NCBI GenBank assembly: GCA_016000045.1
Contig: JAECQY010000003.1
Location: 91 to 64,090 of the forward strand
Source of the DNA: Myxococcaceae bacterium
GTDB lineage: Bacteria; Myxococcota; UBA727; JABDBI01
Reading direction: 5' to 3'
DNA: 64,000 bases
Positions 1 to 64,000 of the stretch are shown here, piece after piece; within the stretch, counting starts at the first letter, position 1, and the number at the start of each line of letters is the position of its first letter. The notes beneath the pieces are model-generated. The model had not been told where the DNA came from and made no database searches. It was given only the letters and a program-made list of their open reading frames with translations. The position numbers and the translations under genes are program-made.

Positions 1-426
1 GCCGTTGCTCAGGCTTCTCAGGTGGCCGCCAGTATGACACCTATCCATGCGCCTGGAGTCGTCCGTACCCAAGCGATGCGAGTGGATCCGCTCAGGCGAG
101 TTGGTGATTGGTATCGAGGCCCGCGCGATGCCCGAGATATCCCTGCTCTGGAATGGGACCGTAAGAGTCCTAAGGCAATGACTTTTGAAGAAGCCAAAGC
201 TTATGCAGCGAGTCGTTCGTCGGAAGGATGGCGGCTGCCAACGATTTGGGAATTAGAGGCGCTGTATCAACAACGAGGTGCAGTAGAAAAACAAGATGGC
301 GATGTGTATTGGTCTGGCACTCCAGTTGAGGGTAATGCTCCTCTCGCGTGGATCGTCGATTTCTATGGTGGCTACGTCTACGGCATTGTTATGGGCAATT
401 CTGGCTATGTCCGTTGCGCGCGTTGA
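1..426 (+). CDS. DUF1566 (Lcl C-terminal-like) domain protein, C-terminal fragment; gene begins upstream of the window
   Basis: Frame 1 is open from nt 1 with no stop before the listed Met. The translation carries the DUF1566 signature: GWRLPTIWELEALY...YWSGT...AWIVDF..G.V then terminal VRCAR. Three other genes in the window end in VRCVR. Confidence 0.7.
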   Translation, partial: AVAQASQVAASMTPIHAPGVVRTQAMRVDPLRRVGDWYRGPRDARDIPALEWDRKSPKAMTFEEAKAYAASRSSEGWRLPTIWELEALYQQRGAVEKQDGDVYWSGTPVEGNAPLAWIVDFYGGYVYGIVMGNSGYVRCAR

Positions 427-926
427 GGATGGGATGTTGACGCTTTGACTTTTGGTCCTTTAGACTTTTTTCTTGCGCGACCGAAGGTCCGCGCACCAGG
501 CGGAGCCTGGTAGCAGGAATGTCGGGAGAGCGATGGTCGCCTTAAAATCGCATCGAATGCGATGATGGATGTGCAAAACAGATGCAAGGCTTCGGGTGTG
601 GACTCAGCTAGGCGTTACGATCAGGTTGAGGACACGCCTTAGTTTCATGGAACAAAAGTAGACTAGGCTTCTCTCATCATCGATGCCCTTCGGAAGCGTT
701 CAAAACAATCTCGCTGCTTTTGAAGATCGGATTGAGCCGGAGGAGCGGCGGCCTGTTTTAAGGTTCGATGCATTTGTTCATGGCGTCCATGCTGCTGCGG
801 TTTTCCAGGCGCAAAATTCTTGAGAGACCGCGTCACGGCCCCCCAGTTCGAAGCTTCCATAGATCAGAGTCTCAAACCTTTGTCGATTGGGGTTTTGTCA
901 CGATATTCCGAACGGAATACGAAATT

Positions 927-966
927 TACCCCCAATTTTAGCCAAACTCAAATTGAGGACACACCC
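927..966. repeat. Conserved ~40-bp intergenic element (ccccaattttagCcaaaCTCAAATTGAGgacacAccctaa) containing the 11-bp palindrome CTCAAATTGAG; copy 1
   Basis: About 38/40 nt identical to the element at 34785-34826. A partial third match (ttgaggacacgcc) lies at 625-645. Confidence 0.6.
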
Positions 967-1101
967 TAATTCAACGTGAACGGATCTGGAGTAGGGGTCA
1001 AAAACGGCTGCGACAATAAACGCAACCACAATTGCGTTGCGAAGCTCATCGCTTTGCTAGAGCGGCCACAAAGACGAGCAAGAGTTCAAAAAAGCCAATT
1101 C

Positions 1102-1914
1102 CTAGCATGGCCAAGTTTCAGGAGTTACTGGAAATCTAGGAAACGTTGCGTCAAGAGGAAGCTCTGCATGGCTCAGAGTATCAGGGTAGTAAACTTCTTC
1201 TAGGCTTAGGCCATGGGCCGGGGCCGTTGGGCCCGCCAATTGACGATCACGCGAATCTCGGATGCGGCAAAGATCCTGGGCATCGCGCTTTCCCATTCCA
1301 ACTTCGACTAGAGTGCCGACCATGATGCGAACCATATTGTGGCAAAAAGCATTTCCACGAATATCAATATGAACCTCAGGAGTGATTCGAATCAACCAAA
1401 GATAGCGCCGCGCATGCTCTGCTGTGCAATGAACGGAACGAAAACTTTCGTAGTCGTGGTCTCCAACTAAATAGTTTGCCGCCTCTTGCATGGCTTCCAA
1501 ATTTAAAGGCTGACGGATATCCCAGGCAAAAAGTCGGTTAAAGGGATTTAATTTTGCTTGCTGACTAATGCGATAGACATAGCGCTTACCAATGGATTGC
1601 CGCTTGGCATCAAAACCCACATGCATGCGATCCGCTCGGTAGACTTTAATATTGGGGCCGACAAAATGAGAAAGGGCTGCAGGGAGAGTCCGCTCATCAA
1701 ATCGACTGTAGAATTGGCAAGAGACAACTTGGCCACGAGCATGAACGCCCGCATCGGTTCGACCCGCAGGGGTTAATCGAGGACGCTCTCCCAGCAATTG
1801 CTCAAAGGCATCGGAGAGCTTCGACTCGATGGTTTCGAGTCCAGGTTGGTGCTGATAACCTGCATATTGGGTCCCCAGGTAAGAAATCCATAGACGCCAG
1901 GTGTTAAGCTGCAT
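1102..1914 (-). CDS. truA: tRNA pseudouridine(38-40) synthase TruA
   Basis: ISYLGTQYAGYQHQPG, GRTDAGVHARGQVVS and overall TruA layout. Start chosen at MQLNTW (cat at 1912-1914); the track ORF extends to 1932. Confidence 0.9.
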   Translation of the reverse strand: MQLNTWRLWISYLGTQYAGYQHQPGLETIESKLSDAFEQLLGERPRLTPAGRTDAGVHARGQVVSCQFYSRFDERTLPAALSHFVGPNIKVYRADRMHVGFDAKRQSIGKRYVYRISQQAKLNPFNRLFAWDIRQPLNLEAMQEAANYLVGDHDYESFRSVHCTAEHARRYLWLIRITPEVHIDIRGNAFCHNMVRIMVGTLVEVGMGKRDAQDLCRIRDSRDRQLAGPTAPAHGLSLEEVYYPDTLSHAELPLDATFPRFPVTPETWPC

Positions 1915-2116
1915 GCCCCTTTTTATCCCCATAGACGCGACCCGAAATGTCGTCGGCTTGCTGCGCCAAATCTGGGAGTGCTTGAAGGTGCTGTTGCAAT
2001 TCTTTTTGGGTCATTTTCTGATTGGTTACAAAACGGTGCATCACACGCTTGTCAAACTGCAAGGGATCGATTTTCTTCTTCTCTGCCATCTTGAGGAGGC
2101 TCATACCACACCACAT
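1904..2116 (-). CDS. small hypothetical protein (about 60-70 aa) between hpt and truA
   Basis: Same strand as flanking genes and tightly packed (overlaps truA start by ~11 nt). No family recognised. Confidence 0.3.
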   Translation of the reverse strand: MWCGMSLLKMAEKKKIDPLQFDKRVMHRFVTNQKMTQKELQQHLQALPDLAQQADDISGRVYGDKKGHAA

Positions 2117-2138
2117 CTCAATAGCAAGGAAGGCTTGT

Positions 2139-2660
2139 TTACTCTACAACACCTACAAAAGGCAAATTCCTCATGGTTTGGCTCCAATCTAAGCCGTAGC
2201 CTACAACAAAACGATCCGGTATTTGAAATCCGCAAAAATCAATCAAGATAGTGCCATTATTTTGAGTGGGTTTTTCAAGCAAGGAGCAGAGTGAAAGACT
2301 CGCAGGAGAACGAGAACGAAGGTTTTCAAGAAGATAGCGCGCTGTGAGACCAGTATCAACGATGTCTTCAACGATCAAAACGTGACGGTTTTGGATCGGA
2401 CGCGTTAAATCTTGAGTAATTTGGACCACTCCAGAGCTTTTGGTTGCTTCTCCATAAGAAGAGACTCCCATGAACTCGATTTCCTGAGAAAGTGTAATTT
2501 GCCTGCATAAATCGGCTAAAAATAGAAAGGAGCCTTTGAGAACTCCAATCAAGACCAAGGGCTCTGAAAGCTCTTGGTAGTGTTCAGAAATTTGTTTTCC
2601 AAGTTCCGCAATTCGTTTTTGAAGTTGTTCTTCAGAGATTAAAACATTTACAGTAGGCAT
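2139..2660 (-). CDS. hpt: hypoxanthine phosphoribosyltransferase
   Basis: [17 protein letters not shown]-binding motif; ~173 aa; ATG confirmed at 2658-2660. Confidence 0.9.
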
Positions 2661-2731
2661 TATTTACGATCTCCACAAATCTGCTCCAAGCGAGCAGAGT
2701 AGGATGTGCCTACAGGCGTATCCAGACTTGG

Positions 2732-3952
2732 TCAACAATGTTCTTGGCTTTTGGATCGAAGGCCAGCCCCAGCGCAGTTAAGTCTGCTGGCTAACTGTTG
2801 CCAAGGAGCAAAAGAGTCTTGCCGCGTCAGCATAGGCGCTAATACGCGGATCATCGATTGCGTGACTTCTTGGTTTGGAAATGCAAGTTGATAGAGGGCA
2901 CTTTCCGAGTCATAGTTCCGAATGGTTAAATAACCGGTTTGAAACAATAGCGTCGGGAGTTGAATCTGCTCAACATCAAAGGCTCCTAGGTCTTCGCTCG
3001 ATAACACAAGATTCTCTAAATCTAAGATAGGGTAGCTTTTCTCTTGAATGAGCTTAACGAGGAAACTGGGCGTGCCCGTTTGAGACCAGTAGTCTTCAAA
3101 CTGTCCTCGATTAAGGGCTTTTAAGACCGAGCAGGGGTTATAAACCTTCTTCTCGGAGTAAGGAGAAAATCGATAGCCATTGTACCACTCCTGCAATGTT
3201 AAGTAGAGTTTCTCCAAGGAGCATCGATGTTTATGGGCGACGGCTTGGATGTGCTCTGAGAAATAAAGCCTCAATTCTTCAGGCTCGATTCCCAAGAGTG
3301 TGGCTGCTTGTTCGCTTAGGGTTAAGTCTTCTAGGTTATTAATACCGGAAAAGATGGATGTTTTATTAAACTTGGTGACGCCAGTGAGAAAAACAAAGCG
3401 TAGATGGCAATCTAATGCTTTGATAACTCCATAAAAGGACTTCAGAATCGCTCGCATAGCCTCTGCAATGTGTGGACGGTCGATATGTGCGAGCATCGGC
3501 GCGTCGTATTCGTCGATCAACAGCACCACGGAGCTTTGGCTGGAAAGCGCCTCTATCAAAGTAGACAAACAAGCCGCAGGAGTTGCTGCAGAAGCGAGGC
3601 TGATATCGAGATTCTGCGCAATGCGTTCTAACTTTTGCAGGAGGTCTCTTTCAAAGCGCTCCGGAGTGCTCATGTCCATTTCGACCAGGCTGATGCGCAA
3701 GACGGGGTGTTTAGGCCAGCTGTAATCACTCTGGCTTATCCAAAGACCTTGAAACAGCTCTCGATTGCCTAAAAAAATTTGCTCTAAGGTTGAAATCAGT
3801 AAGGTTTTTCCAAAACGTCTGGGCCTTGAGAGAAAGAAATTTTCTCCTGAACCGGTTAGGAGATGATAAAGCTGCTTGGTCTTGTCAACGTAAACGCAGT
3901 TGTTTTTAATGAGTTTCGGAAAATCAGCCGTATTATCAGGAAGGCGCTTCAC
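2732..3952 (-). CDS. AAA-ATPase-like / PD-(D/E)XK nuclease family protein (DUF1703-type 'predicted AAA-ATPase')
   Basis: N-terminus MKRLPDNTADFPKLIKNNCVYVDKTKQLYHLL...FLSRPRRFGKTLLISTLEQIF matches the AAA-ATPase_like (PF09820-type) signature from memory. GTG start at 3952. The C-terminal tail runs into the repeat at 2797-2866. Confidence 0.8.
   Translation of the reverse strand: MKRLPDNTADFPKLIKNNCVYVDKTKQLYHLLTGSGENFFLSRPRRFGKTLLISTLEQIFLGNRELFQGLWISQSDYSWPKHPVLRISLVEMDMSTPERFERDLLQKLERIAQNLDISLASAATPAACLSTLIEALSSQSSVVLLIDEYDAPMLAHIDRPHIAEAMRAILKSFYGVIKALDCHLRFVFLTGVTKFNKTSIFSGINNLEDLTLSEQAATLLGIEPEELRLYFSEHIQAVAHKHRCSLEKLYLTLQEWYNGYRFSPYSEKKVYNPCSVLKALNRGQFEDYWSQTGTPSFLVKLIQEKSYPILDLENLVLSSEDLGAFDVEQIQLPTLLFQTGYLTIRNYDSESALYQLAFPNQEVTQSMIRVLAPMLTRQDSFAPWQQLASRLNCAGAGLRSKSQEHC
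2797..2866. repeat. ~65-70-bp direct repeat, copy A (inside the 3' end of the AAA-ATPase-like gene)
   Basis: gttgccaaggagcaaaagagtcttgccgcgtcagcataggcgcta... Nearly identical over ~45 nt to 4002-4066. Encodes TQSMIRVLAPMLTRQDSFAPWQQ on the minus strand. Confidence 0.75.
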
Positions 3953-4001
3953 GCATGTGGTTTAGCTGGAGTAGATGAGGATGTAAAGATGCGACTAGAG
4001 G

Positions 4002-4066
4002 GTTGCCAAGGAGCAAAAGAGTTTTGCCGCGTCAGCATAGGCGCTACACGCATCATCGACTGAGTG
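4002..4066 (-). pseudogene. Degraded copy of the 3' end of an AAA-ATPase/PD-(D/E)XK paralogue (direct repeat copy B)
   Basis: Minus-strand translation gives TDTQSMMRVAPMLTRQNSFAPWQ, the same peptide as the C-terminus of the intact gene. It then diverges by 1- and 2-nt indels. Lies 50 bp upstream of the intact gene's start. Confidence 0.5.
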
Positions 4067-4235
4067 TCCGTGTTCGAACACGCATGAGCTTAAAAGGGCT
4101 ACTCTTTATCGCTTGCCATTTTTCTAAGTTGGCGGGAATGGCTGCTTAAATTGTAAACTATCTTGCACTATCAAAACTTACTTGTTAGCCCTCGAGCATA
4201 GCCTAAATTTTTGTTAAAATTATTTGGAGTGTTAG

Positions 4236-5723
4236 GTGGCGTTGTTTGTTTTCGCTATTATCTTTGCGAGCTCTTGGGGAGTTGCTTCGACTGATTCGAG
4301 TTTGTTTTGCAATAATTTTTCTGTGCAGCTCTATCTTACCTCTGCCTCTGAAAAAGCCCTTCCTGAGCCTGTGCTTCCAGTTTTGCTAACGGACATAACT
4401 GAAAATGGGGTTGCGGTATCGACAGTAGCGGGTGCTGTGGCGATGGTGGACCCCACACAGATCGCTCAGAATGCTCGTTCTGGGTTGACAGTGGATTTGC
4501 TGAGCTGCAACGAAGCCTTGTCAGTCCAAGCGGGTCCACTACCTTGGGCCAGCAGTCCGACTCGCTTGGCTTTAGGAGACGATTGGCTTCGGTATGACGA
4601 AGGCGCTGTCATAGGAAACTGGGTCTTAATGACGGGTGTACTCGTTATCGGCGCGGGAGTGGCTCATAAAATGGGCTTTGAAGTGGTACAATTTCCAGGT
4701 GCACTCATTTTGCCAACCTTCTTCTTGATTTCTTCCACCTTTGCTTCTTCGATAGCACTCCTGCGAGAGGGTGCTCCGGGTCAACAAGCAATTGGTTGCT
4801 TGTCAATGTCTGCTTCATTGGTGGGCATTAGCATCGTTGCGCTGAGGCTATCCCCTCGATTTTTCCAAGCTCAATGGGATGAGGAAAATTGTGTATGGGT
4901 CGATCGAAGCGAAAGTCAAACAGGTTGGGTCCTTCGTTATGGGAAATTGTTTGATTCCTACATCAAGGGCAGGCAAGGCTATGTGGTGATCGAGTTGTTA
5001 ACTTCCATAGCCGTAGGCACTTTAAAGTCGTATCAAATTTTAGAGCAAAATTGTGCGACATTGCTATGGTCAGGAGCTGCCGTTTACGATCTTTATGCTC
5101 TCTCACAAATAGCTCTGCATCCCCATCGAGATCGATATGCGCAAATTTTTTACAGCACAGTTGCTACACTCCAAGCAGTGGCATTAACCACGCAAGCCAT
5201 CGCTTCGGTGTCCAGCTCGGAAGAGACGCAAGAGCAAGTTAAAGTGGTCACTCAATCAATCGTTACAGCAACTCGGTACGTGATGATGGTTAAAACCCTG
5301 CTCGGGGTTGGATTGCGAGCTAAAGACTGGTTCGATCGCTTTCGCCAGTCAAGGCTCGCTCCACCTTTATCTTTAGAGCCAGAAAAGCTATTGAAAGAAG
5401 CACTGCCCGAAGTTTCGGTTTTCCCTTCCACGGAACCCTTGGTAAATCTACTGCTTTCGGATCAGGGCCCAGAGTTGTTAGCTGTAGACGAAGGGAGCTC
5501 GATTGAGCAAGAGTTACGGTCAATGCAGGAGGTATTGTCTGCCGATACATCTTTACGAAGTGAAGAAGGATTGCAGCCGACCCTCATGGTCCAAGATCCT
5601 TTTTCATTCGGATTAAGCTCTATTCATGCCACTCCGAGAACTTTGAATGAAGCTATTGAGCATACCGATTATCATTTGAAAACCGACGAAATGTTGCCAA
5701 TAAATCTGGAGAAACCACTTTGA
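4236..5723 (+). CDS. hypothetical polytopic membrane protein
   Basis: 495-aa ORF with several hydrophobic helices (e.g. GNWVLMTGVLVIGAGVAH, ILPTFFLISSTFASSIALL). GTG start. Its stop overlaps the start of the next gene (TTGA). Confidence 0.6.
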   Translation: MALFVFAIIFASSWGVASTDSSLFCNNFSVQLYLTSASEKALPEPVLPVLLTDITENGVAVSTVAGAVAMVDPTQIAQNARSGLTVDLLSCNEALSVQAGPLPWASSPTRLALGDDWLRYDEGAVIGNWVLMTGVLVIGAGVAHKMGFEVVQFPGALILPTFFLISSTFASSIALLREGAPGQQAIGCLSMSASLVGISIVALRLSPRFFQAQWDEENCVWVDRSESQTGWVLRYGKLFDSYIKGRQGYVVIELLTSIAVGTLKSYQILEQNCATLLWSGAAVYDLYALSQIALHPHRDRYAQIFYSTVATLQAVALTTQAIASVSSSEETQEQVKVVTQSIVTATRYVMMVKTLLGVGLRAKDWFDRFRQSRLAPPLSLEPEKLLKEALPEVSVFPSTEPLVNLLLSDQGPELLAVDEGSSIEQELRSMQEVLSADTSLRSEEGLQPTLMVQDPFSFGLSSIHATPRTLNEAIEHTDYHLKTDEMLPINLEKPL

Positions 5724-6616
5724 ACAATAAATTAGTGCTTTGTTTTTTGCTGCTCAATCACTTTGGATTCGCTGGATATTTCCACGAAACGAATGTATCC
5801 GATACGGTAGCCAATGAAGCACTAATTCGATTGATTTCGAATAAAACACTTCCTGAGAAAGAGCAGAAAGGATTGATGTCAGTAGGTCTTCATGCGCTGT
5901 TGCAATACCTTTCGCCACAGATTCAAGCGATGCCTGATTACGTCGGTCGATTTCGGGCGAACTGCTCGCTTTTTATGAACTTTCGTATCGAAAAAGTGTC
6001 CTGCGATGTGACATGGACTTGGGCTGAAATGAAAGCCATTGGCTATAACTTGAGTGCGAATTTTCATTTGCCTTCGGAATACCTGGAACAGATCCGACAA
6101 AGCGATATTATGCTGGTCAATATTGATGCGGATTGGAGTGGCAAAACGACAGCTTACTCGGAACAATATGCGTTGGGTCAATTTACTCGAACACTGCCTT
6201 GCGCATTGACAGCGAGTGTGACGGGGCCCTCTGAAACTACGACTGAATGGCTCAGTTCGAGCAAAAGCCAAAACTCCTCTCAAACACCGAGTGAAAGTTT
6301 AAGCAAATCATGGGATTTCAGCGCAACAACCTTTATTTCGCGTTCCAAAACCGCCAGCAGAATTTTGACGAACTCAAACGCGAGCTTAAGTCTAGGCTGT
6401 AGCAATAGTGTCACCGATACCGCTTCTGAAACCTTCGTCAGCAGTTTTAGTACAACTCCAAGTTTCACTCAAATCCAAGCTACCGGCTCACCTTCCAGGT
6501 CAACGTTGTTTGCTCGTCTCAGCTTGACTTTGCTAAATTCTGAAAGCTTAAGCCAGAGTGACTTGCAGACTGGATCACATAGTTTCACTAACTGTACAAA
6601 TACTACGTGCCGGTAG
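5720..6616 (+). CDS. secreted protein of the window's paralogous family: conserved N-domain plus Ser/Thr-rich tail, no DUF1566 module
   Basis: Signal peptide MNNKLVLCFLLLNHFGFAG. N-domain aligns with 29329..31308 and 53519..56029 (LSPQIQAMPDYVGRFRANCSLFMNFRIEKVSCDV ... DWSGKT ... TLPCALTAS). TTG start overlaps the upstream stop. Confidence 0.65.
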   Translation: MNNKLVLCFLLLNHFGFAGYFHETNVSDTVANEALIRLISNKTLPEKEQKGLMSVGLHALLQYLSPQIQAMPDYVGRFRANCSLFMNFRIEKVSCDVTWTWAEMKAIGYNLSANFHLPSEYLEQIRQSDIMLVNIDADWSGKTTAYSEQYALGQFTRTLPCALTASVTGPSETTTEWLSSSKSQNSSQTPSESLSKSWDFSATTFISRSKTASRILTNSNASLSLGCSNSVTDTASETFVSSFSTTPSFTQIQATGSPSRSTLFARLSLTLLNSESLSQSDLQTGSHSFTNCTNTTCR

Positions 6617-6633
6617 AGTAGAAATCGGTAGAT

Positions 6634-7212
6634 TTAGGCATTCCCTTTATGATAGCAACAGCGGCAACGTGCTTCATAAGAATCGTTGGCTCCAACGAAA
6701 ACTTGACTTGTACTGCGATCTTTTAGACGAAAGCTTTTTGTTGCGGATGCTCCACATACAACACAAACGGCGCATTGTTTGGTCACCAGATCCGCAATCG
6801 CAAGCAGGTTTGGCATCGGGCCAAAAGGGCAACCGTCTGAGTCTTGATCCAGCCCGGATAGAATAACGCGGATGCCTGAATTCGCGAACTGTTCAACCAA
6901 AGGGATCAAGGAATGATCAAAAAACTGAGCCTCATCGATTCCAATCAGGTCGATTGGGCTTTGCAGCTGCTCAAGATATTGGACCATGTCATCGGGAGTT
7001 TCGATTGGAATCGAGGGAATCTTTTGAGCAGAGTGGCTGACAATTTGAATTTCATCGAAGCGGATATCGATTTTGGGCTTGAAAACGAGAATGCGTTGCT
7101 TGGCAATTTCGGCTCTTCTAAGCCTTCGGATCAGTTCCTCTGTTTTGCCAGAAAACATGGGCCCGCAGATGACTTCGATGACCCCGGTATTGAGTTGACG
7201 CATTGGTTCCAT
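6634..7212 (-). CDS. tdk: thymidine kinase
   Basis: [15 protein letters not shown]-loop. C-terminal Zn-ribbon CAVCVVCG...CRCCY. ~190 aa. Confidence 0.9.
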
Positions 7213-7231
7213 GGTTCTAATAAGCCCTTAC

Positions 7232-8521
7232 ATGATCAAAAATATTTCGAATTGGGAAGGGCGGAAACTAACCTTAAACGGATGGCTTTACAATAAGCGC
7301 GGTTCTGGAAAAATTCAATTTTTGCAAATTCGAGATGGAACGGGTTTTATTCAAGCGGTGATGAGCCGGCAGGATGTATCCGAAGAGGCTTTTGAGTCTG
7401 CATCAAGCTTGTCGCAAGAGTCTTCCTTGCAAGTCACTGGCGTCGTTCGAAAAGACGAGCGAGCCCCTTATTGCGGCTATGAACTTCAAGTGACGGATTT
7501 CAAGGCCGTTTCTCGCTCCGAAGAATATCCAATTTCGAAGAAAGAACACGGAGATGCTTTTCTCATGGACCATCGGCATCTTTGGTTGCGTTCTAGGCGG
7601 CAGCACGCAATTTTGCGCATTCGTGCCACGATTATTAAGGCTTGCCGCGATTACCTAGACTCCAATCATTTTTTATTGGTCGATAGCCCCATTTTTACCC
7701 CGAACGCTTGCGAGGGAACCTCCACGCTTTTCGAAACGCAATGGTTTGATCAAAGAAAAGCCTACCTTTCTCAATCCGGGCAACTTTATCAAGAAGCCGC
7801 TTGCATGGCTTTTGGGAAGTCTTATTGCTTTGGCCCAACTTTTCGAGCAGAAAAAAGCAAAACACGCCGGCACTTGAATGAATTTTGGATGGTGGAGCCA
7901 GAAGCTGCATTTATGGATTTGGAAGGCGATATTCAGCTTGCCGAAGATTTTTTATGCTTCGTGGTTGAACGAGTTTTGAACCAGCACGAACAGGAACTCG
8001 TCGAGATTCTTGAGCGTGATTTAACAGTCGTCAAGAATACCCAAAAGCCGTTTCCAAGATTGCATTACCAAGATGCAGTGCATAAAATCCAAGAACTTGG
8101 GATGGAAATTGAGATGGGAGGCGATTTTGGAGCTCCTCATGAAACCGAACTGACGAAACAGTATGATCGGCCTTTAATCGTCACGCATTTCCCAGCCGCG
8201 ATTAAAGCCTTTTATATGAAAAAAGATTCGGCGGATCCGACCTACGCTGCTTGTATGGATGTTTTAGCCCCAGAAGGCTATGGCGAGATTATTGGGGGCG
8301 GGCAGCGTGAGGAAAATTTGGATCTTCTCTTGCAAGAAATCGATCGACACGGTTTAAATCAAGCAGATTTTGAATGGTTTTTGGATCTCAGGCGCTACGG
8401 CTCCGTGCCACATGCCGGTTTTGGGATGGGAATTGAACGCTGTGTCGCTTGGATCTGCGGCCTGCATCATGTGCGAGAGACGATTCCATTCGCTCGCACG
8501 CTAGACCGACTCAGTCCATGA
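7232..8521 (+). CDS. asnS: asparagine--tRNA ligase
   Basis: Class IIb layout. C-terminus [16 protein letters not shown]...[34 protein letters not shown] matches AsnRS. Size ~430 aa. Start at MIKNIS; the track ORF starts at 7211. Confidence 0.9.
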
Positions 8522-8532
8522 ACCTGTTTGAT

Positions 8533-9168
8533 TTAGTTGACCGGCGGGGGTGCTAAGCGGTTTTTACCTTGCAAAGCATCGTTAATCCGCTGCGCAAGTT
8601 CCTCTGATTCTGGCGAGTTATCTTTCGAGTGAACTCGAAAAAGCTTTCGATTGCGATCGCCTGTGATCACACGAAGCTCAAGAACGTCAGACACGCCTTC
8701 TAGAATTCGACCTAGGCCTTGAGGACTGGATTCAGGGCCCAGTTGTTCCAAGACTCGAGTCGTTCTTTCTGGGCTCATCCCGAGACGAGAAGCTGCTCGT
8801 TGAGGAGTTGCGAAAGAATCCAAATTTCTTTGAATCAAGGCAATTCGTTGCTCTACGTCTCTTAAGCCTGGGGCTTCTCGATTTCCATGATGGCGCAGCA
8901 AATACGCTTCGTAGAGAGCGACTGCCTGGCGAAACTGTTCTCGCAGAGAAGTGGTGGGACCTTCTCTTTGGACGGTTTGAAGCAATTGATTAAACCTGGT
9001 TTGATGCTGTGCAAGTCCGGTTCCGCGCAAAATAGACCAGGCGAGGGTTGCCGTTGCCCAAGCACCTTTCAAAAAGCCATTCGGATTTTCATTCTTTCGA
9101 GCTGCAAAACTGACTGAAGGCACGAGTAAACTGAAGGCGAAAGAGAGTGTGAATATTTTTCTAATCAT
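8533..9168 (-). CDS. hypothetical secreted protein
   Basis: Signal peptide MIRKIFTLSFAFSLLVPSVSFAA. First gene downstream in a 6-gene same-strand cluster. Confidence 0.5.
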   Translation of the reverse strand: MIRKIFTLSFAFSLLVPSVSFAARKNENPNGFLKGAWATATLAWSILRGTGLAQHQTRFNQLLQTVQREGPTTSLREQFRQAVALYEAYLLRHHGNREAPGLRDVEQRIALIQRNLDSFATPQRAASRLGMSPERTTRVLEQLGPESSPQGLGRILEGVSDVLELRVITGDRNRKLFRVHSKDNSPESEELAQRINDALQGKNRLAPPPVN

Positions 9169-9531
9169 TTATTTGGCTCCAATTTGTTTGAGCTCTTGAT
9201 GGGCTGCCCAGCATAAAGACACACTGGCCGCAATAACAGCGACAAATCCGACCGCTCCAACCAACAGCTTCTCCTGGCTAAGGTAACCTTTTTCTGAAAG
9301 AGCTTTGGGTGATTCTGTCAAGGGCTCGTGCTTCACTTCGAACTTGATGAGTGATTTCAGGTCGGGCTTTGGAGTCGCCTCTGAGCAGGTATCGGCATCC
9401 AAAGGGATTTGATCTTCTGCACACAAAATCCAGCATTCCTGATCACTTTCATTCCAGCGATAAGCATCCGCACATTCATCCGCGAACAAAGAAAAAGCAA
9501 ATAGAAAATTAATTACTAAAAAAGATTTCAT
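9169..9531 (-). CDS. hypothetical small envelope protein (signal peptide plus C-terminal TM helix)
   Basis: MKSFLVINFLFAFSLFA signal. C-terminal LLVGAVGFVAVIAASVSLCWAA helix. Stop abuts the next start. Confidence 0.5.
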   Translation of the reverse strand: MKSFLVINFLFAFSLFADECADAYRWNESDQECWILCAEDQIPLDADTCSEATPKPDLKSLIKFEVKHEPLTESPKALSEKGYLSQEKLLVGAVGFVAVIAASVSLCWAAHQELKQIGAK

Positions 9532-9534
9532 TTA

Positions 9535-10188
9535 TTATTTTATTATGGAACATTTAATTTGATTCAAGTCGATATTTTTATATCGCTTCAGGACTCTGCC
9601 GCCAAAATTGTCTTGAACCGCGAGACAGAGGGTTTGATCTTCCAAGCTGCAATTGACGAGTGAAAGATTTGATTTCAACAGTGCTCGATGGCATTCGTTT
9701 TGAGGAACGAACGTAGGAGGAAGCCTGCCCGCCAGGCTCTCTATCGTTACAATGCGTGTCAATAGATCAATCGATTCGTGTTTAAGCTTCACACAGCGAA
9801 TCGAATCATGGAGTTCAAAAGATCCATGAGACCAAAGATCGGAGATATTGGCAAAATGAGCAGCAGTATCCAAACACAATGCAGCCTTGGAACTCTTGCA
9901 TTCAATCAGGTACCTCTCGGTGGCCAATGGGTATGTCGCTGGCAAGCGGCAGTATTGAGAATCTAATTCAACCGGATTGCTTCGAAGCAATTCTTCATGA
10001 GTGAGGATCTGCTCTCTGAGAGAGGCTTTGGCTTCCCGAGCATGGCGGACATCCTTCAAGAACATCATGGTTTGCTCATGATTGCTTGAATCCCGGATTT
10101 TTTTAATCCGATCGAACATGGGCTCAGCCATGAGATTTCCCACCGCTAAGTAGAATAAGATTCCAAACAATCGTTGCTTAGCCTGCAT
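9535..10188 (-). CDS. hypothetical Cys-containing protein
   Basis: 217-aa ORF in the operon; no recognisable family. Confidence 0.45.
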   Translation of the reverse strand: MQAKQRLFGILFYLAVGNLMAEPMFDRIKKIRDSSNHEQTMMFLKDVRHAREAKASLREQILTHEELLRSNPVELDSQYCRLPATYPLATERYLIECKSSKAALCLDTAAHFANISDLWSHGSFELHDSIRCVKLKHESIDLLTRIVTIESLAGRLPPTFVPQNECHRALLKSNLSLVNCSLEDQTLCLAVQDNFGGRVLKRYKNIDLNQIKCSIIK

Positions 10189-10200
10189 GATAAAAATCTC

Positions 10201-10485
10201 TTACTGGGTTAACTTGGTTGCGTTGAGGGTCGCAATCACTTCTTTGTGTTCTTCAATCAAGTTGCTGGTCACTTCGATCAGGTTGCTCGTCGCTTCCTTG
10301 TGTTCCTCTCTTTGCTCTCTCAATTTGCTCGCTTCTAAGGCAAAATTCGCCATAGCGTCTTTTAAAATCTGTCGACTATTTTCTTGTTCCTGTTTCATTC
10401 TTTTGATTTTCTCAAAAGCGGACTCCGTTTGAGCGAAGAGAATGGAGGTTAAAAAGAGCGAGCTTAGGGTAAATATTTTTTTCAT
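10201..10485 (-). CDS. hypothetical secreted coiled-coil protein
   Basis: Signal peptide MKKIFTLSSLFLTSILFAQ. Charged heptad-like sequence with internal TSNLIE repeat. Confidence 0.5.
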   Translation of the reverse strand: MKKIFTLSSLFLTSILFAQTESAFEKIKRMKQEQENSRQILKDAMANFALEASKLREQREEHKEATSNLIEVTSNLIEEHKEVIATLNATKLTQ

Positions 10486-10497
10486 CGTTTTCCTTTT

Positions 10498-11460
10498 TTA
10501 TTGAACTAGTTTAATTTCCAGAAACCTTTTCGCAAACTCGCCTAGAGCATCCGTTAAAGATCCCATTTCTTCCAGAGTTTTCAGATGATTGGGTAACTCA
10601 AGAAAATAGTTTGAATCTGTGGCCAAATGTTTTTCAAATTCAGTCACTTGCTCTTGATTCATGCTCTCAAACGAATCCACCACCGCGTTGATATTCAATC
10701 GAATATCCTCATTTTCAAGAGCTCGAGGCTGAACGGACTGGAAATAGTGAAAAATAGAATCCGCAAGATTTTTGTCTGAATCGTTTGAGTAGTGCTTCAA
10801 CGTCGTCGTAGCAGCCAAAAGAAGATCATGTCCTTGTAGAAAAGCAAAAATTCCAAAAGCCAAACGCGAAGAGCCTCCCAGGGTCTGAACATAGGAGGCA
10901 AACTCTGAAAATTGAAGAGAGTCTAGCTTAAAATAGATTTTGCTTTTCAGCGTTGATTCTTGATAGTCTTTTGAATCGCTTTCAAGAATTGCCGAATAAG
11001 GCTCGATTGCTCCAATAAGTGCTTTGTTCGGATGCTTTCGAAAGTAAAATAAGGCTTCCGGATCATGATTTTGTTCCAAAATTCGCTCGAGCAGCTGCCT
11101 TTGCTCCTCTTCGGTCCATTGGAATGCGTTGGCATCGGATTCGAATTGAGAAGTCAATATTTCAATAATTCGGGGCTTCGAGGCTGTTTTACTCAGAGCG
11201 TAAACGTAAGCTTCGGGCAGTTTTCCTTTCGAGCCGATCAAATAGATTTGTTGAATGCCCGTTGTTTGAGTCAAGCGATCGCCTAAGCGCTTTGCGCCTT
11301 GGTTCAAAGAGAGGACTTGATCAATATAAGCAGGAAACGCGCTTGGATCGGATCTGAGATCTTTGGTGTAAGGGCTCAGATCAACAGCATTCATGTTAAG
11401 CTCTCGGCTGTGGCAACCGCCTAAAAAAGCAAGGACCATCAAGACTCGTTTTACCATGCG
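10498..11460 (-). CDS. hypothetical lipoprotein
   Basis: Probable start MVKRVLMVLAFLGGC (lipobox LGGC). The track ORF extends to 11538 but would overlap the upstream gene by 88 nt. Confidence 0.5.
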   Translation of the reverse strand, partial: RMVKRVLMVLAFLGGCHSRELNMNAVDLSPYTKDLRSDPSAFPAYIDQVLSLNQGAKRLGDRLTQTTGIQQIYLIGSKGKLPEAYVYALSKTASKPRIIEILTSQFESDANAFQWTEEEQRQLLERILEQNHDPEALFYFRKHPNKALIGAIEPYSAILESDSKDYQESTLKSKIYFKLDSLQFSEFASYVQTLGGSSRLAFGIFAFLQGHDLLLAATTTLKHYSNDSDKNLADSIFHYFQSVQPRALENEDIRLNINAVVDSFESMNQEQVTEFEKHLATDSNYFLELPNHLKTLEEMGSLTDALGEFAKRFLEIKLVQ

Positions 11461-12080
11461 TACCCCACTCGGACTCCGGGAATAAAACGAAATTGATTCT
11501 CTCGGTAAGCGATTTCTTTGCCTACAGGAATATCCCAATCGTATTCAACACCCGCGCTGAGTCCTAATAGGAGGCCCGTCTCAAAAATGCGTTCCCAGCC
11601 TGCATAAAATGAAGGCCGGATTCGCCAAGCATAGCGAAAGCCGCCAAAGCCGATTGCTTGCTGAGCGTAAACACCTGTTTGAAGCCAAAATTCAGCATAA
11701 AAACTCGCTTTTGCCATCCATTCGGACAGTCGGTATTTGATACCTCCACCGGCAAGAAGCGACCACTGCTCAGCTACTCTTGGATTAAAGTTGAACCGAG
11801 TTATGGCGAGGCTCGTACTGTCAAAAGAGATCGGAAACGTCATCGTCAAAAATTCCAATAGGCGAAGTTCGTAATCGAGTGTCAGCCGGCCGTTCAAAAA
11901 GGGATCCGCGAATAACGAAACCTGCATTCCGTGTGATGCTGCCCGATAACCGTAGGCTTTTGGATCCAAATCGATGATCAATTGAGTTAGGTCATCCGAT
12001 GGATTCTTGGCTGAAGGAGTTGCACTGGAAAAAAAACAGCAACTTAAAATCATCCAAAAATACGCTGCATTTTTTCTCAT
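11451..12080 (-). CDS. putative outer-membrane beta-barrel protein
   Basis: Signal peptide MRKNAAYFWMILSCCFFSSA. Alternating hydrophobic pattern. C-terminal ...GVRVGYAW aromatic terminus typical of OMPs. Confidence 0.5.
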   Translation of the reverse strand: MRKNAAYFWMILSCCFFSSATPSAKNPSDDLTQLIIDLDPKAYGYRAASHGMQVSLFADPFLNGRLTLDYELRLLEFLTMTFPISFDSTSLAITRFNFNPRVAEQWSLLAGGGIKYRLSEWMAKASFYAEFWLQTGVYAQQAIGFGGFRYAWRIRPSFYAGWERIFETGLLLGLSAGVEYDWDIPVGKEIAYRENQFRFIPGVRVGYAW

Positions 12081-12470
12081 AAATTAGAGCCTATTTTATT
12101 CATATATTTTCCTGTGTCAATACCGTTGCTTGATTTCGATTAAAAATCTGGCCGCTTTTTCGAGAGAAGCGAGTCCTACTGGATCGGTCGTCAATTTACC
12201 ACGCAGATCTCGTTCTTGGCTTCCTGTTAAGAACTGACTTGAACCCAAGGCTCCGAAGCTGAGCGCCGCATTTGAGACTACTCTTTGATCCCTTGAACAC
12301 ACAGTATCCAGAAAAAAAAGCGCTAACAAACGGGTTCTTGATGAGCCAAGCAAGGCGCTTCATACTCAACCCCTTGTCAAATATGCTGCTTTAAGGCAAT
12401 AAGGTCCCCATCCATGCAGTATCCCAATTCGCATCCTCAAACAGGCTCTGGCAATTTAGAAGGCGATCGA

Positions 12471-12998
12471 ATTCCTAAACAACGCGTGATGGAACCCCGA
12501 GTCAATCGTCGCATTCGCGTTCCTGAAATTCGCGTCATTATGGAAGACGGTGAGCAACTGGGTGTTTTGCCAACCCAGGAAGCTTTGCGAAAAGCGGAAT
12601 CGATGGGAATGGACTTGGTCGAAGTTTCTCCGATGGCAAAGCCACCGGTTTGTAAAATCATGGATTATGGGAAATTTAAGTACCAACAAAAGCGCAAAGC
12701 CAACGAAGCTAAAAAGAAGCAGCAGGTTATTGAGCTCAAAGAAGTGAAACTTCGACCTAAAACCGATGTTCACGATTTTGAAACAAAAATAAATCGCCTA
12801 AAAACATTTCTAGGCGATGGCAACAAAGGCAAAGTGACGGTGATGTTTCGAGGCCGGGAAATTGTGCACCCACAAATTGGTTTTGAGCTGATGAAACGAG
12901 TCGTTGAAGCCCTTCAAGAAGACGCTATTGTTGAATCTCCAGCGAAAATGGAAGGTCGACAGATGGTCATGATTGTAGGACCTCAGAAGAAGAAGTAA
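12471..12998 (+). CDS. infC: translation initiation factor IF-3
   Basis: RIRVPEIRVI...GVLPTQEALRKAESMGMDLVEVSPMAKPPVCKIMDYGKF...FRGREIVHPQIG...EGRQMVMIV matches IF-3. Start proposed at in-frame ATT 12471, preceded by GAAGG 7 nt upstream (IF-3 classically initiates at AUU). ATG alternatives are 12414 (track) and 12489. Confidence 0.8.
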   Translation: MPKQRVMEPRVNRRIRVPEIRVIMEDGEQLGVLPTQEALRKAESMGMDLVEVSPMAKPPVCKIMDYGKFKYQQKRKANEAKKKQQVIELKEVKLRPKTDVHDFETKINRLKTFLGDGNKGKVTVMFRGREIVHPQIGFELMKRVVEALQEDAIVESPAKMEGRQMVMIVGPQKKK

Positions 12999-13082
12999 CC
13001 CCCCTTGTGTTTTTAAGAAAAAGAGAGGAATTGGAAGAGGCGTATGGCAGGTTGTAATAAAAAAAGAGGCTTCAAGCCCAAA

Positions 13083-13274
13083 ATGAAGAGTAACCGTGGA
13101 GCGATGAAGCGGCTTTCTGTGACAGGAACCGGCTTGATTAAGGTTCCCAGCAAAGGGAAATCTCATTGTTTAAGCAATAAAAATCGCAAACGCAAACGCA
13201 ACTTGCTCAAAGCAGGATACTTAAATAAAGGTGATTCTTTGCGCACAGAACGCATGATTCCCTATTTGTTTTAA
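13083..13274 (+). CDS. rpmI: 50S ribosomal protein L35
   Basis: PKMKSNRGAMKRLSVTGTG...NKNRKRKRNL matches L35 (PKMKT..AKKRF..TG.G...KRKR). 63 aa from ATG 13083. The track ORF starts at 13044. Confidence 0.85.
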   Translation: MKSNRGAMKRLSVTGTGLIKVPSKGKSHCLSNKNRKRKRNLLKAGYLNKGDSLRTERMIPYLF

Positions 13275-13300
13275 GTTTCATTTAAAAAAGGATTTAGTAT

Positions 13301-13654
13301 ATGGCTCGTGTAACTCGTGGATTTAAGGCTCGTCATCGTCGTAAACGCATCTTGAAATTGGCTTCAGGCCACATTGGCACTCGAAATCGACTCTTTCGAA
13401 CCGCTGTAGAAAGTGTTGAAAGAGGCCTTGTTTATGCTTACCGAGATCGAAAAGTTAAGAAACGAGAATACCGAAAGCTTTGGATTACTCGTTTGAATGC
13501 GGCAGCCCGCCAAAATGGCTTGAGCTACAGCGTCCTTATGGCTAAGCTCAAAGCAGCTGATGTTGCTCTCGATCGACGCGCTCTCTCTGAATTGGCAATT
13601 TCCGATTCAGCGGCGTTCGCGGCGCTCGTGGGTCAAGTCAATGCAGCCGCTTGA
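13301..13654 (+). CDS. rplT: 50S ribosomal protein L20
   Basis: MARVTRGFKARHRRKRILKLASG...YAYRDRKVKKREYRKLWITRLNAAARQNGLSYS is canonical L20. Confidence 0.95.
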   Translation: MARVTRGFKARHRRKRILKLASGHIGTRNRLFRTAVESVERGLVYAYRDRKVKKREYRKLWITRLNAAARQNGLSYSVLMAKLKAADVALDRRALSELAISDSAAFAALVGQVNAAA

Positions 13655-14654
13655 GGAACTGAGACAAACCGCGGAGTCTTCGTTTGCCTCTTGCGCGAGT
13701 CTCGAAGAGCTCGATTCCCTGAAAGTTCACTACTTAGGGAAAAAAAGCCCTCTTTCTGAAATTTTGAAACAGATGGGGGCTCTTTCAATTGAAGAAAAAC
13801 GTGAAAGAGGGGCTCAAGCGAATTCCCTGCGAGATGATCTCAATCGTTGGGCCATTGAAACAGCAGGGCGTTTGGACCAAGTTCGAATTGAACGTTTAAG
13901 AGACGGTTGGATTGATGTTACGCTCCCAGGGTGTCGGGTCGACGAAGGTCGCCAGCACATCCTTTCCCAGACGGCCCAAGAGATTCTAGAAATCGTTCGT
14001 GAGCTTGGGTTTGACTCCGTACGCGGTCCGGAGATCGAGCACGATTTTTACAATTTTGAAGCCCTCAATATTCCTCAGCAACATCCTGCTCGAGAGATGC
14101 AAGACACATTCTACCTGACTCCAGGCGTTGTGTTGCGTACTCAGACAAGTCCGGTTCAAATTCGTGCCATGTTGGCAAGAAAAGAAGCTTCTATGAGAGT
14201 CGCTTGCTTGGGAAAGGTTTTTCGACACGATCAAGATTCGACTCATTCTCCGATGTTTCACCAGATCGAATTACTGGCTTTGGATGACAACATTTCGTTT
14301 GCGGATCTGAAAGGGACTCTCACTTATTTGATTCATAAACTTTTTTCGAGTCGTTCACAGCTTCGACTAAGGCCCAGTTATTTTCCTTTTACCGAACCCA
14401 GTGCAGAAGTGGATATCAGCTGTTTTGCTTGCGACGGCAAAGGATGTCGACTGTGTAAACAATCTGGATGGATTGAAATTTTAGGCTCTGGCATTGTTCA
14501 CCCCTTTGTCTTGCGGGCGGTGGGGCTCGATCCCGAAAAAGTACGAGGATTTGCGGTTGGGATGGGGCTTGAACGCATCGCAATGTTGCGTCATGGGATC
14601 GATGATATTCGCTACTTTTTTGAAAACGATCAGCGCTTTCTCAGTCAATTTTGA
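13641..14654 (+). CDS. pheS: phenylalanine--tRNA ligase alpha subunit
   Basis: Class II motifs (HPAREMQDTFYL, FRHDQDSTHSPMFHQIE, GWIEILGSGIVHP...GFAVGMGLERIAML). ATG 13641 (MQPLEEL) overlaps the rplT end. Confidence 0.9.
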   Translation: MQPLEELRQTAESSFASCASLEELDSLKVHYLGKKSPLSEILKQMGALSIEEKRERGAQANSLRDDLNRWAIETAGRLDQVRIERLRDGWIDVTLPGCRVDEGRQHILSQTAQEILEIVRELGFDSVRGPEIEHDFYNFEALNIPQQHPAREMQDTFYLTPGVVLRTQTSPVQIRAMLARKEASMRVACLGKVFRHDQDSTHSPMFHQIELLALDDNISFADLKGTLTYLIHKLFSSRSQLRLRPSYFPFTEPSAEVDISCFACDGKGCRLCKQSGWIEILGSGIVHPFVLRAVGLDPEKVRGFAVGMGLERIAMLRHGIDDIRYFFENDQRFLSQF

Positions 14655-14657
14655 ATT

Positions 14658-16745
14658 ATGCACATCAGCCAGCAAACTTTACAAACTTTTCTTGATTTAT
14701 CCTCTCTGTCCAAAGAAGAGATCGCCAAACGCTTGACCGAAGCAGGTCTGGAAGTGGAGGGCATGGCTCAGCATGATGAAGATACGATTTTTGAGCTTAA
14801 AGTCACTCCCAATCGACCGGATGCTTTAAGTCATATTGGGGTTGTTCGAGAGCTCGCTGCGACACTAGGGGTTCGGCCCAGTTTTTCAGTTCCATCGCTG
14901 AAAGAGCTTGGAGCTCCCATTCACGATTGGGTTCAGGTCCAAATTGAAGCAAAAGAGTCTTGCCCGCGCTATGCTTGTCGAATCATCGAGGGCGTGCACG
15001 TAGCCCCAAGCCCAGATTGGCTGGTCTCCAAGCTTGAAAGCCTGGGTCTTAAGTCCATTAACAACGTGGTTGATATTACAAACTGGGTTTTATTGGAACG
15101 CGGCCAGCCTCTGCATGCTTTTGATTTGGATCAAATCGCTAAGTCCAAAGGACGCATCAATCTTCGAATTCGAAAAGCAATTCTGGGTGAAAAGATTGTT
15201 CTCTTAAATGATCAAGAATGCGAGCTCAGTGAAGAGGAGTTGGTCATTGCCGATGAAGAAACGCCAATTGCCTTAGCCGGTGTGATGGGTGCAAAGAATA
15301 CGGAGGTTTCCAAAGCAACTCAGAATATTTTGCTTGAATCTGCGTACTTTGAACCCACTGGCATACGCAAAACCGCAAAACGCTACGGTATTTCAACGGA
15401 CTCGAGCTATCGCTTCGAACGGGGAACCGACCCGAATGGAGTGATCCAAGCACTTGAACGCGCAGCGAGCCTCATGATCGAGCTTGCGGGAGGACGTGTC
15501 CGAAGAGAAGCGGTGGATATTTATTCGAAACCGATTGAGCCTTTGGAGATTCCATTTCGCCCAAATCGCTTGCTTTCGATTTCTGGCTTATCGGAAATCG
15601 ATATGCCCGAACTCAGATTGCGTTTTTTAGGTTTGGGCATTGAAGCCGCCGGTCGGACTGGCCACGATTCCTTATATTTTCGGGCACCAACCTGGCGCCC
15701 GGATCTTCGAGAGGAAATCGATTTGATTGAGGAAGCCATTCGCTTGATCGGTTTTGATCAAATTCCGCTTAGATTAAGCAGCAGCCGAAAGTTTGAAGCT
15801 CAACGAATCGACGTTGATATCGATCGTTTGGAACAGGCGATACGCCTTCACTTTTCAAAAGCTGGGTTTTACGAATGCATCAATTACGCGTTTGGATCTC
15901 CTTCTGAAATGGCTCTATTCTCAAGCATCAAGCCCATTAAAATACAAAATCCGTTAGGCGAAGAAGCTTCGGTGATGCGTACCCATCTGTTTCCTGGCTT
16001 GCTGAGAAATCGATCCCTGAACTTAAGAAACCAAAGCAAAGAAATGTCTTTTTTTGAGATAGGGTGCGTTTTTGAGGGTCCTAATCCGAATGGTTCGCTT
16101 CCTGATACGGCCCAGTTGACGGTTGAGAATATGAGTTTCGATTCTTATGCCGTCGAACGCTTGCTGGTAGCGGGCATTCAATCACCGGGTGATTTCTTGA
16201 AGTTGAAAGGAAGCCTTGAACAGTTTTTTGAAGCTTTGCATGCTTCTGTCTCTTTTGCTGTTGCTTCCAACGCTCCTAGTTATTTTCACCCTCGTCAAGT
16301 TGCTGAAATTCGCGCAGCGAATACAACTTTGGGATATGTAGGCTTTTTGGATCCTGCGCTCGGAGAAGTATCCAGGTGTTGCGCGTTTGAAATCGATTTA
16401 AAAATGCTGCTCCCAGGGTGCTTTAAGATTCCTCAGATGAAGCCCTTGCTTAAATTTCCCAGTATCGAAAGAGACTTTGCTCTGCTGGTTGATTCCAAGT
16501 TGCCTGCAGGAAATTTGCTGGATACCGTTCGAAGTTTCAAAGCATTCAACTCTTTGTTGGAATCCGTTGAAATTTTTGATGTCTATCAAGGCAAAGGAGT
16601 TCCGGAGGACAAAAAATCCATTGCATTGCGAATTCGCCTGAGACATCCTGAACGGACTTTAAAAGACGAAGAAATAAACCCTTTGTTTGAGGAGCTGCTG
16701 CAGCAATTCCGATTAAGCCATCAAGCCATTCTCAGAGAGGCTTGA
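14658..16745 (+). CDS. pheT: phenylalanine--tRNA ligase beta subunit (695 aa, lacks an N-terminal EMAP-type tRNA-binding domain)
   Basis: Immediately follows pheS. B3/4 and B5-like regions (IDLIEEAIRLIGFDQIP, FEIGCVF). Length is shorter than the ~800-aa canonical form. Confidence 0.85.
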   Translation: MHISQQTLQTFLDLSSLSKEEIAKRLTEAGLEVEGMAQHDEDTIFELKVTPNRPDALSHIGVVRELAATLGVRPSFSVPSLKELGAPIHDWVQVQIEAKESCPRYACRIIEGVHVAPSPDWLVSKLESLGLKSINNVVDITNWVLLERGQPLHAFDLDQIAKSKGRINLRIRKAILGEKIVLLNDQECELSEEELVIADEETPIALAGVMGAKNTEVSKATQNILLESAYFEPTGIRKTAKRYGISTDSSYRFERGTDPNGVIQALERAASLMIELAGGRVRREAVDIYSKPIEPLEIPFRPNRLLSISGLSEIDMPELRLRFLGLGIEAAGRTGHDSLYFRAPTWRPDLREEIDLIEEAIRLIGFDQIPLRLSSSRKFEAQRIDVDIDRLEQAIRLHFSKAGFYECINYAFGSPSEMALFSSIKPIKIQNPLGEEASVMRTHLFPGLLRNRSLNLRNQSKEMSFFEIGCVFEGPNPNGSLPDTAQLTVENMSFDSYAVERLLVAGIQSPGDFLKLKGSLEQFFEALHASVSFAVASNAPSYFHPRQVAEIRAANTTLGYVGFLDPALGEVSRCCAFEIDLKMLLPGCFKIPQMKPLLKFPSIERDFALLVDSKLPAGNLLDTVRSFKAFNSLLESVEIFDVYQGKGVPEDKKSIALRIRLRHPERTLKDEEINPLFEELLQQFRLSHQAILREA

Positions 16746-16768
16746 GGGCCCAGCTCTTGGGTGCTAGC

Positions 16769-17830
16769 TTAAAAACACGATTCATTCATAGCATGCAAGG
16801 TTTTTAAGATGCGAGTTGAAATACGATAGGGGTCTGCGTTGGCTCCTGGCCTTCGATCTTCGATATAGCCGCATTTTTTGTTTGCTACCGGTTCTGGAAT
16901 ACGAATGGATGCTCCTCGATCGCAAGCACCCATCTTAAATGTGTTGATATCGGAGGTTTCGTGTAAACCCGTTAAGCGTTCTTCGAGGCCAAAGCCGTAT
17001 TCTGCGAGATGCTCTGGATGATGCTTCGATAAAGCTTCAACCAATTGATGGATCGAAGACCACCCTGTCTCCGGATCTCGCATGGCCTGAGTGGAAAAAT
17101 TCGTATGCATTCCGGCTCCATTCCAATTGGCTTTAGGCTTGCAGGACCAATTGATTGTGATGTTGCCATCCTCGGCTAGACGGATCAAAAGCCATCGAGC
17201 TATCCAGACTTGATCTGATATTGTAAGGGGATCCGCCGCTTCATGCTGCAAACCTCGATAACCAATTTGAAACTCCCATTGCGAAGGCATCACTTCGGCG
17301 TTGATCCCGTAAATGGCGAGGTTGGCCTCGGCGCAAGCAAATGCATGCGCTTCAACTAAATCACGGCCGAAGGTTCGATCCGAGCCAATGCCGCAATAAT
17401 AAGGACCTTGAGGAGCCAGTTCTTTCTCTGTTGGCCAGCCCAAGGGCCGTTCTCCTTGATACAGCGTGTATTCTTGCTCAAATCCAAACATGGCTTGCTC
17501 GTCTGAGGGGCTGTTTTGAAGCTCTTGCCTAAGTTTCGCACGGTAATTCGTTTCGTGGGCCGTTCCATCGGTGTTCAACACTTCGCACAAGACCAAGTAA
17601 TGATTTTCTCCACGAATGGGGTCGTTCACAAAGTAAGCGGGTTTTAAAATCAGATCCGAGTGACTGCCCGAAGCTTGATGAGTCGAAGAACCATCAAATC
17701 CCCAAATTGGAAACGAGTCCAGAGTTGGCAGTGAGTTTGAAAAATCCAGCATTCGGGTTTTATTGCGGAGAGCTTGAACCGGCTTTGTACCATCCAACCA
17801 AATATATTCGCAGAAACTGATCATGTTCAC
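16769..17830 (-). CDS. glnII: glutamine synthetase, type II (eukaryote-like GSII)
   Basis: ~350 aa. EYIWLDG, GFDGSSTHQASG, GPYYCGIG, EVMPSQWEFQIG, NWNGAGMHTNFST, TGLHETSDINTF, DRGASIRIP and EDRRPGANADPY all fit GSII rather than GSI. Confidence 0.85.
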   Translation of the reverse strand: MNMISFCEYIWLDGTKPVQALRNKTRMLDFSNSLPTLDSFPIWGFDGSSTHQASGSHSDLILKPAYFVNDPIRGENHYLVLCEVLNTDGTAHETNYRAKLRQELQNSPSDEQAMFGFEQEYTLYQGERPLGWPTEKELAPQGPYYCGIGSDRTFGRDLVEAHAFACAEANLAIYGINAEVMPSQWEFQIGYRGLQHEAADPLTISDQVWIARWLLIRLAEDGNITINWSCKPKANWNGAGMHTNFSTQAMRDPETGWSSIHQLVEALSKHHPEHLAEYGFGLEERLTGLHETSDINTFKMGACDRGASIRIPEPVANKKCGYIEDRRPGANADPYRISTRILKTLHAMNESCF

Positions 17831-17835
17831 TCCTC

Positions 17836-18912
17836 TTAGTTCATGAGAACGGTCAAGTGACCTTTTTTCTTCGCCGGAACGGGTTTATTCATCGCTGCTT
17901 GGGCCATGCAAGTCGCTACTTCGTGCGCAAGGTCTTGATAGATCGAATTTTCGTGAGTTAAGTTTGGATCCAGGGGGAACTGACCCAAATTGCGAACATG
18001 AAGCTGAGACCAGAGATCGGATTCTTGCTCTCCTCGAAACATCGGATGCTTTTGAGAACAGTGCTCACACAGGTAATAGCTCATGTTTTCAATCAATCCG
18101 AAGGCGGGAATATTCATTTTATCCAGCATGGCTTTGGCGCGCACCACATCCGCCTTGGAAAGAGGGTGTGGAGTGGAAACAATGACAGCCCCCGCCGTGC
18201 GAACTCGTTGAGAAACCGTCAAGTGGATATCTCCGGTGCCAGGAGGCATATCGACGACTAAATAATCCAGATCACCCCAAGCTACGTTGTTGAACATCTG
18301 CATCGAAGCGGAAGCGATCATCGGTCCGCGCCAAATCATAGCCGACTCCGTATCGACTAAAAACCCGATGCTCATGAGCTTGATTCCCTCTTTCTCAATC
18401 GGAAGCATGTAGTTTCCTTCGCCTTCCGGGCCTGGCACTCCCAAGATGCTTGTATCGCTTGGAATATCAAAAAGCGTGGGAACAGAAGGCCCATAGACGT
18501 CTGCATCCAGCAGTCCGACGCGACAGCCCATCTTTGCCAAGGCCAAGGCCATATTTTTCGCAATCGTGCTTTTGCCGACGCCTCCTTTACCAGAAACGAT
18601 TAATACGATGTTTTTAACATCGGCCAGGCCTTCCTTTTGGATGCTTTGCTCCACTGCAGCCTGGACATCTGCAAAAACATTTAATTCGACCTCTGTATCC
18701 ATAGGAAGCTCAGACATAGCTGCTTTTTTTACAGCCATCGCGCAATCTTGCTTTGAACGCAGCGCAAAAGTCGGCAAGACCAAATCGATTTGCAACTTTT
18801 TTTCGACGATTTCAATTCGACGGACCCATCCCAGTTCAACAATATTTTTTTCAAATTCGGGAACCCGAATCTCCGAAAATTGCTTTAACAAAATATCCTT
18901 TAACATGAACAT
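17836..18912 (-). CDS. apbC: Mrp/NBP35 (ApbC) iron-sulfur cluster carrier ATPase with N-terminal DUF59/MIP18 domain
   Basis: VSGKGGVGKSTIAKNMALALA deviant Walker A. CEHCSQKH. N-terminal DUF59-like NIVELGWVRRIEI. The track ORF N-terminal extension (to 19065) would overlap the divergent dehydrogenase gene. Confidence 0.85.
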   Translation of the reverse strand: MFMLKDILLKQFSEIRVPEFEKNIVELGWVRRIEIVEKKLQIDLVLPTFALRSKQDCAMAVKKAAMSELPMDTEVELNVFADVQAAVEQSIQKEGLADVKNIVLIVSGKGGVGKSTIAKNMALALAKMGCRVGLLDADVYGPSVPTLFDIPSDTSILGVPGPEGEGNYMLPIEKEGIKLMSIGFLVDTESAMIWRGPMIASASMQMFNNVAWGDLDYLVVDMPPGTGDIHLTVSQRVRTAGAVIVSTPHPLSKADVVRAKAMLDKMNIPAFGLIENMSYYLCEHCSQKHPMFRGEQESDLWSQLHVRNLGQFPLDPNLTHENSIYQDLAHEVATCMAQAAMNKPVPAKKKGHLTVLMN

Positions 18913-18965
18913 CGGACTAACGTCGTATGGATCCAAAGTCAAAGACTCCATTACTGTGAACTCTA

Positions 18966-20233
18966 TGAAGACGGTCGTTTCAGTGATTGGTTTGGGATAC
19001 GTTGGATTACCGCTCGCATTGGAGTTTGCCAAACACTTTGAAACCGTGGGTTTTGACTTGAGCATCGATCGAATAGAAGAACTGCGAACTTGCTTTGATC
19101 GGACAGAGCAGACTAGTGTCGAAGAACTTCAAGAAACAACGCTCAAGATAAGCTCTGATCCGGAAGTTTTAGTCCGAGCCAATTTCCATGTTATTACGGT
19201 TCCCACTCCCATCGACAGCAGCCGAAACCCAGACTTGACTTGTTTGATCAGCGCCAGTCAATTAATAGGGACATATCTTAAAAAAGGAGACACGGTCGTA
19301 TACGAGTCCACCGTATACCCCGGATTAACAGAAGAAGACTGTCTTCCGATCCTGGAACGAGCCTCAGGCCTTCAAGCGGGTCAGGACTTTCAGCTTGGTT
19401 ATTCACCCGAACGTGTGAATCCTGGTGATCCGGTTCATGCGCTAACCCATATTACGAAAGTGGTTTCGGGTATTGATTCCGCCAGTTTGAACCGCATTGC
19501 TGAAGTCTACAGCAAGGCCATTAAGGCCGGTGTCTATCGAGCACCAACGATTAAAACGGCCGAAGCGGCGAAAGTCATTGAAAACACTCAGCGCGATCTC
19601 AACGTAGCGCTGATGAACGAGCTGGCTGTTATCTTTCACAAAATGGATATCGATACTGGAGAAGTGCTTAAGGCCGCTCAAACAAAGTGGAACTTTTTGC
19701 CTTTTAAACCGGGTCTTGTCGGCGGCCATTGCATCAGCGTGGATCCTTACTACTTAACGCACAAAGCCCAGGCGTTGGGATACCACCCGGAAGTTATCTT
19801 GGCAGGGCGGCGCATCAACGATCAGATGGGAGCCTATGTGGCTCAGCAGACGATTCTACAGATGATCCATCAAGGCATCTCGATCAAAAACGCCCAAGTC
19901 GGGATTTTGGGAATTACCTTTAAAGAAAACTGTCCAGATATTCGAAATACCAAAGTGGTCGACATGATCAACGAACTGCATCGATTTGGAATTAAGACCT
20001 TTGTTCATGATCCGATGGCGTATCGCGAAGAAGTTTTACTTGAGTACAGCCTTGAACTGATTGATTGGGATCAGATGCCGCGTGTGGGGGCTTTTGTTTT
20101 GGCCGTTGCACACGATCAATACAAAAATTTAGAGACCAATGCCTATCTCAAAAAACTCGAACCCAACGGCCTGGTAATAGACGTCAAAGGTATTCTGGCT
20201 CCCACTCAAGCATTTCCCGTTTGGAGGCTATAA
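18966..20233 (+). CDS. nucleotide-sugar dehydrogenase (UDP-GlcNAc/UDP-ManNAc 6-dehydrogenase family, TviB/WbpO-like)
   Basis: MKTVVSVIGLGYVGLPLALEFA Rossmann start at ATG 18966. GGHCISVDPYYL catalytic Cys region. ~420 aa. The 133-aa N-terminal extension in the track ORF is antisense to apbC. Confidence 0.85.
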
Positions 20234-20234
20234 C

Positions 20235-21236
20235 ATGATTTTGATAACCGGTGCCGCTGGCTTTGTTGGAGCCAGTTTATCTCGACGCTTTCTTAGAGAA
20301 GGGCAATGCGTCTTAGGTCTGGATAATTTGAATGACTACTACGACCCAGCACTTAAAAAGGCTCGATTGGATTGGCTCAAACATCCTAATTTTCGTTTTA
20401 TCAAACTGGACTTAGCGAATCGAGATGCGATGGAAAAACTCTTTTGCAACCATTCGTTCGATCAAGTCATCCATCTAGCCGCTCAAGCCGGAGTTCGTCA
20501 TTCTGTCACGCATCCGCACGTCTACATCGACTCGAATGTGACGGGCTTCCTGCATATCCTAGAAGGTTGCCGAAACGCCACAATCCCTCTGATCTACGCT
20601 TCAACCAGTTCGGTCTATGGAAAAAGCACACGACTCCCATTTTCCGAAGATGACCCTTGTGAACACCCCATCACTCTATACGGAGCAACGAAACGAGCCA
20701 ACGAACTCATGGCTTATTCTTACACGCACTTGTACACGTTTCCGACCACTGGGCTTCGATTTTTTACCGTGTATGGGCCTTGGGGTAGGCCTGATATGGC
20801 ACTGTTTAAGTTCACGGCGAACATCTTAAAAGGCGAGCCGATCGAGGTATACAACCATGGCGATATGCTGCGAAATTTTACCTACGTAGATGATATCGTC
20901 GAAGGCATTTTTCGACTCAGCCAAAAAAAAGCAAGAGGAGCTGAAATTTATAACCTAGGGAATCCGCTTAGCACTCCTCTCATGGATTACGTCCAAGAGA
21001 TTGAGGTCCAGACAGGCAAAAAAGCCATTCTCAATTTCATGCCCATGCAACCGGGAGACATTGCGCAAAACCCTGCGGATACCCGAAAACTCCAATTAGC
21101 CATTGGTTTCACCCCTCAGGTCCGTATCCAAGAAGGCATTCAACACTTCGTTGCTTGGTACCGAGATTATTATGGCTTAAGAACGTGTTCAGCTAAAAAA
21201 TCGGCTACTCGGTCCAAATCAAAAGGCCAAGGATAG
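20235..21236 (+). CDS. NAD-dependent UDP-sugar 4-epimerase (UDP-glucuronate/UDP-GlcNAcA 4-epimerase family, TviC/Cap1J-like)
   Basis: MILITGAAGFVGASL, DNLNDYYD, YASTSSVYG, YGATKRANELMAYSY, GLRFFTVYGPWGRPDMALFKF. Immediately downstream of the dehydrogenase (TviB/TviC-type pair). Confidence 0.85.
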   Translation: MILITGAAGFVGASLSRRFLREGQCVLGLDNLNDYYDPALKKARLDWLKHPNFRFIKLDLANRDAMEKLFCNHSFDQVIHLAAQAGVRHSVTHPHVYIDSNVTGFLHILEGCRNATIPLIYASTSSVYGKSTRLPFSEDDPCEHPITLYGATKRANELMAYSYTHLYTFPTTGLRFFTVYGPWGRPDMALFKFTANILKGEPIEVYNHGDMLRNFTYVDDIVEGIFRLSQKKARGAEIYNLGNPLSTPLMDYVQEIEVQTGKKAILNFMPMQPGDIAQNPADTRKLQLAIGFTPQVRIQEGIQHFVAWYRDYYGLRTCSAKKSATRSKSKGQG

Positions 21237-21670
21237 CAAATTTGAACATCGGGGTATTGCTCCTGCAAATTTTTGACAATCTCCGGGATCTCAAACGCTG
21301 AATGCACACCTCCGGGAGTAAACATGGTCGTAAGGAGCTGAATATCTCGATAACCTTCGGAAACGAGCATCCGAACGGCTTCTTCGATGCTGGGTCCACA
21401 AAACTCATTGTAAGCAATTCGTAAGGTTCGATCTTCCAGCTTCTGAGCAAGTTTTTCAGCGATGGCTTGTACCCCAAAACAAAAAGGATCGTTCTCAGGC
21501 GTTCGAGGCCAAGCTCGGATTTCTTGATCGAGCGAACGTTCTTCTTGGCTTATCGAAGCACCGTTTCGATTACGTTGAGCCTCCAACATACGCAAACGAC
21601 TGATTTTATCAGAAGGATAGTCGCTTGGAACACCACCATGTCCAATCAAAATGACGGCTTTTTTATTCAT
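21170..21670 (-). CDS. CbiX/SirB-family small chelatase-like protein
   Basis: VILIGHGGVPSDYP...HSAFEIPE pattern and ~165 aa size. Convergent 67-nt overlap with the epimerase C-terminal tail. Confidence 0.6.
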   Translation of the reverse strand: MNKKAVILIGHGGVPSDYPSDKISRLRMLEAQRNRNGASISQEERSLDQEIRAWPRTPENDPFCFGVQAIAEKLAQKLEDRTLRIAYNEFCGPSIEEAVRMLVSEGYRDIQLLTTMFTPGGVHSAFEIPEIVKNLQEQYPDVQICYPWPFDLDRVADFLAEHVLKP

Positions 21671-22902
21671 GCCACTGGCCTATCAGATCGCATGAGATAC
21701 ACCAAGAGTAACAGCCCGGGCAAGGCAATCAAAGTCGATATTGAAAAATAAGCCGTCCAAGATAGTTGGTCAGCAATCCATCCGCAGGGAGAAGCCAAAA
21801 ATGTTCTGCCGACTGCCGTCAAAGAAGATAAGAGAGCGTATTGGGTGGCTGTGTAGGATGCATGGCAAAGTTTCGATAAATAGGCCACGAGCGCAGCCGT
21901 ACCCATTCCGCTCGTGATATTTTCAATGGCAATCACCAGCATTAAAACCGTCGTTTCATGTCCAGCCTGTGCTTGCCAAACAAAGGCCAGATTCGATAGA
22001 AGTTGCAGAATTCCGCATACGAAAAGCGCTTGATAGATTCCAGTTCGGCTCATCAACCACCCTCCCAGAAAACCTCCTCCAAGCGTGGCAGCAAGGCCAA
22101 ATATTTTGGTAATATGCGCGATTTCGATTTTACTAAATCCAACTGCGACATAAAACGGACTCGTCATGTTCGAAACAAAAGCATCTCCGAGTTTGTACAA
22201 AATGACAAAAACAAGAATCGAAATCCACCGTGGTCTCTGAGCAAAGTCAAGCAAAGGCTCCCAAACTGCTTGGGTGAACCAATGAGACGAAGAGGAAGGG
22301 GTCAATGGAGGCTGCGGAGCAGGTTCTGAACCCAACAAGGTTGCCAGTATCCCGCAGAGCAAGACAGCAGCCATCAACCCATACACCGTTCCCCAGGCAA
22401 AAAAAGAAGCTAAATAAAGAGCCCCGGCACCCGATATCATCATGCCGATCCGATACCCTAAAACAGCGGTAGCAGCTCCTGCCCCGTAAAGTCTTTCGTC
22501 CAAAATATCGACCCGATAAGCATCGATCGCGATATCTTGCGTGGCCGATAAAAAAGCAACCAACAAAGCTAGAAGCGCAATAAATCGAAGATTTTCAGCT
22601 GGGTTTGTCAAAGAAAATCCGAGTAAGCTCAGCAACAGCAACACCTGTGAAAGCAGCATCCAAGAACGTCTGCGGCCCAGCGCTTGAGTGAGCCAAGGGA
22701 TCGAAAGTTGGTCAACGAGGGGAGACCACAAAAATTTAAAGGTGTAAGGTATCCCGACTAAAGCAAAAAGGCCAATGGCTGTGTTATTGGCTCCCGATTC
22801 GGCTAACCAAATTCCCAGTGTGCCACCGGTTAATAAAAGAGGAAGTCCGCTGGCAATACCCAGAAGAAAAATGATTCCAATTCTTTGATCCCAGTAAATC
22901 AA
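21667..22902 (-). CDS. ampG: AmpG-family muropeptide MFS permease
   Basis: GLPLLLTGGTLGIWLAESGANNTAIGLFALVGIPYTFKFLWSPLVD...RRRSWMLLSQ...LLVAFLSATQDIAIDAYRVD closely follows AmpG. Confidence 0.8.
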   Translation of the reverse strand: MIYWDQRIGIIFLLGIASGLPLLLTGGTLGIWLAESGANNTAIGLFALVGIPYTFKFLWSPLVDQLSIPWLTQALGRRRSWMLLSQVLLLLSLLGFSLTNPAENLRFIALLALLVAFLSATQDIAIDAYRVDILDERLYGAGAATAVLGYRIGMMISGAGALYLASFFAWGTVYGLMAAVLLCGILATLLGSEPAPQPPLTPSSSSHWFTQAVWEPLLDFAQRPRWISILVFVILYKLGDAFVSNMTSPFYVAVGFSKIEIAHITKIFGLAATLGGGFLGGWLMSRTGIYQALFVCGILQLLSNLAFVWQAQAGHETTVLMLVIAIENITSGMGTAALVAYLSKLCHASYTATQYALLSSLTAVGRTFLASPCGWIADQLSWTAYFSISTLIALPGLLLLVYLMRSDRPVA

Positions 22903-23660
22903 AAAGGTGTTTTCTCCTCAAAAGTCATCCATTGTTGTGTTCGGGGATGGTAACACGAAAATCGAGCCGCATGTAAAGCGATGCGGCCATGGAACCGGCT
23001 GTCCGCTCCGTACTTGGTATCACCTAAAATCGGATTCCCAAGAGAGGCGAGGTGAACACGAATCTGATTCTTGCGCCCCGTCTCAATTCGGATTTCACAT
23101 CGAGTCCAGTATTTGGATTGTTCCAAAGTTCGATAGTGGGTCACCGCACGCTTCCCCAGAGCTGCATCGGTTGTGATATAGCTTTTTAGGGCTTTGTTTT
23201 CGGCGAGTAGGCCTTCGACCGTTCCGGAAGCTTGCTTGGGATGTCCTTCGACTAAAGCGTGATAAATTTTTTCGAACCGACTCCAATTGGTTTCCAGAAT
23301 GGCTTCTATTGAGGAAGATTTCGCAAAAATCATGACTCCTGAAACTTTGCTATCCAAACGGTGAGTGAGAATAACCGACGTATGCTTGCGAATCTGTTGA
23401 ACAAATTTTTCAGATGTCATTCCAGCGGGCTTGCACGTGACGAGAATCGCGTCATCTTCAAAGAGAATGGGGTAGGGAGACTGGGCTTGACTGCGTTCAC
23501 GATGAGAAAGCAACTCAAGCTTGGCACCTGGAAGCAGGATGAAGTGAGGTCTGTTGTGAACGGTGCCATCGACTCGAACAAATCCGTTTTGAATGTACTC
23601 ACGAGCTTTGCTGCGCGAAGCGAGTCGAAAGTGTTTTTGAACGCCATCAAGAAGGTTCAT
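22899..23660 (-). CDS. RluA-family rRNA pseudouridine synthase with S4-like N-terminus
   Basis: HRLDSKVSGVMIFAK catalytic Asp motif. GRKNQIRVHLASLGNPILGDTKYG. 4-nt overlap with ampG. Confidence 0.85.
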   Translation of the reverse strand: MNLLDGVQKHFRLASRSKAREYIQNGFVRVDGTVHNRPHFILLPGAKLELLSHRERSQAQSPYPILFEDDAILVTCKPAGMTSEKFVQQIRKHTSVILTHRLDSKVSGVMIFAKSSSIEAILETNWSRFEKIYHALVEGHPKQASGTVEGLLAENKALKSYITTDAALGKRAVTHYRTLEQSKYWTRCEIRIETGRKNQIRVHLASLGNPILGDTKYGADSRFHGRIALHAARFSCYHPRTQQWMTFEEKTPF

Positions 23661-25251
23661 GTATCATACTCGCTTCAACAAAAGCTTTAAACAGTGGGTG
23701 AGGGCTCAAAGGCTTCGATAAAAATTCAGGATGGAACTGGCAAGCAATAAAGAATGGATGGTTGGAAAGCTCCACGACTTCTACCAATAGACCATCGGGA
23801 GACAAACCACTTAATTGAAGTCCAGCGTTTTCCAATTGACTCCGAAACGCGTTATTGACTTCGAAGCGATGACGATGGCGCTCAAATATCTCTTGGCTGC
23901 CGTAGATTTGGTGTGCCAGTGAGCCCAGTTGCAGAGAGCAAGGGTAAGTCCCGAGCCGCATGGTTCCGCCTTTTCGCGTAAGGCCTGCTTGATCTGGCAT
24001 AAAATGAATCACTTGGCAGTCTGATTGAGGATCAAATTCTTGAGAAGTTGCTTTAGGCAAATTGGCTTGATGACGCGCAAATTCGATCACTGCGATTTGA
24101 AGGCCCAAGCAAATGCCCAAAAATGGAATGCGGTGCTCTCGGGCGTATTGGACCGCATCGATTTTACCTTGTGTTCCTCGTTCTCCAAAGCCACCGGGCA
24201 CGAGAATCCCATCGAGGCCTTGAAACGGTTCTGAGCCTTGATGCTCGATTTCTTCTGAATCGATATAGCGGCAGTTTACTTTCACTCCACAAGCAATACC
24301 AGCATGAATTAAGGCTTCGTTAACGCTTTTATAGCTTTCGGTTGGGTTGACATACTTGCCTACAACCCCAATTTGAACCACCCCGGTTGGCGATTTAAAG
24401 CCTTGAACCACGCGTTCCCAGCCAGATAAATCTACCGAGGGTGCCGAAATATTGAAAGCTTCTAAAATGCGCTGATCCACACCTTCTTGAGAAAAGACCA
24501 GCGGAACTTCGTAAACTGTTTGCAAATCGGGACAACTGGCAATGGACTCTACCGGTAGATTACAAAACTGAGAAATTTTTGATTTGATCTCAGCCGTCAC
24601 GGGTTCTTCTGCCCGCAACAAAAGCAGGTCCGGTTGAACACCTAGACTTAGCAATTCTTTGACGGAGTGCTGAGTGGGCTTGGTCTTAATCTCTCCTGCA
24701 GCTCGAATCAGCGGAAGATAAGAAACATGCACAAAAATCGTATTGAGAGAACCTTCCTCTTGCCGCATCTGCCGAATGGCTTCAATGAAGGGCAAAGATT
24801 CAATGTCACCGACTGTTCCACCGACTTCACAAACCAGGATCTGATGACCTTTTCCGGCAGCCCGGATGGTGTCTTTGATCGCGTCTGTAATATGAGGAAT
24901 TACTTGAACAGTTGCTCCTAAGTATTCGCCATTTCTCTCTTTTTCTAAAACTTCTAAATAAATTTGACCCGATGTCTTGGTGTTTAATCGGCCGAGGCGT
25001 GCATGGATGTAGCGCTCATAGTGTCCCAAGTCGAGATCGGTTTCTGCTCCATCGTCCGTGACAAAAACCTCTCCATGTTGGAATGGGTTCATGGTTCCTG
25101 GATCCACGTTCAAATATGGATCGAGCTTTAACATACTCACATCAAGGCCTCGATTTTCCAGCAAAGTTCCAATCGAGGCGGAGGCAATGCCTTTTCCAAG
25201 CGAGCTAACCACGCCGCCTGTCACGAAGATGTATTGCGTTGATTGCGTCAT
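23647..25251 (-). CDS. pyrG: CTP synthase
   Basis: YIFVTGGVVSSLGKGIASASIG...KLDPYLNVDPGTMNP. C-terminal glutaminase GICLGLQ. 534 aa. Confidence 0.95.
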   Translation of the reverse strand: MTQSTQYIFVTGGVVSSLGKGIASASIGTLLENRGLDVSMLKLDPYLNVDPGTMNPFQHGEVFVTDDGAETDLDLGHYERYIHARLGRLNTKTSGQIYLEVLEKERNGEYLGATVQVIPHITDAIKDTIRAAGKGHQILVCEVGGTVGDIESLPFIEAIRQMRQEEGSLNTIFVHVSYLPLIRAAGEIKTKPTQHSVKELLSLGVQPDLLLLRAEEPVTAEIKSKISQFCNLPVESIASCPDLQTVYEVPLVFSQEGVDQRILEAFNISAPSVDLSGWERVVQGFKSPTGVVQIGVVGKYVNPTESYKSVNEALIHAGIACGVKVNCRYIDSEEIEHQGSEPFQGLDGILVPGGFGERGTQGKIDAVQYAREHRIPFLGICLGLQIAVIEFARHQANLPKATSQEFDPQSDCQVIHFMPDQAGLTRKGGTMRLGTYPCSLQLGSLAHQIYGSQEIFERHRHRFEVNNAFRSQLENAGLQLSGLSPDGLLVEVVELSNHPFFIACQFHPEFLSKPLSPHPLFKAFVEASMIHEPS

Positions 25252-25297
25252 GGGAGTTGATGATAGCCTATGTCTCTAAAATTCCAAGTAGAAAGGG

Positions 25298-26045
25298 CAA
25301 GCAAAATATGAAACTCTTTCATTTCATGCATCGCGCCTACATCCAACCGAACAAGCTTCGTCTTGCCAATCCAGCATCCCGTCTCGAACTTCCAGAGGAA
25401 GTTTGTCACCGATTGCAACGAGTTCTTCGCTTAAAAGATGGCGAAGAAGTCGAGCTTTTTGATGGAGCCGGTCTTTGTATTCGAGGAACTCTGCAAGCTC
25501 AGGTTTTGTTTGTAGGGCAGGTAGAGCATCACCCGCAGCCTTTGCGGAAGCTCACTCTCGTTCAAGCCTTGATCGCCTTGGATAAGCTTGAGGAAGTGAT
25601 CCAACGCGCTACGGAACTAGCCGTGGATGAGATCATTTTGGTTCGCTTAGAACGAAGCCAAATTCATTTTGAGTCAAAGCTTCGATCGAAACTGGAACGC
25701 CTTCAACGAATTGCTCAAGATGCCAGCCGTCAATCCGGCAGGGCCTTTGTTCCGGAGGTTCTTAGCATTCCCAATTTGATTCAAGTATTATCCCATAAAG
25801 CCGACCTCAATCTTGTCGCAGATCCCAGCTCACTAACCACGATTCAAAGCGTTCTAGGAAAAAAACTCCTTGAATCGGAACGAGTACGGATTTTTGTTGG
25901 ACCAGAAGGAGGCTTCTCCAAGGCAGAAATTCAGCTTTTTGAAGAACAAGCTTTTGAGCGAGTCAAAATTGCTCCCTTTATTCTGAGAACAGAAACAGCT
26001 GGTATCGCCATGTTGGCACAAATTGCAGCCGCTTTGCTGAAATAG
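25298..26045 (+). CDS. rsmE: 16S rRNA (uracil1498-N3)-methyltransferase RsmE family
   Basis: ATG at 25298 (MKLFHF). PUA-like N-terminus. C-terminal SPOUT region FVGPEGGFSKAEI...APFILRTETAG. Confidence 0.85.
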
Positions 26046-26127
26046 AAGGCCTTCCTCTGATAATCTATTCGCATGCCCTAAGCATTCGTTTTTTTTAACC
26101 GATTAAAAAGCATGAGAGAGAAAAAAG

Positions 26128-26958
26128 ATGCCGATCACCCTGGAAAGACCTGAAATTCGTCTGCCCGAAGAACTCAGAGCTCCAATACTTCGAAAACCGG
26201 ATGAGATCAAAACATCGGAAAATGCCCCTTGGACGCCTGTTCAAATCCACATTGCCGAAATGTTGCAAGATTTATTCAAAGGAAAAGACAGCTTTGAATT
26301 GAGTTCAAACCCGATCAATCGATCGATCGAGGATCTGGAACAAACAGGCATTCAGGTGAACTCAGATTCTAAAACAATTTCCTATCAGGGGCATACCTTT
26401 GCTCTTCCTTCGGCTCTTCAGATCGATTCTACTAGTAACTCGGTTCGATACATCCCTAAGGTATTTTCTGCACCTGCGCAGTCAAATCTCAGATCAATGC
26501 CTCTGGTCCACAAAACAACCTTTGGAGCTGCCCCCCTCGATCCGACTCCCGTTCTTAAAGCGATACAGAACGAAGCTCAATCTCCTCCTTTCACGAAGCC
26601 CAGTTTTTCTCCAGATACAGCTTCAACTTCACAAAGTTCCGCTCGAGCTCAACAAGTAATTCTGCCTGAAGCCAGCCAAATTATATCGAGTGTTAGCCAA
26701 ATGCAGCAGGCAATCGCTGGGGCAAGACTTTCGGAAACAAACAAAAGATTGCAGAATCAAACAATCCAAAACGCCGTCCAAATGGCTGCAGAACGAACCG
26801 TGGGTTCCATTGTGGCAAACCAAAGTGCACTCGATGACAACCGCCAGCAAAAGCAGCAAGATCGGGGCCTGTTGGAATTTGCAAGCCAAGCAGAACAAGA
26901 AAATCAAAGTGTGACAAAATCGGGGCAATCCGCAGGGCCTCACCAAGGGAAAAAATAG
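26128..26958 (+). CDS. hypothetical Ser/Gln/Pro-rich, probably disordered protein
   Basis: 276-aa ORF with GAGAG-like SD upstream. Low-complexity Q/S-rich C-terminal half. No family recognised. Confidence 0.45.
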   Translation: MPITLERPEIRLPEELRAPILRKPDEIKTSENAPWTPVQIHIAEMLQDLFKGKDSFELSSNPINRSIEDLEQTGIQVNSDSKTISYQGHTFALPSALQIDSTSNSVRYIPKVFSAPAQSNLRSMPLVHKTTFGAAPLDPTPVLKAIQNEAQSPPFTKPSFSPDTASTSQSSARAQQVILPEASQIISSVSQMQQAIAGARLSETNKRLQNQTIQNAVQMAAERTVGSIVANQSALDDNRQQKQQDRGLLEFASQAEQENQSVTKSGQSAGPHQGKK

Positions 26959-26974
26959 AAGCGCCTCAACAAGT

Positions 26975-27376
26975 CTAGGAGGGGAGCCTCAATCCATGAA
27001 CCAGCGTTTTTGGGCCTTGCGGAAAAACAACTTCGATCTTGTTACTGCCCTTATCCGCGGTAACAACGCCAATCCCAAAAAGCGTATGTTTTAAAACAGA
27101 ACCTTTTTCGTAACGCGTATCCGTTCGATACGGCACGGCCTCCGCGCCACGAGTGCTCTCAAGCAAAGCCATGTAAGGCTTCGGCTTGACGTTTTGCACA
27201 CTTCCGCGAGCCTTGATGGGAGCAGTCCCTGGAGCGTGAGGCTTATACTGATGCTGAGCTTGGCACGTATTGCAGCCAACCCGCTTGATCTCTCCTCCAG
27301 CGATCGCCTCGATGGTATGAGCCAAGATTAGCTTGCAGCGTCCGCACCAACTATCGATATCAGAACCCGTTCTCAT
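26975..27376 (-). CDS. hypothetical zinc-ribbon protein with C-terminal SH3/Tudor-like segment
   Basis: CGRCKL...CNTCQ pair of CxxC. C-terminal KHTLFGIGVVT...KIEVVFPQG. Start MRTGSD placed 1 nt after the M3 peptidase stop. Confidence 0.45.
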   Translation of the reverse strand: MRTGSDIDSWCGRCKLILAHTIEAIAGGEIKRVGCNTCQAQHQYKPHAPGTAPIKARGSVQNVKPKPYMALLESTRGAEAVPYRTDTRYEKGSVLKHTLFGIGVVTADKGSNKIEVVFPQGPKTLVHGLRLPS

Positions 27377-27377
27377 C

Positions 27378-29234
27378 TTAAGCTCCTTGTTCGAGCCAGT
27401 TCTGGAATGCATCAAAACGATAGGGTCTTCCTAAGAAATCTTGAACCAGCTCTGCAGCGTCCTTAGAACCTCCTGCTTCTAAAATCAACTGACGATAGCG
27501 TTTAGCTTGTTGCTTATCCATTAAGCCATTCGCTTCGAAAGCGCTCAAAAAATCTTTTGAGATAACTTTTGACCACATGTACGTGTAATACATGGCCGAG
27601 TAGTCTACCAAATGCCCAAAACTCATGGGCATATAGGTATCCGCCATCGGAGCAAAGTCCGAATATTTTGCCTGCAATTTGCTGAAAGTATCCATCGGCT
27701 CGAAAGACTCAGGATGCTGCCAATAGTATTGAAGACTCAGCTCTGCCAACATCATTTGCCGCTTCGTATCGATGCCTTTTCCAAATTCGTCAGCGGATCG
27801 CATTTTACTCACCAAATCGCTTGGAATCTGAGAAAAGGTCTGCAGCACTTCAGGATTCCAAGCCCATTCTTCAAAAAACTGAGAAGGTGCTTCCACAAAA
27901 TCCCATTCGGTGGATACGCCTGAAAAATGAATGTAAGGCTGGTTGCCTCCTAGGATATGGTGCATCAAATGCCCAAATTCGTGAAAGAAAGTAACGACCT
28001 GATCGTGATCCATTAAGTCTGTCGAAAAATTACATGCCAGAGCGCCAATAGGAAGCTGCTTGCCTTTAACGCCATTTTGAATGGTGAACTGAGCCGCGTG
28101 TTTGAACTTATTATCTCGAGGATGCAAATCCAAGTAAATCTCTCCCAACGCTCGATTTCCTCGGCTTACTTGGTAAACTTCAACGGATGGATGCCATACT
28201 TCAGGCTGCTTGACTCGCTCAAAACGAAGTTCAAAAAGCTGAGCACTTAAATCCAAGAGTCCATCGCGAACTTTGGGGAAGCTGAAATAAGATCGAACTT
28301 TTTGCGAATCTACCTGATAACGAGCTTTTCGAATTTTCTCTTCCAGGTAGGCTTTTTCATAGGGGTACACTTCGGTTGCGCTCGGATCCCGTTGACGCTT
28401 TTGAGCCAACAAGTCTGCGTATTCTTTTTTAGCTCCCATGGAAGCAATGGCAGAGATTTTATGAATGAAATCAGATGCATTTTGGCTTGTTTTCATCATT
28501 TTATCTTCAATGACATACTCTGCGAAACTAGGATAACCCAACAGCTGTGCAAGCTCATAACGCTTCTGAATAAGCTGTTTTAAAATAGCGACATTTTTGG
28601 GGTAGCCACGTTGATTTAGCTGAAGGTAGAGTTCTTTTCGAGCGTTTGCGTCCTCCGCGTAGGTCATGAACGGGATCGAGTCGGGATAATCCGTGCTAAT
28701 CGTCACTTTTCCGTTTGCCTGAACCGGATGCGAAGCGACAAAATCCGAAGGTAGGCCTTTTAAATGCGCGTGCGAGATTTCAATCGAGCGTTTGTCCTCT
28801 CGGATATTGCGTGCAAACTCTTGCCCGATCAGGGTCAATTGCTCTTCAAGTACTTTGATTTTCGCTCTTGTGGCCGAGTCTTGATTCACTCCTGAGCGTT
28901 TGAAGTTTTGGAGAATTTTGTCCAAAAGCCGTTTGGAGTCGCTTTTAAGGGAATGAGGTTTTAAAGCTGCAAATCGATCGTAGAGCGCGCGATCAAGCGA
29001 AAGATTCGTGATAAATTGGCTGGCTTGTTGCTCACACCGCTCGGCTTCTTCTCGAACTTTTTGGCTAGGGTGAACTTGAGAGAGCAGGCCAGGCAATGAA
29101 CTCATCGCATCCAGATGAACTTCAAGCTGATTGTATAGATTCAACGGATTCTTGGCACCCGAAACAATTTTTGCTCGAAGAGCTTCTGCTTTTTTTTGCT
29201 CGGTCTGGCACCGTACTTCTAGATTTTCAAACAT
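27378..29234 (-). CDS. M3-family zinc metallopeptidase (oligopeptidase A / Dcp / thimet-like)
   Basis: FFHEFGHLMHHIL (HExxH) with downstream E. ~618 aa typical of M3. Confidence 0.85.
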   Translation of the reverse strand: MFENLEVRCQTEQKKAEALRAKIVSGAKNPLNLYNQLEVHLDAMSSLPGLLSQVHPSQKVREEAERCEQQASQFITNLSLDRALYDRFAALKPHSLKSDSKRLLDKILQNFKRSGVNQDSATRAKIKVLEEQLTLIGQEFARNIREDKRSIEISHAHLKGLPSDFVASHPVQANGKVTISTDYPDSIPFMTYAEDANARKELYLQLNQRGYPKNVAILKQLIQKRYELAQLLGYPSFAEYVIEDKMMKTSQNASDFIHKISAIASMGAKKEYADLLAQKRQRDPSATEVYPYEKAYLEEKIRKARYQVDSQKVRSYFSFPKVRDGLLDLSAQLFELRFERVKQPEVWHPSVEVYQVSRGNRALGEIYLDLHPRDNKFKHAAQFTIQNGVKGKQLPIGALACNFSTDLMDHDQVVTFFHEFGHLMHHILGGNQPYIHFSGVSTEWDFVEAPSQFFEEWAWNPEVLQTFSQIPSDLVSKMRSADEFGKGIDTKRQMMLAELSLQYYWQHPESFEPMDTFSKLQAKYSDFAPMADTYMPMSFGHLVDYSAMYYTYMWSKVISKDFLSAFEANGLMDKQQAKRYRQLILEAGGSKDAAELVQDFLGRPYRFDAFQNWLEQGA

Positions 29235-29421
29235 GTTCTTTTCTCCTCCTTAGCCTAAGGAATCTCTTTTACGGCAAGGGATTGGTTTACAAACATCCTA
29301 ACATTTTTTAGAAGGTTTAGGTACCCAAGTGAGCCCTTTCCAATCTCAAACGCCCTTAACTCGAACAAGCTCTGGAGAAGTAAAGAGTGCTAGGGTGGAC
29401 TGGGTTCTGAAGAGGAGAAAA

Positions 29422-31308
29422 ATGGTTTCTAGATGTCTGCTGGTTGCTTGTTTGGGAGCTCTGGCTGTTTCGAGTTTAGCCGGTATGGTGAATTTGACTT
29501 CCGTGGACGCTGCTACCTCGGCTTCTTGGGTGCAGCTGTTTGAAAATCGTTTGCTCACTCGAGCGGATGCCCAAGCTTTATCATTGAGCGGCATCCGAGG
29601 AGTTTTAGAGGCCTTAGCGCCTCAAATCAAAGCGCAGCCCGGTTACACGGGGATCTTTATCGCAAATTGCTCGCTGTACGTGAATACGATTCTCGAACGA
29701 GTGAGTTGCAATATCAGTTCTCCAGAAGCGGCGGTGCTAAGCGTGGCCCCTCTTTTGACGAATCAGACGCGTTTGCCTTGGGACTACGCCTACGAAATTA
29801 CGCGGAGTCACATTGTGCTGGTGAATGCATGGGTAGACTGGACGGGTCGATTGGCGTTGTATGACGAAGACTATGCGATTGCGGCCTACCCACGAATCGC
29901 GACCTGCAGTGCATCGATCACGCATACGGAGACAAACCCGAGCCTGACGGAGGCTCCGAGCGCTTCGCTCACCCAAAGCCACCGTGTAAGCGAATCGCTG
30001 AGCCCGAGTAGAAGTCCGAGTCTTTCACCAAGTGTTTCCGGTACACGAACTCTTGAACCGATTTTGACGCGAACGGAAAGCGACGATGGGAGCATGAGCG
30101 ACACGAACAGTCGAAGCCAGATCCTCAGCGCGAGCCCGAGTCTTTCACCAAGTGTTTCCGGTACACGAACTCTTGAACCGACTTTGACGCGAACGGAAAG
30201 CGACGATGGGAGCATGAGTGACACGAACAGTCGAAGCCAGACCCTCAGCGCGAGTCCGAGTCCTGAGCCCAGTCGATCATCGACCCAGACCGGCAGCTGC
30301 GCCAAGACGTTGAGCAGCAGCTCAAGTCTCAGCCTTTCGCCGAACCTTAGTTGGACAGAATCCGCCACTCCCAGCGAAGATCCAAGTTCCAGTGTAACTC
30401 TATACAATGGTCTCTTTGCCGCCTGGCATCGAAGTACCGGAGTCTATGCGGATGGCACGAGCCAACCGACTCGCTATTCGACGAGCAACGGCGTGGTAAC
30501 GGATGCTCTAACAGGCTTGCAATGGCAACTAAGTCCAAGTGCGTCCGTGATGAGTTGGGGCAATGGGGTCTCTTCCTGCGCGGCTGCTTCTACCGGAGGC
30601 TATTCGGATTGGAGGCTTCCGAATAACGTGGAGTTACTCACCTTGGTGGACTATACGATTGCTTCTACAGGCTCGACGCCTGGAATCAACGCGGTGTTTT
30701 CGGGGACTCCTTTGAACTATTTTTACACATCGACGCCTTTAGTAGGTTCTGCCAGCAAAAATCCATGGTGGGTGAGCTTTGGCCAGAATGCTTGTTATTC
30801 GGGTTTTCTGGAGAGCTTGGAATATAACCCGAGTTGTACGCCTGCGGTAGCTTCTCAGGGTTACGTTCGTTGTGTTCGATCGCCTTCAGAGGCACCTCTT
30901 CCTTTGAACCGATATACGATTGAAAGTGGCGCGGCATTAGGGACGGTGACCGATCAGGTCACGGGTTTGATTTGGCAGAAGGTAGCGCCTACCAGCGGGG
31001 GTCCGAATGGTAACGGGCTTTATACTCAATCGCAGGCTATCGCCTACTGCAGCAGTCTGAATCTAGGCGGTTCTGGAGCGGGAACGTGGCGCTTACCAAC
31101 AAACCGAGAGCTACAAACGCTGGTGGATTACAGCAAGGCCTATGGAAGCTTGATGATGGATACGACGGTGTTTTCGGGGGAACCGGCGAGCGGGTTTTGG
31201 TCGTCTCTGGTTGAATCCGCGTCCCGCGAATGGGGTGTACATTTCGGTGTTGGCCTTGTCTACACGAGTTACTTTACTAATACTTACTTTGTCCGTTGTG
31301 TGCGTTGA
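29422..31308 (+). CDS. secreted family member: conserved N-domain, Ser/Thr-rich linker with 2 x 40-aa exact repeats, two C-terminal DUF1566 modules
   Basis: Signal peptide MVSRCLLVACLGALAVSSLAG (AGGAG SD before ATG 29422; the track ORF starts at 29329). N-domain PQIKAQPGYTGIFIANCSLYVNTILERVSCNI...DWTGR. DUF1566 units WRLPNNVELLTLVDY...VRCVR and WRLPTNRELQTLVDY...VRCVR. Confidence 0.8.
   Translation: MVSRCLLVACLGALAVSSLAGMVNLTSVDAATSASWVQLFENRLLTRADAQALSLSGIRGVLEALAPQIKAQPGYTGIFIANCSLYVNTILERVSCNISSPEAAVLSVAPLLTNQTRLPWDYAYEITRSHIVLVNAWVDWTGRLALYDEDYAIAAYPRIATCSASITHTETNPSLTEAPSASLTQSHRVSESLSPSRSPSLSPSVSGTRTLEPILTRTESDDGSMSDTNSRSQILSASPSLSPSVSGTRTLEPTLTRTESDDGSMSDTNSRSQTLSASPSPEPSRSSTQTGSCAKTLSSSSSLSLSPNLSWTESATPSEDPSSSVTLYNGLFAAWHRSTGVYADGTSQPTRYSTSNGVVTDALTGLQWQLSPSASVMSWGNGVSSCAAASTGGYSDWRLPNNVELLTLVDYTIASTGSTPGINAVFSGTPLNYFYTSTPLVGSASKNPWWVSFGQNACYSGFLESLEYNPSCTPAVASQGYVRCVRSPSEAPLPLNRYTIESGAALGTVTDQVTGLIWQKVAPTSGGPNGNGLYTQSQAIAYCSSLNLGGSGAGTWRLPTNRELQTLVDYSKAYGSLMMDTTVFSGEPASGFWSSLVESASREWGVHFGVGLVYTSYFTNTYFVRCVR
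30015..30255. repeat. Intragenic tandem repeat, 2 x 120 bp (about 97% identical)
   Basis: gtccgagtctttcaccaagtgtttccggtacacgaactcttgaaccg... is repeated head-to-tail. Encodes SPSLSPSVSGTRTLEP(I/T)LTRTESDDGSMSDTNSRSQ(I/T)LSA twice. Confidence 0.85.
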
Positions 31309-31406
31309 AAACGGGGATTTTAACCGATTAAGCCTGCATGAGCATTGATAGATGTCGCGACTACATCCTTTAGCGGCCCTTCCGGATACCTATTTGTCAG
31401 CTATGA

Positions 31407-32627
31407 TTGACAAAAATAAAATTGTCTTGTACGATCGACAGCGTGTTAAGCGAAATAGATTTGATGGAAATTTTAAATGATTGGAGCTTTTGGGAAAAAG
31501 CGCCTTCTACAGCCGATGTGCATCGAGATGTCGAACTACCCAAAAGTTTATCCGCAGATTTGGTATTAATTATCCAAGGGGTACGCCGTGGAGGTAAATC
31601 GACTTTACTGCAGCAAATACCAGCTCACTACCAGTTTAGTTTAGCAAACTGCTATTATTGCAATTTTGAAGATCCGCGTCTTATCAATTGTTTGAACCAC
31701 GAACTACTGGGAGATATTGTACGAATCGCCCGGAAAGATAGACCCACCAACGAGCCATGCTATTTCTTCTTTGATGAGATCCAACATGTGTTTGCCTGGG
31801 AAAAATGGCTGCACATGCAGCTAGAAAGGCCAAAGCATAATTACTTTGTTGTCACAGGTTCAAGTTCTGTATTGCTCAGTGGGGAGTTTGATTCAGCTCT
31901 TACAGGGCGTCACAGAACACTCCAATTATATCCATTTTCGTTTAGGGAATATTTAAAATTGTTTCCAGAGCGAATGCTTGAGTCTTATTTGATGAGCGGA
32001 GGATTTCCTAGGACACTGACTCATGGTGAGCCCAAACTCTTGTTGCAGGAATATTTTAATGACATCCTTTTAAGAGATGTATTAAGGCGTGTTGGAGCTC
32101 GATCTGTTGATCCGATTAAACAAGTTGCTAAATTGGCGTTTGATACTTGTGGGTCACAATTAAGCTACAGAAAAATCGCTGCCATCACTCATTTAACTGT
32201 AGAAACGGTTCAAAACCATCTGTTGGCTTGTGAACAGGCTTATCTACTATTTAATTGTTCTTTTTTTGCATTCTCGGAAAAGAAACGTTTGAGCCGCCAT
32301 AAAAAATTCTACCCCATTGATCCTGGTCTACGAACTGCAGTCACCAGCAACACAAGTCGTGATTACGGCAAAGCACTCGAGCAGCTTGTCTTTTTGAAAT
32401 TAAAACAACAGTGTGATCAGGTGTACTACTGGGAATCGCCTTTGGGAGGCGAAGTGGATTTTGTTACGGTCTCTGGAGATACAATCACGCCTTATCAAGT
32501 CACCTGGCAGGAAGCGAAGCCCAGGCACGAGAAAGCACTGGGTAGCTTCTATGAATCATTTCCACAGGCGAACGAAGCCATAATCATTCAGCAACAGAAT
32601 GCGGCTGACTTTCTATTAGGTCCTTAG
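31407..32627 (+). CDS. AAA+ ATPase of the AAA_14/DUF4143 type
   Basis: Walker A GVRRGGKSTLLQQI. Walker B FFFDEIQ. C-terminal region typical of DUF4143 ATP-binding proteins (from memory). Confidence 0.7.
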   Translation: MTKIKLSCTIDSVLSEIDLMEILNDWSFWEKAPSTADVHRDVELPKSLSADLVLIIQGVRRGGKSTLLQQIPAHYQFSLANCYYCNFEDPRLINCLNHELLGDIVRIARKDRPTNEPCYFFFDEIQHVFAWEKWLHMQLERPKHNYFVVTGSSSVLLSGEFDSALTGRHRTLQLYPFSFREYLKLFPERMLESYLMSGGFPRTLTHGEPKLLLQEYFNDILLRDVLRRVGARSVDPIKQVAKLAFDTCGSQLSYRKIAAITHLTVETVQNHLLACEQAYLLFNCSFFAFSEKKRLSRHKKFYPIDPGLRTAVTSNTSRDYGKALEQLVFLKLKQQCDQVYYWESPLGGEVDFVTVSGDTITPYQVTWQEAKPRHEKALGSFYESFPQANEAIIIQQQNAADFLLGP

Positions 32628-32639
32628 ATACTGAAAAAA

Positions 32640-32800
32640 ACGAACCAACCGTGTTTTTACCCGTAAACCGCACACCATTATCTGTCAGAATCGTGTGGAT
32701 TTTGTAAGGCACCGTGTTGAACTGGGCTTGCATGCTGGTGAGCGCGAATGTAACTTCCATCGATGAGTACCTACTCCGGAAAAATGCCTCCCAGAGCTCT
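32640..32800 (-). pseudogene. Remnant of a DDE (rve/IS481-IS3-like) transposase catalytic core
   Basis: Minus-strand translation ...SSMEVTFALTSMQAQFNTVPYKIHTILTDNGVRFTGKN. This resembles the ...F...A...G..ver.mTDNGsef segment of rve integrase cores. No N-terminal part follows. Confidence 0.3.
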
Positions 32801-32919
32801 TTGGATACCCAATAAAGAGTTTCAATTTGTGAAACTATATCAGTGACGCGGGATTTATCCAGGTATTGCTCAAGCCTGTTTACGCCTGTAGAAACTAATT
32901 GATTTTATGAGGTATCGCA

Positions 32920-34629
32920 ATGAATCTACGAAATGTGATGTTGGTAGGATTTCACCTGGTATTTTGTTTGACCCAGGCTCAAGCTCAGTCGTCTGTATTT
33001 TTGGGAGCCACTCATCTTTTTAGGCCATGGGATGGCTACCAGGCGATTGCCAAGTCCATTACAGATTCTGTTAGACAGACTCATGATATTGAGAAAGAAG
33101 CGAGGACTAGAAAACCATACCGCGATCTTTTCAAAAAACCTCAATCTGAGCTCGAAAGGTTGATTGCCCTAAGAGGAGATCGAATCACTGATCTGTGTAG
33201 TAGGCTTCAAGACAGAAGACGTACGATTCAATCGCCAGAGAATCTTAAGCTAGGCGAATCAGACAATTATGTGAGCCTGCTGTTAGAGCTGGCGCGGCTT
33301 TTGGATCCCAGTCAATGGCGTGGATTACTTGTTTATGCAGCAAGCAGTACAGGGCATTTCCTCGGAGTCTTGGAGAATCCTGGCGATGATCTGAGGCCGG
33401 TTCCCATATCAACACAAATTCCTATGCCTGGCTTACTTGAAGCTCCGGGCTTACAAGAGCAAGGCTGCGGCGGACATCTGTGGGCAGAGGAGTCTGATAG
33501 CGGACGAGTGGTTCATGCGAATAGTGCAGACAAGCGGAAAAGGTATGTTTGTTTGGGGTGTCGTGAGCGTCTGATTTTTCGTAACGGTGAGGTCAATCGA
33601 GCACATTTTGCCCATCGTGGTGGTAGTTCGTGTGGCGGAGGGGCTCTTGAAACCTTTGCACATCGATTGGCAAAGCAGTACTTATCAGAGAATTTAGATA
33701 GGTGGCGATTTATTGAGCAATGCAGTGAATGCTCAGACCCACTGGGGGTTAGACAGTTTTCAAGTTTACAGGGCTTTTCTGCCCAAGAAGAGCGTTCTGT
33801 GGAACACCGGAAGATTGTTGATGTGATGGTGACTAAAAATGGGAAAGAGCATACCGCTTTGGAGGTCCATCATACGCATGCGGTTGACGCGGAAAAGTCA
33901 AACTTTCTGACCGAAAGAGGGATTACTTTAATTGAAGTCAACGCAACAGATGTGCTTAATGGATTCAACAACAACTCATTTACTGTGCGTTTTGATTCAA
34001 CCGAAATCTGTCTCAAGTGTGAACAACGTAAGTGCAGACCCTGCAAGCAGTGCAATAAAGGGTTCCTTAAGACTGAATTGCATGAAATTGCCCCTGGCTC
34101 AGATTCTGAGTATCGATCAGATTTTGTGTGTGTGAGTTGCCGCGGAGAATGTCCTTGTTGCGGCGAGGGGATGACTAAAGATGATTTGAAACGTTGGAGG
34201 CGATGCTATGACTGCAATCAAAAGCGCAAAAGAGCGAGAGAAGAAGTGGATGCGACACTAAGAGCACAAAAAGTTCAGTTGGAAGAAGATGAATTAAATT
34301 TGCGTCGCAGGGTTACACTTGAAGAAAAACAGCGATTTGACAGTATTTCATATGAATTTAAGAAGCCAGAAAGAGAAAGAAAACACCAGCAAGAGATTGA
34401 AAATCAAGCCAAGCGAATATTAGCTCAAAATCGGGTTAATCTTTCCGCGCAGTTTCGTGAAAAAGAAGATGTTAAAGCGATCAAAGCTGGAGCGCGGTGG
34501 GATCCAGAGAAGAAGACTTGGTATTGCCCAGTAGCCAGTATGAAGGCTTACGAGCGCTGGTTACAGCATCTCGACAGAGAAGTAGTGTCCAAGATTGAGG
34601 AACTGATTGCCAAAAGACAGACGAGGTAG
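32920..34629 (+). CDS. CoiA-like nuclease-family protein with signal peptide, Zn-ribbon cluster, coiled coil and C-terminal GARWD..KxWY module
   Basis: MNLRNVMLVGFHLVFCLTQAQAQ signal. YVCLGCRERLIFRNGEVNRAHFAHRGG (CxxC...HFAH as in competence protein CoiA). VDVMVTKNGKEHTALEVHHTH...ERGITLIEVNA. CLKCEQRKCRPCKQC and CVSCRGECPCCG. Charged coiled coil. Terminal KAIKAGARWDPEKKTWYCP. Confidence 0.6.
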   Translation: MNLRNVMLVGFHLVFCLTQAQAQSSVFLGATHLFRPWDGYQAIAKSITDSVRQTHDIEKEARTRKPYRDLFKKPQSELERLIALRGDRITDLCSRLQDRRRTIQSPENLKLGESDNYVSLLLELARLLDPSQWRGLLVYAASSTGHFLGVLENPGDDLRPVPISTQIPMPGLLEAPGLQEQGCGGHLWAEESDSGRVVHANSADKRKRYVCLGCRERLIFRNGEVNRAHFAHRGGSSCGGGALETFAHRLAKQYLSENLDRWRFIEQCSECSDPLGVRQFSSLQGFSAQEERSVEHRKIVDVMVTKNGKEHTALEVHHTHAVDAEKSNFLTERGITLIEVNATDVLNGFNNNSFTVRFDSTEICLKCEQRKCRPCKQCNKGFLKTELHEIAPGSDSEYRSDFVCVSCRGECPCCGEGMTKDDLKRWRRCYDCNQKRKRAREEVDATLRAQKVQLEEDELNLRRRVTLEEKQRFDSISYEFKKPERERKHQQEIENQAKRILAQNRVNLSAQFREKEDVKAIKAGARWDPEKKTWYCPVASMKAYERWLQHLDREVVSKIEELIAKRQTR

Positions 34630-34784
34630 TTGTATAGATGGTATCGGCCCCAATATCAGAGACCCATGAACAGCCAGACACAATCTGCTGGACTAAACAG
34701 GTGCTTTAATCTGAATAAAAGGGGGCGCTCCTTTGGAAAAGTTTCTTTTATTCCGCCAGTCTCATACGTGTTCGGACCTACTCA

Positions 34785-34826
34785 TCCCCAATTTTAGGCA
34801 AACTCAAATTGAGGACACGCCCTAGG
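34785..34826. repeat. Conserved ~40-bp intergenic element with CTCAAATTGAG palindrome; copy 2 (about 35-75 nt upstream of cdnL)
   Basis: ccccaattttagGcaaactcaaattgaggacacGccctag; see 927-966. Confidence 0.6.
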
Positions 34827-34859
34827 CAAATCCGCTTTTTTGTGTCAGGTTTCGAACCC

Positions 34860-35348
34860 ATGATCAAGTTTAATGTAGGGGATAAAGTGGTCTACCCCGC
34901 GCATGGGGTTGCTGAGGTTATCAGCATCGAGGTCAGAGAGATGGGAGGGGATCCGCAAACCTTCTATGTCTTGAGCATTCTAGAGAACTCGATGCGGGTC
35001 ATGGTTCCGACTCCGAACGTTGATCAGGTTGGCATGCGCGAAATTGTGTCCAGCCAAGAAGCGGATCAGGTTTTCGAGATTCTTAGAAAACGTGAAAAAG
35101 TTGTTGAATCGACGACTTGGAATCGAAGGCATCGAGAATACCTTGAAAAGATTAAATCGGGTTCCATCTTTGAAGTCGCTAAAGTCTTACGAGACTTGTA
35201 CGTTTTGAGGGGAGATAAAGAACTCAGTTTTGGAGAGCGAAAAATTTTAGATACGGCCCGATCTTTATTGGTTCGAGAGCTCAGTTTATCGAAAGGAATT
35301 TCGCATGAGGAAGTGGAAACTAAGTTTCGGTCGATTTTTCGCTGTTAG
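34860..35348 (+). CDS. cdnL: CarD-family transcriptional regulator CdnL
   Basis: MIKFNVGDKVVYPAHGVAEVISIE... RNAP-interacting N-domain; ~162 aa. The track ORF starts at 34809. Confidence 0.85.
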   Translation: MIKFNVGDKVVYPAHGVAEVISIEVREMGGDPQTFYVLSILENSMRVMVPTPNVDQVGMREIVSSQEADQVFEILRKREKVVESTTWNRRHREYLEKIKSGSIFEVAKVLRDLYVLRGDKELSFGERKILDTARSLLVRELSLSKGISHEEVETKFRSIFRC

Positions 35349-35796
35349 CTTTTTAGCGGCTGGCTTGAGTTGGCTTTTATGGGACCGTGTTCCGAGCCTT
35401 GTTTATTTTTTTAACGGACATCCTACACAAATTGAAGGTGTTCTGGGGAATCGAGCAGGGGAGGTCTCCGGGTTTTTACCCGGCACCTTCTGGCTGGGTC
35501 CTATTGAAATTCGAAATGTTCTTGGGCAACCGTATTTTGTGGCAACCCAAAAGCCGCTGCAGCCATTTACACAAATAAAGCTCCACGGGCGCTTGGTTGA
35601 TTTTGGCGAAGAAAGTCAATTTCGAACCGTTCGTCGCTTTTTTATTGAACGACTGGGCATGATAATCCCTGAGGGCGCTCAGCTCCTGCTGGTAGGAGAA
35701 GAACCCATGCAGCAGTGGCGTTACCCTATGCTATTTGGTCTGGCGTTTTTGGTTTTTGGGGTTGTTCTGATTCGCAATCTTTCAAAGCATTCTTGA
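35305..35796 (+). CDS. questionable hypothetical membrane-protein ORF
   Basis: 163-aa ORF overlapping the cdnL 3' end. Its C-terminal hydrophobic stretch is antisense to the tatA helix. May be spurious. Confidence 0.25.
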   Translation: MRKWKLSFGRFFAVSFLAAGLSWLLWDRVPSLVYFFNGHPTQIEGVLGNRAGEVSGFLPGTFWLGPIEIRNVLGQPYFVATQKPLQPFTQIKLHGRLVDFGEESQFRTVRRFFIERLGMIIPEGAQLLLVGEEPMQQWRYPMLFGLAFLVFGVVLIRNLSKHS

Positions 35797-35911
35797 AATT
35801 TCGAATGGCGCTACCAAGTCCTGTTGCAATCCCGGGTAGACGTTTTCCTCCAAATAGGAGAAGAACGATCGCAAATACCAGCATGAGTTCCCATGGGCCA
35901 ACACCAAACAT
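35726..35911 (-). CDS. tatA: twin-arginine translocase subunit TatA/E
   Basis: MFGVGPWELMLVFAIVLLLFGGKRLPGIATGLGSAIRNFKNAL is the canonical TatA TM helix plus amphipathic-helix signature. ATG 35911; a GTG 6 nt upstream is also possible. Confidence 0.8.
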   Translation of the reverse strand: MFGVGPWELMLVFAIVLLLFGGKRLPGIATGLGSAIRNFKNALKDCESEQPQKPKTPDQIA

Positions 35912-36662
35912 TTTCACCCCTTTAGACCTCGACTCAGAAGTCTTGCTCGCGCACGCTTTTCGTTGTGACAGGCTGGGCCTGCGGATGGCTTTGGCAGATT
36001 ATCAAAATTTTGTAAAGCGCAGACAAACAGGAGAACCTGTGGCCTATATCACAGGGCATCGTGAATTCTACGGTTATGATTTTGAGGTCACGCCGGACGT
36101 TTTAATCCCGAGACCCGATACCGAGCTGCTGGTTGAAGCTGCACTCAAGCGTTTGCCAACCGATCGACCTTTACGCGTCATTGATGTTTGCACAGGCTCG
36201 GGTTGCGTAGGCATCGCTTTGGCACGAGAGCGTCCCAATCTCTCCGTGGTAGCCATTGATCTCAGTGCTGAGGCCGCTCAGGTAGCTCAACGTAATGCGC
36301 TTCGCCATCAGGTAGCACATCGAGTAGAAGTACGAGTAGGAAATTTACTGGATCCCGTTTTGGGCGAAGGGCCTTCATTTGACCTCTTGGTTGCGAATCC
36401 TCCTTATATTAAACCCGAAGCTTATCCTGTCTTAATGCCCGAAGTTCTAAATTTTGAGCCCCAAATGGCCTTGCTTGGTATGGGAGCCGAAGGTTTGGGG
36501 CATCATGAGCAAATCCTCCAGAAAGCTTGCAAGGTATTAAAAAAAGGCGCTTTTGTTTTGATGGAAATCGGGTACGATCAAGGCCCATTTTTTGAAGGTA
36601 TTGGTAAAGTTATGCAAGATCTTGCTGGGCAAGATCGGGTTGTGGAGATAGTCTGTGGATAA
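35883..36662 (+). CDS. prmC: release factor glutamine N5-methyltransferase PrmC (HemK)
   Basis: VLIPRPDTELLVE, VIDVCTGSGCVGIALA, LLVANPPYI (NPPY). Start MSSHGP at 35883 would overlap the tatA start region antisense by ~30 nt; true start may differ. 8-nt overlap with murA. Confidence 0.75.
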   Translation: MSSHGPTPNIFTPLDLDSEVLLAHAFRCDRLGLRMALADYQNFVKRRQTGEPVAYITGHREFYGYDFEVTPDVLIPRPDTELLVEAALKRLPTDRPLRVIDVCTGSGCVGIALARERPNLSVVAIDLSAEAAQVAQRNALRHQVAHRVEVRVGNLLDPVLGEGPSFDLLVANPPYIKPEAYPVLMPEVLNFEPQMALLGMGAEGLGHHEQILQKACKVLKKGAFVLMEIGYDQGPFFEGIGKVMQDLAGQDRVVEIVCG

Positions 36663-37980
36663 GCTTATAATTGAAGGTGGCAAGGTACTTGAAGGGGAAG
36701 TGAGCGTTTCGGGTTCGAAAAATGCGTCTTTACCGATTTTGGCAGCGACTCTTTTGGCCAGCGATGAAAGCATGGTTGAAAACGTACCGCACCTAGCGGA
36801 TGTTGCCACTTCCGCGGAGTTGCTTTCCCGGTTAGGAGTTCGCATCACGGAAGATCAGGGCATCATGATTTTAGACGCTCGATCCATTTCGAGCCTAGAA
36901 GCCACTTACGATGTTGTCAGCAAAATGCGAGCTTCTGTACTCGTCTTAGGACCCTTGCTGGCGCGATTTGGAAAAGCAAAAGTTTCCCTACCAGGCGGAT
37001 GTGCAATCGGTGCACGCCCCATCGATATGCACTTAAGCGGTCTTGAACAATTGGGCGCAAAAGTGACGCTCGAGCATGGTTACGTCGAAGCAGAAGCTCC
37101 TGCTGGTGGTTTGATTGGGAATCGTATCGTCTTTGATATCCCGAGTGTTGGAGCTACTGAAAATCTCATGATGGCGGCTTGTTTGGCTAAAGGAACAACC
37201 GTTTTAGAAAATGCGGCTCGAGAGCCTGAAATCGAAGAATTAGCGCAAGCGCTGAGTACCATGGGAGCTCGTATTTCTGGGGCAGGCAGCAGCATGATTC
37301 AGATTGAGGGCGTCCAAAACCTGAAGGGGATGCATCATCGAGTAGCGCCGGATCGTATTGAATCAGGAACTTTTATTGCCATTGCGGCTGCCACCCGAAG
37401 CAACTTGCTCATACGCAACATCCAACCAACGCATCTAAGCGCTGCTTTAGACTGTTTCCAAAAAGCAGGCTGTCGTTTTTCGGAAGAGCCCAACATGCTT
37501 CGCGTTATGGCACCGGATCGTTTGAAATCGGTCGATGTGCGAACCGAGCCTTACCCGGGTTTTCCAACGGATATGCAAGCTCAGTTTATGGCTTGCATGT
37601 CTCTTGCGGATGGAACGAGTCACATTGAAGAACATATTTGGGAAAATCGATTTATGCATACCCAAGAACTCTTGCGCATGGGCGCAGATATTTCGATGCA
37701 TGGAAATCTGGCTGTGGTCAGAGGCGTTGCACAGCTGAGTGGGGCGCAGGTCATGGCAACGGATCTTCGGGCTTCTGCGAGTTTGATCATCGCCGCTTTG
37801 GCGGCAGAGGGTGTGAGCGAAGTTTCCAGAATCTATCACTTGGATAGAGGTTACGTGGCTCTAGAGAAAAAACTCTCGGCGCTGGGTGCTCGCATTCAGC
37901 GAGTAACTGACCAGGTTCGAACACAGGAAGATAAGCCGCCTGCTGAGGCGGCTAGCTTTAAGCTAAACGCAGATTATTGA
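36655..37980 (+). CDS. murA: UDP-N-acetylglucosamine 1-carboxyvinyltransferase
   Basis: [35 protein letters not shown]. Catalytic Cys loop [13 protein letters not shown]. 441 aa. Confidence 0.95.
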
Positions 37981-39281
37981 TCCAGCTCAATACAAAGCAA
38001 AGCTCCTGGTTGGTTACAAGCCATCTCTCGACTCGTCCATTGATCGCCATGCTTTCCTTGATTTCCATTTAGGTCAGCGGATCCGGATACCCAGTTGTTG
38101 CAAGTTCCATCTGTGCCAATTTCATAAATGGTCGCTTTCGAAACCCAAAATGGATCAAAGCCTATGCTGGCCCATGCTGCAATAGCATAGAAGTCGCTTC
38201 CACTATTGTTCGCTGTAGGGAAAAGAGGTCCAGAAATTTGTAGAGTTGGATCCGCTGCCAGGTAAATGTTTCGCGTTGCATCGAGCGCTTTGCCATTCGC
38301 TTGAGCTAAGAAATTGTAAGCAGATTTTGTTTTATCTCCCAAAACCGCCGCCCATTGCCCGCCATAGTTCAACGGAGCGCTATGGGCCAAATCATTGCAA
38401 ATCTGGTTGGCATCCGCTTGGCTTGCAAAAGTTGTGGATGAAGAGTTTTGGTTGTATGCAGTGCCTGGCGTATAAGTGGAGTTCGTCAAAAAAGCATGAC
38501 GGCTTCCAACACAAGCCCCATTGGTACAAATTTCATCAAATGGACAAGGACTGCCGGAGTTTCCACACCCACACGTGTTGTCCGTACAAGTATCCGAAGC
38601 CCCAGAACAAACAGCATTGTTACCGCATTGCCAGCCTTGAGTTGTCGAACAGCTATTCGCGGCTTTGTTGGCTGCAACATGATTGCAGGTACATTGGCTA
38701 GATACGCATTGTGTATTCGCTAAAGAGCAATCGCTATTGGAACCGCAGTAACATTGGTTCCCGTTCGCGGCAATCTGCCCACTGCCTGCAGCGGATTGAC
38801 ACGTTCCTAAATTGCCACAAGGGCCATTGTCTCGACACGAACGAACCGATTGGGCAGCACAAATACCGCTTTGGCAAGTTTGACCCGCGGCGCAGTTCGC
38901 ATCGACTGTGCAGGTACATTGCCCAAGGGTGGTATTGCAAGTAGAACCCGTCAAACAAGCCGAATTTTTACCGCAGGTGCAATAATTCCCAGAGGCATTC
39001 GAGGTACAAGCGTTCGCAAGCTTGCTATCACAATTTGCAGCTGCTCCGCATTGACAATCACGAGTGATCGAGTTGCAGGTTCCAAGCCCGGCGCAAATTA
39101 AATCATCACGGCAAAGCTGAGTCGTCTGTTTTTGGCATACTTTTGCTCCGCAGACCAAAGATTGATCGCAATCTGTGTCTTGGGAACAAGAGTCTCCTAC
39201 ATTGCCGGGCGTTGTGCTTTTGCTACAACCGATTCCGCTGCTCAGCAAACAAGCGAGAACCAGTAACAATTTTAGTTTCAT
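37974..39281 (-). CDS. secreted cysteine-rich repeat protein (Myxococcus-type Cys-rich repeats) with C-terminal lectin-like domain
   Basis: Signal/lipobox MKLKLLLVLACLLSSGIGC. About 20 repeats of C..D.C....C-type spacing. C-terminal ~150 aa ending ...ALLCIELDQ resembles a C-type-lectin-like/DUF1554-style tail (from memory). Confidence 0.6.
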   Translation of the reverse strand: MKLKLLLVLACLLSSGIGCSKSTTPGNVGDSCSQDTDCDQSLVCGAKVCQKQTTQLCRDDLICAGLGTCNSITRDCQCGAAANCDSKLANACTSNASGNYCTCGKNSACLTGSTCNTTLGQCTCTVDANCAAGQTCQSGICAAQSVRSCRDNGPCGNLGTCQSAAGSGQIAANGNQCYCGSNSDCSLANTQCVSSQCTCNHVAANKAANSCSTTQGWQCGNNAVCSGASDTCTDNTCGCGNSGSPCPFDEICTNGACVGSRHAFLTNSTYTPGTAYNQNSSSTTFASQADANQICNDLAHSAPLNYGGQWAAVLGDKTKSAYNFLAQANGKALDATRNIYLAADPTLQISGPLFPTANNSGSDFYAIAAWASIGFDPFWVSKATIYEIGTDGTCNNWVSGSADLNGNQGKHGDQWTSREMACNQPGALLCIELDQ

Positions 39282-39391
39282 GATTTATCCTCCAATTGAA
39301 AAGCTTAACTCTGGCTTCGATTCGAATTCAAGCATACTCTTGATTTTACTTTGCGCTTACCCTATAGCGATGGGAATCGAATGGGAGATAG

Positions 39392-41202
<1,811 letters not shown>

Positions 41203-41211
41203 ACTCGAAAG

Positions 41212-41598
41212 ATGTCTTTGCTATCGATTAAGAGAAAAAAAGCGATTCCTTTGAATCCGAGCTTTGAAGCGATGCCTCCGCTGGATGCATCACGCTTGGG
41301 AATCACTCCCGCTGCACTTCAAAAGCTTCAAAATTTACTCCTGGCAGAACCGGAAGCTTCTTACTTTCGCGTTGGGTTGCAGGGTGGGGGATGTTCAGGA
41401 CTCAAGCCTTTGTTTGCGATTGAGAAGTTTGTTCGAGAAAGCGATCATGTGATCCAAGAGGATTCGGTCACAGTCTGCATCGACCCGCGCTCTATGGCGC
41501 TCTTGGGAGGTTCTTGGCTAGACTTTGACCAAGGCTTCAAAATTCAAAGTCCTGCTTTTAAAAGATCTTGCTCTTGCGGTGAGTCTTTTTCAGTGTAA
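41212..41598 (+). CDS. Fe-S cluster insertion protein, IscA/ErpA (HesB) family
   Basis: RVGLQGGGCSGL...SCSCGESF has the three conserved Cys. True start may be the internal MPPLDAS (41272). Confidence 0.85.
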   Translation: MSLLSIKRKKAIPLNPSFEAMPPLDASRLGITPAALQKLQNLLLAEPEASYFRVGLQGGGCSGLKPLFAIEKFVRESDHVIQEDSVTVCIDPRSMALLGGSWLDFDQGFKIQSPAFKRSCSCGESFSV

Positions 41599-41612
41599 GG
41601 TGGTTGGATGAT

Positions 41613-41689
41613 TGGTTGCGGGGGGAGGATTTGAACCTCCGGCCTCCGGGTTATGAGCCCGACGAGCTACCGAGCTGCTCTACCCCGCG
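41613..41689 (-). tRNA. initiator tRNA-fMet (CAU)
   Basis: Minus-strand read CGCGGGGUAGAGCAGCUCGGUAGCUCGUCGGGCUCAUAACCCGGAGGCCGGAGGUUCAAAUCCUCCCCCCGCAACCA. C1:A72 mismatch and three G-C pairs in the anticodon stem; near-identical to E. coli tRNA-fMet. Confidence 0.9.
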
Positions 41690-42174
41690 TTCGAAGTTGT
41701 TTCTAACAGGTTGTGCTGAAGTGTCAAGACCCAATCGCTCGAAAATGATTTCGAAAACGAAAAGACAAGTTCTCGATGGAACTGCGACCCTTCTTTGAAC
41801 TCAATCTGAATACATTTTTCAGGAAGGGGATTCTGCAGATGATCCGGCCATTCGATGCACACAATCGCTTCAGCATCATCCAAAAGATTTTCAATCCCTA
41901 AATCCAGCAAGTCTAAGTTTTGAACGCGGTACAAATCCACATGGTGAACTCGTGGGTCCGTCGGGTAGGTATGCGCAAGCGCGTAGGTTGGGCTTCGCAC
42001 AAGACACTTCGAATCAAATTGCCGAACGAGTCCACGCACCAAAGCGGTTTTACCGGCTCCTAGAGTTCCCTGAAGAGCCAAAGTGATCGGCGGTACCACG
42101 TGCTTTGCCAAGATTTCTCCTATCGCTTCCGTTTGTTCAGGAGATTCGCTGATCCATGAAAACTTCATGTTCAA
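41680..42174 (-). CDS. tsaE: tRNA threonylcarbamoyladenosine biosynthesis ATPase TsaE
   Basis: [17 protein letters not shown]-loop, SPTYALAH...HHVDLYR motif. Stop lies ~10 nt inside the tRNA-fMet 5' end. Confidence 0.85.
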
Positions 42175-43037
42175 GGTCTCCTGGGAAATTGCGAAAAATC
42201 CGGCTTGCGTTTCTCCAAGTAAGCCCGGTGACCTTCTTGCCCTTCTTCAGACATATAAAAGAGCATGGTAGCGCAACCTGCCAATTCTTGAAGGCCTGCT
42301 TGACCATCGCAATCTGCGTTCAAAGCCGCCTTGAGGCAGCGAATGGCCAAGGGGGAGTTGGCTAATATTTCCTGACACCAGCGATCGACCTCTTGATCGA
42401 GTTCAGCCAATGGAACGACTCGGTTGACAAGTCCCATCTGAAGGGCTTCTTCAGCGCTGTATTGCCTACATAAAAACCAAATTTCTCGCGCTTTTTTCTG
42501 CCCAACAATGCGCGCCATGTAGCTTGCGCCGTAACCTGCGTCAAACGAACCGACTTTGGGTCCGGTTTGGCCAAAAATGGCATTGTCCGCTGCAATCGTC
42601 AGATCGCACATCATGTGAAGCACGTGACCACCGCCGATGGCGTAACCTGCAACGCGGGCGATCACCGGTTTCGGACAAGTTCGAATCGCCCTTTGAAAGT
42701 CTAATATGTTCAACCGATGAACTCCCTCTTCATCTTCATAGCCCGCTTCTTTACGAACCCGTTGATCTCCCCCAGAGCAAAAGGCGAGGTCACCTGATCC
42801 GGTCAAAACAATGACTCCAATCGAAGCGTCTTCTCGAGCATTCTCTAGGGCTTCAGACATTTCCACGACCGTTCGAGGTCGAAATGCATTTCGAACCTCG
42901 GGCCGATTAATGGTAATACGAGCAACGCCGTTTGTTTTTTCATAAAGAATATCGGTGTAGATCTTCATCCCAAGCTCATAGCCTGGTCGTTTTTCCCAAG
43001 CAACTGGCTGCCATGCGATGAGCCCGAAACCAGTCAA
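42171..43037 (-). CDS. menB: 1,4-dihydroxy-2-naphthoyl-CoA synthase
   Basis: [69 protein letters not shown]. Confidence 0.9.
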
Positions 43038-43148
43038 ATAGAATAATGGCTTTTCAAAGCGAAGCGCTCAGCCCAAATTTCAGCAAAGCTTTGTTCAATC
43101 CGGGCCAGCCCGTTGACAGGACTATCGAAGCTCATTAAAAACGGGAGC

Positions 43149-43598
43149 ATGGAAGTAAACTCGACGCTTCTGGTCCAGCTTTTTCTATTTTTAAGTCTTC
43201 TGGCCTGGTTGTCGAAATTTTTGTTTGCGCCGATGCAAAAGCTTTTTGACGAACGCGAACGGCGCATCGAAGGGGCTCGAATAGAAGCTTTAAGACTTCA
43301 GAAGGAAGCTCAGCAACGCTTGGAAGAAGTAGAACTTCGAATTCATCAAGCTCAAAAAGAAGCGCGTTTGGCCCTAATCGCTCTTCAAGCCGAAGGTGCT
43401 CGATTTCATCGAGAAATTTTAGACACCGCTCGCAAACAAAACGCCCAGGAGCTCAAAGCAGCTCAAGAAGCCCTGCATGAGCAAATCGAGACGGTCCGTG
43501 CCGAACTCCTCGCGATGCAGCCTGAGATATCTCAACGCGTATCGGAACGACTCGTTGATTTCGATAGCAATCCAACCTGGGAACCAACTCATGCTTAA
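43149..43598 (+). CDS. ATP synthase F0 subunit b' (second b-type subunit)
   Basis: Single N-terminal TM (LLVQLFLFLSLLAWL) then long charged helix. Directly precedes atpF. Confidence 0.7.
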   Translation: MEVNSTLLVQLFLFLSLLAWLSKFLFAPMQKLFDERERRIEGARIEALRLQKEAQQRLEEVELRIHQAQKEARLALIALQAEGARFHREILDTARKQNAQELKAAQEALHEQIETVRAELLAMQPEISQRVSERLVDFDSNPTWEPTHA

Positions 43599-44103
43599 TT
43601 GGTGGGGAATCGGTCCAAGCTACAGAGAAAGCCCTGCGATTGGCTGGGTTTTGCTAACTTTTGCCATTTTTCTCTTCCTTCTTTATCGCTTTGCACGAAC
43701 CCCTTTGAGAACCTATTTGGAAGACCGCTCCAATCGCATTCGAACTGCCATTCAAGAAGCTCAAATTGCTCGGGAAGATGCGGCTCGAAAACTCAGCCAA
43801 TACGAATCTCGTTTAGCGGAGCTTGATGCTGAGATTGCATCCATGAAATTGGATTTCCAGAATCAAGGAAAGCAGGAACAAGCTCGTTTGCAGGAAGAAG
43901 CAGAAAAAATCGCCGAACTGATTCGAACTGAATCTCAGGAAACTCTCAAGGCAGAAATTCTTCGAACGGTTGCAAAACTTAAACGAGATCTAGCAGAAAA
44001 AGTCCTTGGATCGGCGCTGGAGCATCTTAAACTGGATCCAGAGCATGAGCCAAAGCGGCTCGCTCATTTTATTCGAGAAAGCCGTATGGAACTTAAAAAA
44101 TGA
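43591..44103 (+). CDS. atpF: ATP synthase F0 subunit b
   Basis: ATG 43591 (MLNWW). TM helix GWVLLTFAIFLFLLY then extended helical tail; followed by the delta subunit. Confidence 0.8.
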   Translation: MLNWWGIGPSYRESPAIGWVLLTFAIFLFLLYRFARTPLRTYLEDRSNRIRTAIQEAQIAREDAARKLSQYESRLAELDAEIASMKLDFQNQGKQEQARLQEEAEKIAELIRTESQETLKAEILRTVAKLKRDLAEKVLGSALEHLKLDPEHEPKRLAHFIRESRMELKK

Positions 44104-44621
44104 GCGCTCTCATCGCGAAGCGATATGCTAAGGCCTTATTATCCGCAGTCCAGGGTGCTGAAGAGCAAGGACAGATTGAATCTCAACTCAAATTTTTAGC
44201 AGATGCTTGCAAAATCCCTGCCGTTCAGCAATTTTTTGAAAACCCTCGTTTTCAAAAAGATGAACGCTTTCGATTGATTAAAAATCTCGATCTCCAACCT
44301 GCGCTCTTGCACTGCTTGAAACTATTGATAGATCGAAATCGTATCTCGTTGCTATCGGAACTTGATGCTTCGTTTCGTTCGGAGCTGGATCGCCACTTAG
44401 GCCGTGTCCGAGCTCGTGTTACCAGCGCCAAACCGCTCGATGCTGAGCAAAGCGCACAAATAGCCCAAGCACTCAGCGATCGAATAGGCCTGCCGGTACT
44501 GACAGAGAATACAGTTGACCCTGCCGTTTTGGCTGGAATTCGTGCAAAGATCGGCGGCTTGGTATTTGACAACACCCTTCAAACACAGTTTTCGCAGTTA
44601 AGAAAGGATTTATGCAGCTAA
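44100..44621 (+). CDS. atpH: ATP synthase F1 delta subunit (OSCP)
   Basis: [15 protein letters not shown]-terminus; ~173 aa; between b and alpha. Confidence 0.85.
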
Positions 44622-46183
44622 GAGCAGAAGAAATATCGCGCATTCTAAAAGACCAAATCGAGAATTTCGATACCCGAACCCAAGTTGCAGAAACCGGATC
44701 GGTATTAAGAGTCGGCGACGGCGTTGCCCGTGTCTACGGTCTTGAGCACGCTCAAGCAGGTGAATTGGTCGAGTTCTCCAATGGCACCAAGGGCCTTCTT
44801 CTGAATTTAGAAGAAGATTGCGTGGGCATCGCAATCATGGGAAGCGATACCGATATCCGAGAAGGAGACCTTGTCAAAAGAACCGGCCGAATCGCTGACG
44901 TTGCAGCAGGCGATGCCGTTTTAGGTCGTGTGTTGAACGGGTTAGGGGAGCCCATTGACGATCGAGGCCCCATTGCTGCGACGGAAAGACGCCTGATTGA
45001 AACCAAAGCGCCCGGTATTATTGCCCGAGAACCCGTGACGGAACCGATGCAAACTGGGATCAAAGCCATCGACGCCATGATTCCCATTGGCCGCGGGCAG
45101 CGCGAACTGATTATCGGGGATCGCCAAACTGGCAAGACCGCGATTGCGATAGACACCATCTTAAATCAGAAAAATACAGGCGTGAAATGCATTTACGTAG
45201 CGATCGGCCAAAAACAATCCACCGTCGCTCAAGTGGTGGATAAACTCCGAAAGCACGGTGCCATGGAATACACGGTGGTGGTTTCAGCGACGGCTTCCGA
45301 TCCGGCTTCCTTGCAATTTTTGGCCCCCTACACAGGTACCGCGATTGGAGAGTATTGGCGGGACAATGGCGAACACGCTTTAATTGTCTATGACGACTTG
45401 TCCAAACAAGCGGTTGCCTACCGCCAACTCTCTTTGCTTTTGAGAAGACCTCCCGGTCGCGAAGCGTTTCCGGGCGATGTTTTTTACATTCACAGCCGTT
45501 TGCTCGAACGGGCGGCTAAGATTAGCAGCCAGGAAAAAGAGCTGGCGGCTTACCCCTATATTAAGAAAGGCGGAGGCAGTCTCACGGCCTTGCCCATTAT
45601 TGAGACGCAAGCAGGGGATGTTTCTGCCTATATTCCAACAAACGTTATTTCGATTACAGACGGCCAGATTTACTTAGAAAGCGACTTGTTTCATTCAGGC
45701 CAGCGTCCCGCTGTAAACGTGGGTCTTTCGGTTTCTCGAGTGGGTGGTGCGGCTCAAATTGCTTCCATGAAGCAGTTTGCAGGAACGATGCGCCTTGACC
45801 TGGCTCAGTATCGGGAATTAGCTGCTTTTGCACAGTTTGGTTCGGACTTAGACAAAGCGACTTTGGAGCAAATTGCGCGTGGAAAACGCTTGTTTGAACT
45901 TTTGAAACAGAAGCAATACAGCCCTTATCCGGTTGAAGAGCAGGTCGTTCAGATTTACGCGGCGACTCAGGCCAAGCATGCAGAATCCAATGCAACCTTC
46001 GTGAGACACATCGAGCCAAGCGAGATTGCCCACTACGCAGAAGAGCTCACGGTCTATATGCGCGCTCAGCACGCCGATATCTTGCAAAGCATCCGAGAGA
46101 ATCCCAGAAAAAAAGTGGATGGAGAATTGCGAGAAAGGCTTCATCAAGCTTTGCTCGCATTTGAAAGCGTGTTCGGAGCATAA
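44612..46183 (+). CDS. atpA: ATP synthase F1 alpha subunit
   Basis: [16 protein letters not shown]-loop; 523 aa. Confidence 0.95.
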
Positions 46184-46186
46184 GCA

Positions 46187-47056
46187 ATGGCATCGTTGAG
46201 AGATATCCGAAAGCGTATCAAAAGCGTTAAGAGTTCGGAAAAAATCACCAAAGCGATGAAGATGGTGGCTGCGGCTAAACTTCGTCGCGCTCAAGATGAA
46301 GTCCGTAAATCAAAGACTTATGCGCGCCGCATGGACGAAGTGGTGGGTCGTATTGCGAAGCGGCTCGAACTCCAAGGCCAAGCAGCCCATCCGCTCTTGG
46401 AAATTCACGAGTCGCTCAAGCGCGTGGAAATTTTGGTCCTCACTTCGGAGCGAGGCCTTTGCGGCGCATTTAATTCCAATATCATCCGGCGTTCTCAGCG
46501 ATTTCTCGCGGAAAAGGCCCATGAACACGATGAGATTCGTGTTTCAACGCTCGGTCAAAAAGGCTTTGAGGCGCTAAAACGAGAGGGAGTAAAAATCCGC
46601 AAAAATTACACGGATATTTTGAACCGCCCCAGTTACCTCAAAGCTTCTGAAATTGCCGAAGAGTTAGCCAGTTCTTACTTAAAAGACCACGTAGATTCAG
46701 TTTATATTATCTACAACGAGTTTAAGAGTGCTATCTCTCAGCAAGTTATTTTGAAGCAAATATTGCCGATTGTCTCAGCCAAATCGGTTGAAGATCCGGT
46801 CGATTACCTTTACGAGCCATCCCAAACAGAACTCTTAGAGCATCTGCTTCCCAAACATTTAACGACTCAGCTTTATCAGGCTTGCTTAGAGTCGGTTGCT
46901 TCTGAACATGGGGCTCGTATGACCGCGATGGAGAATGCAACACGGAATGCCAAAGACGTTATTTCTACCTTGACGCTTCAATACAATCGAGCGCGCCAAA
47001 CTTCCATTACTAAAGAGCTGATGGAGATCATCGGGGGAGCTGAAGCCTTAACATGA
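46187..47056 (+). CDS. atpG: ATP synthase F1 gamma subunit
   Basis: MASLRDIRKRIKSVKSSEKITKAMKMVAAAKLRRAQ. C-terminal ITKELMEIIGGAEAL. Confidence 0.95.
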   Translation: MASLRDIRKRIKSVKSSEKITKAMKMVAAAKLRRAQDEVRKSKTYARRMDEVVGRIAKRLELQGQAAHPLLEIHESLKRVEILVLTSERGLCGAFNSNIIRRSQRFLAEKAHEHDEIRVSTLGQKGFEALKREGVKIRKNYTDILNRPSYLKASEIAEELASSYLKDHVDSVYIIYNEFKSAISQQVILKQILPIVSAKSVEDPVDYLYEPSQTELLEHLLPKHLTTQLYQACLESVASEHGARMTAMENATRNAKDVISTLTLQYNRARQTSITKELMEIIGGAEALT

Positions 47057-47466
47057 GCGTGAGGCTTGAAAAATACGTCCGGTTTGCCGATGTTGATGCC
47101 GCGGGCTGGCTCTATTACCCTCGTTTTATCGAGTATTGCCAAGAGAGTTTTGAAGACTGGGTGAATGCATCCGCTCCGCTCAACTACCGGCAAATAATTG
47201 ACGAACAGCGATGGGGATTTCCGGCCGTTCAGGTGCAAGGGAAATACCGTTCGCCTTTGAAACATGCGGACCGAATTTGGGTGGATATTCAAATCTTGCA
47301 TTTGGGAACCAGTTCTATGCGAACCGGCTTTCAGTTTATTCGCCAAGATAATGATGCATTGAGCTTTGAAGCTGAAATCACGAGCGTCTGTACAAACCTC
47401 GATCAGGCCAAATCGATGCCTATCCCAGAAGTTATTCGTGAATTTTTAGAATCGATTCGACTTTAG
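47053..47466 (+). CDS. hotdog-fold acyl-CoA thioesterase (4HBT/YbgC-like)
   Basis: VRFADVDAAGWLYYPRFIEYCQE; ~137 aa; ATGA overlap with atpG. Confidence 0.7.
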   Translation: MSVRLEKYVRFADVDAAGWLYYPRFIEYCQESFEDWVNASAPLNYRQIIDEQRWGFPAVQVQGKYRSPLKHADRIWVDIQILHLGTSSMRTGFQFIRQDNDALSFEAEITSVCTNLDQAKSMPIPEVIREFLESIRL

Positions 47467-47489
47467 AGTACGAAAAATAGGATGCCAGA

Positions 47490-47708
47490 ATGGACGATTT
47501 TTACCGGCAATATATACGAACTGGAGCCATAGGGCTCGAAGTCGGGCTTTCGATCATCGTTGGTGCCGGACTCGGTGATTGGATTGATGGCCACTATGGC
47601 GTGGCGCCGGCAGGGATCTTCATCGGAACCGCCTTCGGAGTCGCTGCTGCTGGGAAAGCTTTATGGAGACTTTCTAAGGACTATTTGAGGCAAAATTCAG
47701 ATGATTAA
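47490..47708 (+). CDS. AtpZ/AtpI-like small membrane protein (ATP synthase operon 'gene 1' family)
   Basis: 72 aa with two Gly-rich TM helices (GLEVGLSIIVGAGLGDWIDGHYGVAPAGIFIGTAFGVAAAGKALWRL). This matches the AtpZ pattern (from memory). Confidence 0.5.
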   Translation: MDDFYRQYIRTGAIGLEVGLSIIVGAGLGDWIDGHYGVAPAGIFIGTAFGVAAAGKALWRLSKDYLRQNSDD

Positions 47709-47753
47709 GGCGCTTTCACCTGGCGGTTCTGGCTCTCAAGTCTTCGAAGCTAA

Positions 47754-47933
47754 CTGGACATAACGGCGAAGGAACAATTTGACCTGGGATTTTCTGAAGG
47801 CGAAGCGATTGGTAAAATTAAAGCGGTTGAAGAAACCGCTCGAAAACTTTTAAGCCTTGGCATCGATCAGGAGTCGGTTTTGAAAGCGACGGGCCTTTCT
47901 CTCGAAGTGTTGATCGGGCTGAATCAAAAATAA
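47754..47933 (+). pseudogene. C-terminal remnant of an Rpn/YhgA-like (PD-(D/E)XK transposase-like) protein
   Basis: 59-codon open frame LDITAKEQFDLGFSEGEAIGKIKAVEETARKLLSLGIDQESVLKATGLSLEVLIGLNQK*. This resembles the conserved ...ia..LL..G...e.ia..TGLs.eei..L tail of Rpn-family proteins. No upstream body. Confidence 0.3.
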
Positions 47934-47975
47934 AAATTTCCAAACTTGGCCTCTAGAGTACCCGCTTGACGAACA

Positions 47976-48000
47976 AAATAGGACCAATATGGTCCTATTT
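47976..48000. promoter_or_regulatory. 25-nt near-perfect palindrome (aaataggacca-a-t-a-tggtcctattt) overlapping the Rrf2 regulator start; candidate Rrf2/IscR-type operator
   Basis: 11-bp arms with a single central mismatch. Sits over the SD/start codon of the Rrf2 gene heading the suf operon. Confidence 0.45.
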
Positions 48001-48402
48001 CCAATGATCCGTGTCCACAAACTGACAGACTATGCCATTATTTTGATGGTCTACTTAGCTCAAAAAAGCAAAGGGTCTATTTCAACCACGCGCGAGTTGG
48101 CGGAAGAATCAGGAGTCCCGAGTACCACCGTAAGCAAACTCCTGAAACAGCTCCACAAAGGAGGCTGGTTGGAGTCAAGCCGGGGCGTGCAGGGCGGTTA
48201 CGCGCTTGCTCACGATCCCGCCACCATTTCTTTGCTTGCTATCATCGAAGCCTTGGAAGGACCGATTAAACTCACGGATTGCCAAAATAGCTGCCAACTT
48301 GAGAATGCTTGTCCGACTCAACGACCTTGGCAAACCATCAACCAAATCCTCAAGAATACGTTATCAACCATTTCGTTGGCTGATCTCAAGAGCTGCTCAT
48401 GA
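47989..48402 (+). CDS. Rrf2-family [Fe-S]-binding transcriptional regulator (IscR/SufR-like)
   Basis: [15 protein letters not shown] w[23 protein letters not shown], Cys cluster [14 protein letters not shown]. Immediately upstream of sufB with 4-nt overlap. Confidence 0.85.
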
Positions 48403-49826
48403 TCCAAGAATTGACCGAAAAAAGTTACGCTTACGGCTTTGTAACGGACATTGAATCCGACACCCTTCCTCCTGGCCTCAACGAAGACGTGATTCGCTTT
48501 ATTTCGAAAACAAAGGAAGAACCCGAGTGGTTACTGCACTGGCGCCTCAAAGCCTTTGAACATTGGAAAACCCTTCGTGAACCGCATTGGGCTCACCTCA
48601 ACTATCCTCCAATCGACTATCAAGCAATCTGCTACTACTCCGCTCCAAAACCCAAAAAGCAGCTGAAGAGCCTGGATGAGCTGGATCCTGAGATTTTAAA
48701 AACCTATCAAAAACTGGGCATCCCACTTCGTGAGCAAGAAAAATTCGCCAATGTAGCGGTGGATGCCGTATTTGACAGCGTGTCCGTAGCAACGACTTTC
48801 AAAGAACGCTTATCGAAAGTAGGAGTCGTTTTTTGTTCATTCTCCGAAGCCGTCCGAAATTACCCGGAATTGGTACGCTCTTATCTCGGAACAGTGGTCC
48901 CGATGGCTGACAATTTTTTTTCAGCCCTTAATTCGGCTGTCTTTAGCGATGGCTCGTTTTGCTACATCCCCAAAGGTGTTCGTTGTCCCATGGAGCTGTC
49001 GACTTATTTTCGCATTAACTCCGCAAATACCGGGCAATTTGAAAGAACCTTGATCGTTGCAGAAGAAGGCAGTTACGTATCGTATCTGGAAGGCTGCACC
49101 GCTCCGATGCGCGATGAAAATCAGCTTCACGCTGCGGTGGTTGAACTGATCGCGCTCGATCGTGCCGAGATTAAATACTCCACCGTTCAGAATTGGTACC
49201 CGGGCGATGAAAACGGCAAAGGTGGTATCTACAACTTTGTCACTAAGCGTGGAGCTTGCCGAGGATACAAATCCAAAATTTCTTGGACGCAAGTGGAAAC
49301 CGGATCGGCCATTACCTGGAAATACCCGAGCGTGCTCTTACAAGGCGATGAATCTTCGGGAGAGTTTTATTCCGTTGCAGTGACTAACCACTGCCAGCAA
49401 GCCGATACCGGAACTAAAATGATCCACATCGGTAAAAATACAAGCAGCACCATTATTTCCAAAGGCATCAGCGCGGGGAAAAGTCAAAATTCCTATCGAG
49501 GTTTGGTTCGCGTACAGAAAGGGGCTGAAAATGCTCGAAACTATTCACAATGCGATTCGCTCTTATTTCGAAATGAATGTGGAGCCAATACCTACCCATA
49601 CATCGATGCTCGCCATCCAACTGCGCAGATTGAGCACGAAGCAACCACTTCGAGAGTGAGCGATGATCAAATTTTCTACTGCCAACAACGAGGCATTTCA
49701 ACGGAAGATGCCATCAATTTGATTGTAAACGGATTTTGCAAAAGCGTATTTCGCAAGCTCCCCATGGAGTTTGCTGTGGAAGCGCAAAAATTATTGGGAA
49801 TCTCACTGGAAGGAGCCGTTGGATAA
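48399..49826 (+). CDS. sufB: Fe-S cluster assembly protein SufB
   Basis: 475 aa; strongly SufB-like throughout (e.g. [18 protein letters not shown]). Confidence 0.95.
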
Positions 49827-49827
49827 T

Positions 49828-50565
49828 ATGCTAAAGATTCAAGGACTGAATGTTCGAACAGGCGATAAGCCTATTTTAAAAGGCCTCTCACTTGAGATCA
49901 AGTCGGGCGAAGTGCATGCGATCATGGGCCCCAATGGTTCCGGGAAAAGCACTCTTTCTCAGGTTTTGGCGGGCCATTCAGCTTATACCATCGAATCCGG
50001 CTCTGTTTCGTTTAAAAATCAAGATCTGTTCCTCTTATCGCCTGAGCAAAGAGCCTTGGAAGGTCTTTTTTTAGCCTTTCAGTACCCGATCGAAATTCCT
50101 GGGGTCAACAACACTTATTTCTTAAAAGCGGCCATGAATGCCAAACGTCGTCACTTAGGCTTGCCTGAGATGGATGCTGTGGATTTCTTAAAGAAAATTC
50201 AAGAAAAAATGGCACTTTTAAAAATGGACAAAGCTTTTTTAGAACGCAACGTCAACGAAGGATTTTCAGGGGGCGAAAAGAAGCGCAATGAAGCCTTGCA
50301 AATTGCTTTACTCGAACCTGATTTAGCGATTTTAGATGAAACGGATTCAGGTCTTGATATCGATGCACTTCGGATCGTCGCCGCAAATATTAACGCGCTT
50401 CGCCATGCCAACCGCAGCTTTTTATTGGTGACACACTATCAAAGATTGCTGGACTATATTGTGCCTGACTATGTCCATGTACTGCGCGATGGTGCCATCG
50501 TTCAAACTGGCCCGAAAGAGCTGGCGCTTTCTCTGGAGCAAACAGGCTATGATTCAACGCATTGA
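49828..50565 (+). CDS. sufC: Fe-S cluster assembly ATPase SufC
   Basis: MLKIQGLNV...IMGPNGSGKSTLSQVLAGH...FSGGEKKRNEALQ...LAILDETDSGLDIDAL. Confidence 0.95.
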   Translation: MLKIQGLNVRTGDKPILKGLSLEIKSGEVHAIMGPNGSGKSTLSQVLAGHSAYTIESGSVSFKNQDLFLLSPEQRALEGLFLAFQYPIEIPGVNNTYFLKAAMNAKRRHLGLPEMDAVDFLKKIQEKMALLKMDKAFLERNVNEGFSGGEKKRNEALQIALLEPDLAILDETDSGLDIDALRIVAANINALRHANRSFLLVTHYQRLLDYIVPDYVHVLRDGAIVQTGPKELALSLEQTGYDSTH

Positions 50566-51163
50566 GAAAGATCAGACTGAGCAGAGAGTCGTCTTGCTAG
50601 AGAACCATGCAGAACAAGTATTTGAGCTCGAAGCCCATTCTCACCTGAACTACACCTGCCTGTCGCTCGCTCAGAAAGATTTAAGGCATTCGATCCGAGT
50701 CCTCTTTCTCGGAGAGCACGCTTCGTGCACAATTAAAATTCTTGATTTTGCTAAATATAACAGCAAGTTAGAGTCTACTATTCATGTAATACATCAAGTC
50801 TCTAATTGCAGCAGCTCGGTTTTGCATAAGGGCCTCTATCGAGATGCTTCGCAAGGTTCTTTTCATGCGCAAGTGAACGTTGGTGCAAAAACAATGGGAT
50901 CGGAGGCGGTCCAAATGCATCGAAGCCTTTTGCTATCGCCCGATGCACGGTGCCAAGCAGATCCCCATTTGGTCATTCAGACGGATTCGGTGAAATGCAA
51001 GCATGGGGTCACAGTTGGGCAGCTTGATGACAAGGCTCTTTTTTACCTACAAGCTCGAGGATTGAGCATCTTGGAAGCTCAACGCCTGCTCATACAAGCG
51101 TTTTCAAATGAAATCATTGGCCAGTTCCCTGAATTTCAAAAGCGAGTCGAAGCATGGATATAG
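50549..51163 (+). CDS. sufD: SufD-like protein, short form (~204 aa; C-terminal SufBD domain only)
   Basis: Position between sufC and sufS. C-terminal ...HGVTVGQLDDKALFYLQARGLS...LIQAF matches the SufD tail. About half the usual length. Confidence 0.7.
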   Translation: MIQRIEKDQTEQRVVLLENHAEQVFELEAHSHLNYTCLSLAQKDLRHSIRVLFLGEHASCTIKILDFAKYNSKLESTIHVIHQVSNCSSSVLHKGLYRDASQGSFHAQVNVGAKTMGSEAVQMHRSLLLSPDARCQADPHLVIQTDSVKCKHGVTVGQLDDKALFYLQARGLSILEAQRLLIQAFSNEIIGQFPEFQKRVEAWI

Positions 51164-52329
51164 CCCAGCAATTTCCCCTTTTAAACCGGCTAGTACATGG
51201 CCGTCGTCTGGTTTACTTAGATACAGCGGCAACGGCTTTAAAACCTCTGTGCGTTATCGAGGCAGAACGTGCCTATGAACAGGAGTTTTGCGCGAACGTG
51301 CACCGTGGCGTTCACGCTCTGAGTGAACAAGCCACACGCGAATTTGAATCGGCTCGTTCGGAGGTTCAGCATTTCATCCAAGCTCCCTCGACCCAAGAAA
51401 TTATTTTCACTTCTGGAACTACCGAGTCGATTAATTTACTCGCTCATTCTTATTCAAAAGCCTTTTTGAAGCCTGGTGATGAGATATGGATTTCTAGCCT
51501 GGAGCATCACTCGAACTTGGTTCCTTGGCAAATGGCAGCAAAATACTACCATTGCCACTTGAAAGTCATTCCGCTGGATCACGTGGGTGAAATTCCTTTC
51601 GGTCCCACAGCCCGTTTGCTTGCCGTCACCTACGCTTCCAACGCGCTGGGAGTTCTGAATCCTCTTTCGAGCTGGATCGCACAAGCGAAAGCGCATGGAA
51701 TGCAGGTACTGATCGATGCCGCTCAAGCGGCGGTACATGTTCCCATCGATGTTCAGGCTCTAGGATGCGATTTTTTGGTTTTTTCAGGTCATAAAGTTTA
51801 TGGCCCAACAGGAACGGGGATTCTTTGGGGAAGGGAACACTTACTGGAGCAAATGCCTCCGTATCAAATGGGCGGGGACATGATCGAGTCGGTTCGCTTC
51901 GAAGATACGCGTTTTGCGAAACTGCCCGCTAAATTTGAGGCTGGAACACCGAATATTGCGGGCGTGATCGGCCTCGGGGAAGCTTTGAGATGGCTCAAGG
52001 TTCAAAATCATGAAGCTCTCACTGCGCTCACCCAATACGCTCGAGAGCAGCTTCTTTCCGTGCCAGGCCTCCGGCTTTTCGGGGATCAACCTCATAAAAT
52101 GCCTCTTTGGTCTTTTTTGCTCAGCGACGTTCACCCCCATGATATTAGTTCAATTGTCGATCGTGAAGGAGTTGCCATTCGAGCAGGGCACTTATGCGCA
52201 CAACCCTTGATGCAATTGCTCGGTGTTTCCGCTTTGGTCCGAGCTTCTTTCGGTCTGTACAATACGCGAGAAGATGTGGACGCTTTGGTTTACGCTTTGC
52301 ATCAAGTAAGACGGGTCTTTCGATGTTAG
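51154..52329 (+). CDS. sufS: cysteine desulfurase SufS
   Basis: FSGHKVYGPTGTGILWGR (PLP Lys), catalytic Cys region RAGHLCAQP. Confidence 0.9.
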   Translation: MDIAQQFPLLNRLVHGRRLVYLDTAATALKPLCVIEAERAYEQEFCANVHRGVHALSEQATREFESARSEVQHFIQAPSTQEIIFTSGTTESINLLAHSYSKAFLKPGDEIWISSLEHHSNLVPWQMAAKYYHCHLKVIPLDHVGEIPFGPTARLLAVTYASNALGVLNPLSSWIAQAKAHGMQVLIDAAQAAVHVPIDVQALGCDFLVFSGHKVYGPTGTGILWGREHLLEQMPPYQMGGDMIESVRFEDTRFAKLPAKFEAGTPNIAGVIGLGEALRWLKVQNHEALTALTQYAREQLLSVPGLRLFGDQPHKMPLWSFLLSDVHPHDISSIVDREGVAIRAGHLCAQPLMQLLGVSALVRASFGLYNTREDVDALVYALHQVRRVFRC

Positions 52330-52760
52330 ATGATTTGTATCAAGAACTGATTCTGGACCATAGCCGGCATCCTCACCATTACGGAGATCTGCCGGGTTCC
52401 ACCCATTCGGCTCATGGGCATAACCCCTTGTGCGGAGATGAGCTGTTTGTTTACCTGGTAATTGAAAACGCTCGCATCCAAAACATTCGATTTCAGGGGG
52501 AAGGTTGTGCCATATCCAAAGCTTCTGCTTCGCTGATGACCGACGAGTTAATTGGAAAAACGCTCCAGGAAGCACGAATCCTTTTTCAAGAATTCCATGA
52601 GCTTTTAACGCAGGAAAAAGATCAATTCGATCATCTGGTCAAAGCACAGGCCTTGCGAGGAGTTCGCGAATTTCCGGTTCGGGTGAAATGCGCCACGCTC
52701 GCTTGGCATACTTTTGAGGCCGCTTTAAAAGAGCAAGCCGCTGAAATAACAACGGAGTAA
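52326..52760 (+). CDS. sufU: SufU/IscU-like sulfur-acceptor scaffold
   Basis: NPLCGDEL...GEGCAISKASASLM...KCATLAW conserved Cys triad; ATG overlaps sufS stop. Confidence 0.85.
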   Translation, partial: LDDLYQELILDHSRHPHHYGDLPGSTHSAHGHNPLCGDELFVYLVIENARIQNIRFQGEGCAISKASASLMTDELIGKTLQEARILFQEFHELLTQEKDQFDHLVKAQALRGVREFPVRVKCATLAWHTFEAALKEQAAEITTE

Positions 52761-52768
52761 AAGGTTTC

Positions 52769-53311
52769 ATGCATATGTACGGTGGTGGAGTGAACGTTCA
52801 ATTGAGCAGAGATTGCGTGGGTATTCAGATCCCCAATGGCGACTCTATGACCCTTGAACAGGGACACGAAGTCTATATCACCCAAGTTCTGGGCGGAATG
52901 TTCACGGTTGAAACAGAATGGGGTTATCTGGTCCGGATTGACGGAAAAGATGCAGACGCCTTAGGACAAACCGTTCCCGAAGAACGTCAAAAACCAAATT
53001 GGGAACAATACGCCAGTTTGGAAGAAGCAGCCTGGGCTCAACTCAGAACCTGTTACGACCCTGAAATACCGGTGAATATTGTCGAGCTCGGACTGGTCTA
53101 TGAATTGGAAATTTTGGGTTCAGACCTACGAGTTCAGATGACTTTAACGGCTCCTGGATGCGGCATGGGAGAAGTCCTCAAGAACGATATTGAAACCAAA
53201 CTTCGAGAAATACCGGGAATAGAAACCGTTATCATCGATCTCACCTTTGATCCACCCTGGAGCACAGAAAGAATGTCCGATGCGGCTCGATTGCAATTAG
53301 GCATGATGTAA
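52769..53311 (+). CDS. SufT-like DUF59 (MIP18-family) Fe-S assembly protein with ~80-aa N-terminal extension
   Basis: CYDPEIPVNIVELGLVYEL...LTAPGCGMG matches DUF59. Confidence 0.75.
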   Translation: MHMYGGGVNVQLSRDCVGIQIPNGDSMTLEQGHEVYITQVLGGMFTVETEWGYLVRIDGKDADALGQTVPEERQKPNWEQYASLEEAAWAQLRTCYDPEIPVNIVELGLVYELEILGSDLRVQMTLTAPGCGMGEVLKNDIETKLREIPGIETVIIDLTFDPPWSTERMSDAARLQLGMM

Positions 53312-53357
53312 ATCAGTTGCAAAGCTTCAAGTCCTACGCTAAGCCGATCCCAATGAT

Positions 53358-53434
53358 CGGGGTGTAGCTCAGCTTGGTAGAGCGCTTGGTTCGGGACCAA
53401 GAGGCCGCAGGTTCAAATCCTGTCACCCCGACCA
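53358..53434 (+). tRNA. tRNA-Pro (CGG)
   Basis: CGGGGUGUAGCUCAGCUUGGUAGAGCGCUUGGUUCGGGACCAAGAGGCCGCAGGUUCAAAUCCUGUCACCCCGACCA. 7-bp acceptor stem, anticodon loop UUCGGGA. Confidence 0.9.
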
Positions 53435-53518
53435 AAATCAACGAAAAAAAGTGGTAATCGTAGCATCGTTACAGACTTTATTTTTGTTTCGATTTTTATA
53501 AAAATAAAAATCCCGTCT

Positions 53519-56029
53519 TCAACGCACGCAGCGGACATAGTTCGCGCTGCTGATGCCATACGTGTTGACGCTGCCACCACCGAAATTCACGCTCCACGCA
53601 ACGGACGGGGGCGTGCAAGAATAAGGCGTTGATGTCCAAAACCAACTCTGAGGCGTGCTTGGAAAAGCCGTCGTGTTCATTGTTGGACCCGGAGATGCTA
53701 CGCGAACATCCAGAAGCGTCGACAATTCTTTGACATTGGGAAGACGCCAGCTCAAACCGTCCAGATTCAAACCCGCACAATAAGCCTGTGCAGAACTCCA
53801 GTTATAGGTTCCAGAAACCGTTCGCTGCCAAATCAAGCCCGTTACGGTGTCCAGAACCTGCGTGCTATTAAAGGTATAACGATCTACCTCTCGAACCGCC
53901 GATGAGGGTCGCACACAACGCGTAAAGCCGTTCGCAGGCACTGAAGAACAACCGCTATAACCCTGGCTGCAAACGAGGCCTGCGTAATACGCACCGCTAC
54001 CGTAACTCACCCACCAAGCACTGCCCGGGTAACCCTGCAAAGCGTCGGAGGACCAATAGTAACTGCTGGTTTGAGTGCCTGGAAAAAAATCCAGATCCAC
54101 GCTGGGACCAGCGCAATCTATCGTATAATCCACCAAGGTCTGAAGTTCCACGTGCGTGGGCAAACGCCAGTCCCCAAAACCAGACTCAAACAGATTAGCA
54201 CAATAAGCTTGGGCAGCTGTCCAATTGCCTGCAGGCGCATTCCCTACCTTTTGCCACTGCAGACTCGTCATTTGATCCGTGACAATCCCCGGAACGGATT
54301 CAAGGTAGCGGCCCGTTTGATTGGCGTTGTCTCGATAGACACCCGTTGTCACTTGCCAATTCGCCCACTCGGGATTGTAAACCTGAGGAGAACGCACACA
54401 ACGGACACAGTACGTAACACTGATGAGATACGTGCCGACGCTGCCATAACCGAAATCCACGCCCCACGCACCGGACGAGGGTGCACACGAATAAAGCATT
54501 GATGTCCAAAATATGTTCTGCGGTGTACTCGGAAAAGCCGTCGTATTGATCGTCGAACCCGGGTACGCCACATGAATATCCAGAAGCGTCGACAATTCTT
54601 TGACATTGGGAAGGCGCCAGGGCAAACCATCCAGGTTTAAACCCGCACAATAAGCCTGTGCCGAACTCCAGTTATAGGTTCCGGAAACCGTTCGTTGCCA
54701 AATCAAGCCCGTCACCGTGTCTAACACCTGTGTACTGTTAAAGGTATAACGATCCACCTCTCGAACCGCCGACAAGGGTCGCACACAACGCGTAAAGCCA
54801 CTCGCAGGCACTGAAGAACAACCACCATAACCCTGGCTGCAAACGAGTCCCGCGCCATAGGCACCGCTGCCGTAACTTACCCACCAAGCACTGCCCGGGT
54901 AACCCTGTAAAGCGTCGGAGGACCAATAGTAACTGCTGGTTTGAGTGCCTGGGAAAAAATTCAGATCCAGGCAGGGGCCAGCGCAATCCATCGTGTAATC
55001 GACCAAGGTCTGAAGTTCCACGTGTGTGGGCAAACGCCAGTCCCCAAACCCAGACTCAAGCAAATCAGCGCAATAGGCCTGGGCAGCCGTCCAATTGCTA
55101 GCAGGTGCACTCCCTACCTTTTGCCACTGCAAACCTGTCATCCGATCCGTGATAACCCCTGGAACGGATTCAAGATAGCGGCCCGTTTGATTGGCGTTGT
55201 CTCGATAGACACCGGTTGTCACTTGCCAATTCGCCCACTCGGGATTCCAAATCACCGGAGCGCTTGGGCTTTCGGTAGGACTCAAGGTTTGGGAATACGA
55301 CAAACTTCCGCTCGTCTCAGACGCACTGAGAGTCCTGCTTGAGCTTCTCGTGGCCGACTCCACATCGCTCAGCGTACGAGTACGCTTTTGACTCGGGCTT
55401 AAGCCCTCGGTGAAAGAAAGGCTGAGCGTATCCAGCAAACTCACAGTATTCCGAGAAGAGGCTTTGCTGAAGGTTTGGCTGAGCGTTGGTTTTGTTTGCG
55501 AAACACTCGCAGACGCGGTGCACGTTGGCATCCGATCGAACAAACGAACGGCATAAGACTCCGAGGACAGCGACGTCTTACCCGTCCAATCGGCGTAAAA
55601 ACTCACCAATAAAATCGCGCTTTCGGTAATTTGATGCTCATATTCCAAAGGAAGCCAGGAACTTTGTCCGCAGCACTCCGGTCTCCCCAAAGCGATCGTG
55701 GAGTTGATCTCACACAAAACGCGCTCGATGTGAGTGTTCATGAAAATGGAACAATTGGCCACAAATTGGCCCGTATAATCCGGCATCGCTTGAATCGCCG
55801 GAGTTAACTCGGCAAACAAAGCCTTCAATCCGGTCGAAAACAATTGTTTTTGCTGGGCGGCAGGCAATGTCTGGTTCGAAACGAGCTGCGTTAGTGCCTG
55901 ATTCGCCACGGCATTCGTTACCTGGCTTTGATTAAGCCAGGCAGCAACAGCGGCTTGCCCCCAAATGAAGAACACCCAAAGCCTTGCCGGCCTCAAGCAC
56001 CGTGCTTGGGTTTTTAGATTTTTCCTCAT
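53519..56029 (-). CDS. large secreted family member: conserved N-domain, S/T-rich linker, then a duplicated ~290-aa block holding four DUF1566 modules
   Basis: Signal peptide MRKNLKTQARCLRPARLWVFFIWGQAAVAA (cat at 56027-29). N-domain PAIQAMPDYTGQFVANCSIFMNTHIERVLCEI...DWTGKT. Repeated WRLPTHVELQTLVDY...FTRCVR and WRLPNVKELSTLLD...VRCVR. Confidence 0.8.
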   Translation of the reverse strand: MRKNLKTQARCLRPARLWVFFIWGQAAVAAWLNQSQVTNAVANQALTQLVSNQTLPAAQQKQLFSTGLKALFAELTPAIQAMPDYTGQFVANCSIFMNTHIERVLCEINSTIALGRPECCGQSSWLPLEYEHQITESAILLVSFYADWTGKTSLSSESYAVRLFDRMPTCTASASVSQTKPTLSQTFSKASSRNTVSLLDTLSLSFTEGLSPSQKRTRTLSDVESATRSSSRTLSASETSGSLSYSQTLSPTESPSAPVIWNPEWANWQVTTGVYRDNANQTGRYLESVPGVITDRMTGLQWQKVGSAPASNWTAAQAYCADLLESGFGDWRLPTHVELQTLVDYTMDCAGPCLDLNFFPGTQTSSYYWSSDALQGYPGSAWWVSYGSGAYGAGLVCSQGYGGCSSVPASGFTRCVRPLSAVREVDRYTFNSTQVLDTVTGLIWQRTVSGTYNWSSAQAYCAGLNLDGLPWRLPNVKELSTLLDIHVAYPGSTINTTAFPSTPQNIFWTSMLYSCAPSSGAWGVDFGYGSVGTYLISVTYCVRCVRSPQVYNPEWANWQVTTGVYRDNANQTGRYLESVPGIVTDQMTSLQWQKVGNAPAGNWTAAQAYCANLFESGFGDWRLPTHVELQTLVDYTIDCAGPSVDLDFFPGTQTSSYYWSSDALQGYPGSAWWVSYGSGAYYAGLVCSQGYSGCSSVPANGFTRCVRPSSAVREVDRYTFNSTQVLDTVTGLIWQRTVSGTYNWSSAQAYCAGLNLDGLSWRLPNVKELSTLLDVRVASPGPTMNTTAFPSTPQSWFWTSTPYSCTPPSVAWSVNFGGGSVNTYGISSANYVRCVR
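53522..55246. repeat. Intragenic tandem duplication, 2 x ~870 bp (about 90% identical)
   Basis: Unit starting aacgcacgcagcggacatag at 53522 recurs at 54392 (aacgcacacaacggacacag). Protein blocks NPEWANWQVTTGVYRDNANQTGRYLESVPG... repeat almost verbatim. Confidence 0.85.
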
Positions 56030-56100
56030 TCCGCAATTGCTACCGCAAGAAAGAAAGCAAGAAAAGGCTTTTGGAGTTTCCGTAATAATAAATTGCAATA

Positions 56101-57288
56101 TCAAGGACGATACGGCAGGATCACGCTTTCCGCTTTCGGCTGAACACGTGGGCAAATTCTCTTTTGAGCGCGTTCCATCTCATAGACGAGCACTTCGGCA
56201 ACCTGCTGCTGATCTGCTTCTTGACACTCCACCACCAGCTCATCGTGTATCATGTTGACCAAAACAGCTTCTTGAAAATCCTGAGATAAGCGTCGATGCA
56301 CCCATACCATCGCTAATTTAGCAAGTTCTGCAGCAGTTCCCTGAATCGGCATGTTTTTTGCGACACGAGAGATGTCTTGGCTCGTATTCAGCGCAAGACG
56401 CCTACCCAGGCGAGTCTGAGCATAGCCCTTGGCGTAAGCTTCTTGGACACTCCAGTCTAGGTAGGCTTTAATGCGCGGGTGCTTCTTAAAATACTGTTTC
56501 AACCACTCTTCTGCTTGATTCTGCGTCACTTGCAAACTTGCAGCCAAGGACTTAGAACCCATTCCGTAAATGATCCCGAAATTGATTGCTTTCGCTTGTT
56601 CTCGATAGGTGGGGCTGCCAAACAAATTAATAGCGACTTGAGTGTGCAGATCTTCGCTGTCTTCAAAGGCCTTGAGAAACGAAGCGTCGCCTGAGAAATC
56701 AGCTAAAATACGCAGTTCACACGCAGCATAGTCTGCTCGCACAATCGCTCGTCCAGCAGGAGCGCTTAAACAGGCTTGAAAACGAGTATCTGAAGGAAGA
56801 TTCTGAAGGTTCGGTCGATGGCAGGAAACTCGACCTGTCGAGGCTCCCGTCGACTCAAAATGAGCATGAATTCGCCAAGATATCGGATCGATAAACTCGA
56901 TAAAAGTGGCTCCGTAAGTTTGGACCAATTTGGCCATTTCTCGATAGCGATCCAGGCTGGCTTGAGCCTCTGCAGGGTTCGTGCATTTTGACAAAGCACC
57001 GGCCACATCTGCTGGGCTATTCAAGTTCAGGCTGGACTCTCCAAATAAGTCCAAATGCTGAGGGCCTGAAAGACAATCCATTGCCAACTTCTGATATTTT
57101 AGCATCTCAGTTCGGCAAACTTCAATCGTTTCCACCCAAGCCTTTCGATTTACGTAAAGGCCATAGCGCTGCATCTCCCGAAATACAGGAGCGACAGCCT
57201 GTTCTAAAGTTTCAAAATTAAGTCGTTCCAAACACGAGCACGCTGCTAAAAATAGCAGGTCCTCCTTTCGGTGGCGAAAATACGAGTC
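56101..57288 (-). CDS. family-A DNA polymerase (PolA-type) polymerase-domain-only ORF; 5'-truncated relative to Pol I, possibly a pseudogene
   Basis: Motif A RADYAACELRILADFSGD. Motif B REQAKAINFGIIYGMG. Motif C MIHDELVVE. O-helix region PNLQNLP upstream. Frame is open to a TGA at 57289-91; first possible start is TTG 57231. Region equals roughly Klenow residues 545-915; no exonuclease domains. Upstream space is occupied by the AgmX-like gene in another frame. Confidence 0.6.
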   Translation of the reverse strand, partial: DSYFRHRKEDLLFLAACSCLERLNFETLEQAVAPVFREMQRYGLYVNRKAWVETIEVCRTEMLKYQKLAMDCLSGPQHLDLFGESSLNLNSPADVAGALSKCTNPAEAQASLDRYREMAKLVQTYGATFIEFIDPISWRIHAHFESTGASTGRVSCHRPNLQNLPSDTRFQACLSAPAGRAIVRADYAACELRILADFSGDASFLKAFEDSEDLHTQVAINLFGSPTYREQAKAINFGIIYGMGSKSLAASLQVTQNQAEEWLKQYFKKHPRIKAYLDWSVQEAYAKGYAQTRLGRRLALNTSQDISRVAKNMPIQGTAAELAKLAMVWVHRRLSQDFQEAVLVNMIHDELVVECQEADQQQVAEVLVYEMERAQKRICPRVQPKAESVILPYRP

Positions 57289-58231
57289 TCAATAAAATGC
57301 TTCGAATGCAATCGGAAACATCAGACGATCTCAAGGTATCTTCAATAAATTGAACCTCAAAAACACTGCCTTCAGCAGAGACACTCATTTGATAAGCCAA
57401 CTTGCCCGATAGATCAGGGCTGTTTTTGAGGGCTTTTTCATAGCACCGGGTAAAAGAAGAATTTTTCTTGGCTAAAGTGCCTAGAACACCCAACTGATCC
57501 GCAGAACCCTTCGTCACGCTGGAATTGCCGGAGGAAACGCGTGCCACTGGCAATTCGGCTTCTTTTCTCTCTGCAACGGCTACTTTACCGCTGGAACTGT
57601 TTCCAACCGAATCGATGTCCGCCGTCGATTTGAGAGATCCGCTAGAACCCTTCAACGAACTTTTTGAAAACCCAGATCCCGAGGCCACAGCAAAACTGCG
57701 TTTTTCTTTCATCGCAGAATCCAAATCATCGCTGAACGAATCAGAATTCGAGGAGAAGACATTGGCCATTGCAGTTCCACGGCCTTTTTGTCCGCTGGAT
57801 TCACCCGAGACTCCGATCAGACCCAAAACTCCCGAAGAAGCCAACTTACTCCGAATCGGGTTTGATCCTTGGCCAGGCTCTTTGGGAGAAGCTTGCAGGC
57901 TTTTGCTGGGCGTTGCTGAAGGTGAAGCCGATTCTTTGTTCGAGGGAAGAACAGCGGGCTCGTTGACGGCCACTTTGGATTCTTTAGCTGGTTTGGGAAT
58001 TGGAACGGGCTCATTGGCTTCATGCGCCAAAGGAGCCGGAACTTTTTTGAGAACAATCCCCTTGGATCGAATCGGTTGAACAGTCTTCACCCATTTTTCA
58101 AAATCGCGCTGGGTCACCTGTTCTGGAATCTTAATGTTCATAATCGACATGGCCACAAACAAGTGAAGCAAAAGCGAGAAGGCAAGGGCGCTTAGCAAAA
58201 GAGCGTTGTTCAATTTCTCAAATACGTTCAT
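57218..58231 (-). CDS. AgmX/PglI C-terminal-domain protein (TonB-like anchor of Tol/Exb-type gliding-motor clusters)
   Basis: N-terminal TM (LLLSALAFSLLLHLFVAMSIM). Pro/Ser-rich linker. C-terminal CYEKALKNSPDLSGKLAYQMSVSAEGSVFEVQFI...FSPPKGGPAIFSSVLVF matching the AgmX/PglI tail pattern (from memory). Confidence 0.65.
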   Translation of the reverse strand: MNVFEKLNNALLLSALAFSLLLHLFVAMSIMNIKIPEQVTQRDFEKWVKTVQPIRSKGIVLKKVPAPLAHEANEPVPIPKPAKESKVAVNEPAVLPSNKESASPSATPSKSLQASPKEPGQGSNPIRSKLASSGVLGLIGVSGESSGQKGRGTAMANVFSSNSDSFSDDLDSAMKEKRSFAVASGSGFSKSSLKGSSGSLKSTADIDSVGNSSSGKVAVAERKEAELPVARVSSGNSSVTKGSADQLGVLGTLAKKNSSFTRCYEKALKNSPDLSGKLAYQMSVSAEGSVFEVQFIEDTLRSSDVSDCIRSILLRLVFSPPKGGPAIFSSVLVFGTT

Positions 58232-58232
58232 T

Positions 58233-58790
58233 CTAAGCCTCTTGCTTGATCACCGCAAATTCAAACTTTCCAAAACCCGCATCACCGCAAGTCACCAGAA
58301 CATCGACTAAAACACGATAGGGAGTATATTTATCGGCCACAATAACAACTTTCCCGGTGAATCCGGAGTTTTTTATAAACTCAGCCGTATGTTTTTGATT
58401 CGCTTTCACCGAAATGAGCTCTTCTCTCAGCGAGGTGATGACATAACCGTTTTTCTTGGCGAGCGCGGGAACACGGTACGTTTTCGGATCTATTTTCTCG
58501 ACGACCCGGCCATCCACAACAATGGTCGGGGTCTCATAAAGAGCTTTCATCTCGTCTGAAACCGCTCCTTCCATGCGCCGAATCCCTGTGAGCATAACGA
58601 CGACTGCTTCTTCTGCATTCTCTCGGGTCGTGGAGTGCGGTAAGTCAACCGATGGGTCTTGAACCACAATGGGACTGACGGCGAAAATCTTAATCGTGTA
58701 CACCAAGATGTTGGTGACAACATCCATCAGCGAAGTCAAAGAAACGCGATAGGGACTTTCTTCACTTCGAAATCGACGGCGGCGCATCAT
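58233..58790 (-). CDS. ExbD/TolR-family biopolymer transport protein
   Basis: SLMDVVTNILVYTIKIF TM, YRVLVDVLVTCGDAGF. Confidence 0.8.
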   Translation of the reverse strand: MMRRRRFRSEESPYRVSLTSLMDVVTNILVYTIKIFAVSPIVVQDPSVDLPHSTTRENAEEAVVVMLTGIRRMEGAVSDEMKALYETPTIVVDGRVVEKIDPKTYRVPALAKKNGYVITSLREELISVKANQKHTAEFIKNSGFTGKVVIVADKYTPYRVLVDVLVTCGDAGFGKFEFAVIKQEA

Positions 58791-59275
58791 GGCACCACTC
58801 CTGGAACAAAAGCAACTTCTTCGAACATTGGCCTCGCCGAATCCATGATATGCGTAATATCATTGTAAATGACGTCGGAATCCGCCATCAAAATCATTCG
58901 GTTTTCGTTTGGATAATCCAATTTGAGCTCCGTGAATTTTTGACGCAGCCCTTCAAAATCATAGCCCTGAGGGGTTTTCGGAAACAAAGGCTCTTCGCTG
59001 GTGCCTAAAGTTTTACCCGCAACCTGCAAATTAATTCCATTGCTGAGAACAATCACCATTAAATCCAAAACAGGGCCACTCGAGGCTTCTGGGCTCACGG
59101 CATCCGAAACACCTCCAAATTGAGGTGCATCCACACGGATGACTCCGATCGGCAAGAAAGCAGACATGCCCATCAACACCATCACCAACATGAACAAAAC
59201 ATTCATCATAGGCAAAATTTCAGGTTCTGGAAGCTCTTCGCTCGTGCTGCGCTGGCGGCGGCCACCTCTTCTCAT
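58787..59275 (-). CDS. ExbD/TolR-family protein (second copy)
   Basis: PMMNVLFMLVMVLMGMSAFLP TM; 4-nt overlap with neighbours. Confidence 0.75.
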   Translation of the reverse strand: MRRGGRRQRSTSEELPEPEILPMMNVLFMLVMVLMGMSAFLPIGVIRVDAPQFGGVSDAVSPEASSGPVLDLMVIVLSNGINLQVAGKTLGTSEEPLFPKTPQGYDFEGLRQKFTELKLDYPNENRMILMADSDVIYNDITHIMDSARPMFEEVAFVPGVVP

Positions 59276-59904
59276 TTTTTAACTCGAGCACCGATTAAAG
59301 CAGCTTCTAAGCGAATTGCGAGGGTATCAATTCCATCCACGAGCTTCTTGACCACACCCGATACCAACATTTGAAAAAACATAGCAGGAATGGCCACCAT
59401 CAAACCAAAAGCCGTACAATTCATCGCAACCGAAATAGCTCGAGTCAACAGCACGGATTTCTGATCAGGAGGCGCGTCAGCAACAACCGTAAAGGCCTCG
59501 ATCAAACCCATGACCGTGCCGAGCAAACCCAGCAAAGTGGCCAGCGAAGCTAAACCTGAAAGCGCATGCGCTCTCTTTTGAACCAAAGGAACCGCCTCAA
59601 GAAGCCCTTCTTCAATTCCGGCGCGAATCTCATCTTCTGATTTCTCCGCTTGCTCAAGAGCACGCCGACAAACAAGAGATAAAGCGGAATGCTGATGAGA
59701 GTCACAGATTTTTAAGGCTTCAGCCACTTGGTGTGAATCCAAGGCTTGCTTCATGGGTTCCCAGAATTTTTTCAAATCGATGCTTTGGATCGCAAACAAG
59801 CTGAAGCATCGCTCAACGGTAATACCCAGCACCAACATAGAACAAAATCCGATGGGAGCCATCCAAATCCCACCTTCAACAAAAAATCGCGCAAAGCCTT
59901 CCAT
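59272..59904 (-). CDS. MotA/TolQ/ExbB-family proton channel
   Basis: MAPIGFCSMLVLGITVERC first TM. Central LLGLLGTVMGLIEAF. LTRAISVAMNCTAFGLMVAIPAMFF signature. Confidence 0.85.
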   Translation of the reverse strand: MEGFARFFVEGGIWMAPIGFCSMLVLGITVERCFSLFAIQSIDLKKFWEPMKQALDSHQVAEALKICDSHQHSALSLVCRRALEQAEKSEDEIRAGIEEGLLEAVPLVQKRAHALSGLASLATLLGLLGTVMGLIEAFTVVADAPPDQKSVLLTRAISVAMNCTAFGLMVAIPAMFFQMLVSGVVKKLVDGIDTLAIRLEAALIGARVKK

Positions 59905-59917
59905 CGTGTCTCCTTTC

Positions 59918-60181
59918 TCACTCTACCTTAAAAATATCGTATTTCGCAGTTTTTAAAATCTCTTCTTTTATGTCTTCCGGTTCTTCCCTGGGTCGATCTC
60001 GCAAAAAATCAAACTGTGCCCTTGGTAAAACAAAATTCACATTGGAGCGATCAACATCTCCATGAATTTGCACCTCTCCCAACTCAATCACACGCGTCGA
60101 ATTTTCTTGAGGGCGAGAGGGTTGAACCCCATACACCCAAGCTCCAGGCACAAGCAAAGCTATTCCGAACAGACTCTTCAT
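59918..60181 (-). CDS. small hypothetical periplasmic protein
   Basis: Signal peptide MKSLFGIALLVPGAWVYG. 87 aa; tightly placed between the TolQ gene and the TPR gene. Confidence 0.4.
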   Translation of the reverse strand: MKSLFGIALLVPGAWVYGVQPSRPQENSTRVIELGEVQIHGDVDRSNVNFVLPRAQFDFLRDRPREEPEDIKEEILKTAKYDIFKVE

Positions 60182-63100
60182 GCTCTTTGTTTCCTCAACA
60201 ACAATCGTTGTTTCGCAACTTTTAGGTACTGGGAAACTCGTAAAAACAATGCCTTATCCAAATTCTTCGATGCCTGAAATTTCTCAAGAGCCTCAACCGC
60301 CCCAACATCGTCTTTCTGAGCCATGTACACCATGGCTAAACTCAGCCAACCATAAAAATAATCGGGCTCTGATTTAACGACAAAAAAGTAAGATTTCAAG
60401 GCATTGGGGTAATCTTTGGCCAAGAAATAGGCATTTCCGAGCAAAAGTGAAGCCGTGATCGAATTTGGAAGCTTGCTTTTTGCTTTCTGCAAATACTCCA
60501 CGGCTTTTGAGATTTCACCTCGATCTAAAGAGATTTCTCCGAGTGCAATCAAGGCTTGGGGCACATCGATCGACTGGTAGAGTTCCTCTGCTTTTTTCCC
60601 AATTTTTTGTGCTTGATAACTGTAGGCAAGCCAAAGTTTGACCTGAACAGAAGCTTCTTGACCCTCCAACTCTTCCAAGATGAGTTGAGCCGCTCGATAG
60701 CGCTTTTCAGCCATATAGCCTTGAGCCATCTGCAAAGCATTCGTTTTATTTCCAGAAGCTTGCAGGTTGCTTTCTTCCGCCACGATAGAGGCGATGGGGA
60801 GCTCTTCAAAAGCCTCGTAATCGCTGGGCTTAATTTGATTCAAAGCCTGTTTGGCTCGCGAAAGCCAAGCGATTCCACCCGAAACGCCAGGGCTGCGATC
60901 GATCACCCGATGAAAGGCATCGATCGCCTTTCGTTCTAAGACCATAGCCTTCTCTTCCAGAATGCTCGCGTACTCGTCACACGCCTCTTCCTGAAGCTTT
61001 TGCACATCGCTCGGACAAGGAGCTTTCAAGAGAACCTCAAATAAATTCTGATAGAGTCTTCCAATTTCAAAAAGAGAGGCCAGACTCCATTCTGAGAGAT
61101 CGTAGCGTTTCACGATTCGTTCATAACGCTTTTGCAAATCCGCCAATCGATTGGTTTTTCGAATGAGCTCATTCGATTGCCCTTGGCTCGTTGTCGCTTC
61201 TATCTTAAGAGCAAAATACGCGTTCAGTTCGGGCACTAAGAGCGCAAAGTCCGCTTCGGGTGACTCGTTTCGAAAGCGCTTGTAGAACACCCCTCGCAAA
61301 GCGGTGGCTTCCTTTCCTTGACGAGCTTCTTCATAGTCTTGTATCGCTCTTTGGTAAGCCAACGGAGTCTCGGGATTTTGGGGGTATTCCTTCGTGAATT
61401 GTTCAAAGGTTTGGGCTGCTAAAAGCCAATTGCCCGCTGCTTCAAAATGAATGGCCGCTTGCAATAAAGCAGAAGGCTCCTGTTTGATTTTCAGGTAAAT
61501 GCGGGCGGATTCAGCGAACAGTTGTTTTTGCTGAAAAAAGACAGCTCGATCCACGAGCACGTTGCGAGCGAATGGGCCTTTGGGATAGAGACGAATCAAT
61601 TCTTCAAATCGCTGTTCGGCTTCTGCGTATAATTCAGCCTGATCCAAGGCTTTCGCAGCATTATAAAGCGACTTTTCACGGACTTCTTCCGAAGGTCTAT
61701 TGTTAAGAACCCAATCGTAAACCGCAGCGGCGGCTTGATAATCCTCATGGGATTTGGCTTCTGCAAATAAGGCATTGGCTTCTTTGAAACGTGCATTTCG
61801 CTTGATTTCAGAGAATTCAGGTCCTAAAAATTCATACTGCAGCGCTGTTTGAGCAACCTCAGCCCATTTTTGCTTTTGAACGAGTGTTCCCACCAACAAA
61901 TTAGCCGAGACTCTTGCCGCGGGAGCTTCAGGATATTCCTGGATCAACGCCCTGAAATCTTTTTGAGCCTCAGCTTCTGCACCGTAAGAGTATTCAATCG
62001 AAGCAACTTGAAACAAGAATGCCGGATAAGCTGGAACTTGGGGGAAGTTGTTTTTCAAAGTTCGAACGGCTTCGATAAAATCCAGCATTGGGCTCGGCAT
62101 CGGTTGTTCAAAACGACCCAGATCGGAAAGCTGAAGTTTTGAAAAGTCAGCCTCTGGAAAGGTTTGCTTAATCCAAGAATCGTAAGCATAAACCACATCC
62201 AATGCCGCTTGCGATCGATAGGCCGTTGCTCCTTTCCAGTCGCGGATTTGAGCAAACGCCTGAGCAGCTTGGTGGTATTCTCCAGCCTTAAAAGAGCTCT
62301 CTCCGTAAAAATAAATTATTTCATCGAGCTGCTTATCAGTCGGAAAGTGAGAAACAAATTGAGCGAAATAGTAAGCAGATTCATGAAAAATTTTCGGATC
62401 GTTCTTTTTTTTAGCCTCATTAAAAAGTTGAATCGCAAGGCTTAAGAGAATCGGTTGGATGAAATCTTTTGACTGAGGGCGATCGATGTAGCGCGCGATG
62501 ATTTCTTTTCGCATCGATGGCTCAGGCGATAGAGCGATAATGCGCGCATCGACGGCTTCGTTGCTGGAATTTTCCGGATCCATTTGGATCGCCTGAGCCA
62601 ACACAGCGATGGCTGCTGGATTGCGTTTATTTTGAGTCAATAGCTTCCCAAGCATCAGCAAAACGGAGCGCGGAGCTTTATCTTGAAGCGCCTGTCTCAG
62701 AGGATCCTGTGAATCAAGCTCAAGAATGGCCCGAGCCCAGTATCGTTCAGACTCTTGTTGTAAAACATCTTGATCACCTTGAGCTGGAAAGTCGCTGAGC
62801 ATCTTTCGGAACCCATCAATTGCTTGCGAGTAGTTCTGCTGAGCAAATAGAATCCAAGCTACTTTGAATGTGGCTCGTCTTGCGTAAATTCCAGGGTAGG
62901 GCAGAGCGAGCTGGGTGTAGTATTTCAACGCTTCAGCATAATCTTCTTCTTCGAAATAAATCTCAGCCAATCGAAATTTCACTTCATCGGCATAGGCGCT
63001 GGTCGAAAATTTTCTCAGTAACAATTCAAAATTATCTTTTGATTTTTGGAGTTCGCCTTCGTACCTAAAGGATATTCCAAGCAAATAATGCGCCGAATCC

Positions 63101-64000
63101 AAGTGCTTTGAATCAATTCGATGTTTAATGAATAATTCAAGATATCGGATTGCCTCTTGAAGATCGTAATCATAATATAAATCTGCAATATTTAATGAAA
63201 AATCGGTCTTCTTAATTGCATCTGGATATTTTTGGATAAATTGACTAATTTGACGAATCAAACTCTTTGCATCGTCTTTTTGAAGTTTTTTCAATGGAAT
63301 CAGTTCACGATTATAGTAGTCTTCTACATGTTGGGTACGTTTAGCCAAAACAAGGTCTTTGGCAATTTTATAATCGCTTTCAAGCTCTCCCATCTGGGTC
63401 GAATCGGGTAGATTGAGTAGTTTACGCTTTTCGCCTAGCTTCACTTGTTCAATTTGTACGATTCGATTGTTTTGGCGATTGTACTCAGCCAAATGGATAT
63501 CGATCTCAGTCTGATGATTCGTCAGAAGCTGCTGCTCAATGCGGCTCAACCAAGTAGGGGCCTTATCTTGCAGAATTTCGTCAAATAACTGGGTGCAGGC
63601 ACTTTCTAAGTCGGCTAAATGGCTCTTTAAGACCATTAAGCCTGCTTTGGCTGTCACGAGTCTGGAACTTGCATTTTTAATTTCTTGCTGCGCAACTCGG
63701 GCTAATTTTTGGGTCAGAATGGAGTAGGTTGCTTGAAGCTGAGCCAATTGATTTAAGTCCGTTTCTTCAACATGAGATTCAAGCGTTATTTGAATCTTTT
63801 TAAGATCGGAAGGATTGTCTTTCAAAACAAGTGTTAATCCTGTTTTGGCTGCTTTTTTAGAATTCCATTCAAAGGTTTGAGTCAACCGATAAAGCAGACT
63901 TGAAGAAAGCTCTCCTGAATTGATTTGGTAGGATACGATGACTTTTAAGCGATGTGTTCCGATACCAATTTTTTGAAAGTTGTTCTGTTGAACCGGCACC
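60178..64000 (-). CDS. large TPR-repeat protein (>1270 aa; N-terminus beyond window end)
   Basis: Many TPR-like A/Y/L-rich 34-aa units (e.g. AEIYFEEEDYAEALKYYTQL). Open to the window edge (GTG at 63997-99). Position matches the TPR partners of gliding-type TolQR clusters. Confidence 0.7.
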   Translation of the reverse strand, partial: VPVQQNNFQKIGIGTHRLKVIVSYQINSGELSSSLLYRLTQTFEWNSKKAAKTGLTLVLKDNPSDLKKIQITLESHVEETDLNQLAQLQATYSILTQKLARVAQQEIKNASSRLVTAKAGLMVLKSHLADLESACTQLFDEILQDKAPTWLSRIEQQLLTNHQTEIDIHLAEYNRQNNRIVQIEQVKLGEKRKLLNLPDSTQMGELESDYKIAKDLVLAKRTQHVEDYYNRELIPLKKLQKDDAKSLIRQISQFIQKYPDAIKKTDFSLNIADLYYDYDLQEAIRYLELFIKHRIDSKHLDSAHYLLGISFRYEGELQKSKDNFELLLRKFSTSAYADEVKFRLAEIYFEEEDYAEALKYYTQLALPYPGIYARRATFKVAWILFAQQNYSQAIDGFRKMLSDFPAQGDQDVLQQESERYWARAILELDSQDPLRQALQDKAPRSVLLMLGKLLTQNKRNPAAIAVLAQAIQMDPENSSNEAVDARIIALSPEPSMRKEIIARYIDRPQSKDFIQPILLSLAIQLFNEAKKKNDPKIFHESAYYFAQFVSHFPTDKQLDEIIYFYGESSFKAGEYHQAAQAFAQIRDWKGATAYRSQAALDVVYAYDSWIKQTFPEADFSKLQLSDLGRFEQPMPSPMLDFIEAVRTLKNNFPQVPAYPAFLFQVASIEYSYGAEAEAQKDFRALIQEYPEAPAARVSANLLVGTLVQKQKWAEVAQTALQYEFLGPEFSEIKRNARFKEANALFAEAKSHEDYQAAAAVYDWVLNNRPSEEVREKSLYNAAKALDQAELYAEAEQRFEELIRLYPKGPFARNVLVDRAVFFQQKQLFAESARIYLKIKQEPSALLQAAIHFEAAGNWLLAAQTFEQFTKEYPQNPETPLAYQRAIQDYEEARQGKEATALRGVFYKRFRNESPEADFALLVPELNAYFALKIEATTSQGQSNELIRKTNRLADLQKRYERIVKRYDLSEWSLASLFEIGRLYQNLFEVLLKAPCPSDVQKLQEEACDEYASILEEKAMVLERKAIDAFHRVIDRSPGVSGGIAWLSRAKQALNQIKPSDYEAFEELPIASIVAEESNLQASGNKTNALQMAQGYMAEKRYRAAQLILEELEGQEASVQVKLWLAYSYQAQKIGKKAEELYQSIDVPQALIALGEISLDRGEISKAVEYLQKAKSKLPNSITASLLLGNAYFLAKDYPNALKSYFFVVKSEPDYFYGWLSLAMVYMAQKDDVGAVEALEKFQASKNLDKALFLRVSQYLKVAKQRLLLRKQRA

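Follow-up and report, generated by a model that had tools for sequence, protein, structure and literature searches.

Three genes in the window (the whole stretch of 64,000 nucleotides that was analysed), referred to below by their first coordinates as the 5720, 29422 and 53519 genes, encode proteins that share an N-terminal domain (N-domain), and a fourth gene at the window start encodes a DUF1566 protein (Table 1). The first-pass annotation had placed all four genes in one family. This grouping holds for the three N-domain genes, and the visible part of gene 1-426 shares with them only the DUF1566 module. The order of modules proposed earlier, an N-domain followed by a Ser/Thr-rich linker and DUF1566 modules, was borne out by the composition of the linkers (44-45% Ser+Thr) and by matches to the Pfam family PF07603 (Lcl_C, DUF1566), membership of which was defined as an HMM score above the gathering threshold of 34.9 bits; the 29422 gene scored 155.5 bits with two modules and the 53519 gene 348.3 bits with four. 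The 5720 gene gave no Lcl_C match in the Pfam scan and consists, as had been stated, of an N-domain and a linker alone. Its TTG start codon overlaps the TGA stop codon of the upstream gene, with GGAG located 8 nt upstream. The NCBI protein of the 53519 gene has the same length as found here and an identical start.

Table 1. Genes and features of the N-domain family, its membrane-protein partner and the DUF1566 fragment in the window.
Feature	Position	Strand	Description
Gene	1..426	+	C-terminal fragment of DUF1566 protein, N-terminus beyond the window
DGR variable region	345-423	+	Last 79 coding bases of gene 1-426
Conserved 3' flank of the variable region	427..470	+	GGATGGGATGTTGACGCTTTGACTTTTGGTCC...
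Gene	4236..5723	+	Orphan membrane protein, 495 aa, directly upstream of 5720..6616
Gene	5720..6616	+	298 aa, "headless" member without DUF1566; same ORF in NCBI
Signal peptide	5720-5776	+	In gene 5720..6616
N-domain	5777-6214	+	In gene 5720..6616
Ser/Thr-rich tail	6215-6613	+	In gene 5720..6616
Gene	29422..31308	+	628 aa; signal peptide, N-domain, Ser/Thr-rich linker, two Lcl_C/DUF1566 modules
N-domain	29485-29916	+	In gene 29422..31308
Lcl_C/DUF1566 modules (two)	about 30484-31305	+	In gene 29422..31308
Gene	53519..56029	-	836 aa; signal peptide, N-domain, Ser/Thr-rich linker, four Lcl_C/DUF1566 modules
N-domain	55523-55939	-	In gene 53519..56029
Lcl_C/DUF1566 modules (four)	about 53522-55177	-	In gene 53519..56029

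The earlier view that the proteins are secreted agreed with a crude hydrophobicity test, by which signal peptides were found in 30 of the 33 complete family members. The leaders end in A-x-A-type sites and not in a lipobox Cys. The DUF1566-bearing proteins end in ...VRCVR without a C-terminal hydrophobic tag, and Pfam and NCBIfam scans and terminal motifs revealed no SLH, LysM, OmpA-like, PEP-CTERM/MYXO-CTERM or lipobox signal. Across the family, the C-terminus varies from one to about 12 Lcl_C modules to LRRs or unknown sequence. The intragenic duplications seen earlier are genuine: a 120-nt tandem repeat (2.1 copies, 96% identity) is located at 30016-30262 in the linker of the 29422 gene, and the four modules of the 53519 gene arose by duplication of an 870-nt stretch that spans two Lcl_C modules, with copies about 88% identical. 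They had been taken as a sign of diversifying selection. However, because 63 of the 109 differences between the duplicated modules of the 53519 gene fall at third codon positions, this duplication shows purifying selection instead.

When the N-terminal regions of the three proteins were aligned computationally, pairwise identity was not at chance level but 33-48% over about 145 aa, with 38 invariant columns. The core P-x-I-x-A-x-P-[DG]-Y-x-G-x-F-x-A-N-C-S... and the motifs L-P-x-[ED]-Y and D-W-[ST]-G described previously were recovered in this alignment. A profile built from the three sequences retrieved each window member at E values of 1e-75 to 1e-81, and an exhaustive profile search across 1.84 billion proteins yielded 38 cluster representatives with the N-domain. 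Therefore, the likeness among the three genes is far above chance. In nearly all complete members, the domain is found at about residues 20-165, directly after the signal peptide. As had been suspected, it is previously undescribed and belongs to no family of Pfam, NCBIfam, PHROGs or the PDB: profile and sequence searches of these collections gave no match, and comparison of the confident AlphaFold model (pLDDT 88.6), an alpha/beta domain, with solved and viral structures found nothing similar. Residues F59, C63 and C76 are invariant among 31 sequences; in the model, C63 and C76 are placed one on each strand of a predicted hairpin, and a disulfide may form in these proteins. The motif N-C-[ST] is kept in 29 of 31 N-domains. 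N-x-S/T sequons are approximately 4 times denser in N-domain proteins than in other window genes; measured against composition, the excess is modest (z about 2-3.7), and several members do not show it.

All named members of the family come from MAGs labelled "Myxococcaceae bacterium", and at least 10 N-domain paralogues bear accessions of the source MAG, in agreement with the family expansion that had been proposed. Among 185,579 species-representative genomes, one was positive, and the domain was absent from the JGI metagenome contigs and viral contigs that were scanned. The N-domain family is confined to one uncultured bacterial lineage.

DUF1566 is a recognised class of variable region of diversity-generating retroelements (DGRs), corresponding to the DUF1566/CLec2 variable proteins of category "d" of Wu et al. 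2018, for example Legionella LdtA (PMC5758913). A DGR as the diversification mechanism in the present family had escaped the first-pass annotation. A gene was regarded as a DGR target when its variable region was matched by a template repeat (TR) with mismatches almost only at template adenines. Locus L002, from a relative, contains a complete cassette of bAvd, TR and RT, and in two family genes, which flank a partner gene, 22 of 24 and 24 of 27 mismatches between the TR and the variable region were located at TR adenines. Judged by this mismatch pattern, the N-domain family is a DGR target class in this lineage. In the source species, an orthologous RT (62% identity, motif IGNLTSQ) adjoins the paralogue P0010 at locus L010. 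Neither Avd nor an A-rich TR was found at this locus; therefore, the DGR of the source species may be decayed. The window itself yielded no RT or Avd (tblastn E > 0.1) and no TR, and most paralogues of the family are not adjacent to a DGR.

The window contains a DGR variable region at the 3' end of gene 1-426. This gene (Lcl_C match in 22-426; 50.5 bits, E 3e-13) has an Ala/Val/Pro-rich linker in its visible part, unlike the Ser/Thr-rich linkers of the family. The block at 345-423 shares 81-83% identity with the 3' ends of P0010 and ORF152 of L010, and the 100 nt upstream of it are only 26-28% identical to them; of the mismatches, 14 of 15 and 15 of 15 affect the first or second position of a codon. 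The three copies vary at 20 sites, each of which is an adenine in the TR of L002, against only 7 of the 58 invariant sites of the block (Fisher p 4.5e-13). The sequence after the block is a flank of the kind seen at both L002 variable regions and differs from the flank after the TR. By this indirect comparison with the template of a relative, the block qualifies as a variable region. For the 29422 and 53519 genes, the comparison did not point to a DGR target, as their 3' ends differ from the set of variable regions at 12-17 of 58 normally invariant sites. Considering also that the C-terminus of the 29422 gene is identical in two MAGs, active diversification of these two genes is unsupported. 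The 5720 gene has no lectin module to which the comparison could be applied.

The conserved, translationally coupled partner gene at 4236-5723 was likewise missed earlier. Its product starts with a signal-like segment followed by a predicted extracytoplasmic region of about 100 aa with two conserved Cys. Hydropathy and a poor structure model (pLDDT 44) suggest approximately seven helices, three strongly hydrophobic (about 124-204) and four weaker (246-360), after which comes a disordered, acidic or Ser-rich C-terminal tail carrying a conserved PRTLNE motif. The protein has no match in Pfam, NCBIfam, PHROG or the PDB, and its family comprises just 9 members in 5.8 billion clusters. Homologues with 42-55% identity immediately precede N-domain genes at L002, L003, L004, L005, L007 and L010. 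The pairing recurs in 6 of 7 loci, and the pair has been duplicated as a unit. In the window and at L002, L003, L005, L007 and L010, the partner and N-domain genes have stop/start overlaps of 4-14 nt, and these loci span at least three populations. Pairwise identities of partners and of the adjacent N-domains are correlated (r=0.80, 15 non-independent pairs). Since the partner is encoded directly upstream in six independent loci, each with overlapping stop and start codons, the most likely reading is that the N-domain and the partner act jointly.

These findings suggest that the three genes encode Sec-exported modular proteins made of base, stalk and heads. The base would be the lineage-specific domain of about 145 aa with its two invariant cysteines; the stalk would be the Ser/Thr-rich low-complexity linker, variable in length and prone to duplication; and the heads would be C-type-lectin-like DUF1566 modules, from one to many per protein, with LRRs or unknown domains in their place in some paralogues. 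Through adenine-specific mutagenic retrohoming, the DGR would rewrite the tip of the last DUF1566 module, the part that binds the ligand. Given such diversification, the proteins are most likely binding proteins associated with the envelope, either adhesins or receptors, whose specificity varies; they are probably exported and located at the surface. The O-glycosylation of the stalks and the part in prey or host recognition suggested earlier would be hypothetical additions to this picture. The constant N-domain would serve a function common to all paralogues. In the preferred version, it would dock on the extracytoplasmic part of the partner, with which it is presumed to make physical contact, and thereby tether the lectin, which may also be coupled to the cytoplasmic tail of the partner. 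On the whole, it appears moderately probable that the window proteins are envelope-associated, hypervariable lectin-like binders whose N-domain works with the membrane partner. A further step, in which the N-domain and the partner with approximately seven helices form a new kind of transmembrane receptor, with an exported DGR-diversified lectin subunit plugged through its N-domain into the polytopic partner, whose conserved cytoplasmic tail would relay binding inward, seems improbable.

Several observations count against docking. The window gene coupled to a partner, the 5720 gene, has no lectin head; the 29422 and 53519 genes have no partner gene alongside; and approximately 3 partner paralogues were seen in the source genome against at least 10 N-domain genes. 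The organism is also apparently diderm, as a BamD/YfiO-like protein and MurA are encoded in the window. A partner built of alpha-helices would be expected in the inner membrane; consequently, a docked lectin would be periplasmic unless it also crossed the outer membrane.

The small number of partners relative to many possible substrates would fit an enzyme or chaperone devoted to processing, exporting or modifying N-domain proteins, with the N-domain as its recognition tag. Such a factor could act in sorting as an enzyme, deliver proteins to the outer membrane, or decorate the Ser/Thr stalk as a glycosyltransferase or flippase. The polytopic partner has invariant polar residues in or near its helices (R177, E253, Q267, C273 and Q313), and the Ser/Thr content of the stalks, the density of sequons and the conservation of N-C-[ST] would suit decoration. 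However, the partner does not resemble exosortase, rhombosortase, CPBP, Wzy_C or GT-C families, and no Pfam or PDB entry matched it. Sortase-like or GT-C-like enzymes would be marked by catalytic Cys/Arg/His residues or an acidic motif in a periplasmic loop; R177 and C273 are invariant in the partner, but neither a His nor the acidic pair usual in such enzymes is. The sequon enrichment is modest and uneven, as noted above. Moreover, known sorting tags are short C-terminal peptides and not folded N-terminal domains of 145 aa. A processing role of the partner is considered rather unlikely.

The N-domain might instead anchor the protein to the surface alone, through a lipid, LPS or another envelope component, with the neighbouring gene unrelated or loosely related to it, for example as a passenger of the DGR cassette. 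This would avoid the diderm topology problem and would account for the many N-domain genes without a partner alongside. It has a parallel in Legionella Lcl, with its N-terminal anchor, stalk and DUF1566 head, which is secreted and then rebound to the surface (PMC11162425). However, the recurrent stop/start overlap, the same extremely narrow distribution of the two families and their correlated divergence would not be expected of an unrelated neighbour, and self-anchoring is judged unlikely. Bacteriocin and polymorphic-toxin loci commonly show features seen here: two tightly linked genes duplicated as a unit, a protein that is exported, a polytopic membrane protein encoded next to it and a domain that targets with variable specificity. 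The N-domain could accordingly be imagined as an effector (a toxin or membrane-active domain, for instance) delivered to lectin-bound cells, with the upstream protein conferring immunity. In polymorphic toxins, however, toxicity resides in the variable C-terminal part, with the immunity gene downstream, while in the present family the N-domain is conserved and is preceded by the partner gene. This explanation is very unlikely, given also that the N-domain has no toxin-family match, that most N-domain genes have no adjacent partner and that binding proteins are what DGRs have so far been described to target (PMC5758913).

The preferred reading, a lectin-like binder working with a membrane partner, may be compared with known systems. 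The family resembles the LdtA class in the placement of the variable region at the very C-terminal end of a DUF1566-type C-type-lectin-like module, the adenine-specific mismatches to the TR, the bAvd and RT with an IGxxxSQ motif (in the relative with locus L002) and a target that is exported and presumably surface-displayed. LdtA is described as a surface lipoprotein (PMC5758913), whereas the present proteins have an ordinary signal peptide followed by the undescribed 145-aa domain, a Ser/Thr stalk and frequently numerous DUF1566 modules in tandem; they also differ in the pairing with an orphan membrane protein and in that most paralogues are not beside a DGR. Lcl of Legionella pneumophila combines N-terminal surface attachment by a 30-residue amphipathic helix, an extended stalk formed by a collagen triple helix and a single trimeric, glycan-binding DUF1566 head at the C-terminus (PMC11162425). 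The same lollipop layout is found here, as deduced from the genes alone, with a globular base, a Ser/Thr-rich stalk and tandem heads. Membership of the Lcl family itself was rejected, since there is no collagen G-x-y repeat or Pfam collagen match and the N-terminus is the 145-aa alpha/beta domain.

Mtd of Bordetella phage BPP-1 and TvpA of Treponema are reportedly the classical DGR targets. They are said to share with the present family a DGR-diversified binding site of the C-type-lectin fold at the C-terminus; they reportedly differ in lectin subclass, in N-terminal parts serving phage tail-fibre attachment or forming a lipoprotein, and in having no membrane-protein partner. In Myxococcus, TraA/TraB is the receptor for outer-membrane exchange; TraA has a variable PA14-like N-terminal domain and a C-terminal MYXO-CTERM tag, and TraB is OmpA-like. 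The likeness lies in a polymorphic lectin-like surface recognition domain and a co-encoded envelope partner in Myxococcota-labelled bacteria, but Pfam scans found no sequence relation to TraA or TraB.

DGR-diversified C-type-lectin proteins are the nearest bacterial counterpart of programmable binding proteins. The binding class itself, DGR-diversified DUF1566, was already known; the N-domain and the membrane partner are new. The findings bear on how the variable head of cellular DGR targets is mounted on the cell and on what receives its signal: the constant base is a compact, confidently modelled domain without a known relative, genetically coupled to an equally novel membrane protein. Two candidate domain families are thus added to databases that return nothing at present. 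One DGR serves several dispersed targets in this uncultured lineage, and the cassette at one locus has seemingly lost its template. The two-component system raises the testable question of whether the base docks on the partner and whether the partner tethers, exports or signals. If the receptor reading were true, the family would be a hypervariable sensing system and not a passive adhesin.

The three ORFs reported in the first-pass annotation were present as described, and the NCBI annotation of the source MAG gave identical protein lengths. Alignment of their products confirmed a common N-terminal region comprising the first ~165 residues, with 33-48% identity and 38 invariant columns that included all of the motifs quoted earlier. 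Of the proposed four-gene family, three genes were shown to have the N-domain, the ~145-aa domain located in this region; the visible part of gene 1-426 matched only via its DUF1566 module, a module with a C-type-lectin-like fold. This gene extends past the window edge, and its linker, as judged from the visible part and 30 extra residues from a sister contig, is Ala/Val/Pro-rich. The Ser/Thr-rich character of the other linkers was borne out (Ser+Thr, 44-45% of the linker), as were the intragenic duplications: a 120-nt tandem repeat with 96% identity in the 29422 gene and an 870-nt two-module unit with ~88% identity in the 53519 gene. Between the duplicated modules of the 53519 gene, 63 of 109 differences were at third codon positions, i.e., mostly of synonymous type; in the final 120 nt alone, the differences moved to codon positions 1 and 2 (17/24). 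The C-terminus of the 29422 gene was identical in the two MAGs compared. N-x-[ST] sequons occurred at ~2 per 100 aa in family proteins versus ~0.5 in 34 other window genes, and N-C-[ST] was kept in 29 of 31 N-domains. A reading as N-glycosylation was dropped because enrichment over composition-matched shuffles was modest (z ~2-3.7) and some members showed none; conservation of N-C-[ST], which is nearly invariant, perhaps has a structural reason.

Locations of the family genes, of their partners and of other features discussed in the text (locations without a prefix refer to the window)
Feature	Location	Strand	Remarks
N-domain gene	5720-6616	+	298 aa; no DUF1566 module (Pfam)
N-domain gene	29422-31308	+	628 aa; two Lcl_C/DUF1566 modules (Pfam)
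Tandem repeat	30016-30262		120-nt unit
N-domain gene	53519-56029	-	836 aa; four Lcl_C/DUF1566 modules (Pfam)
DUF1566 gene fragment	1-426		one Lcl_C/DUF1566 module (Pfam match, 22-426)
DGR variable region	345-423		last 79 coding bases of the gene fragment
Membrane-protein partner	4236-5723	+	495 aa
Predicted ATPase	2732-3952	-	AAA-ATPase_like (PF09820)
Predicted ATPase	31407-32627	+	AAA_14 and DUF4143 (Pfam)
Glutamine-synthetase-like ORF	16769-17830	-	353 aa; Gln-synt_N 4e-13, Gln-synt_C 1e-11
ORF resembling DNA polymerase I	56101-57231	-	polymerase part, by eye
Overlapping ORF	57218-58231	-	14-nt overlap with the preceding ORF
Dit-like phage tail protein gene	L002:91-651		PF21821; PHROG 817 'tail fiber'
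Second variable region	L002:5921-6045		in-frame TGA
Template repeat	L002:6652-6776		125 nt
Second RT fragment	L003:1246-1842	-	RVT_1
Phage-type integrase	L004:888-1721	-	
Tandem partner paralogues	L005:1559-2890, 3015-4409		
RT locus of the source species	L010:1-5924		

No credible match to the N-domain was found in Pfam, and NCBIfam and PHROGs were empty, in agreement with the earlier statement that it could not be placed in a known family. No matches came from a word-indexed search for homologues of the three N-regions or from a first genome-collection scan. When a three-sequence profile was compared with all 1.84 billion cluster representatives at a cut-off of E<=1e-3, 38 proteins were recovered, 26 of them at E<=1e-10. 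All members with a source name came from MAGs that the depositors had labelled 'Myxococcaceae bacterium', the remainder being Logan or JGI contigs; exact-protein look-up of three members (P0050, P0052 and P0011) returned no record. At least 10 paralogues were found under accessions of the window's own MAG, so that the suggested expansion within the genome holds. With a 10-sequence query subset, one of 185,579 species-representative genomes, MAG ELA443 with the same label, was found to encode the N-domain. Neither the JGI metagenome contigs nor the viral contigs yielded it on scanning; these contig scans rest on short degenerate patterns, which divergent members could escape. A phage origin of the family was considered and dropped, there being no PHROG match and no member on viral contigs.

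In nearly all complete members, the N-domain occupies approximately residues 20-165, directly after a signal-peptide-like leader, and 30 of 33 complete N-termini passed a crude leader test. In an alignment of 31 sequences, F59, C63 and C76 were invariant and N62 nearly so, and a third Cys stood at the boundary with the linker in 23 sequences. The AlphaFold2 model built from this alignment is confident (pLDDT 88.6, pTM 0.81) and consists of a short strand, two helices, one of them 24 residues long, and an approximately five-stranded sheet. In this model, the invariant Cys pair lies on opposite arms of one hairpin, which would be compatible with a disulfide in an exported domain. It may be concluded that the N-domain is a real, narrowly distributed and new domain, with no family or fold match so far.

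Family members share the N-domain and the S/T-rich linker and differ in the C-terminus. According to Pfam, the latter carries one to ~12 Lcl_C modules in P0016, P0017 and P0040 and LRRs in P0024; P0026, P0028 and P0045 have C-termini with no Pfam match, and the product of the 5720 gene has no such C-terminal part. Since the N-terminal module stays constant and the C-terminal binding modules are exchangeable, the N-domain would have a common 'housekeeping' role (attachment, assembly or handling, for example) and not one in ligand specificity.

The ORF that precedes the 5720 gene encodes an orphan membrane protein, hereafter the partner. Its TGA stop and the TTG with which the 5720 gene starts overlap, and GGAG is found 8 nt upstream. 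Immediately upstream of N-domain genes, homologues with 42-55% identity occur, again with a stop/start overlap, on L002 and L003 (contigs of the ELA443 MAG), on L005/L006 and L007 (three unrelated Logan contigs) and on L010 of the source species, where the N-domain gene is P0010; on L004, the two genes are separated by 546 nt. The partner family equals the N-domain in rarity (a profile query still recovered only 9 of 5.8 billion clusters) and had no match in Pfam, NCBIfam, PHROG or PDB. Partner identities were correlated with those of the adjacent N-domains (r=0.80, 15 non-independent pairs); therefore, the pair was duplicated as a unit. On L005, two partner paralogues stand in tandem, the first only ~28% identical to the window partner, with a divergent N-domain gene upstream on the opposite strand and another N-domain gene starting from the overlapping stop downstream. 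A second, unrelated fragment of a reverse transcriptase (RT), with ~30% identity to the RT described below, was seen near the L003 pair, and a phage-type integrase near the L004 pair.

Hydropathy, alignment and a low-confidence AF2 model (pLDDT 44) suggest that the partner has a signal-like segment followed by an extracytoplasmic region of ~100 aa, in which two Cys are conserved, and by seven helices, three of them strongly and four weakly hydrophobic. A basic loop would span 205-247, and the tail, acidic or Ser-rich and disordered, carries a conserved PRTLNE motif. The predicted topology would be N-out and C-in with seven helices, consistent with the positive-inside rule.

A complete diversity-generating retroelement (DGR) was found in the relative, on L002. 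The order is Dit-like gene, N-domain gene 1, partner, N-domain gene 2, bAvd (PF22296), template repeat and RT, the last bearing RVT_1 with IGNLTSQ and YSDD motifs. Both N-domain genes match the template repeat at their 3' ends. The two variable regions differ from it at 24 and 27 positions, 22 and 24 of which are template adenines, which is the signature of mutagenic retrohoming; the N-domain family is thus a DGR target class. In the second variable region, an in-frame TGA, arising through G-to-A at a site other than a template adenine, ends the target gene ~30 codons early in the assembly. The Dit-like phage tail protein gene is directly upstream of the DGR-associated cassette, although neither the N-domain nor the partner matched a phage family or a viral contig.

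At the RT locus of the source species, the order is partner, P0010, DGR-type RT, ORF152 (a short Lcl_C ORF) and PD-(D/E)XK transposase. The RT is orthologous to that of the relative (62% identity, identical motifs); neither Avd nor an A-rich template repeat was found at this locus. The 3' ends of ORF152 and P0010 look like variable regions in their sequence; either as the template was rejected, since mismatches were not adenine-specific in either direction. Because the 3' end of P0010 holds the position of the relative's template repeat, with an identical downstream flank running into the RT start, loss of the template through recombination between variable region and template is suggested.

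Gene 1-426, in its final 79 coding bases and ~40 bases of 3' flank, has 81-83% identity to P0010 and ORF152 at their 3' ends; over the 100 bases upstream, identity is only 26-28%. Of the mismatches within the coding block, 14 of 15 and 15 of 15 are at codon position 1 or 2 in the two comparisons. The three copies from the source species vary at 20 sites, every one of them an adenine of the aligned L002 template; among the 58 invariant sites, this is true of 7 (Fisher p = 4.5e-13). The 3' flank (to 470) is conserved and of variable-region type (GGATGGGATGTTGAC...). Block identity, codon-position bias, adenine sites and flank type together identify this block as a DGR variable region. Its template and RT are located outside the window, in which a tblastn screen found neither RT nor Avd. 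At their 3' ends, the 29422 and 53519 genes depart from the variable-region set at 12-17 of 58 usually invariant sites, mostly at third positions, and also at 14-17 of 20 adenine sites. By this comparison, these genes are not current targets of that template; their 3' ends may be old DGR targets or simply binding sites under selection.

Exact-sequence matches assign the window to MAGs under the 'Myxococcaceae bacterium' label, GCA_015999675.1 and a sister MAG. The window has a G+C content of ~47%, and the genes around the family members are housekeeping genes (truA, hpt, tdk, asnS, infC, pheST, pyrG, murA, atpD, suf genes, two tRNAs and a TPR/BamD-like protein). Two predicted ATPases of mobile-element or defence flavour adjoin family genes. 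The ORF resembling DNA polymerase I and the same-strand ORF overlapping it could reflect gene splitting, a frameshift or faulty assembly. The glutamine-synthetase matches of another ORF were weak and partial, with Gln-synt_C covering less than half of the profile, and it may encode a divergent or truncated protein of this type. The source species is also present in SRR9332771, a metagenome obtained from groundwater biofilm after aerobic enrichment on diesel/crude oil (PMC7012980); the Logan contig L010 comes from this data set. Nothing specific was found in the literature on these assemblies or their locus tags, or on DGRs in Myxococc*.

In Legionella Lcl, DUF1566 forms a glycan-binding head on a stalk, and an N-terminal element binds the bacterial surface (PMC11162425); the window proteins likewise show a base, a stalk and a DUF1566 head. 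DUF1566 is also a recognised class of DGR variable region, exemplified by the surface lipoprotein LdtA (PMC5758913). Because of this anatomy and the DGR link, the window proteins are most likely exported base-stalk-head binding proteins of variable specificity. The N-domain base would cooperate with the co-encoded membrane protein, most likely by docking. We consider this statement as a whole somewhat better than an even bet. Specific docking of the N-domain onto the partner is a tentative proposal, with the balance tilted against it. Topology is the main objection: in a diderm, an alpha-helical partner would sit in the inner membrane, and any lectin docked to it would lie in the periplasm unless it also crossed the outer membrane. 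Partners are also fewer than N-domain genes. Instead of a docking site, the partner could be a processing, export or glycosylation factor for the co-encoded protein, or the N-domain could anchor the protein to the surface autonomously; a toxin/immunity pair is a further rival reading of the two genes.

The DUF1566 heads and the DGR diversification mechanism are of already known kinds. The N-domain, the orphan partner, the tight pairing of both and their combination with a DGR serving dispersed targets are new. Within a very narrow distribution, these genes provide a concrete, testable two-gene module around a putative hypervariable receptor.

Follow-up and report, generated by a model that had tools for sequence, protein, structure and literature searches.

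A mosaic insertion beside cdnL encodes an independent ATPase and a putative exported CoiA_N-type endonuclease with an architecture shared with giant viruses

In the 64,000-nucleotide stretch of DNA from a Myxococcaceae bacterium analyzed here (the window), a patch of mutually unrelated accessory genes was found amid the housekeeping genes of this uncultured organism. We give a probability of about 0.5 to the reading that this insertion is a mosaic with an independent ATPase gene and that the product of its 569-aa gene is a multidomain DNA endonuclease, exported via Sec and belonging to an undescribed family. The chief point of interest, which was not in the earlier note on this DNA, is that the full architecture of the 569-aa protein (finger, core, ribbons, coil, and DUF5710 module) is common to giant viruses that infect eukaryotes and this bacterial lineage.

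In three related genomes (L003, L004, and L005), the M3 peptidase gene directly adjoins cdnL as determined by tblastn synteny, and DNA homology to L003 stops at ~29256 and restarts at ~34826. Comparison with this empty junction defined an insertion of ~5.57 kb (29256..34825, no strand assigned) containing an Lcl_C surface-protein paralogue, an AAA_14+DUF4143 ATPase gene, an IS481-like scrap, and the 569-aa gene. The absence of the insertion from these relatives supports the proposal of the earlier note that the segment is accessory, but the limits given there, 31407-34629, were too narrow and left out the Lcl_C gene. The three ORFs that had been reported at 31407-32627 (+), 32584-32760 (-), and 32920-34629 (+) were all located, and Pfam identified the expected neighbors, the Lcl_C surface-protein gene upstream and a CarD/CdnL-type gene as the downstream flank. 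No flanking direct repeats of at least 14 nt were found at the insertion ends, and no tRNA was found near the insertion.

The insertion is a mosaic of at least three unrelated accessory genes that have gathered at the M3 peptidase-cdnL junction, and not a functional system, because GC content differs among the Lcl_C gene (0.534), the ATPase gene (0.419), and the 569-aa gene (0.456; window mean, 0.477 +/- 0.025) and because the nearest named relatives of the ATPase belong to another phylum. The Lcl_C gene (29329..31308, + strand; 659 aa; Pfam Lcl_C, 9.6e-46) carries a 120-nt tandem repeat (30013-30252), has three paralogues within the window, and lies inside the insertion without a functional tie to the other genes there. 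The transposase remnant (32653..32733, - strand; ~27 residues, ..YKIHTILTDNGVRFTG..) sits inside the 58-aa minus-strand ORF, residues 10-36 of which matched positions 178-204 of the 284 in the NCBIfam IS481 transposase profile NF033577 (E=8.2e-5). Weak tblastn matches were to DDE/IS481 segments on plasmids, including one annotated IS481 transposase. No inverted repeats were found for the remnant, and no second copy was found in the window or the examined loci. This scrap, which had been recognized previously, is a genuine but very small scar of an earlier transposition.

The ATPase gene stands by itself as a single-gene element, gained by horizontal transfer, of the PDC-S01 type, which is very common. 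Its ORF is open from a TTG at 31407 (406 aa), which is overlapped by two promoter-like sites; the true start is probably the ATG at 31464, in agreement with the NCBI annotation, giving a stand-alone gene at 31464..32627 (+ strand; 387 aa). The AAA_14 (2.5e-31) and DUF4143 (1.6e-20) matches both exceeded the Pfam gathering score, confirming the DUF4143-type AAA+ identity assigned earlier, and the protein, which joins an ATPase part to a PD-(D/E)XK-type domain, matched the Pfam models and the PADLOC candidate PDC-S01 (1.6e-83) over its full length. PDC-S01 is a single-gene defense candidate with its own PD-(D/E)XK domain, and its family, whose defense role is that of a candidate, has members in tens of thousands of genomes (PMC3424549, PMC12988326). 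The window ATPase is an ordinary member of this family with no notable difference. Its homologues number >1100, and the closest named ones are from Legionellales, Coxiellaceae, and gammaproteobacterial MAGs (62-65% identity), and the gene stands alone here as it does in the two other contexts examined. Horizontal acquisition, which had been proposed for the whole segment, is supported for the ATPase gene by composition (GC as above; GC3, 0.393) and taxonomy, but not for the 569-aa gene, whose composition is normal and which has relatives at other places in related MAGs.

The 569-aa gene (32920..34629, + strand) is rare in metagenomes; GCA_015999675.1 and a Logan assembly each contain an identical copy. 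Its codon-position GC is typical of the genome. The structural model of the protein had a mean pLDDT of 81, with values >90 over residues 190-569. A heuristic three-part pattern predicted a Sec-type signal peptide at residues 1-22 (32920..32985, + strand; MNLRNVMLVGFHLVFCLTQAQA, then Q), with cleavage between A-Q-A and Q after residue 22. Consistent with the signal-like N terminus noted before, this pattern was conserved in 13/13 members of the nearest bacterial subfamily and in the orthologue; it was absent from NCLDV-type homologues. Judged from this pattern, the protein is probably exported, and the leader could also be a membrane anchor. The following lineage-specific N-terminal extension (residues 23-187; 32986..33480, + strand) was defined by the model and homologue coverage. 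None of the 150 matches listed in an exhaustive homologue search covered it, and the model drew it as helices of low confidence. Thus, the ~190-aa "unknown region" of the earlier note is present but should be described as helical and conserved in one orthologue (GCA_037134495.1, 31% identity). This sole orthologue sharing the extension is frameshifted in three independent assemblies, so selection on the extension-bearing form may be weak.

A CoiA_N C2H2 zinc finger (33481..33639, + strand; C211/C214/H229/H232, then C238) was identified by a match of residues 203-238 to Pfam PF25164 that exceeded the gathering score (2e-10). The same model matched 27/27 alignment members, and the ligands are kept in 81-84 of 84 homologues. 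Downstream lies a divergent PD-(D/E)xK-like nuclease core (33640..33999, + strand), recognized by the secondary-structure order of the model, Foldseek, and residue conservation. It comprises a helix with E244/H248/K252, a Cys hairpin (C268/C271), beta1 with E291, beta2 with D301, beta3 with E315-V-x-x-T-H320, a helix with K326, and beta4 with E339, in the order alpha-beta-beta-beta-alpha-beta. The best Foldseek matches in the PDB were the endonuclease-like 3hrl (NGO0050, Vsr-like; prob 1.0, TMt 0.63), NucS/EndoMS, VRR-NUC (4qbn), TnsA, and Can2, with weak E-values (best, 0.023), and BFVD matches included a phage "Competence protein" (CoiA-like, 2.7e-5) and VRR-NUC. Together with the model, these matches support the PD-(D/E)XK fold class that had been suggested. 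The core fold is like that of the solved structures at 13-16% sequence identity; in contrast to them, the core has no lysine at the canonical (D/E)xK position, where residue 317 varies, and K326 in the following helix is assumed to replace it. No Pfam nuclease model matched the core. The core is likely to be active because these putative catalytic residues (E244/H248/K252, E291, D301, E315, H320, K326, and E339) are kept in 77-84 of 84 homologues sharing ~30% identity overall and because they and the zinc residues are all retained in the window protein.

The core is followed by a Cys-rich zinc-ribbon module (34000..34215, + strand; C364/C367, C372, C375/C378, C403/C406, C410/C412/C413, C429/C432), seen in the sequence and as short strands at pLDDT >90, which both the nearest subfamily and NCLDV-type homologues conserve. 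A long charged helix, either a spacer or a coiled coil, comes next (34216..34428, + strand; 74 residues, model helix 430-503 by DSSP, pLDDT >90) and varies in length and sequence across homologues. Both elements had been described in the earlier note, as had a DUF5710-like tail. Residues 505-549 (34432..34566, + strand; ..AGARWDPEKKTWYCP..) indeed matched DUF5710 (Pfam PF18974, 4.1e-9; 36.4 bits; cut-off, 26.5) and also PHROG 12580 (2.4e-5), and tblastn matched ArdC-like, LPD1, and DUF5710 proteins, encoded mostly on conjugative plasmids, as well as a phage SNF2 helicase. Known DUF5710-containing proteins are accordingly assorted plasmid and DNA-processing proteins (ArdC-like zincin metallopeptidase proteins, LPD1 polyvalent proteins, stand-alone conjugative-plasmid proteins, and the phage SNF2 helicase), which have in common with the 569-aa protein the ~45-residue module and its G-A-R-W-D...K-x-W-Y signature. 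Unlike these, the 569-aa protein fuses the module to a CoiA_N-type nuclease, with the long helix before it. The motifs CxxC...HFAH, VDVMV, ALEVHHTH, IEVNA, and GARWD..KTWY occur in the protein, and those of catalytic type hardly vary among the 84 homologues.

The previous description of the protein as CoiA-like holds for the zinc finger but not for the core, which falls outside the CoiA nuclease family. CoiA_nuc (PF06054) matched 0/27 alignment members even at E<=1, and Pfam detected no CoiA_C in the 569-aa protein; since real CoiA matches both, identity as a true CoiA was ruled out. CoiA is a structure-specific endonuclease with a zinc finger and a PD-(D/E)XK domain, and true CoiA is confined to Bacillota (bioRxiv 10.1101/2024.02.06.579203). 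As in the 569-aa protein, its N-terminal CoiA_N finger leads directly into an alpha-beta-beta-beta-alpha-beta core with Asp in beta2 and Glu in beta3, the first nuclease helix motif (E-S/T-x-x-H-x-x-x-K) aligns, and downstream motifs keep the same order (RPDVM/IVDVM, AVEYQ/ALEVH). Alignment to Pfam-validated CoiA by hhalign gave 96% probability over the finger and first nuclease helix only, and beyond this helix was motif-consistent but weak (E=0.02). Unlike CoiA, the 569-aa protein has an extra Cys hairpin in its core, E-V-x-x-T-H...K in place of E-I-Q-x-S, and an added putative Sec leader, N-terminal extension, zinc ribbons, long helix, and DUF5710 module; its source is not in Bacillota and offers no competence context. 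It belongs to an undescribed family in which a CoiA-type C2H2 finger is fused to a divergent PD-(D/E)xK core. The same family includes plasmid and phage proteins annotated "competence protein CoiA family protein" (Marinobacter pD15-8W WP_004578771, Massilia WP_259213751, and Vibrio phage 1.042.O NVP1042O_78), which aligned over 97% of the core at ~31% identity (tblastn, E 1e-12; hhalign, 97.8%) and likewise match only CoiA_N in Pfam. These proteins are short (220-470 aa) and leaderless, carry either no C-terminal modules or different ones, lack DUF5710, and lie farther from the 569-aa protein in a tree without support values.

The best structural match overall was EsV-1-12 of Ectocarpus siliculosus virus 1 (BFVD, 4e-14), which together with Hyperionvirus proteins made up the top viral fold matches. 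The closest leaderless homologues are NCLDV-encoded (P0018, P0039, and P0017), and the metagenomic P0018 gene adjoins an NCLDV major capsid gene. Giant-virus P0018 carries the finger, core, ribbons, coil, and DUF5710 module (GATWDPEKRKWYA) in the order of the 569-aa protein. The giant-virus proteins have neither the signal peptide nor the 165-aa N-terminal extension of the 569-aa protein, and many carry at their C terminus a PIP-box-like tail, a feature missing from the window protein. Members of the bacterial subfamily keep such tails as well (14 observed, 0.49 expected; P=2e-16); no relic of a lost NLS/PIP tail was found downstream of the window gene.

Collectively, the 569-aa protein most likely leaves the cytoplasm by export and works beyond it as a metal-dependent DNA endonuclease. 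The leader would carry it across the inner membrane, and the zinc finger, Cys ribbons, and DUF5710 module would grip DNA or a DNA-bound partner. The acidic center E291/D301/E315, with H320 and K326, would bind divalent metal and cleave the phosphodiester backbone, probably of structured or branched DNA by analogy with CoiA, while the 74-residue helix would space or dimerize the two ends of the protein. Given leader-driven export of DNA-binding and DNA-cutting domains, the target would be DNA outside the cytoplasm, whether periplasmic, extracellular, prey, or host. Counting against export are the Cys4 zinc ribbons, an unusual feature for bacterial proteins that enter the oxidizing periplasm.

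Zinc ribbons would better suit a reducing compartment, and it is conceivable, though unlikely, that the hydrophobic N terminus is an anchor and not a cleaved signal, and that the protein is a cytoplasmic or inner-membrane-tethered CoiA-like recombination/repair endonuclease that would resolve or trim branched DNA, possibly in DNA uptake. Leaderless viral and plasmid homologues must act intracellularly, DUF5710 is found in intracellular DNA-processing proteins (ArdC-like, SNF2 helicase), and the finger and core are ordered as in CoiA. However, the short h-region and small residues at -3/-1 are typical of cleaved signals, and the leader was gained specifically in the bacterial subfamily; the CoiA_nuc and CoiA_C results and the restriction of true CoiA to Bacillota also argue against this role, and no competence or recombination genes were adjacent in any context examined. 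The NCLDV homologues and viral fold matches would also fit a host-directed effector, in which the secreted, leader-bearing subfamily damages DNA or blocks replication in a protist nucleus (a "nucleomodulin") and the gene would have passed between bacterium and giant viruses of a common host. We regard this as improbable. The bacterial subfamily retains basic NLS-like clusters and PIP-box-like tails, Ank and Sel1 repeats occur in homologue neighborhoods, and the named relatives of the ATPase are Legionellales and Coxiellaceae; yet the window protein has neither tail nor downstream relic, the window holds no sign of a host-associated lifestyle or dedicated secretion system, and one source sample was a hydrocarbon enrichment culture. 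Moreover, a Sec leader by itself delivers no protein into a host, and the tree has no support values to back a direction of transfer.

The frameshifted orthologue, the rarity of the gene in metagenomes, and the loss from the window copy of the C-terminal tail seen in relatives could suggest a decaying or noncatalytic relic, whether a protein that binds DNA but does not cut it or a gene turning into a pseudogene. This is very improbable given the intact 569-codon frame, the full set of conserved catalytic and zinc residues, the confident model over residues 190-569, and the normal codon-position GC. A two-gene anti-phage or anti-MGE module, with the DUF4143 ATPase sensing or powering and the 569-aa nuclease executing, is hardly credible. 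The two genes are adjacent on the same strand, the ATPase matches PDC-S01, and the nuclease N terminus weakly matches that of DruB (6e-7, zinc-finger region only), but no AAA_14/DUF4143 neighbor was found in nine distinct nuclease-homologue contexts examined and no CoiA_N neighbor in two ATPase-homologue contexts. With linkage in 0/11 contexts, the genes are not a conserved pair, and therefore a defense-system reading has no contextual support. The 292 bp between the genes holds the opposite-strand transposase scrap, the composition and apparent origin of the two genes differ, PDC-S01 is a single-gene candidate already equipped with its own PD-(D/E)XK domain, and an exported nuclease could not cooperate with a cytoplasmic ATPase.

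An exported endonuclease, encoded within a mosaic insertion and acting outside the cytoplasm, is thus the reading we prefer for the window protein. For the family as a whole, the leaderless giant-virus homologues and the PIP-box-like tails of many members point to an ancestor that acted on DNA replicating inside cells, and not on extracellular DNA.

The 569-aa protein, encoded at 32920-34629 on the plus strand, matched two Pfam domains above their cut-offs, CoiA_N and DUF5710, with no further Pfam match. An AlphaFold2 model built from 37 sequences had pLDDT values above 90 from residue 190 to the end of the protein and was poor before residue 190. By heuristic scan, residues 1-22 have the pattern of a Sec-type three-part leader (R4, a hydrophobic stretch at residues 6-17, and A20-Q-A22 followed by Q). 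A lipoprotein was rejected for lack of a lipobox ahead of C16. Residues 23-187 make up a helical extension whose sole homologue found lies in an orthologue from a second metagenome-assembled genome, GCA_037134495.1 (31% identical). Since the extension is conserved in this orthologue, it is coding and not the product of a wrong start codon, and a true start at M169 was rejected. The remainder comprises the CoiA_N C2H2 finger (residues 188-240; PF25164, 2e-10, 40.5 bits against a cut-off of 26.3, residues 203-238), a nuclease-like core (residues 241-360), Cys-rich ribbons (residues 361-432), a single helix (residues 430-503) and DUF5710 (residues 505-549; PF18974, 4.1e-9, 36.4 bits against 26.5, positions 1-44 of the 44-position profile).

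An exhaustive HMMER search with this protein recovered 1,749 relatives, 142 of them at E<1e-10. The relatives listed matched only residues ~188-445, with a few also matching the C-terminus, and in nearly all of them the conserved region begins at residue 10-30. By the same heuristic scan, the three-part leader pattern was found in 13/13 of the nearest homologues, all bacterial; the N-terminus of more distant homologues is the first strand of the zinc finger, with no leader. A word-indexed search with the full protein returned only itself and one weak match, its candidates probably swamped by coiled-coil words, and a profile search with the trimmed core yielded just 8 matches. Sequence search of the PDB gave nothing relevant, and a metagenome scan gave DUF5710-level matches only.

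At the locus of the orthologue (L085, 1665-3379), the reading frame changes within an A-rich run (..AAGAAAAAGAAAGG..) immediately before the zinc finger. Three independent assemblies (L085 of GCA_037134495.1, L086 and L087) show the same switch; it is no assembly error but marks either a genuine pseudogene or a slippery site. The neighbouring stretch of L085, at 5781-8598, encodes the two subunits of topoisomerase VI (Topo-VIb_trans; TP6A_N/Topo_VI_alpha). This enzyme is of archaeal/eukaryotic type and is seldom met in bacteria.

The core follows the element order alpha-beta-beta-beta-alpha-beta of PD-(D/E)xK nucleases in the model region with pLDDT above 90. Its first helix carries E244, H248 and K252 and is followed by a Cys hairpin (C268, C271), a strand at 286-294 with E291, beta2 (298-306) with D301, beta3 (309-317) with E315 and then T319-H320, a helix with K326, and a strand at 336-341 with E339. 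Conservation was counted in an 84-member core alignment with a mean identity of ~30%. C211, H232, K252 and E315 were invariant; C214, E244, H248, D301, K326, E339, E291 and H229 were kept in 81-83/84 members and H320 in 77/84. The beta2 and beta3 acids, D301 and E315, are present in 83/84 and 84/84, and the finger ligands C211, C214, H229 and H232 in 81-84/84. The canonical (D/E)xK lysine, two residues after the beta3 acid, is absent, and position 317 varies (H/F/R/Y/L/K). K326, in the helix after beta3 (82/84), may stand in for it.

Foldseek comparison with the PDB returned only restriction-endonuclease-like folds as best matches, including NGO0050/3hrl (probability 1.0, TM 0.63 on the target), EndoMS/NucS, VRR-NUC, TnsA and Can2; the E-values were weak because the query holds several domains. 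Among predicted viral structures, strong matches were obtained to EsV-1-12 of Ectocarpus siliculosus virus 1 (4e-14), to Hyperionvirus proteins (2.7e-4 and 2.9e-3) and to a phage 'Competence protein' (2.7e-5). VRR-NUC proteins were also listed, and phage DUF5710 proteins matched the tail.

CoiA, which is restricted to Bacillota, combines a C2H2 finger with a PD-(D/E)XK core, in which beta2 carries Asp and beta3 Glu, and with a C-terminal region; it is a structure-specific endonuclease of ssDNA/dsDNA junctions that resolves the transformation D-loop (bioRxiv 10.1101/2024.02.06.579203). The 569-aa protein shares the CoiA_N finger; however, CoiA_C (PF25166) is absent, and ribbons, helix and DUF5710 occupy its place. 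CoiA_nuc (PF06054) gave no Pfam match in the protein at E<=0.1 and matched 0/27 family members even at E<=1. Direct comparison was made with a reference sequence that we take to be B. subtilis CoiA, and which Pfam confirmed as a full CoiA (CoiA_N 1e-14, CoiA_nuc 1.1e-52, CoiA_C 2e-61). A family profile aligned with this reference by hhalign at 96% probability over the finger and the first nuclease helix only (E-S-x-x-H-x-x-x-K). The beta-core alone aligned motif for motif (E/E, RPDVM/IVDVM, AVEYQ/ALEVH, GI/GI), but with E=0.02 and 2% probability. Of the CoiA-like core proposed in the earlier note, therefore, the finger and the PD-(D/E)XK-type fold are borne out, while membership of the CoiA nuclease family fails on the unmatched PF06054.

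Proteins named 'competence protein CoiA family' by RefSeq, PGAP or depositors occur on three plasmid loci (L092, L093, L094) and one phage locus (L095). Such plasmid and phage proteins cover the whole core (97% coverage, E 1e-12 by tblastn; hhalign 97.8%). When the plasmid proteins and a phage IPR010330 protein were tried as bridges to PF06054, they were rejected: in current Pfam these proteins match CoiA_N only, and neither the nuclease nor the C-terminal domain of CoiA. Their name thus derives from the finger alone and is probably misleading for the whole plasmid and phage group. We conclude that the family of the 569-aa protein is sister to or derived from CoiA and stands outside the CoiA family as now defined. 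By analogy, its members probably work like CoiA in their chemistry.

The earlier note had described the C-terminal tail as a DUF5710-like module shared with plasmid and DNA-processing proteins, and this proved correct. In addition to the Pfam match, the module was detected in 109 plasmid records, 81 of them conjugative, and its carriers include ArdC-like 'zincin-like metallopeptidase', LPD1 polyvalent and stand-alone DUF5710 proteins as well as a phage SNF2 helicase. A literature search yielded no function for DUF5710, and the one paper found to mention the module has no functional data.

Relatives with the same architecture extend to giant viruses of eukaryotes (NCLDV). The closest leaderless homologue with the same order of finger, core, ribbons, coil and DUF5710 (P0018) adjoins an NCLDV major capsid protein gene. 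Two others lie on ORFan contigs: P0039 on a 341-kb ORFan-rich contig with a GC content of 63% and a ubiquitin E2 gene, and P0017 on a contig of 27% GC. The leader-bearing proteins are bacterial; one of them, P0152, is encoded on a 1.25-Mb contig beside rpsF, rplI, groES and fabH, in the same genome as L007, a relative of the window organism. A rough neighbor-joining tree, computed without support values, placed the leader-bearing proteins together, the NCLDV-type proteins as their neighbours and the plasmid proteins further off. A literature search found nothing on CoiA-like proteins in giant viruses.

Within the last 15 residues, after a basic, NLS-like stretch, 14/151 family members carry the motif [ILM]-x-x-[FY]-F, against 0.49 expected (P=2e-16). 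In sequence, this motif resembles a PIP box, the PCNA-interacting peptide; KKQRITNFFKANN and KKRCITDFFGAKN are examples, as is the canonical QRTLREFFGTKK. Tails were noted at the C-termini of P0004, P0006, P0009, P0011-P0015, P0017, P0026, P0033, P0039 and P0047, and they are shared by viral-type members and leader-bearing bacterial ones. The window protein, which ends ...EELIAKRQTR, has no PIP-box-like tail (C-terminal motif Q-x-x-[ILM]-x-x-[FY]-[FY]) and no relic of one after its stop codon. ORFans and eukaryote-like repeat proteins abound on several contigs that carry a close homologue of either the nuclease or the neighbouring ATPase (L088/L089, which encode P0005, L091 and L106); P0005 itself has Sel1 repeats fused at its C-terminus, with Ank-repeat genes nearby. 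The ORFans, the Sel1 and Ank repeats and the Legionellales and Coxiellaceae relatives of the ATPase are circumstantial indications of a protist-associated gene pool.

The genomic setting of the gene was examined in related genomes retrieved via CdnL, the nearest three being L003 (CdnL 90% identical), L004 and L005 (83%). In all three, an M3 peptidase gene stands head-to-head with cdnL with ~70 bp between them; in the window, 5.57 kb separate the two. DNA homology to the empty site stops at ~29256 and restarts at ~34826, and the insertion therefore takes in the Lcl_C gene as well. The three ORFs of the accessory segment described at 31407-34629, which is flanked by genes for an Lcl_C-domain protein and a CarD/CdnL-type regulator (Pfam), sit where the earlier note placed them. 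Its inserted status holds, given the empty site in relatives; its extent has to be enlarged to ~29256-34825. Around the insertion we found no flanking direct repeats, no tRNA as an integration hallmark, no Rfam match and no second IS copy, and promoter and terminator counts were at chance level. Elsewhere the window consists of ordinary chromosomal core genes (aminoacyl-tRNA synthetases, CTP synthase, MurA, ATP synthase, Suf system), and a search for lifestyle clues across it yielded housekeeping genes only. Amid these genes lies a second accessory-type ATPase (2732-3952, minus strand; Pfam AAA-ATPase_like, PF09820, 2.8e-55).

The M3 peptidase gene (minus strand) has its 5' end at 29232-29260, which was compared with ~9934-9995 of L003 and with L004 and L005. 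In these relatives the ORF runs ~17-20 codons further upstream, and the additional codons encode a signal/lipoprotein-like leader, e.g. MRFLFFFATCLSLTAGEKA-M.... The window has a TAA in the same frame 6 codons ahead of ATG 29234, and it therefore seems that the insertion removed the export signal of the peptidase; this loss may have moved the enzyme to the cytoplasm. On the other side of the insertion, a conserved hypothetical gene of 163 aa (35305-35796) overlaps the end of cdnL and has counterparts in L003 and L006-L008. On the opposite strand, the NCBI annotation calls a TatA/B/E-type gene at 35726-35917 (minus).

The insertion is a mosaic. Relative to the long ORFs of the window (GC 0.477 +/- 0.025), the Lcl_C gene is a high outlier (0.534), the ATPase gene a low one (0.419), and the gene of the 569-aa protein (0.456) falls inside the range. 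Lcl_C is the Legionella collagen-like C-terminal domain. The inserted gene (29329-31308) has three paralogues elsewhere in the window, at 5732-6577, 53522-54382 and 54392-56023, which makes four such genes in 64 kb. Its GC content is ~2 sd over the window mean, and a perfect 120-nt tandem repeat (30013-30252) encodes a Ser/Pro-rich linker. A 58-aa ORF at 32584-32760 on the minus strand matches the middle of the IS481 transposase model over 27 residues (E=8.2e-5, positions 178-204 of 284) with 22 bits against a cut-off of 224, and gave weak tblastn matches to DDE transposase segments. Neither terminal inverted repeats beside it nor another copy was found; the ORF is a transposition scar and not an intact IS481-family insertion sequence.

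The ATPase (31407-32627, plus strand) matches Pfam AAA_14 (2.5e-31) and DUF4143 (1.6e-20) in order, and full length the HMM of the PADLOC candidate defence gene PDC-S01 (PDLC04787, 1.6e-83, residues 44-396). In the NCBI annotation of this contig, the gene begins at ATG 31464 (387 aa). Two promoter-like sites overlap TTG 31407, and the shorter form, beginning at ATG 31464, is therefore the more likely. Strong homologues number more than 1,100; those closest among the named ones (62-65% identity) come from Legionellales, Coxiellaceae and other Gammaproteobacteria metagenome-assembled genomes, in another phylum than the host genome ('Myxococcaceae bacterium', GCA_015999675.1). DUF4143 is itself classified as a PD-(D/E)XK domain (PMC3424549), and PDC-S01 is a single-gene ATPase-nuclease fusion, fourth in commonness among the predicted defence genes of prokaryotes, whose anti-phage activity awaits experimental validation (PMC12988326).

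We consider it highly improbable that the ATPase and the 569-aa nuclease form a two-gene defence module, a reading for which genomic context offered no support. A DUF4143 ATPase and a CoiA_N nuclease occurred together in 0/9 contexts of nuclease homologues (L083/84, L085-87, L088/89, L090, L091, L096/97, L098/99, the P0018 contig and L100) and in 0/2 contexts of ATPase relatives (L103-105 and L106/107). Between its copies of the two genes, the window has 292 bp with the opposite-strand transposase scrap. The ATPase, the transposase scar and the surface-protein paralogue are ordinary, and the 569-aa protein is the sole component of real interest.

With the domains, the fold class, the conserved residues and a leader-like N-terminus throughout the subfamily established, we favour, at a probability of roughly 0.5, a Sec-exported, metal-dependent DNA endonuclease that acts on DNA outside the cytoplasm. 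The protein would be exported by the Sec pathway and would there cut DNA in a metal-dependent manner; finger, ribbons and DUF5710 would bind DNA or a partner, and the long helix would serve as a spacer or dimerisation element. The window protein retains every one of the conserved core and finger residues and thus looks catalytically competent; that it is instead a decaying relic is very unlikely. Two main reservations attach to this reading. An oxidising compartment is an unusual place for zinc ribbons, and the viral members together with the PIP-like tails suggest that the family arose inside cells, in connection with replication. A membrane-anchored or cytoplasmic CoiA-like recombination enzyme is an alternative to be kept in view, if an unlikely one.

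The protein might also act in a host nucleus, although we regard such an effector as rather improbable. More specifically, and improbable in our judgement, the leader-bearing bacterial proteins, that of the window included, could be secreted effectors that arose by gene exchange with giant viruses sharing a protist host, and that, once delivered, enter the host nucleus, dock on PCNA or replication forks via the PIP-like tail and/or DUF5710, and cut DNA there. Were this so, they would constitute a new class of bacterial nuclease 'nucleomodulin' or genotoxin, and the uncultured lineage labelled 'Myxococcaceae' would be marked as eukaryote-associated.

Among the PD-(D/E)XK/CoiA-finger nucleases, the 569-aa protein is a variant that stands out by its predicted export signal and by an architecture shared with giant viruses. 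Together with ~1,700 metagenomic relatives, it defines a nuclease family that current Pfam sees through its zinc finger only, and genome pipelines therefore mislabel its members 'competence protein CoiA family'. The full architecture common to a bacterial lineage and giant viruses represents a clear cross-domain exchange of a DNA-processing enzyme gene. The bacterial branch gained a predicted export signal, and many members retain tails that resemble eukaryote-style PCNA-binding motifs, a combination that no system known to us explains. Finally, the placement of DUF5710, a conjugative-plasmid module, on a predicted nuclease offers a handle on the function of this module.
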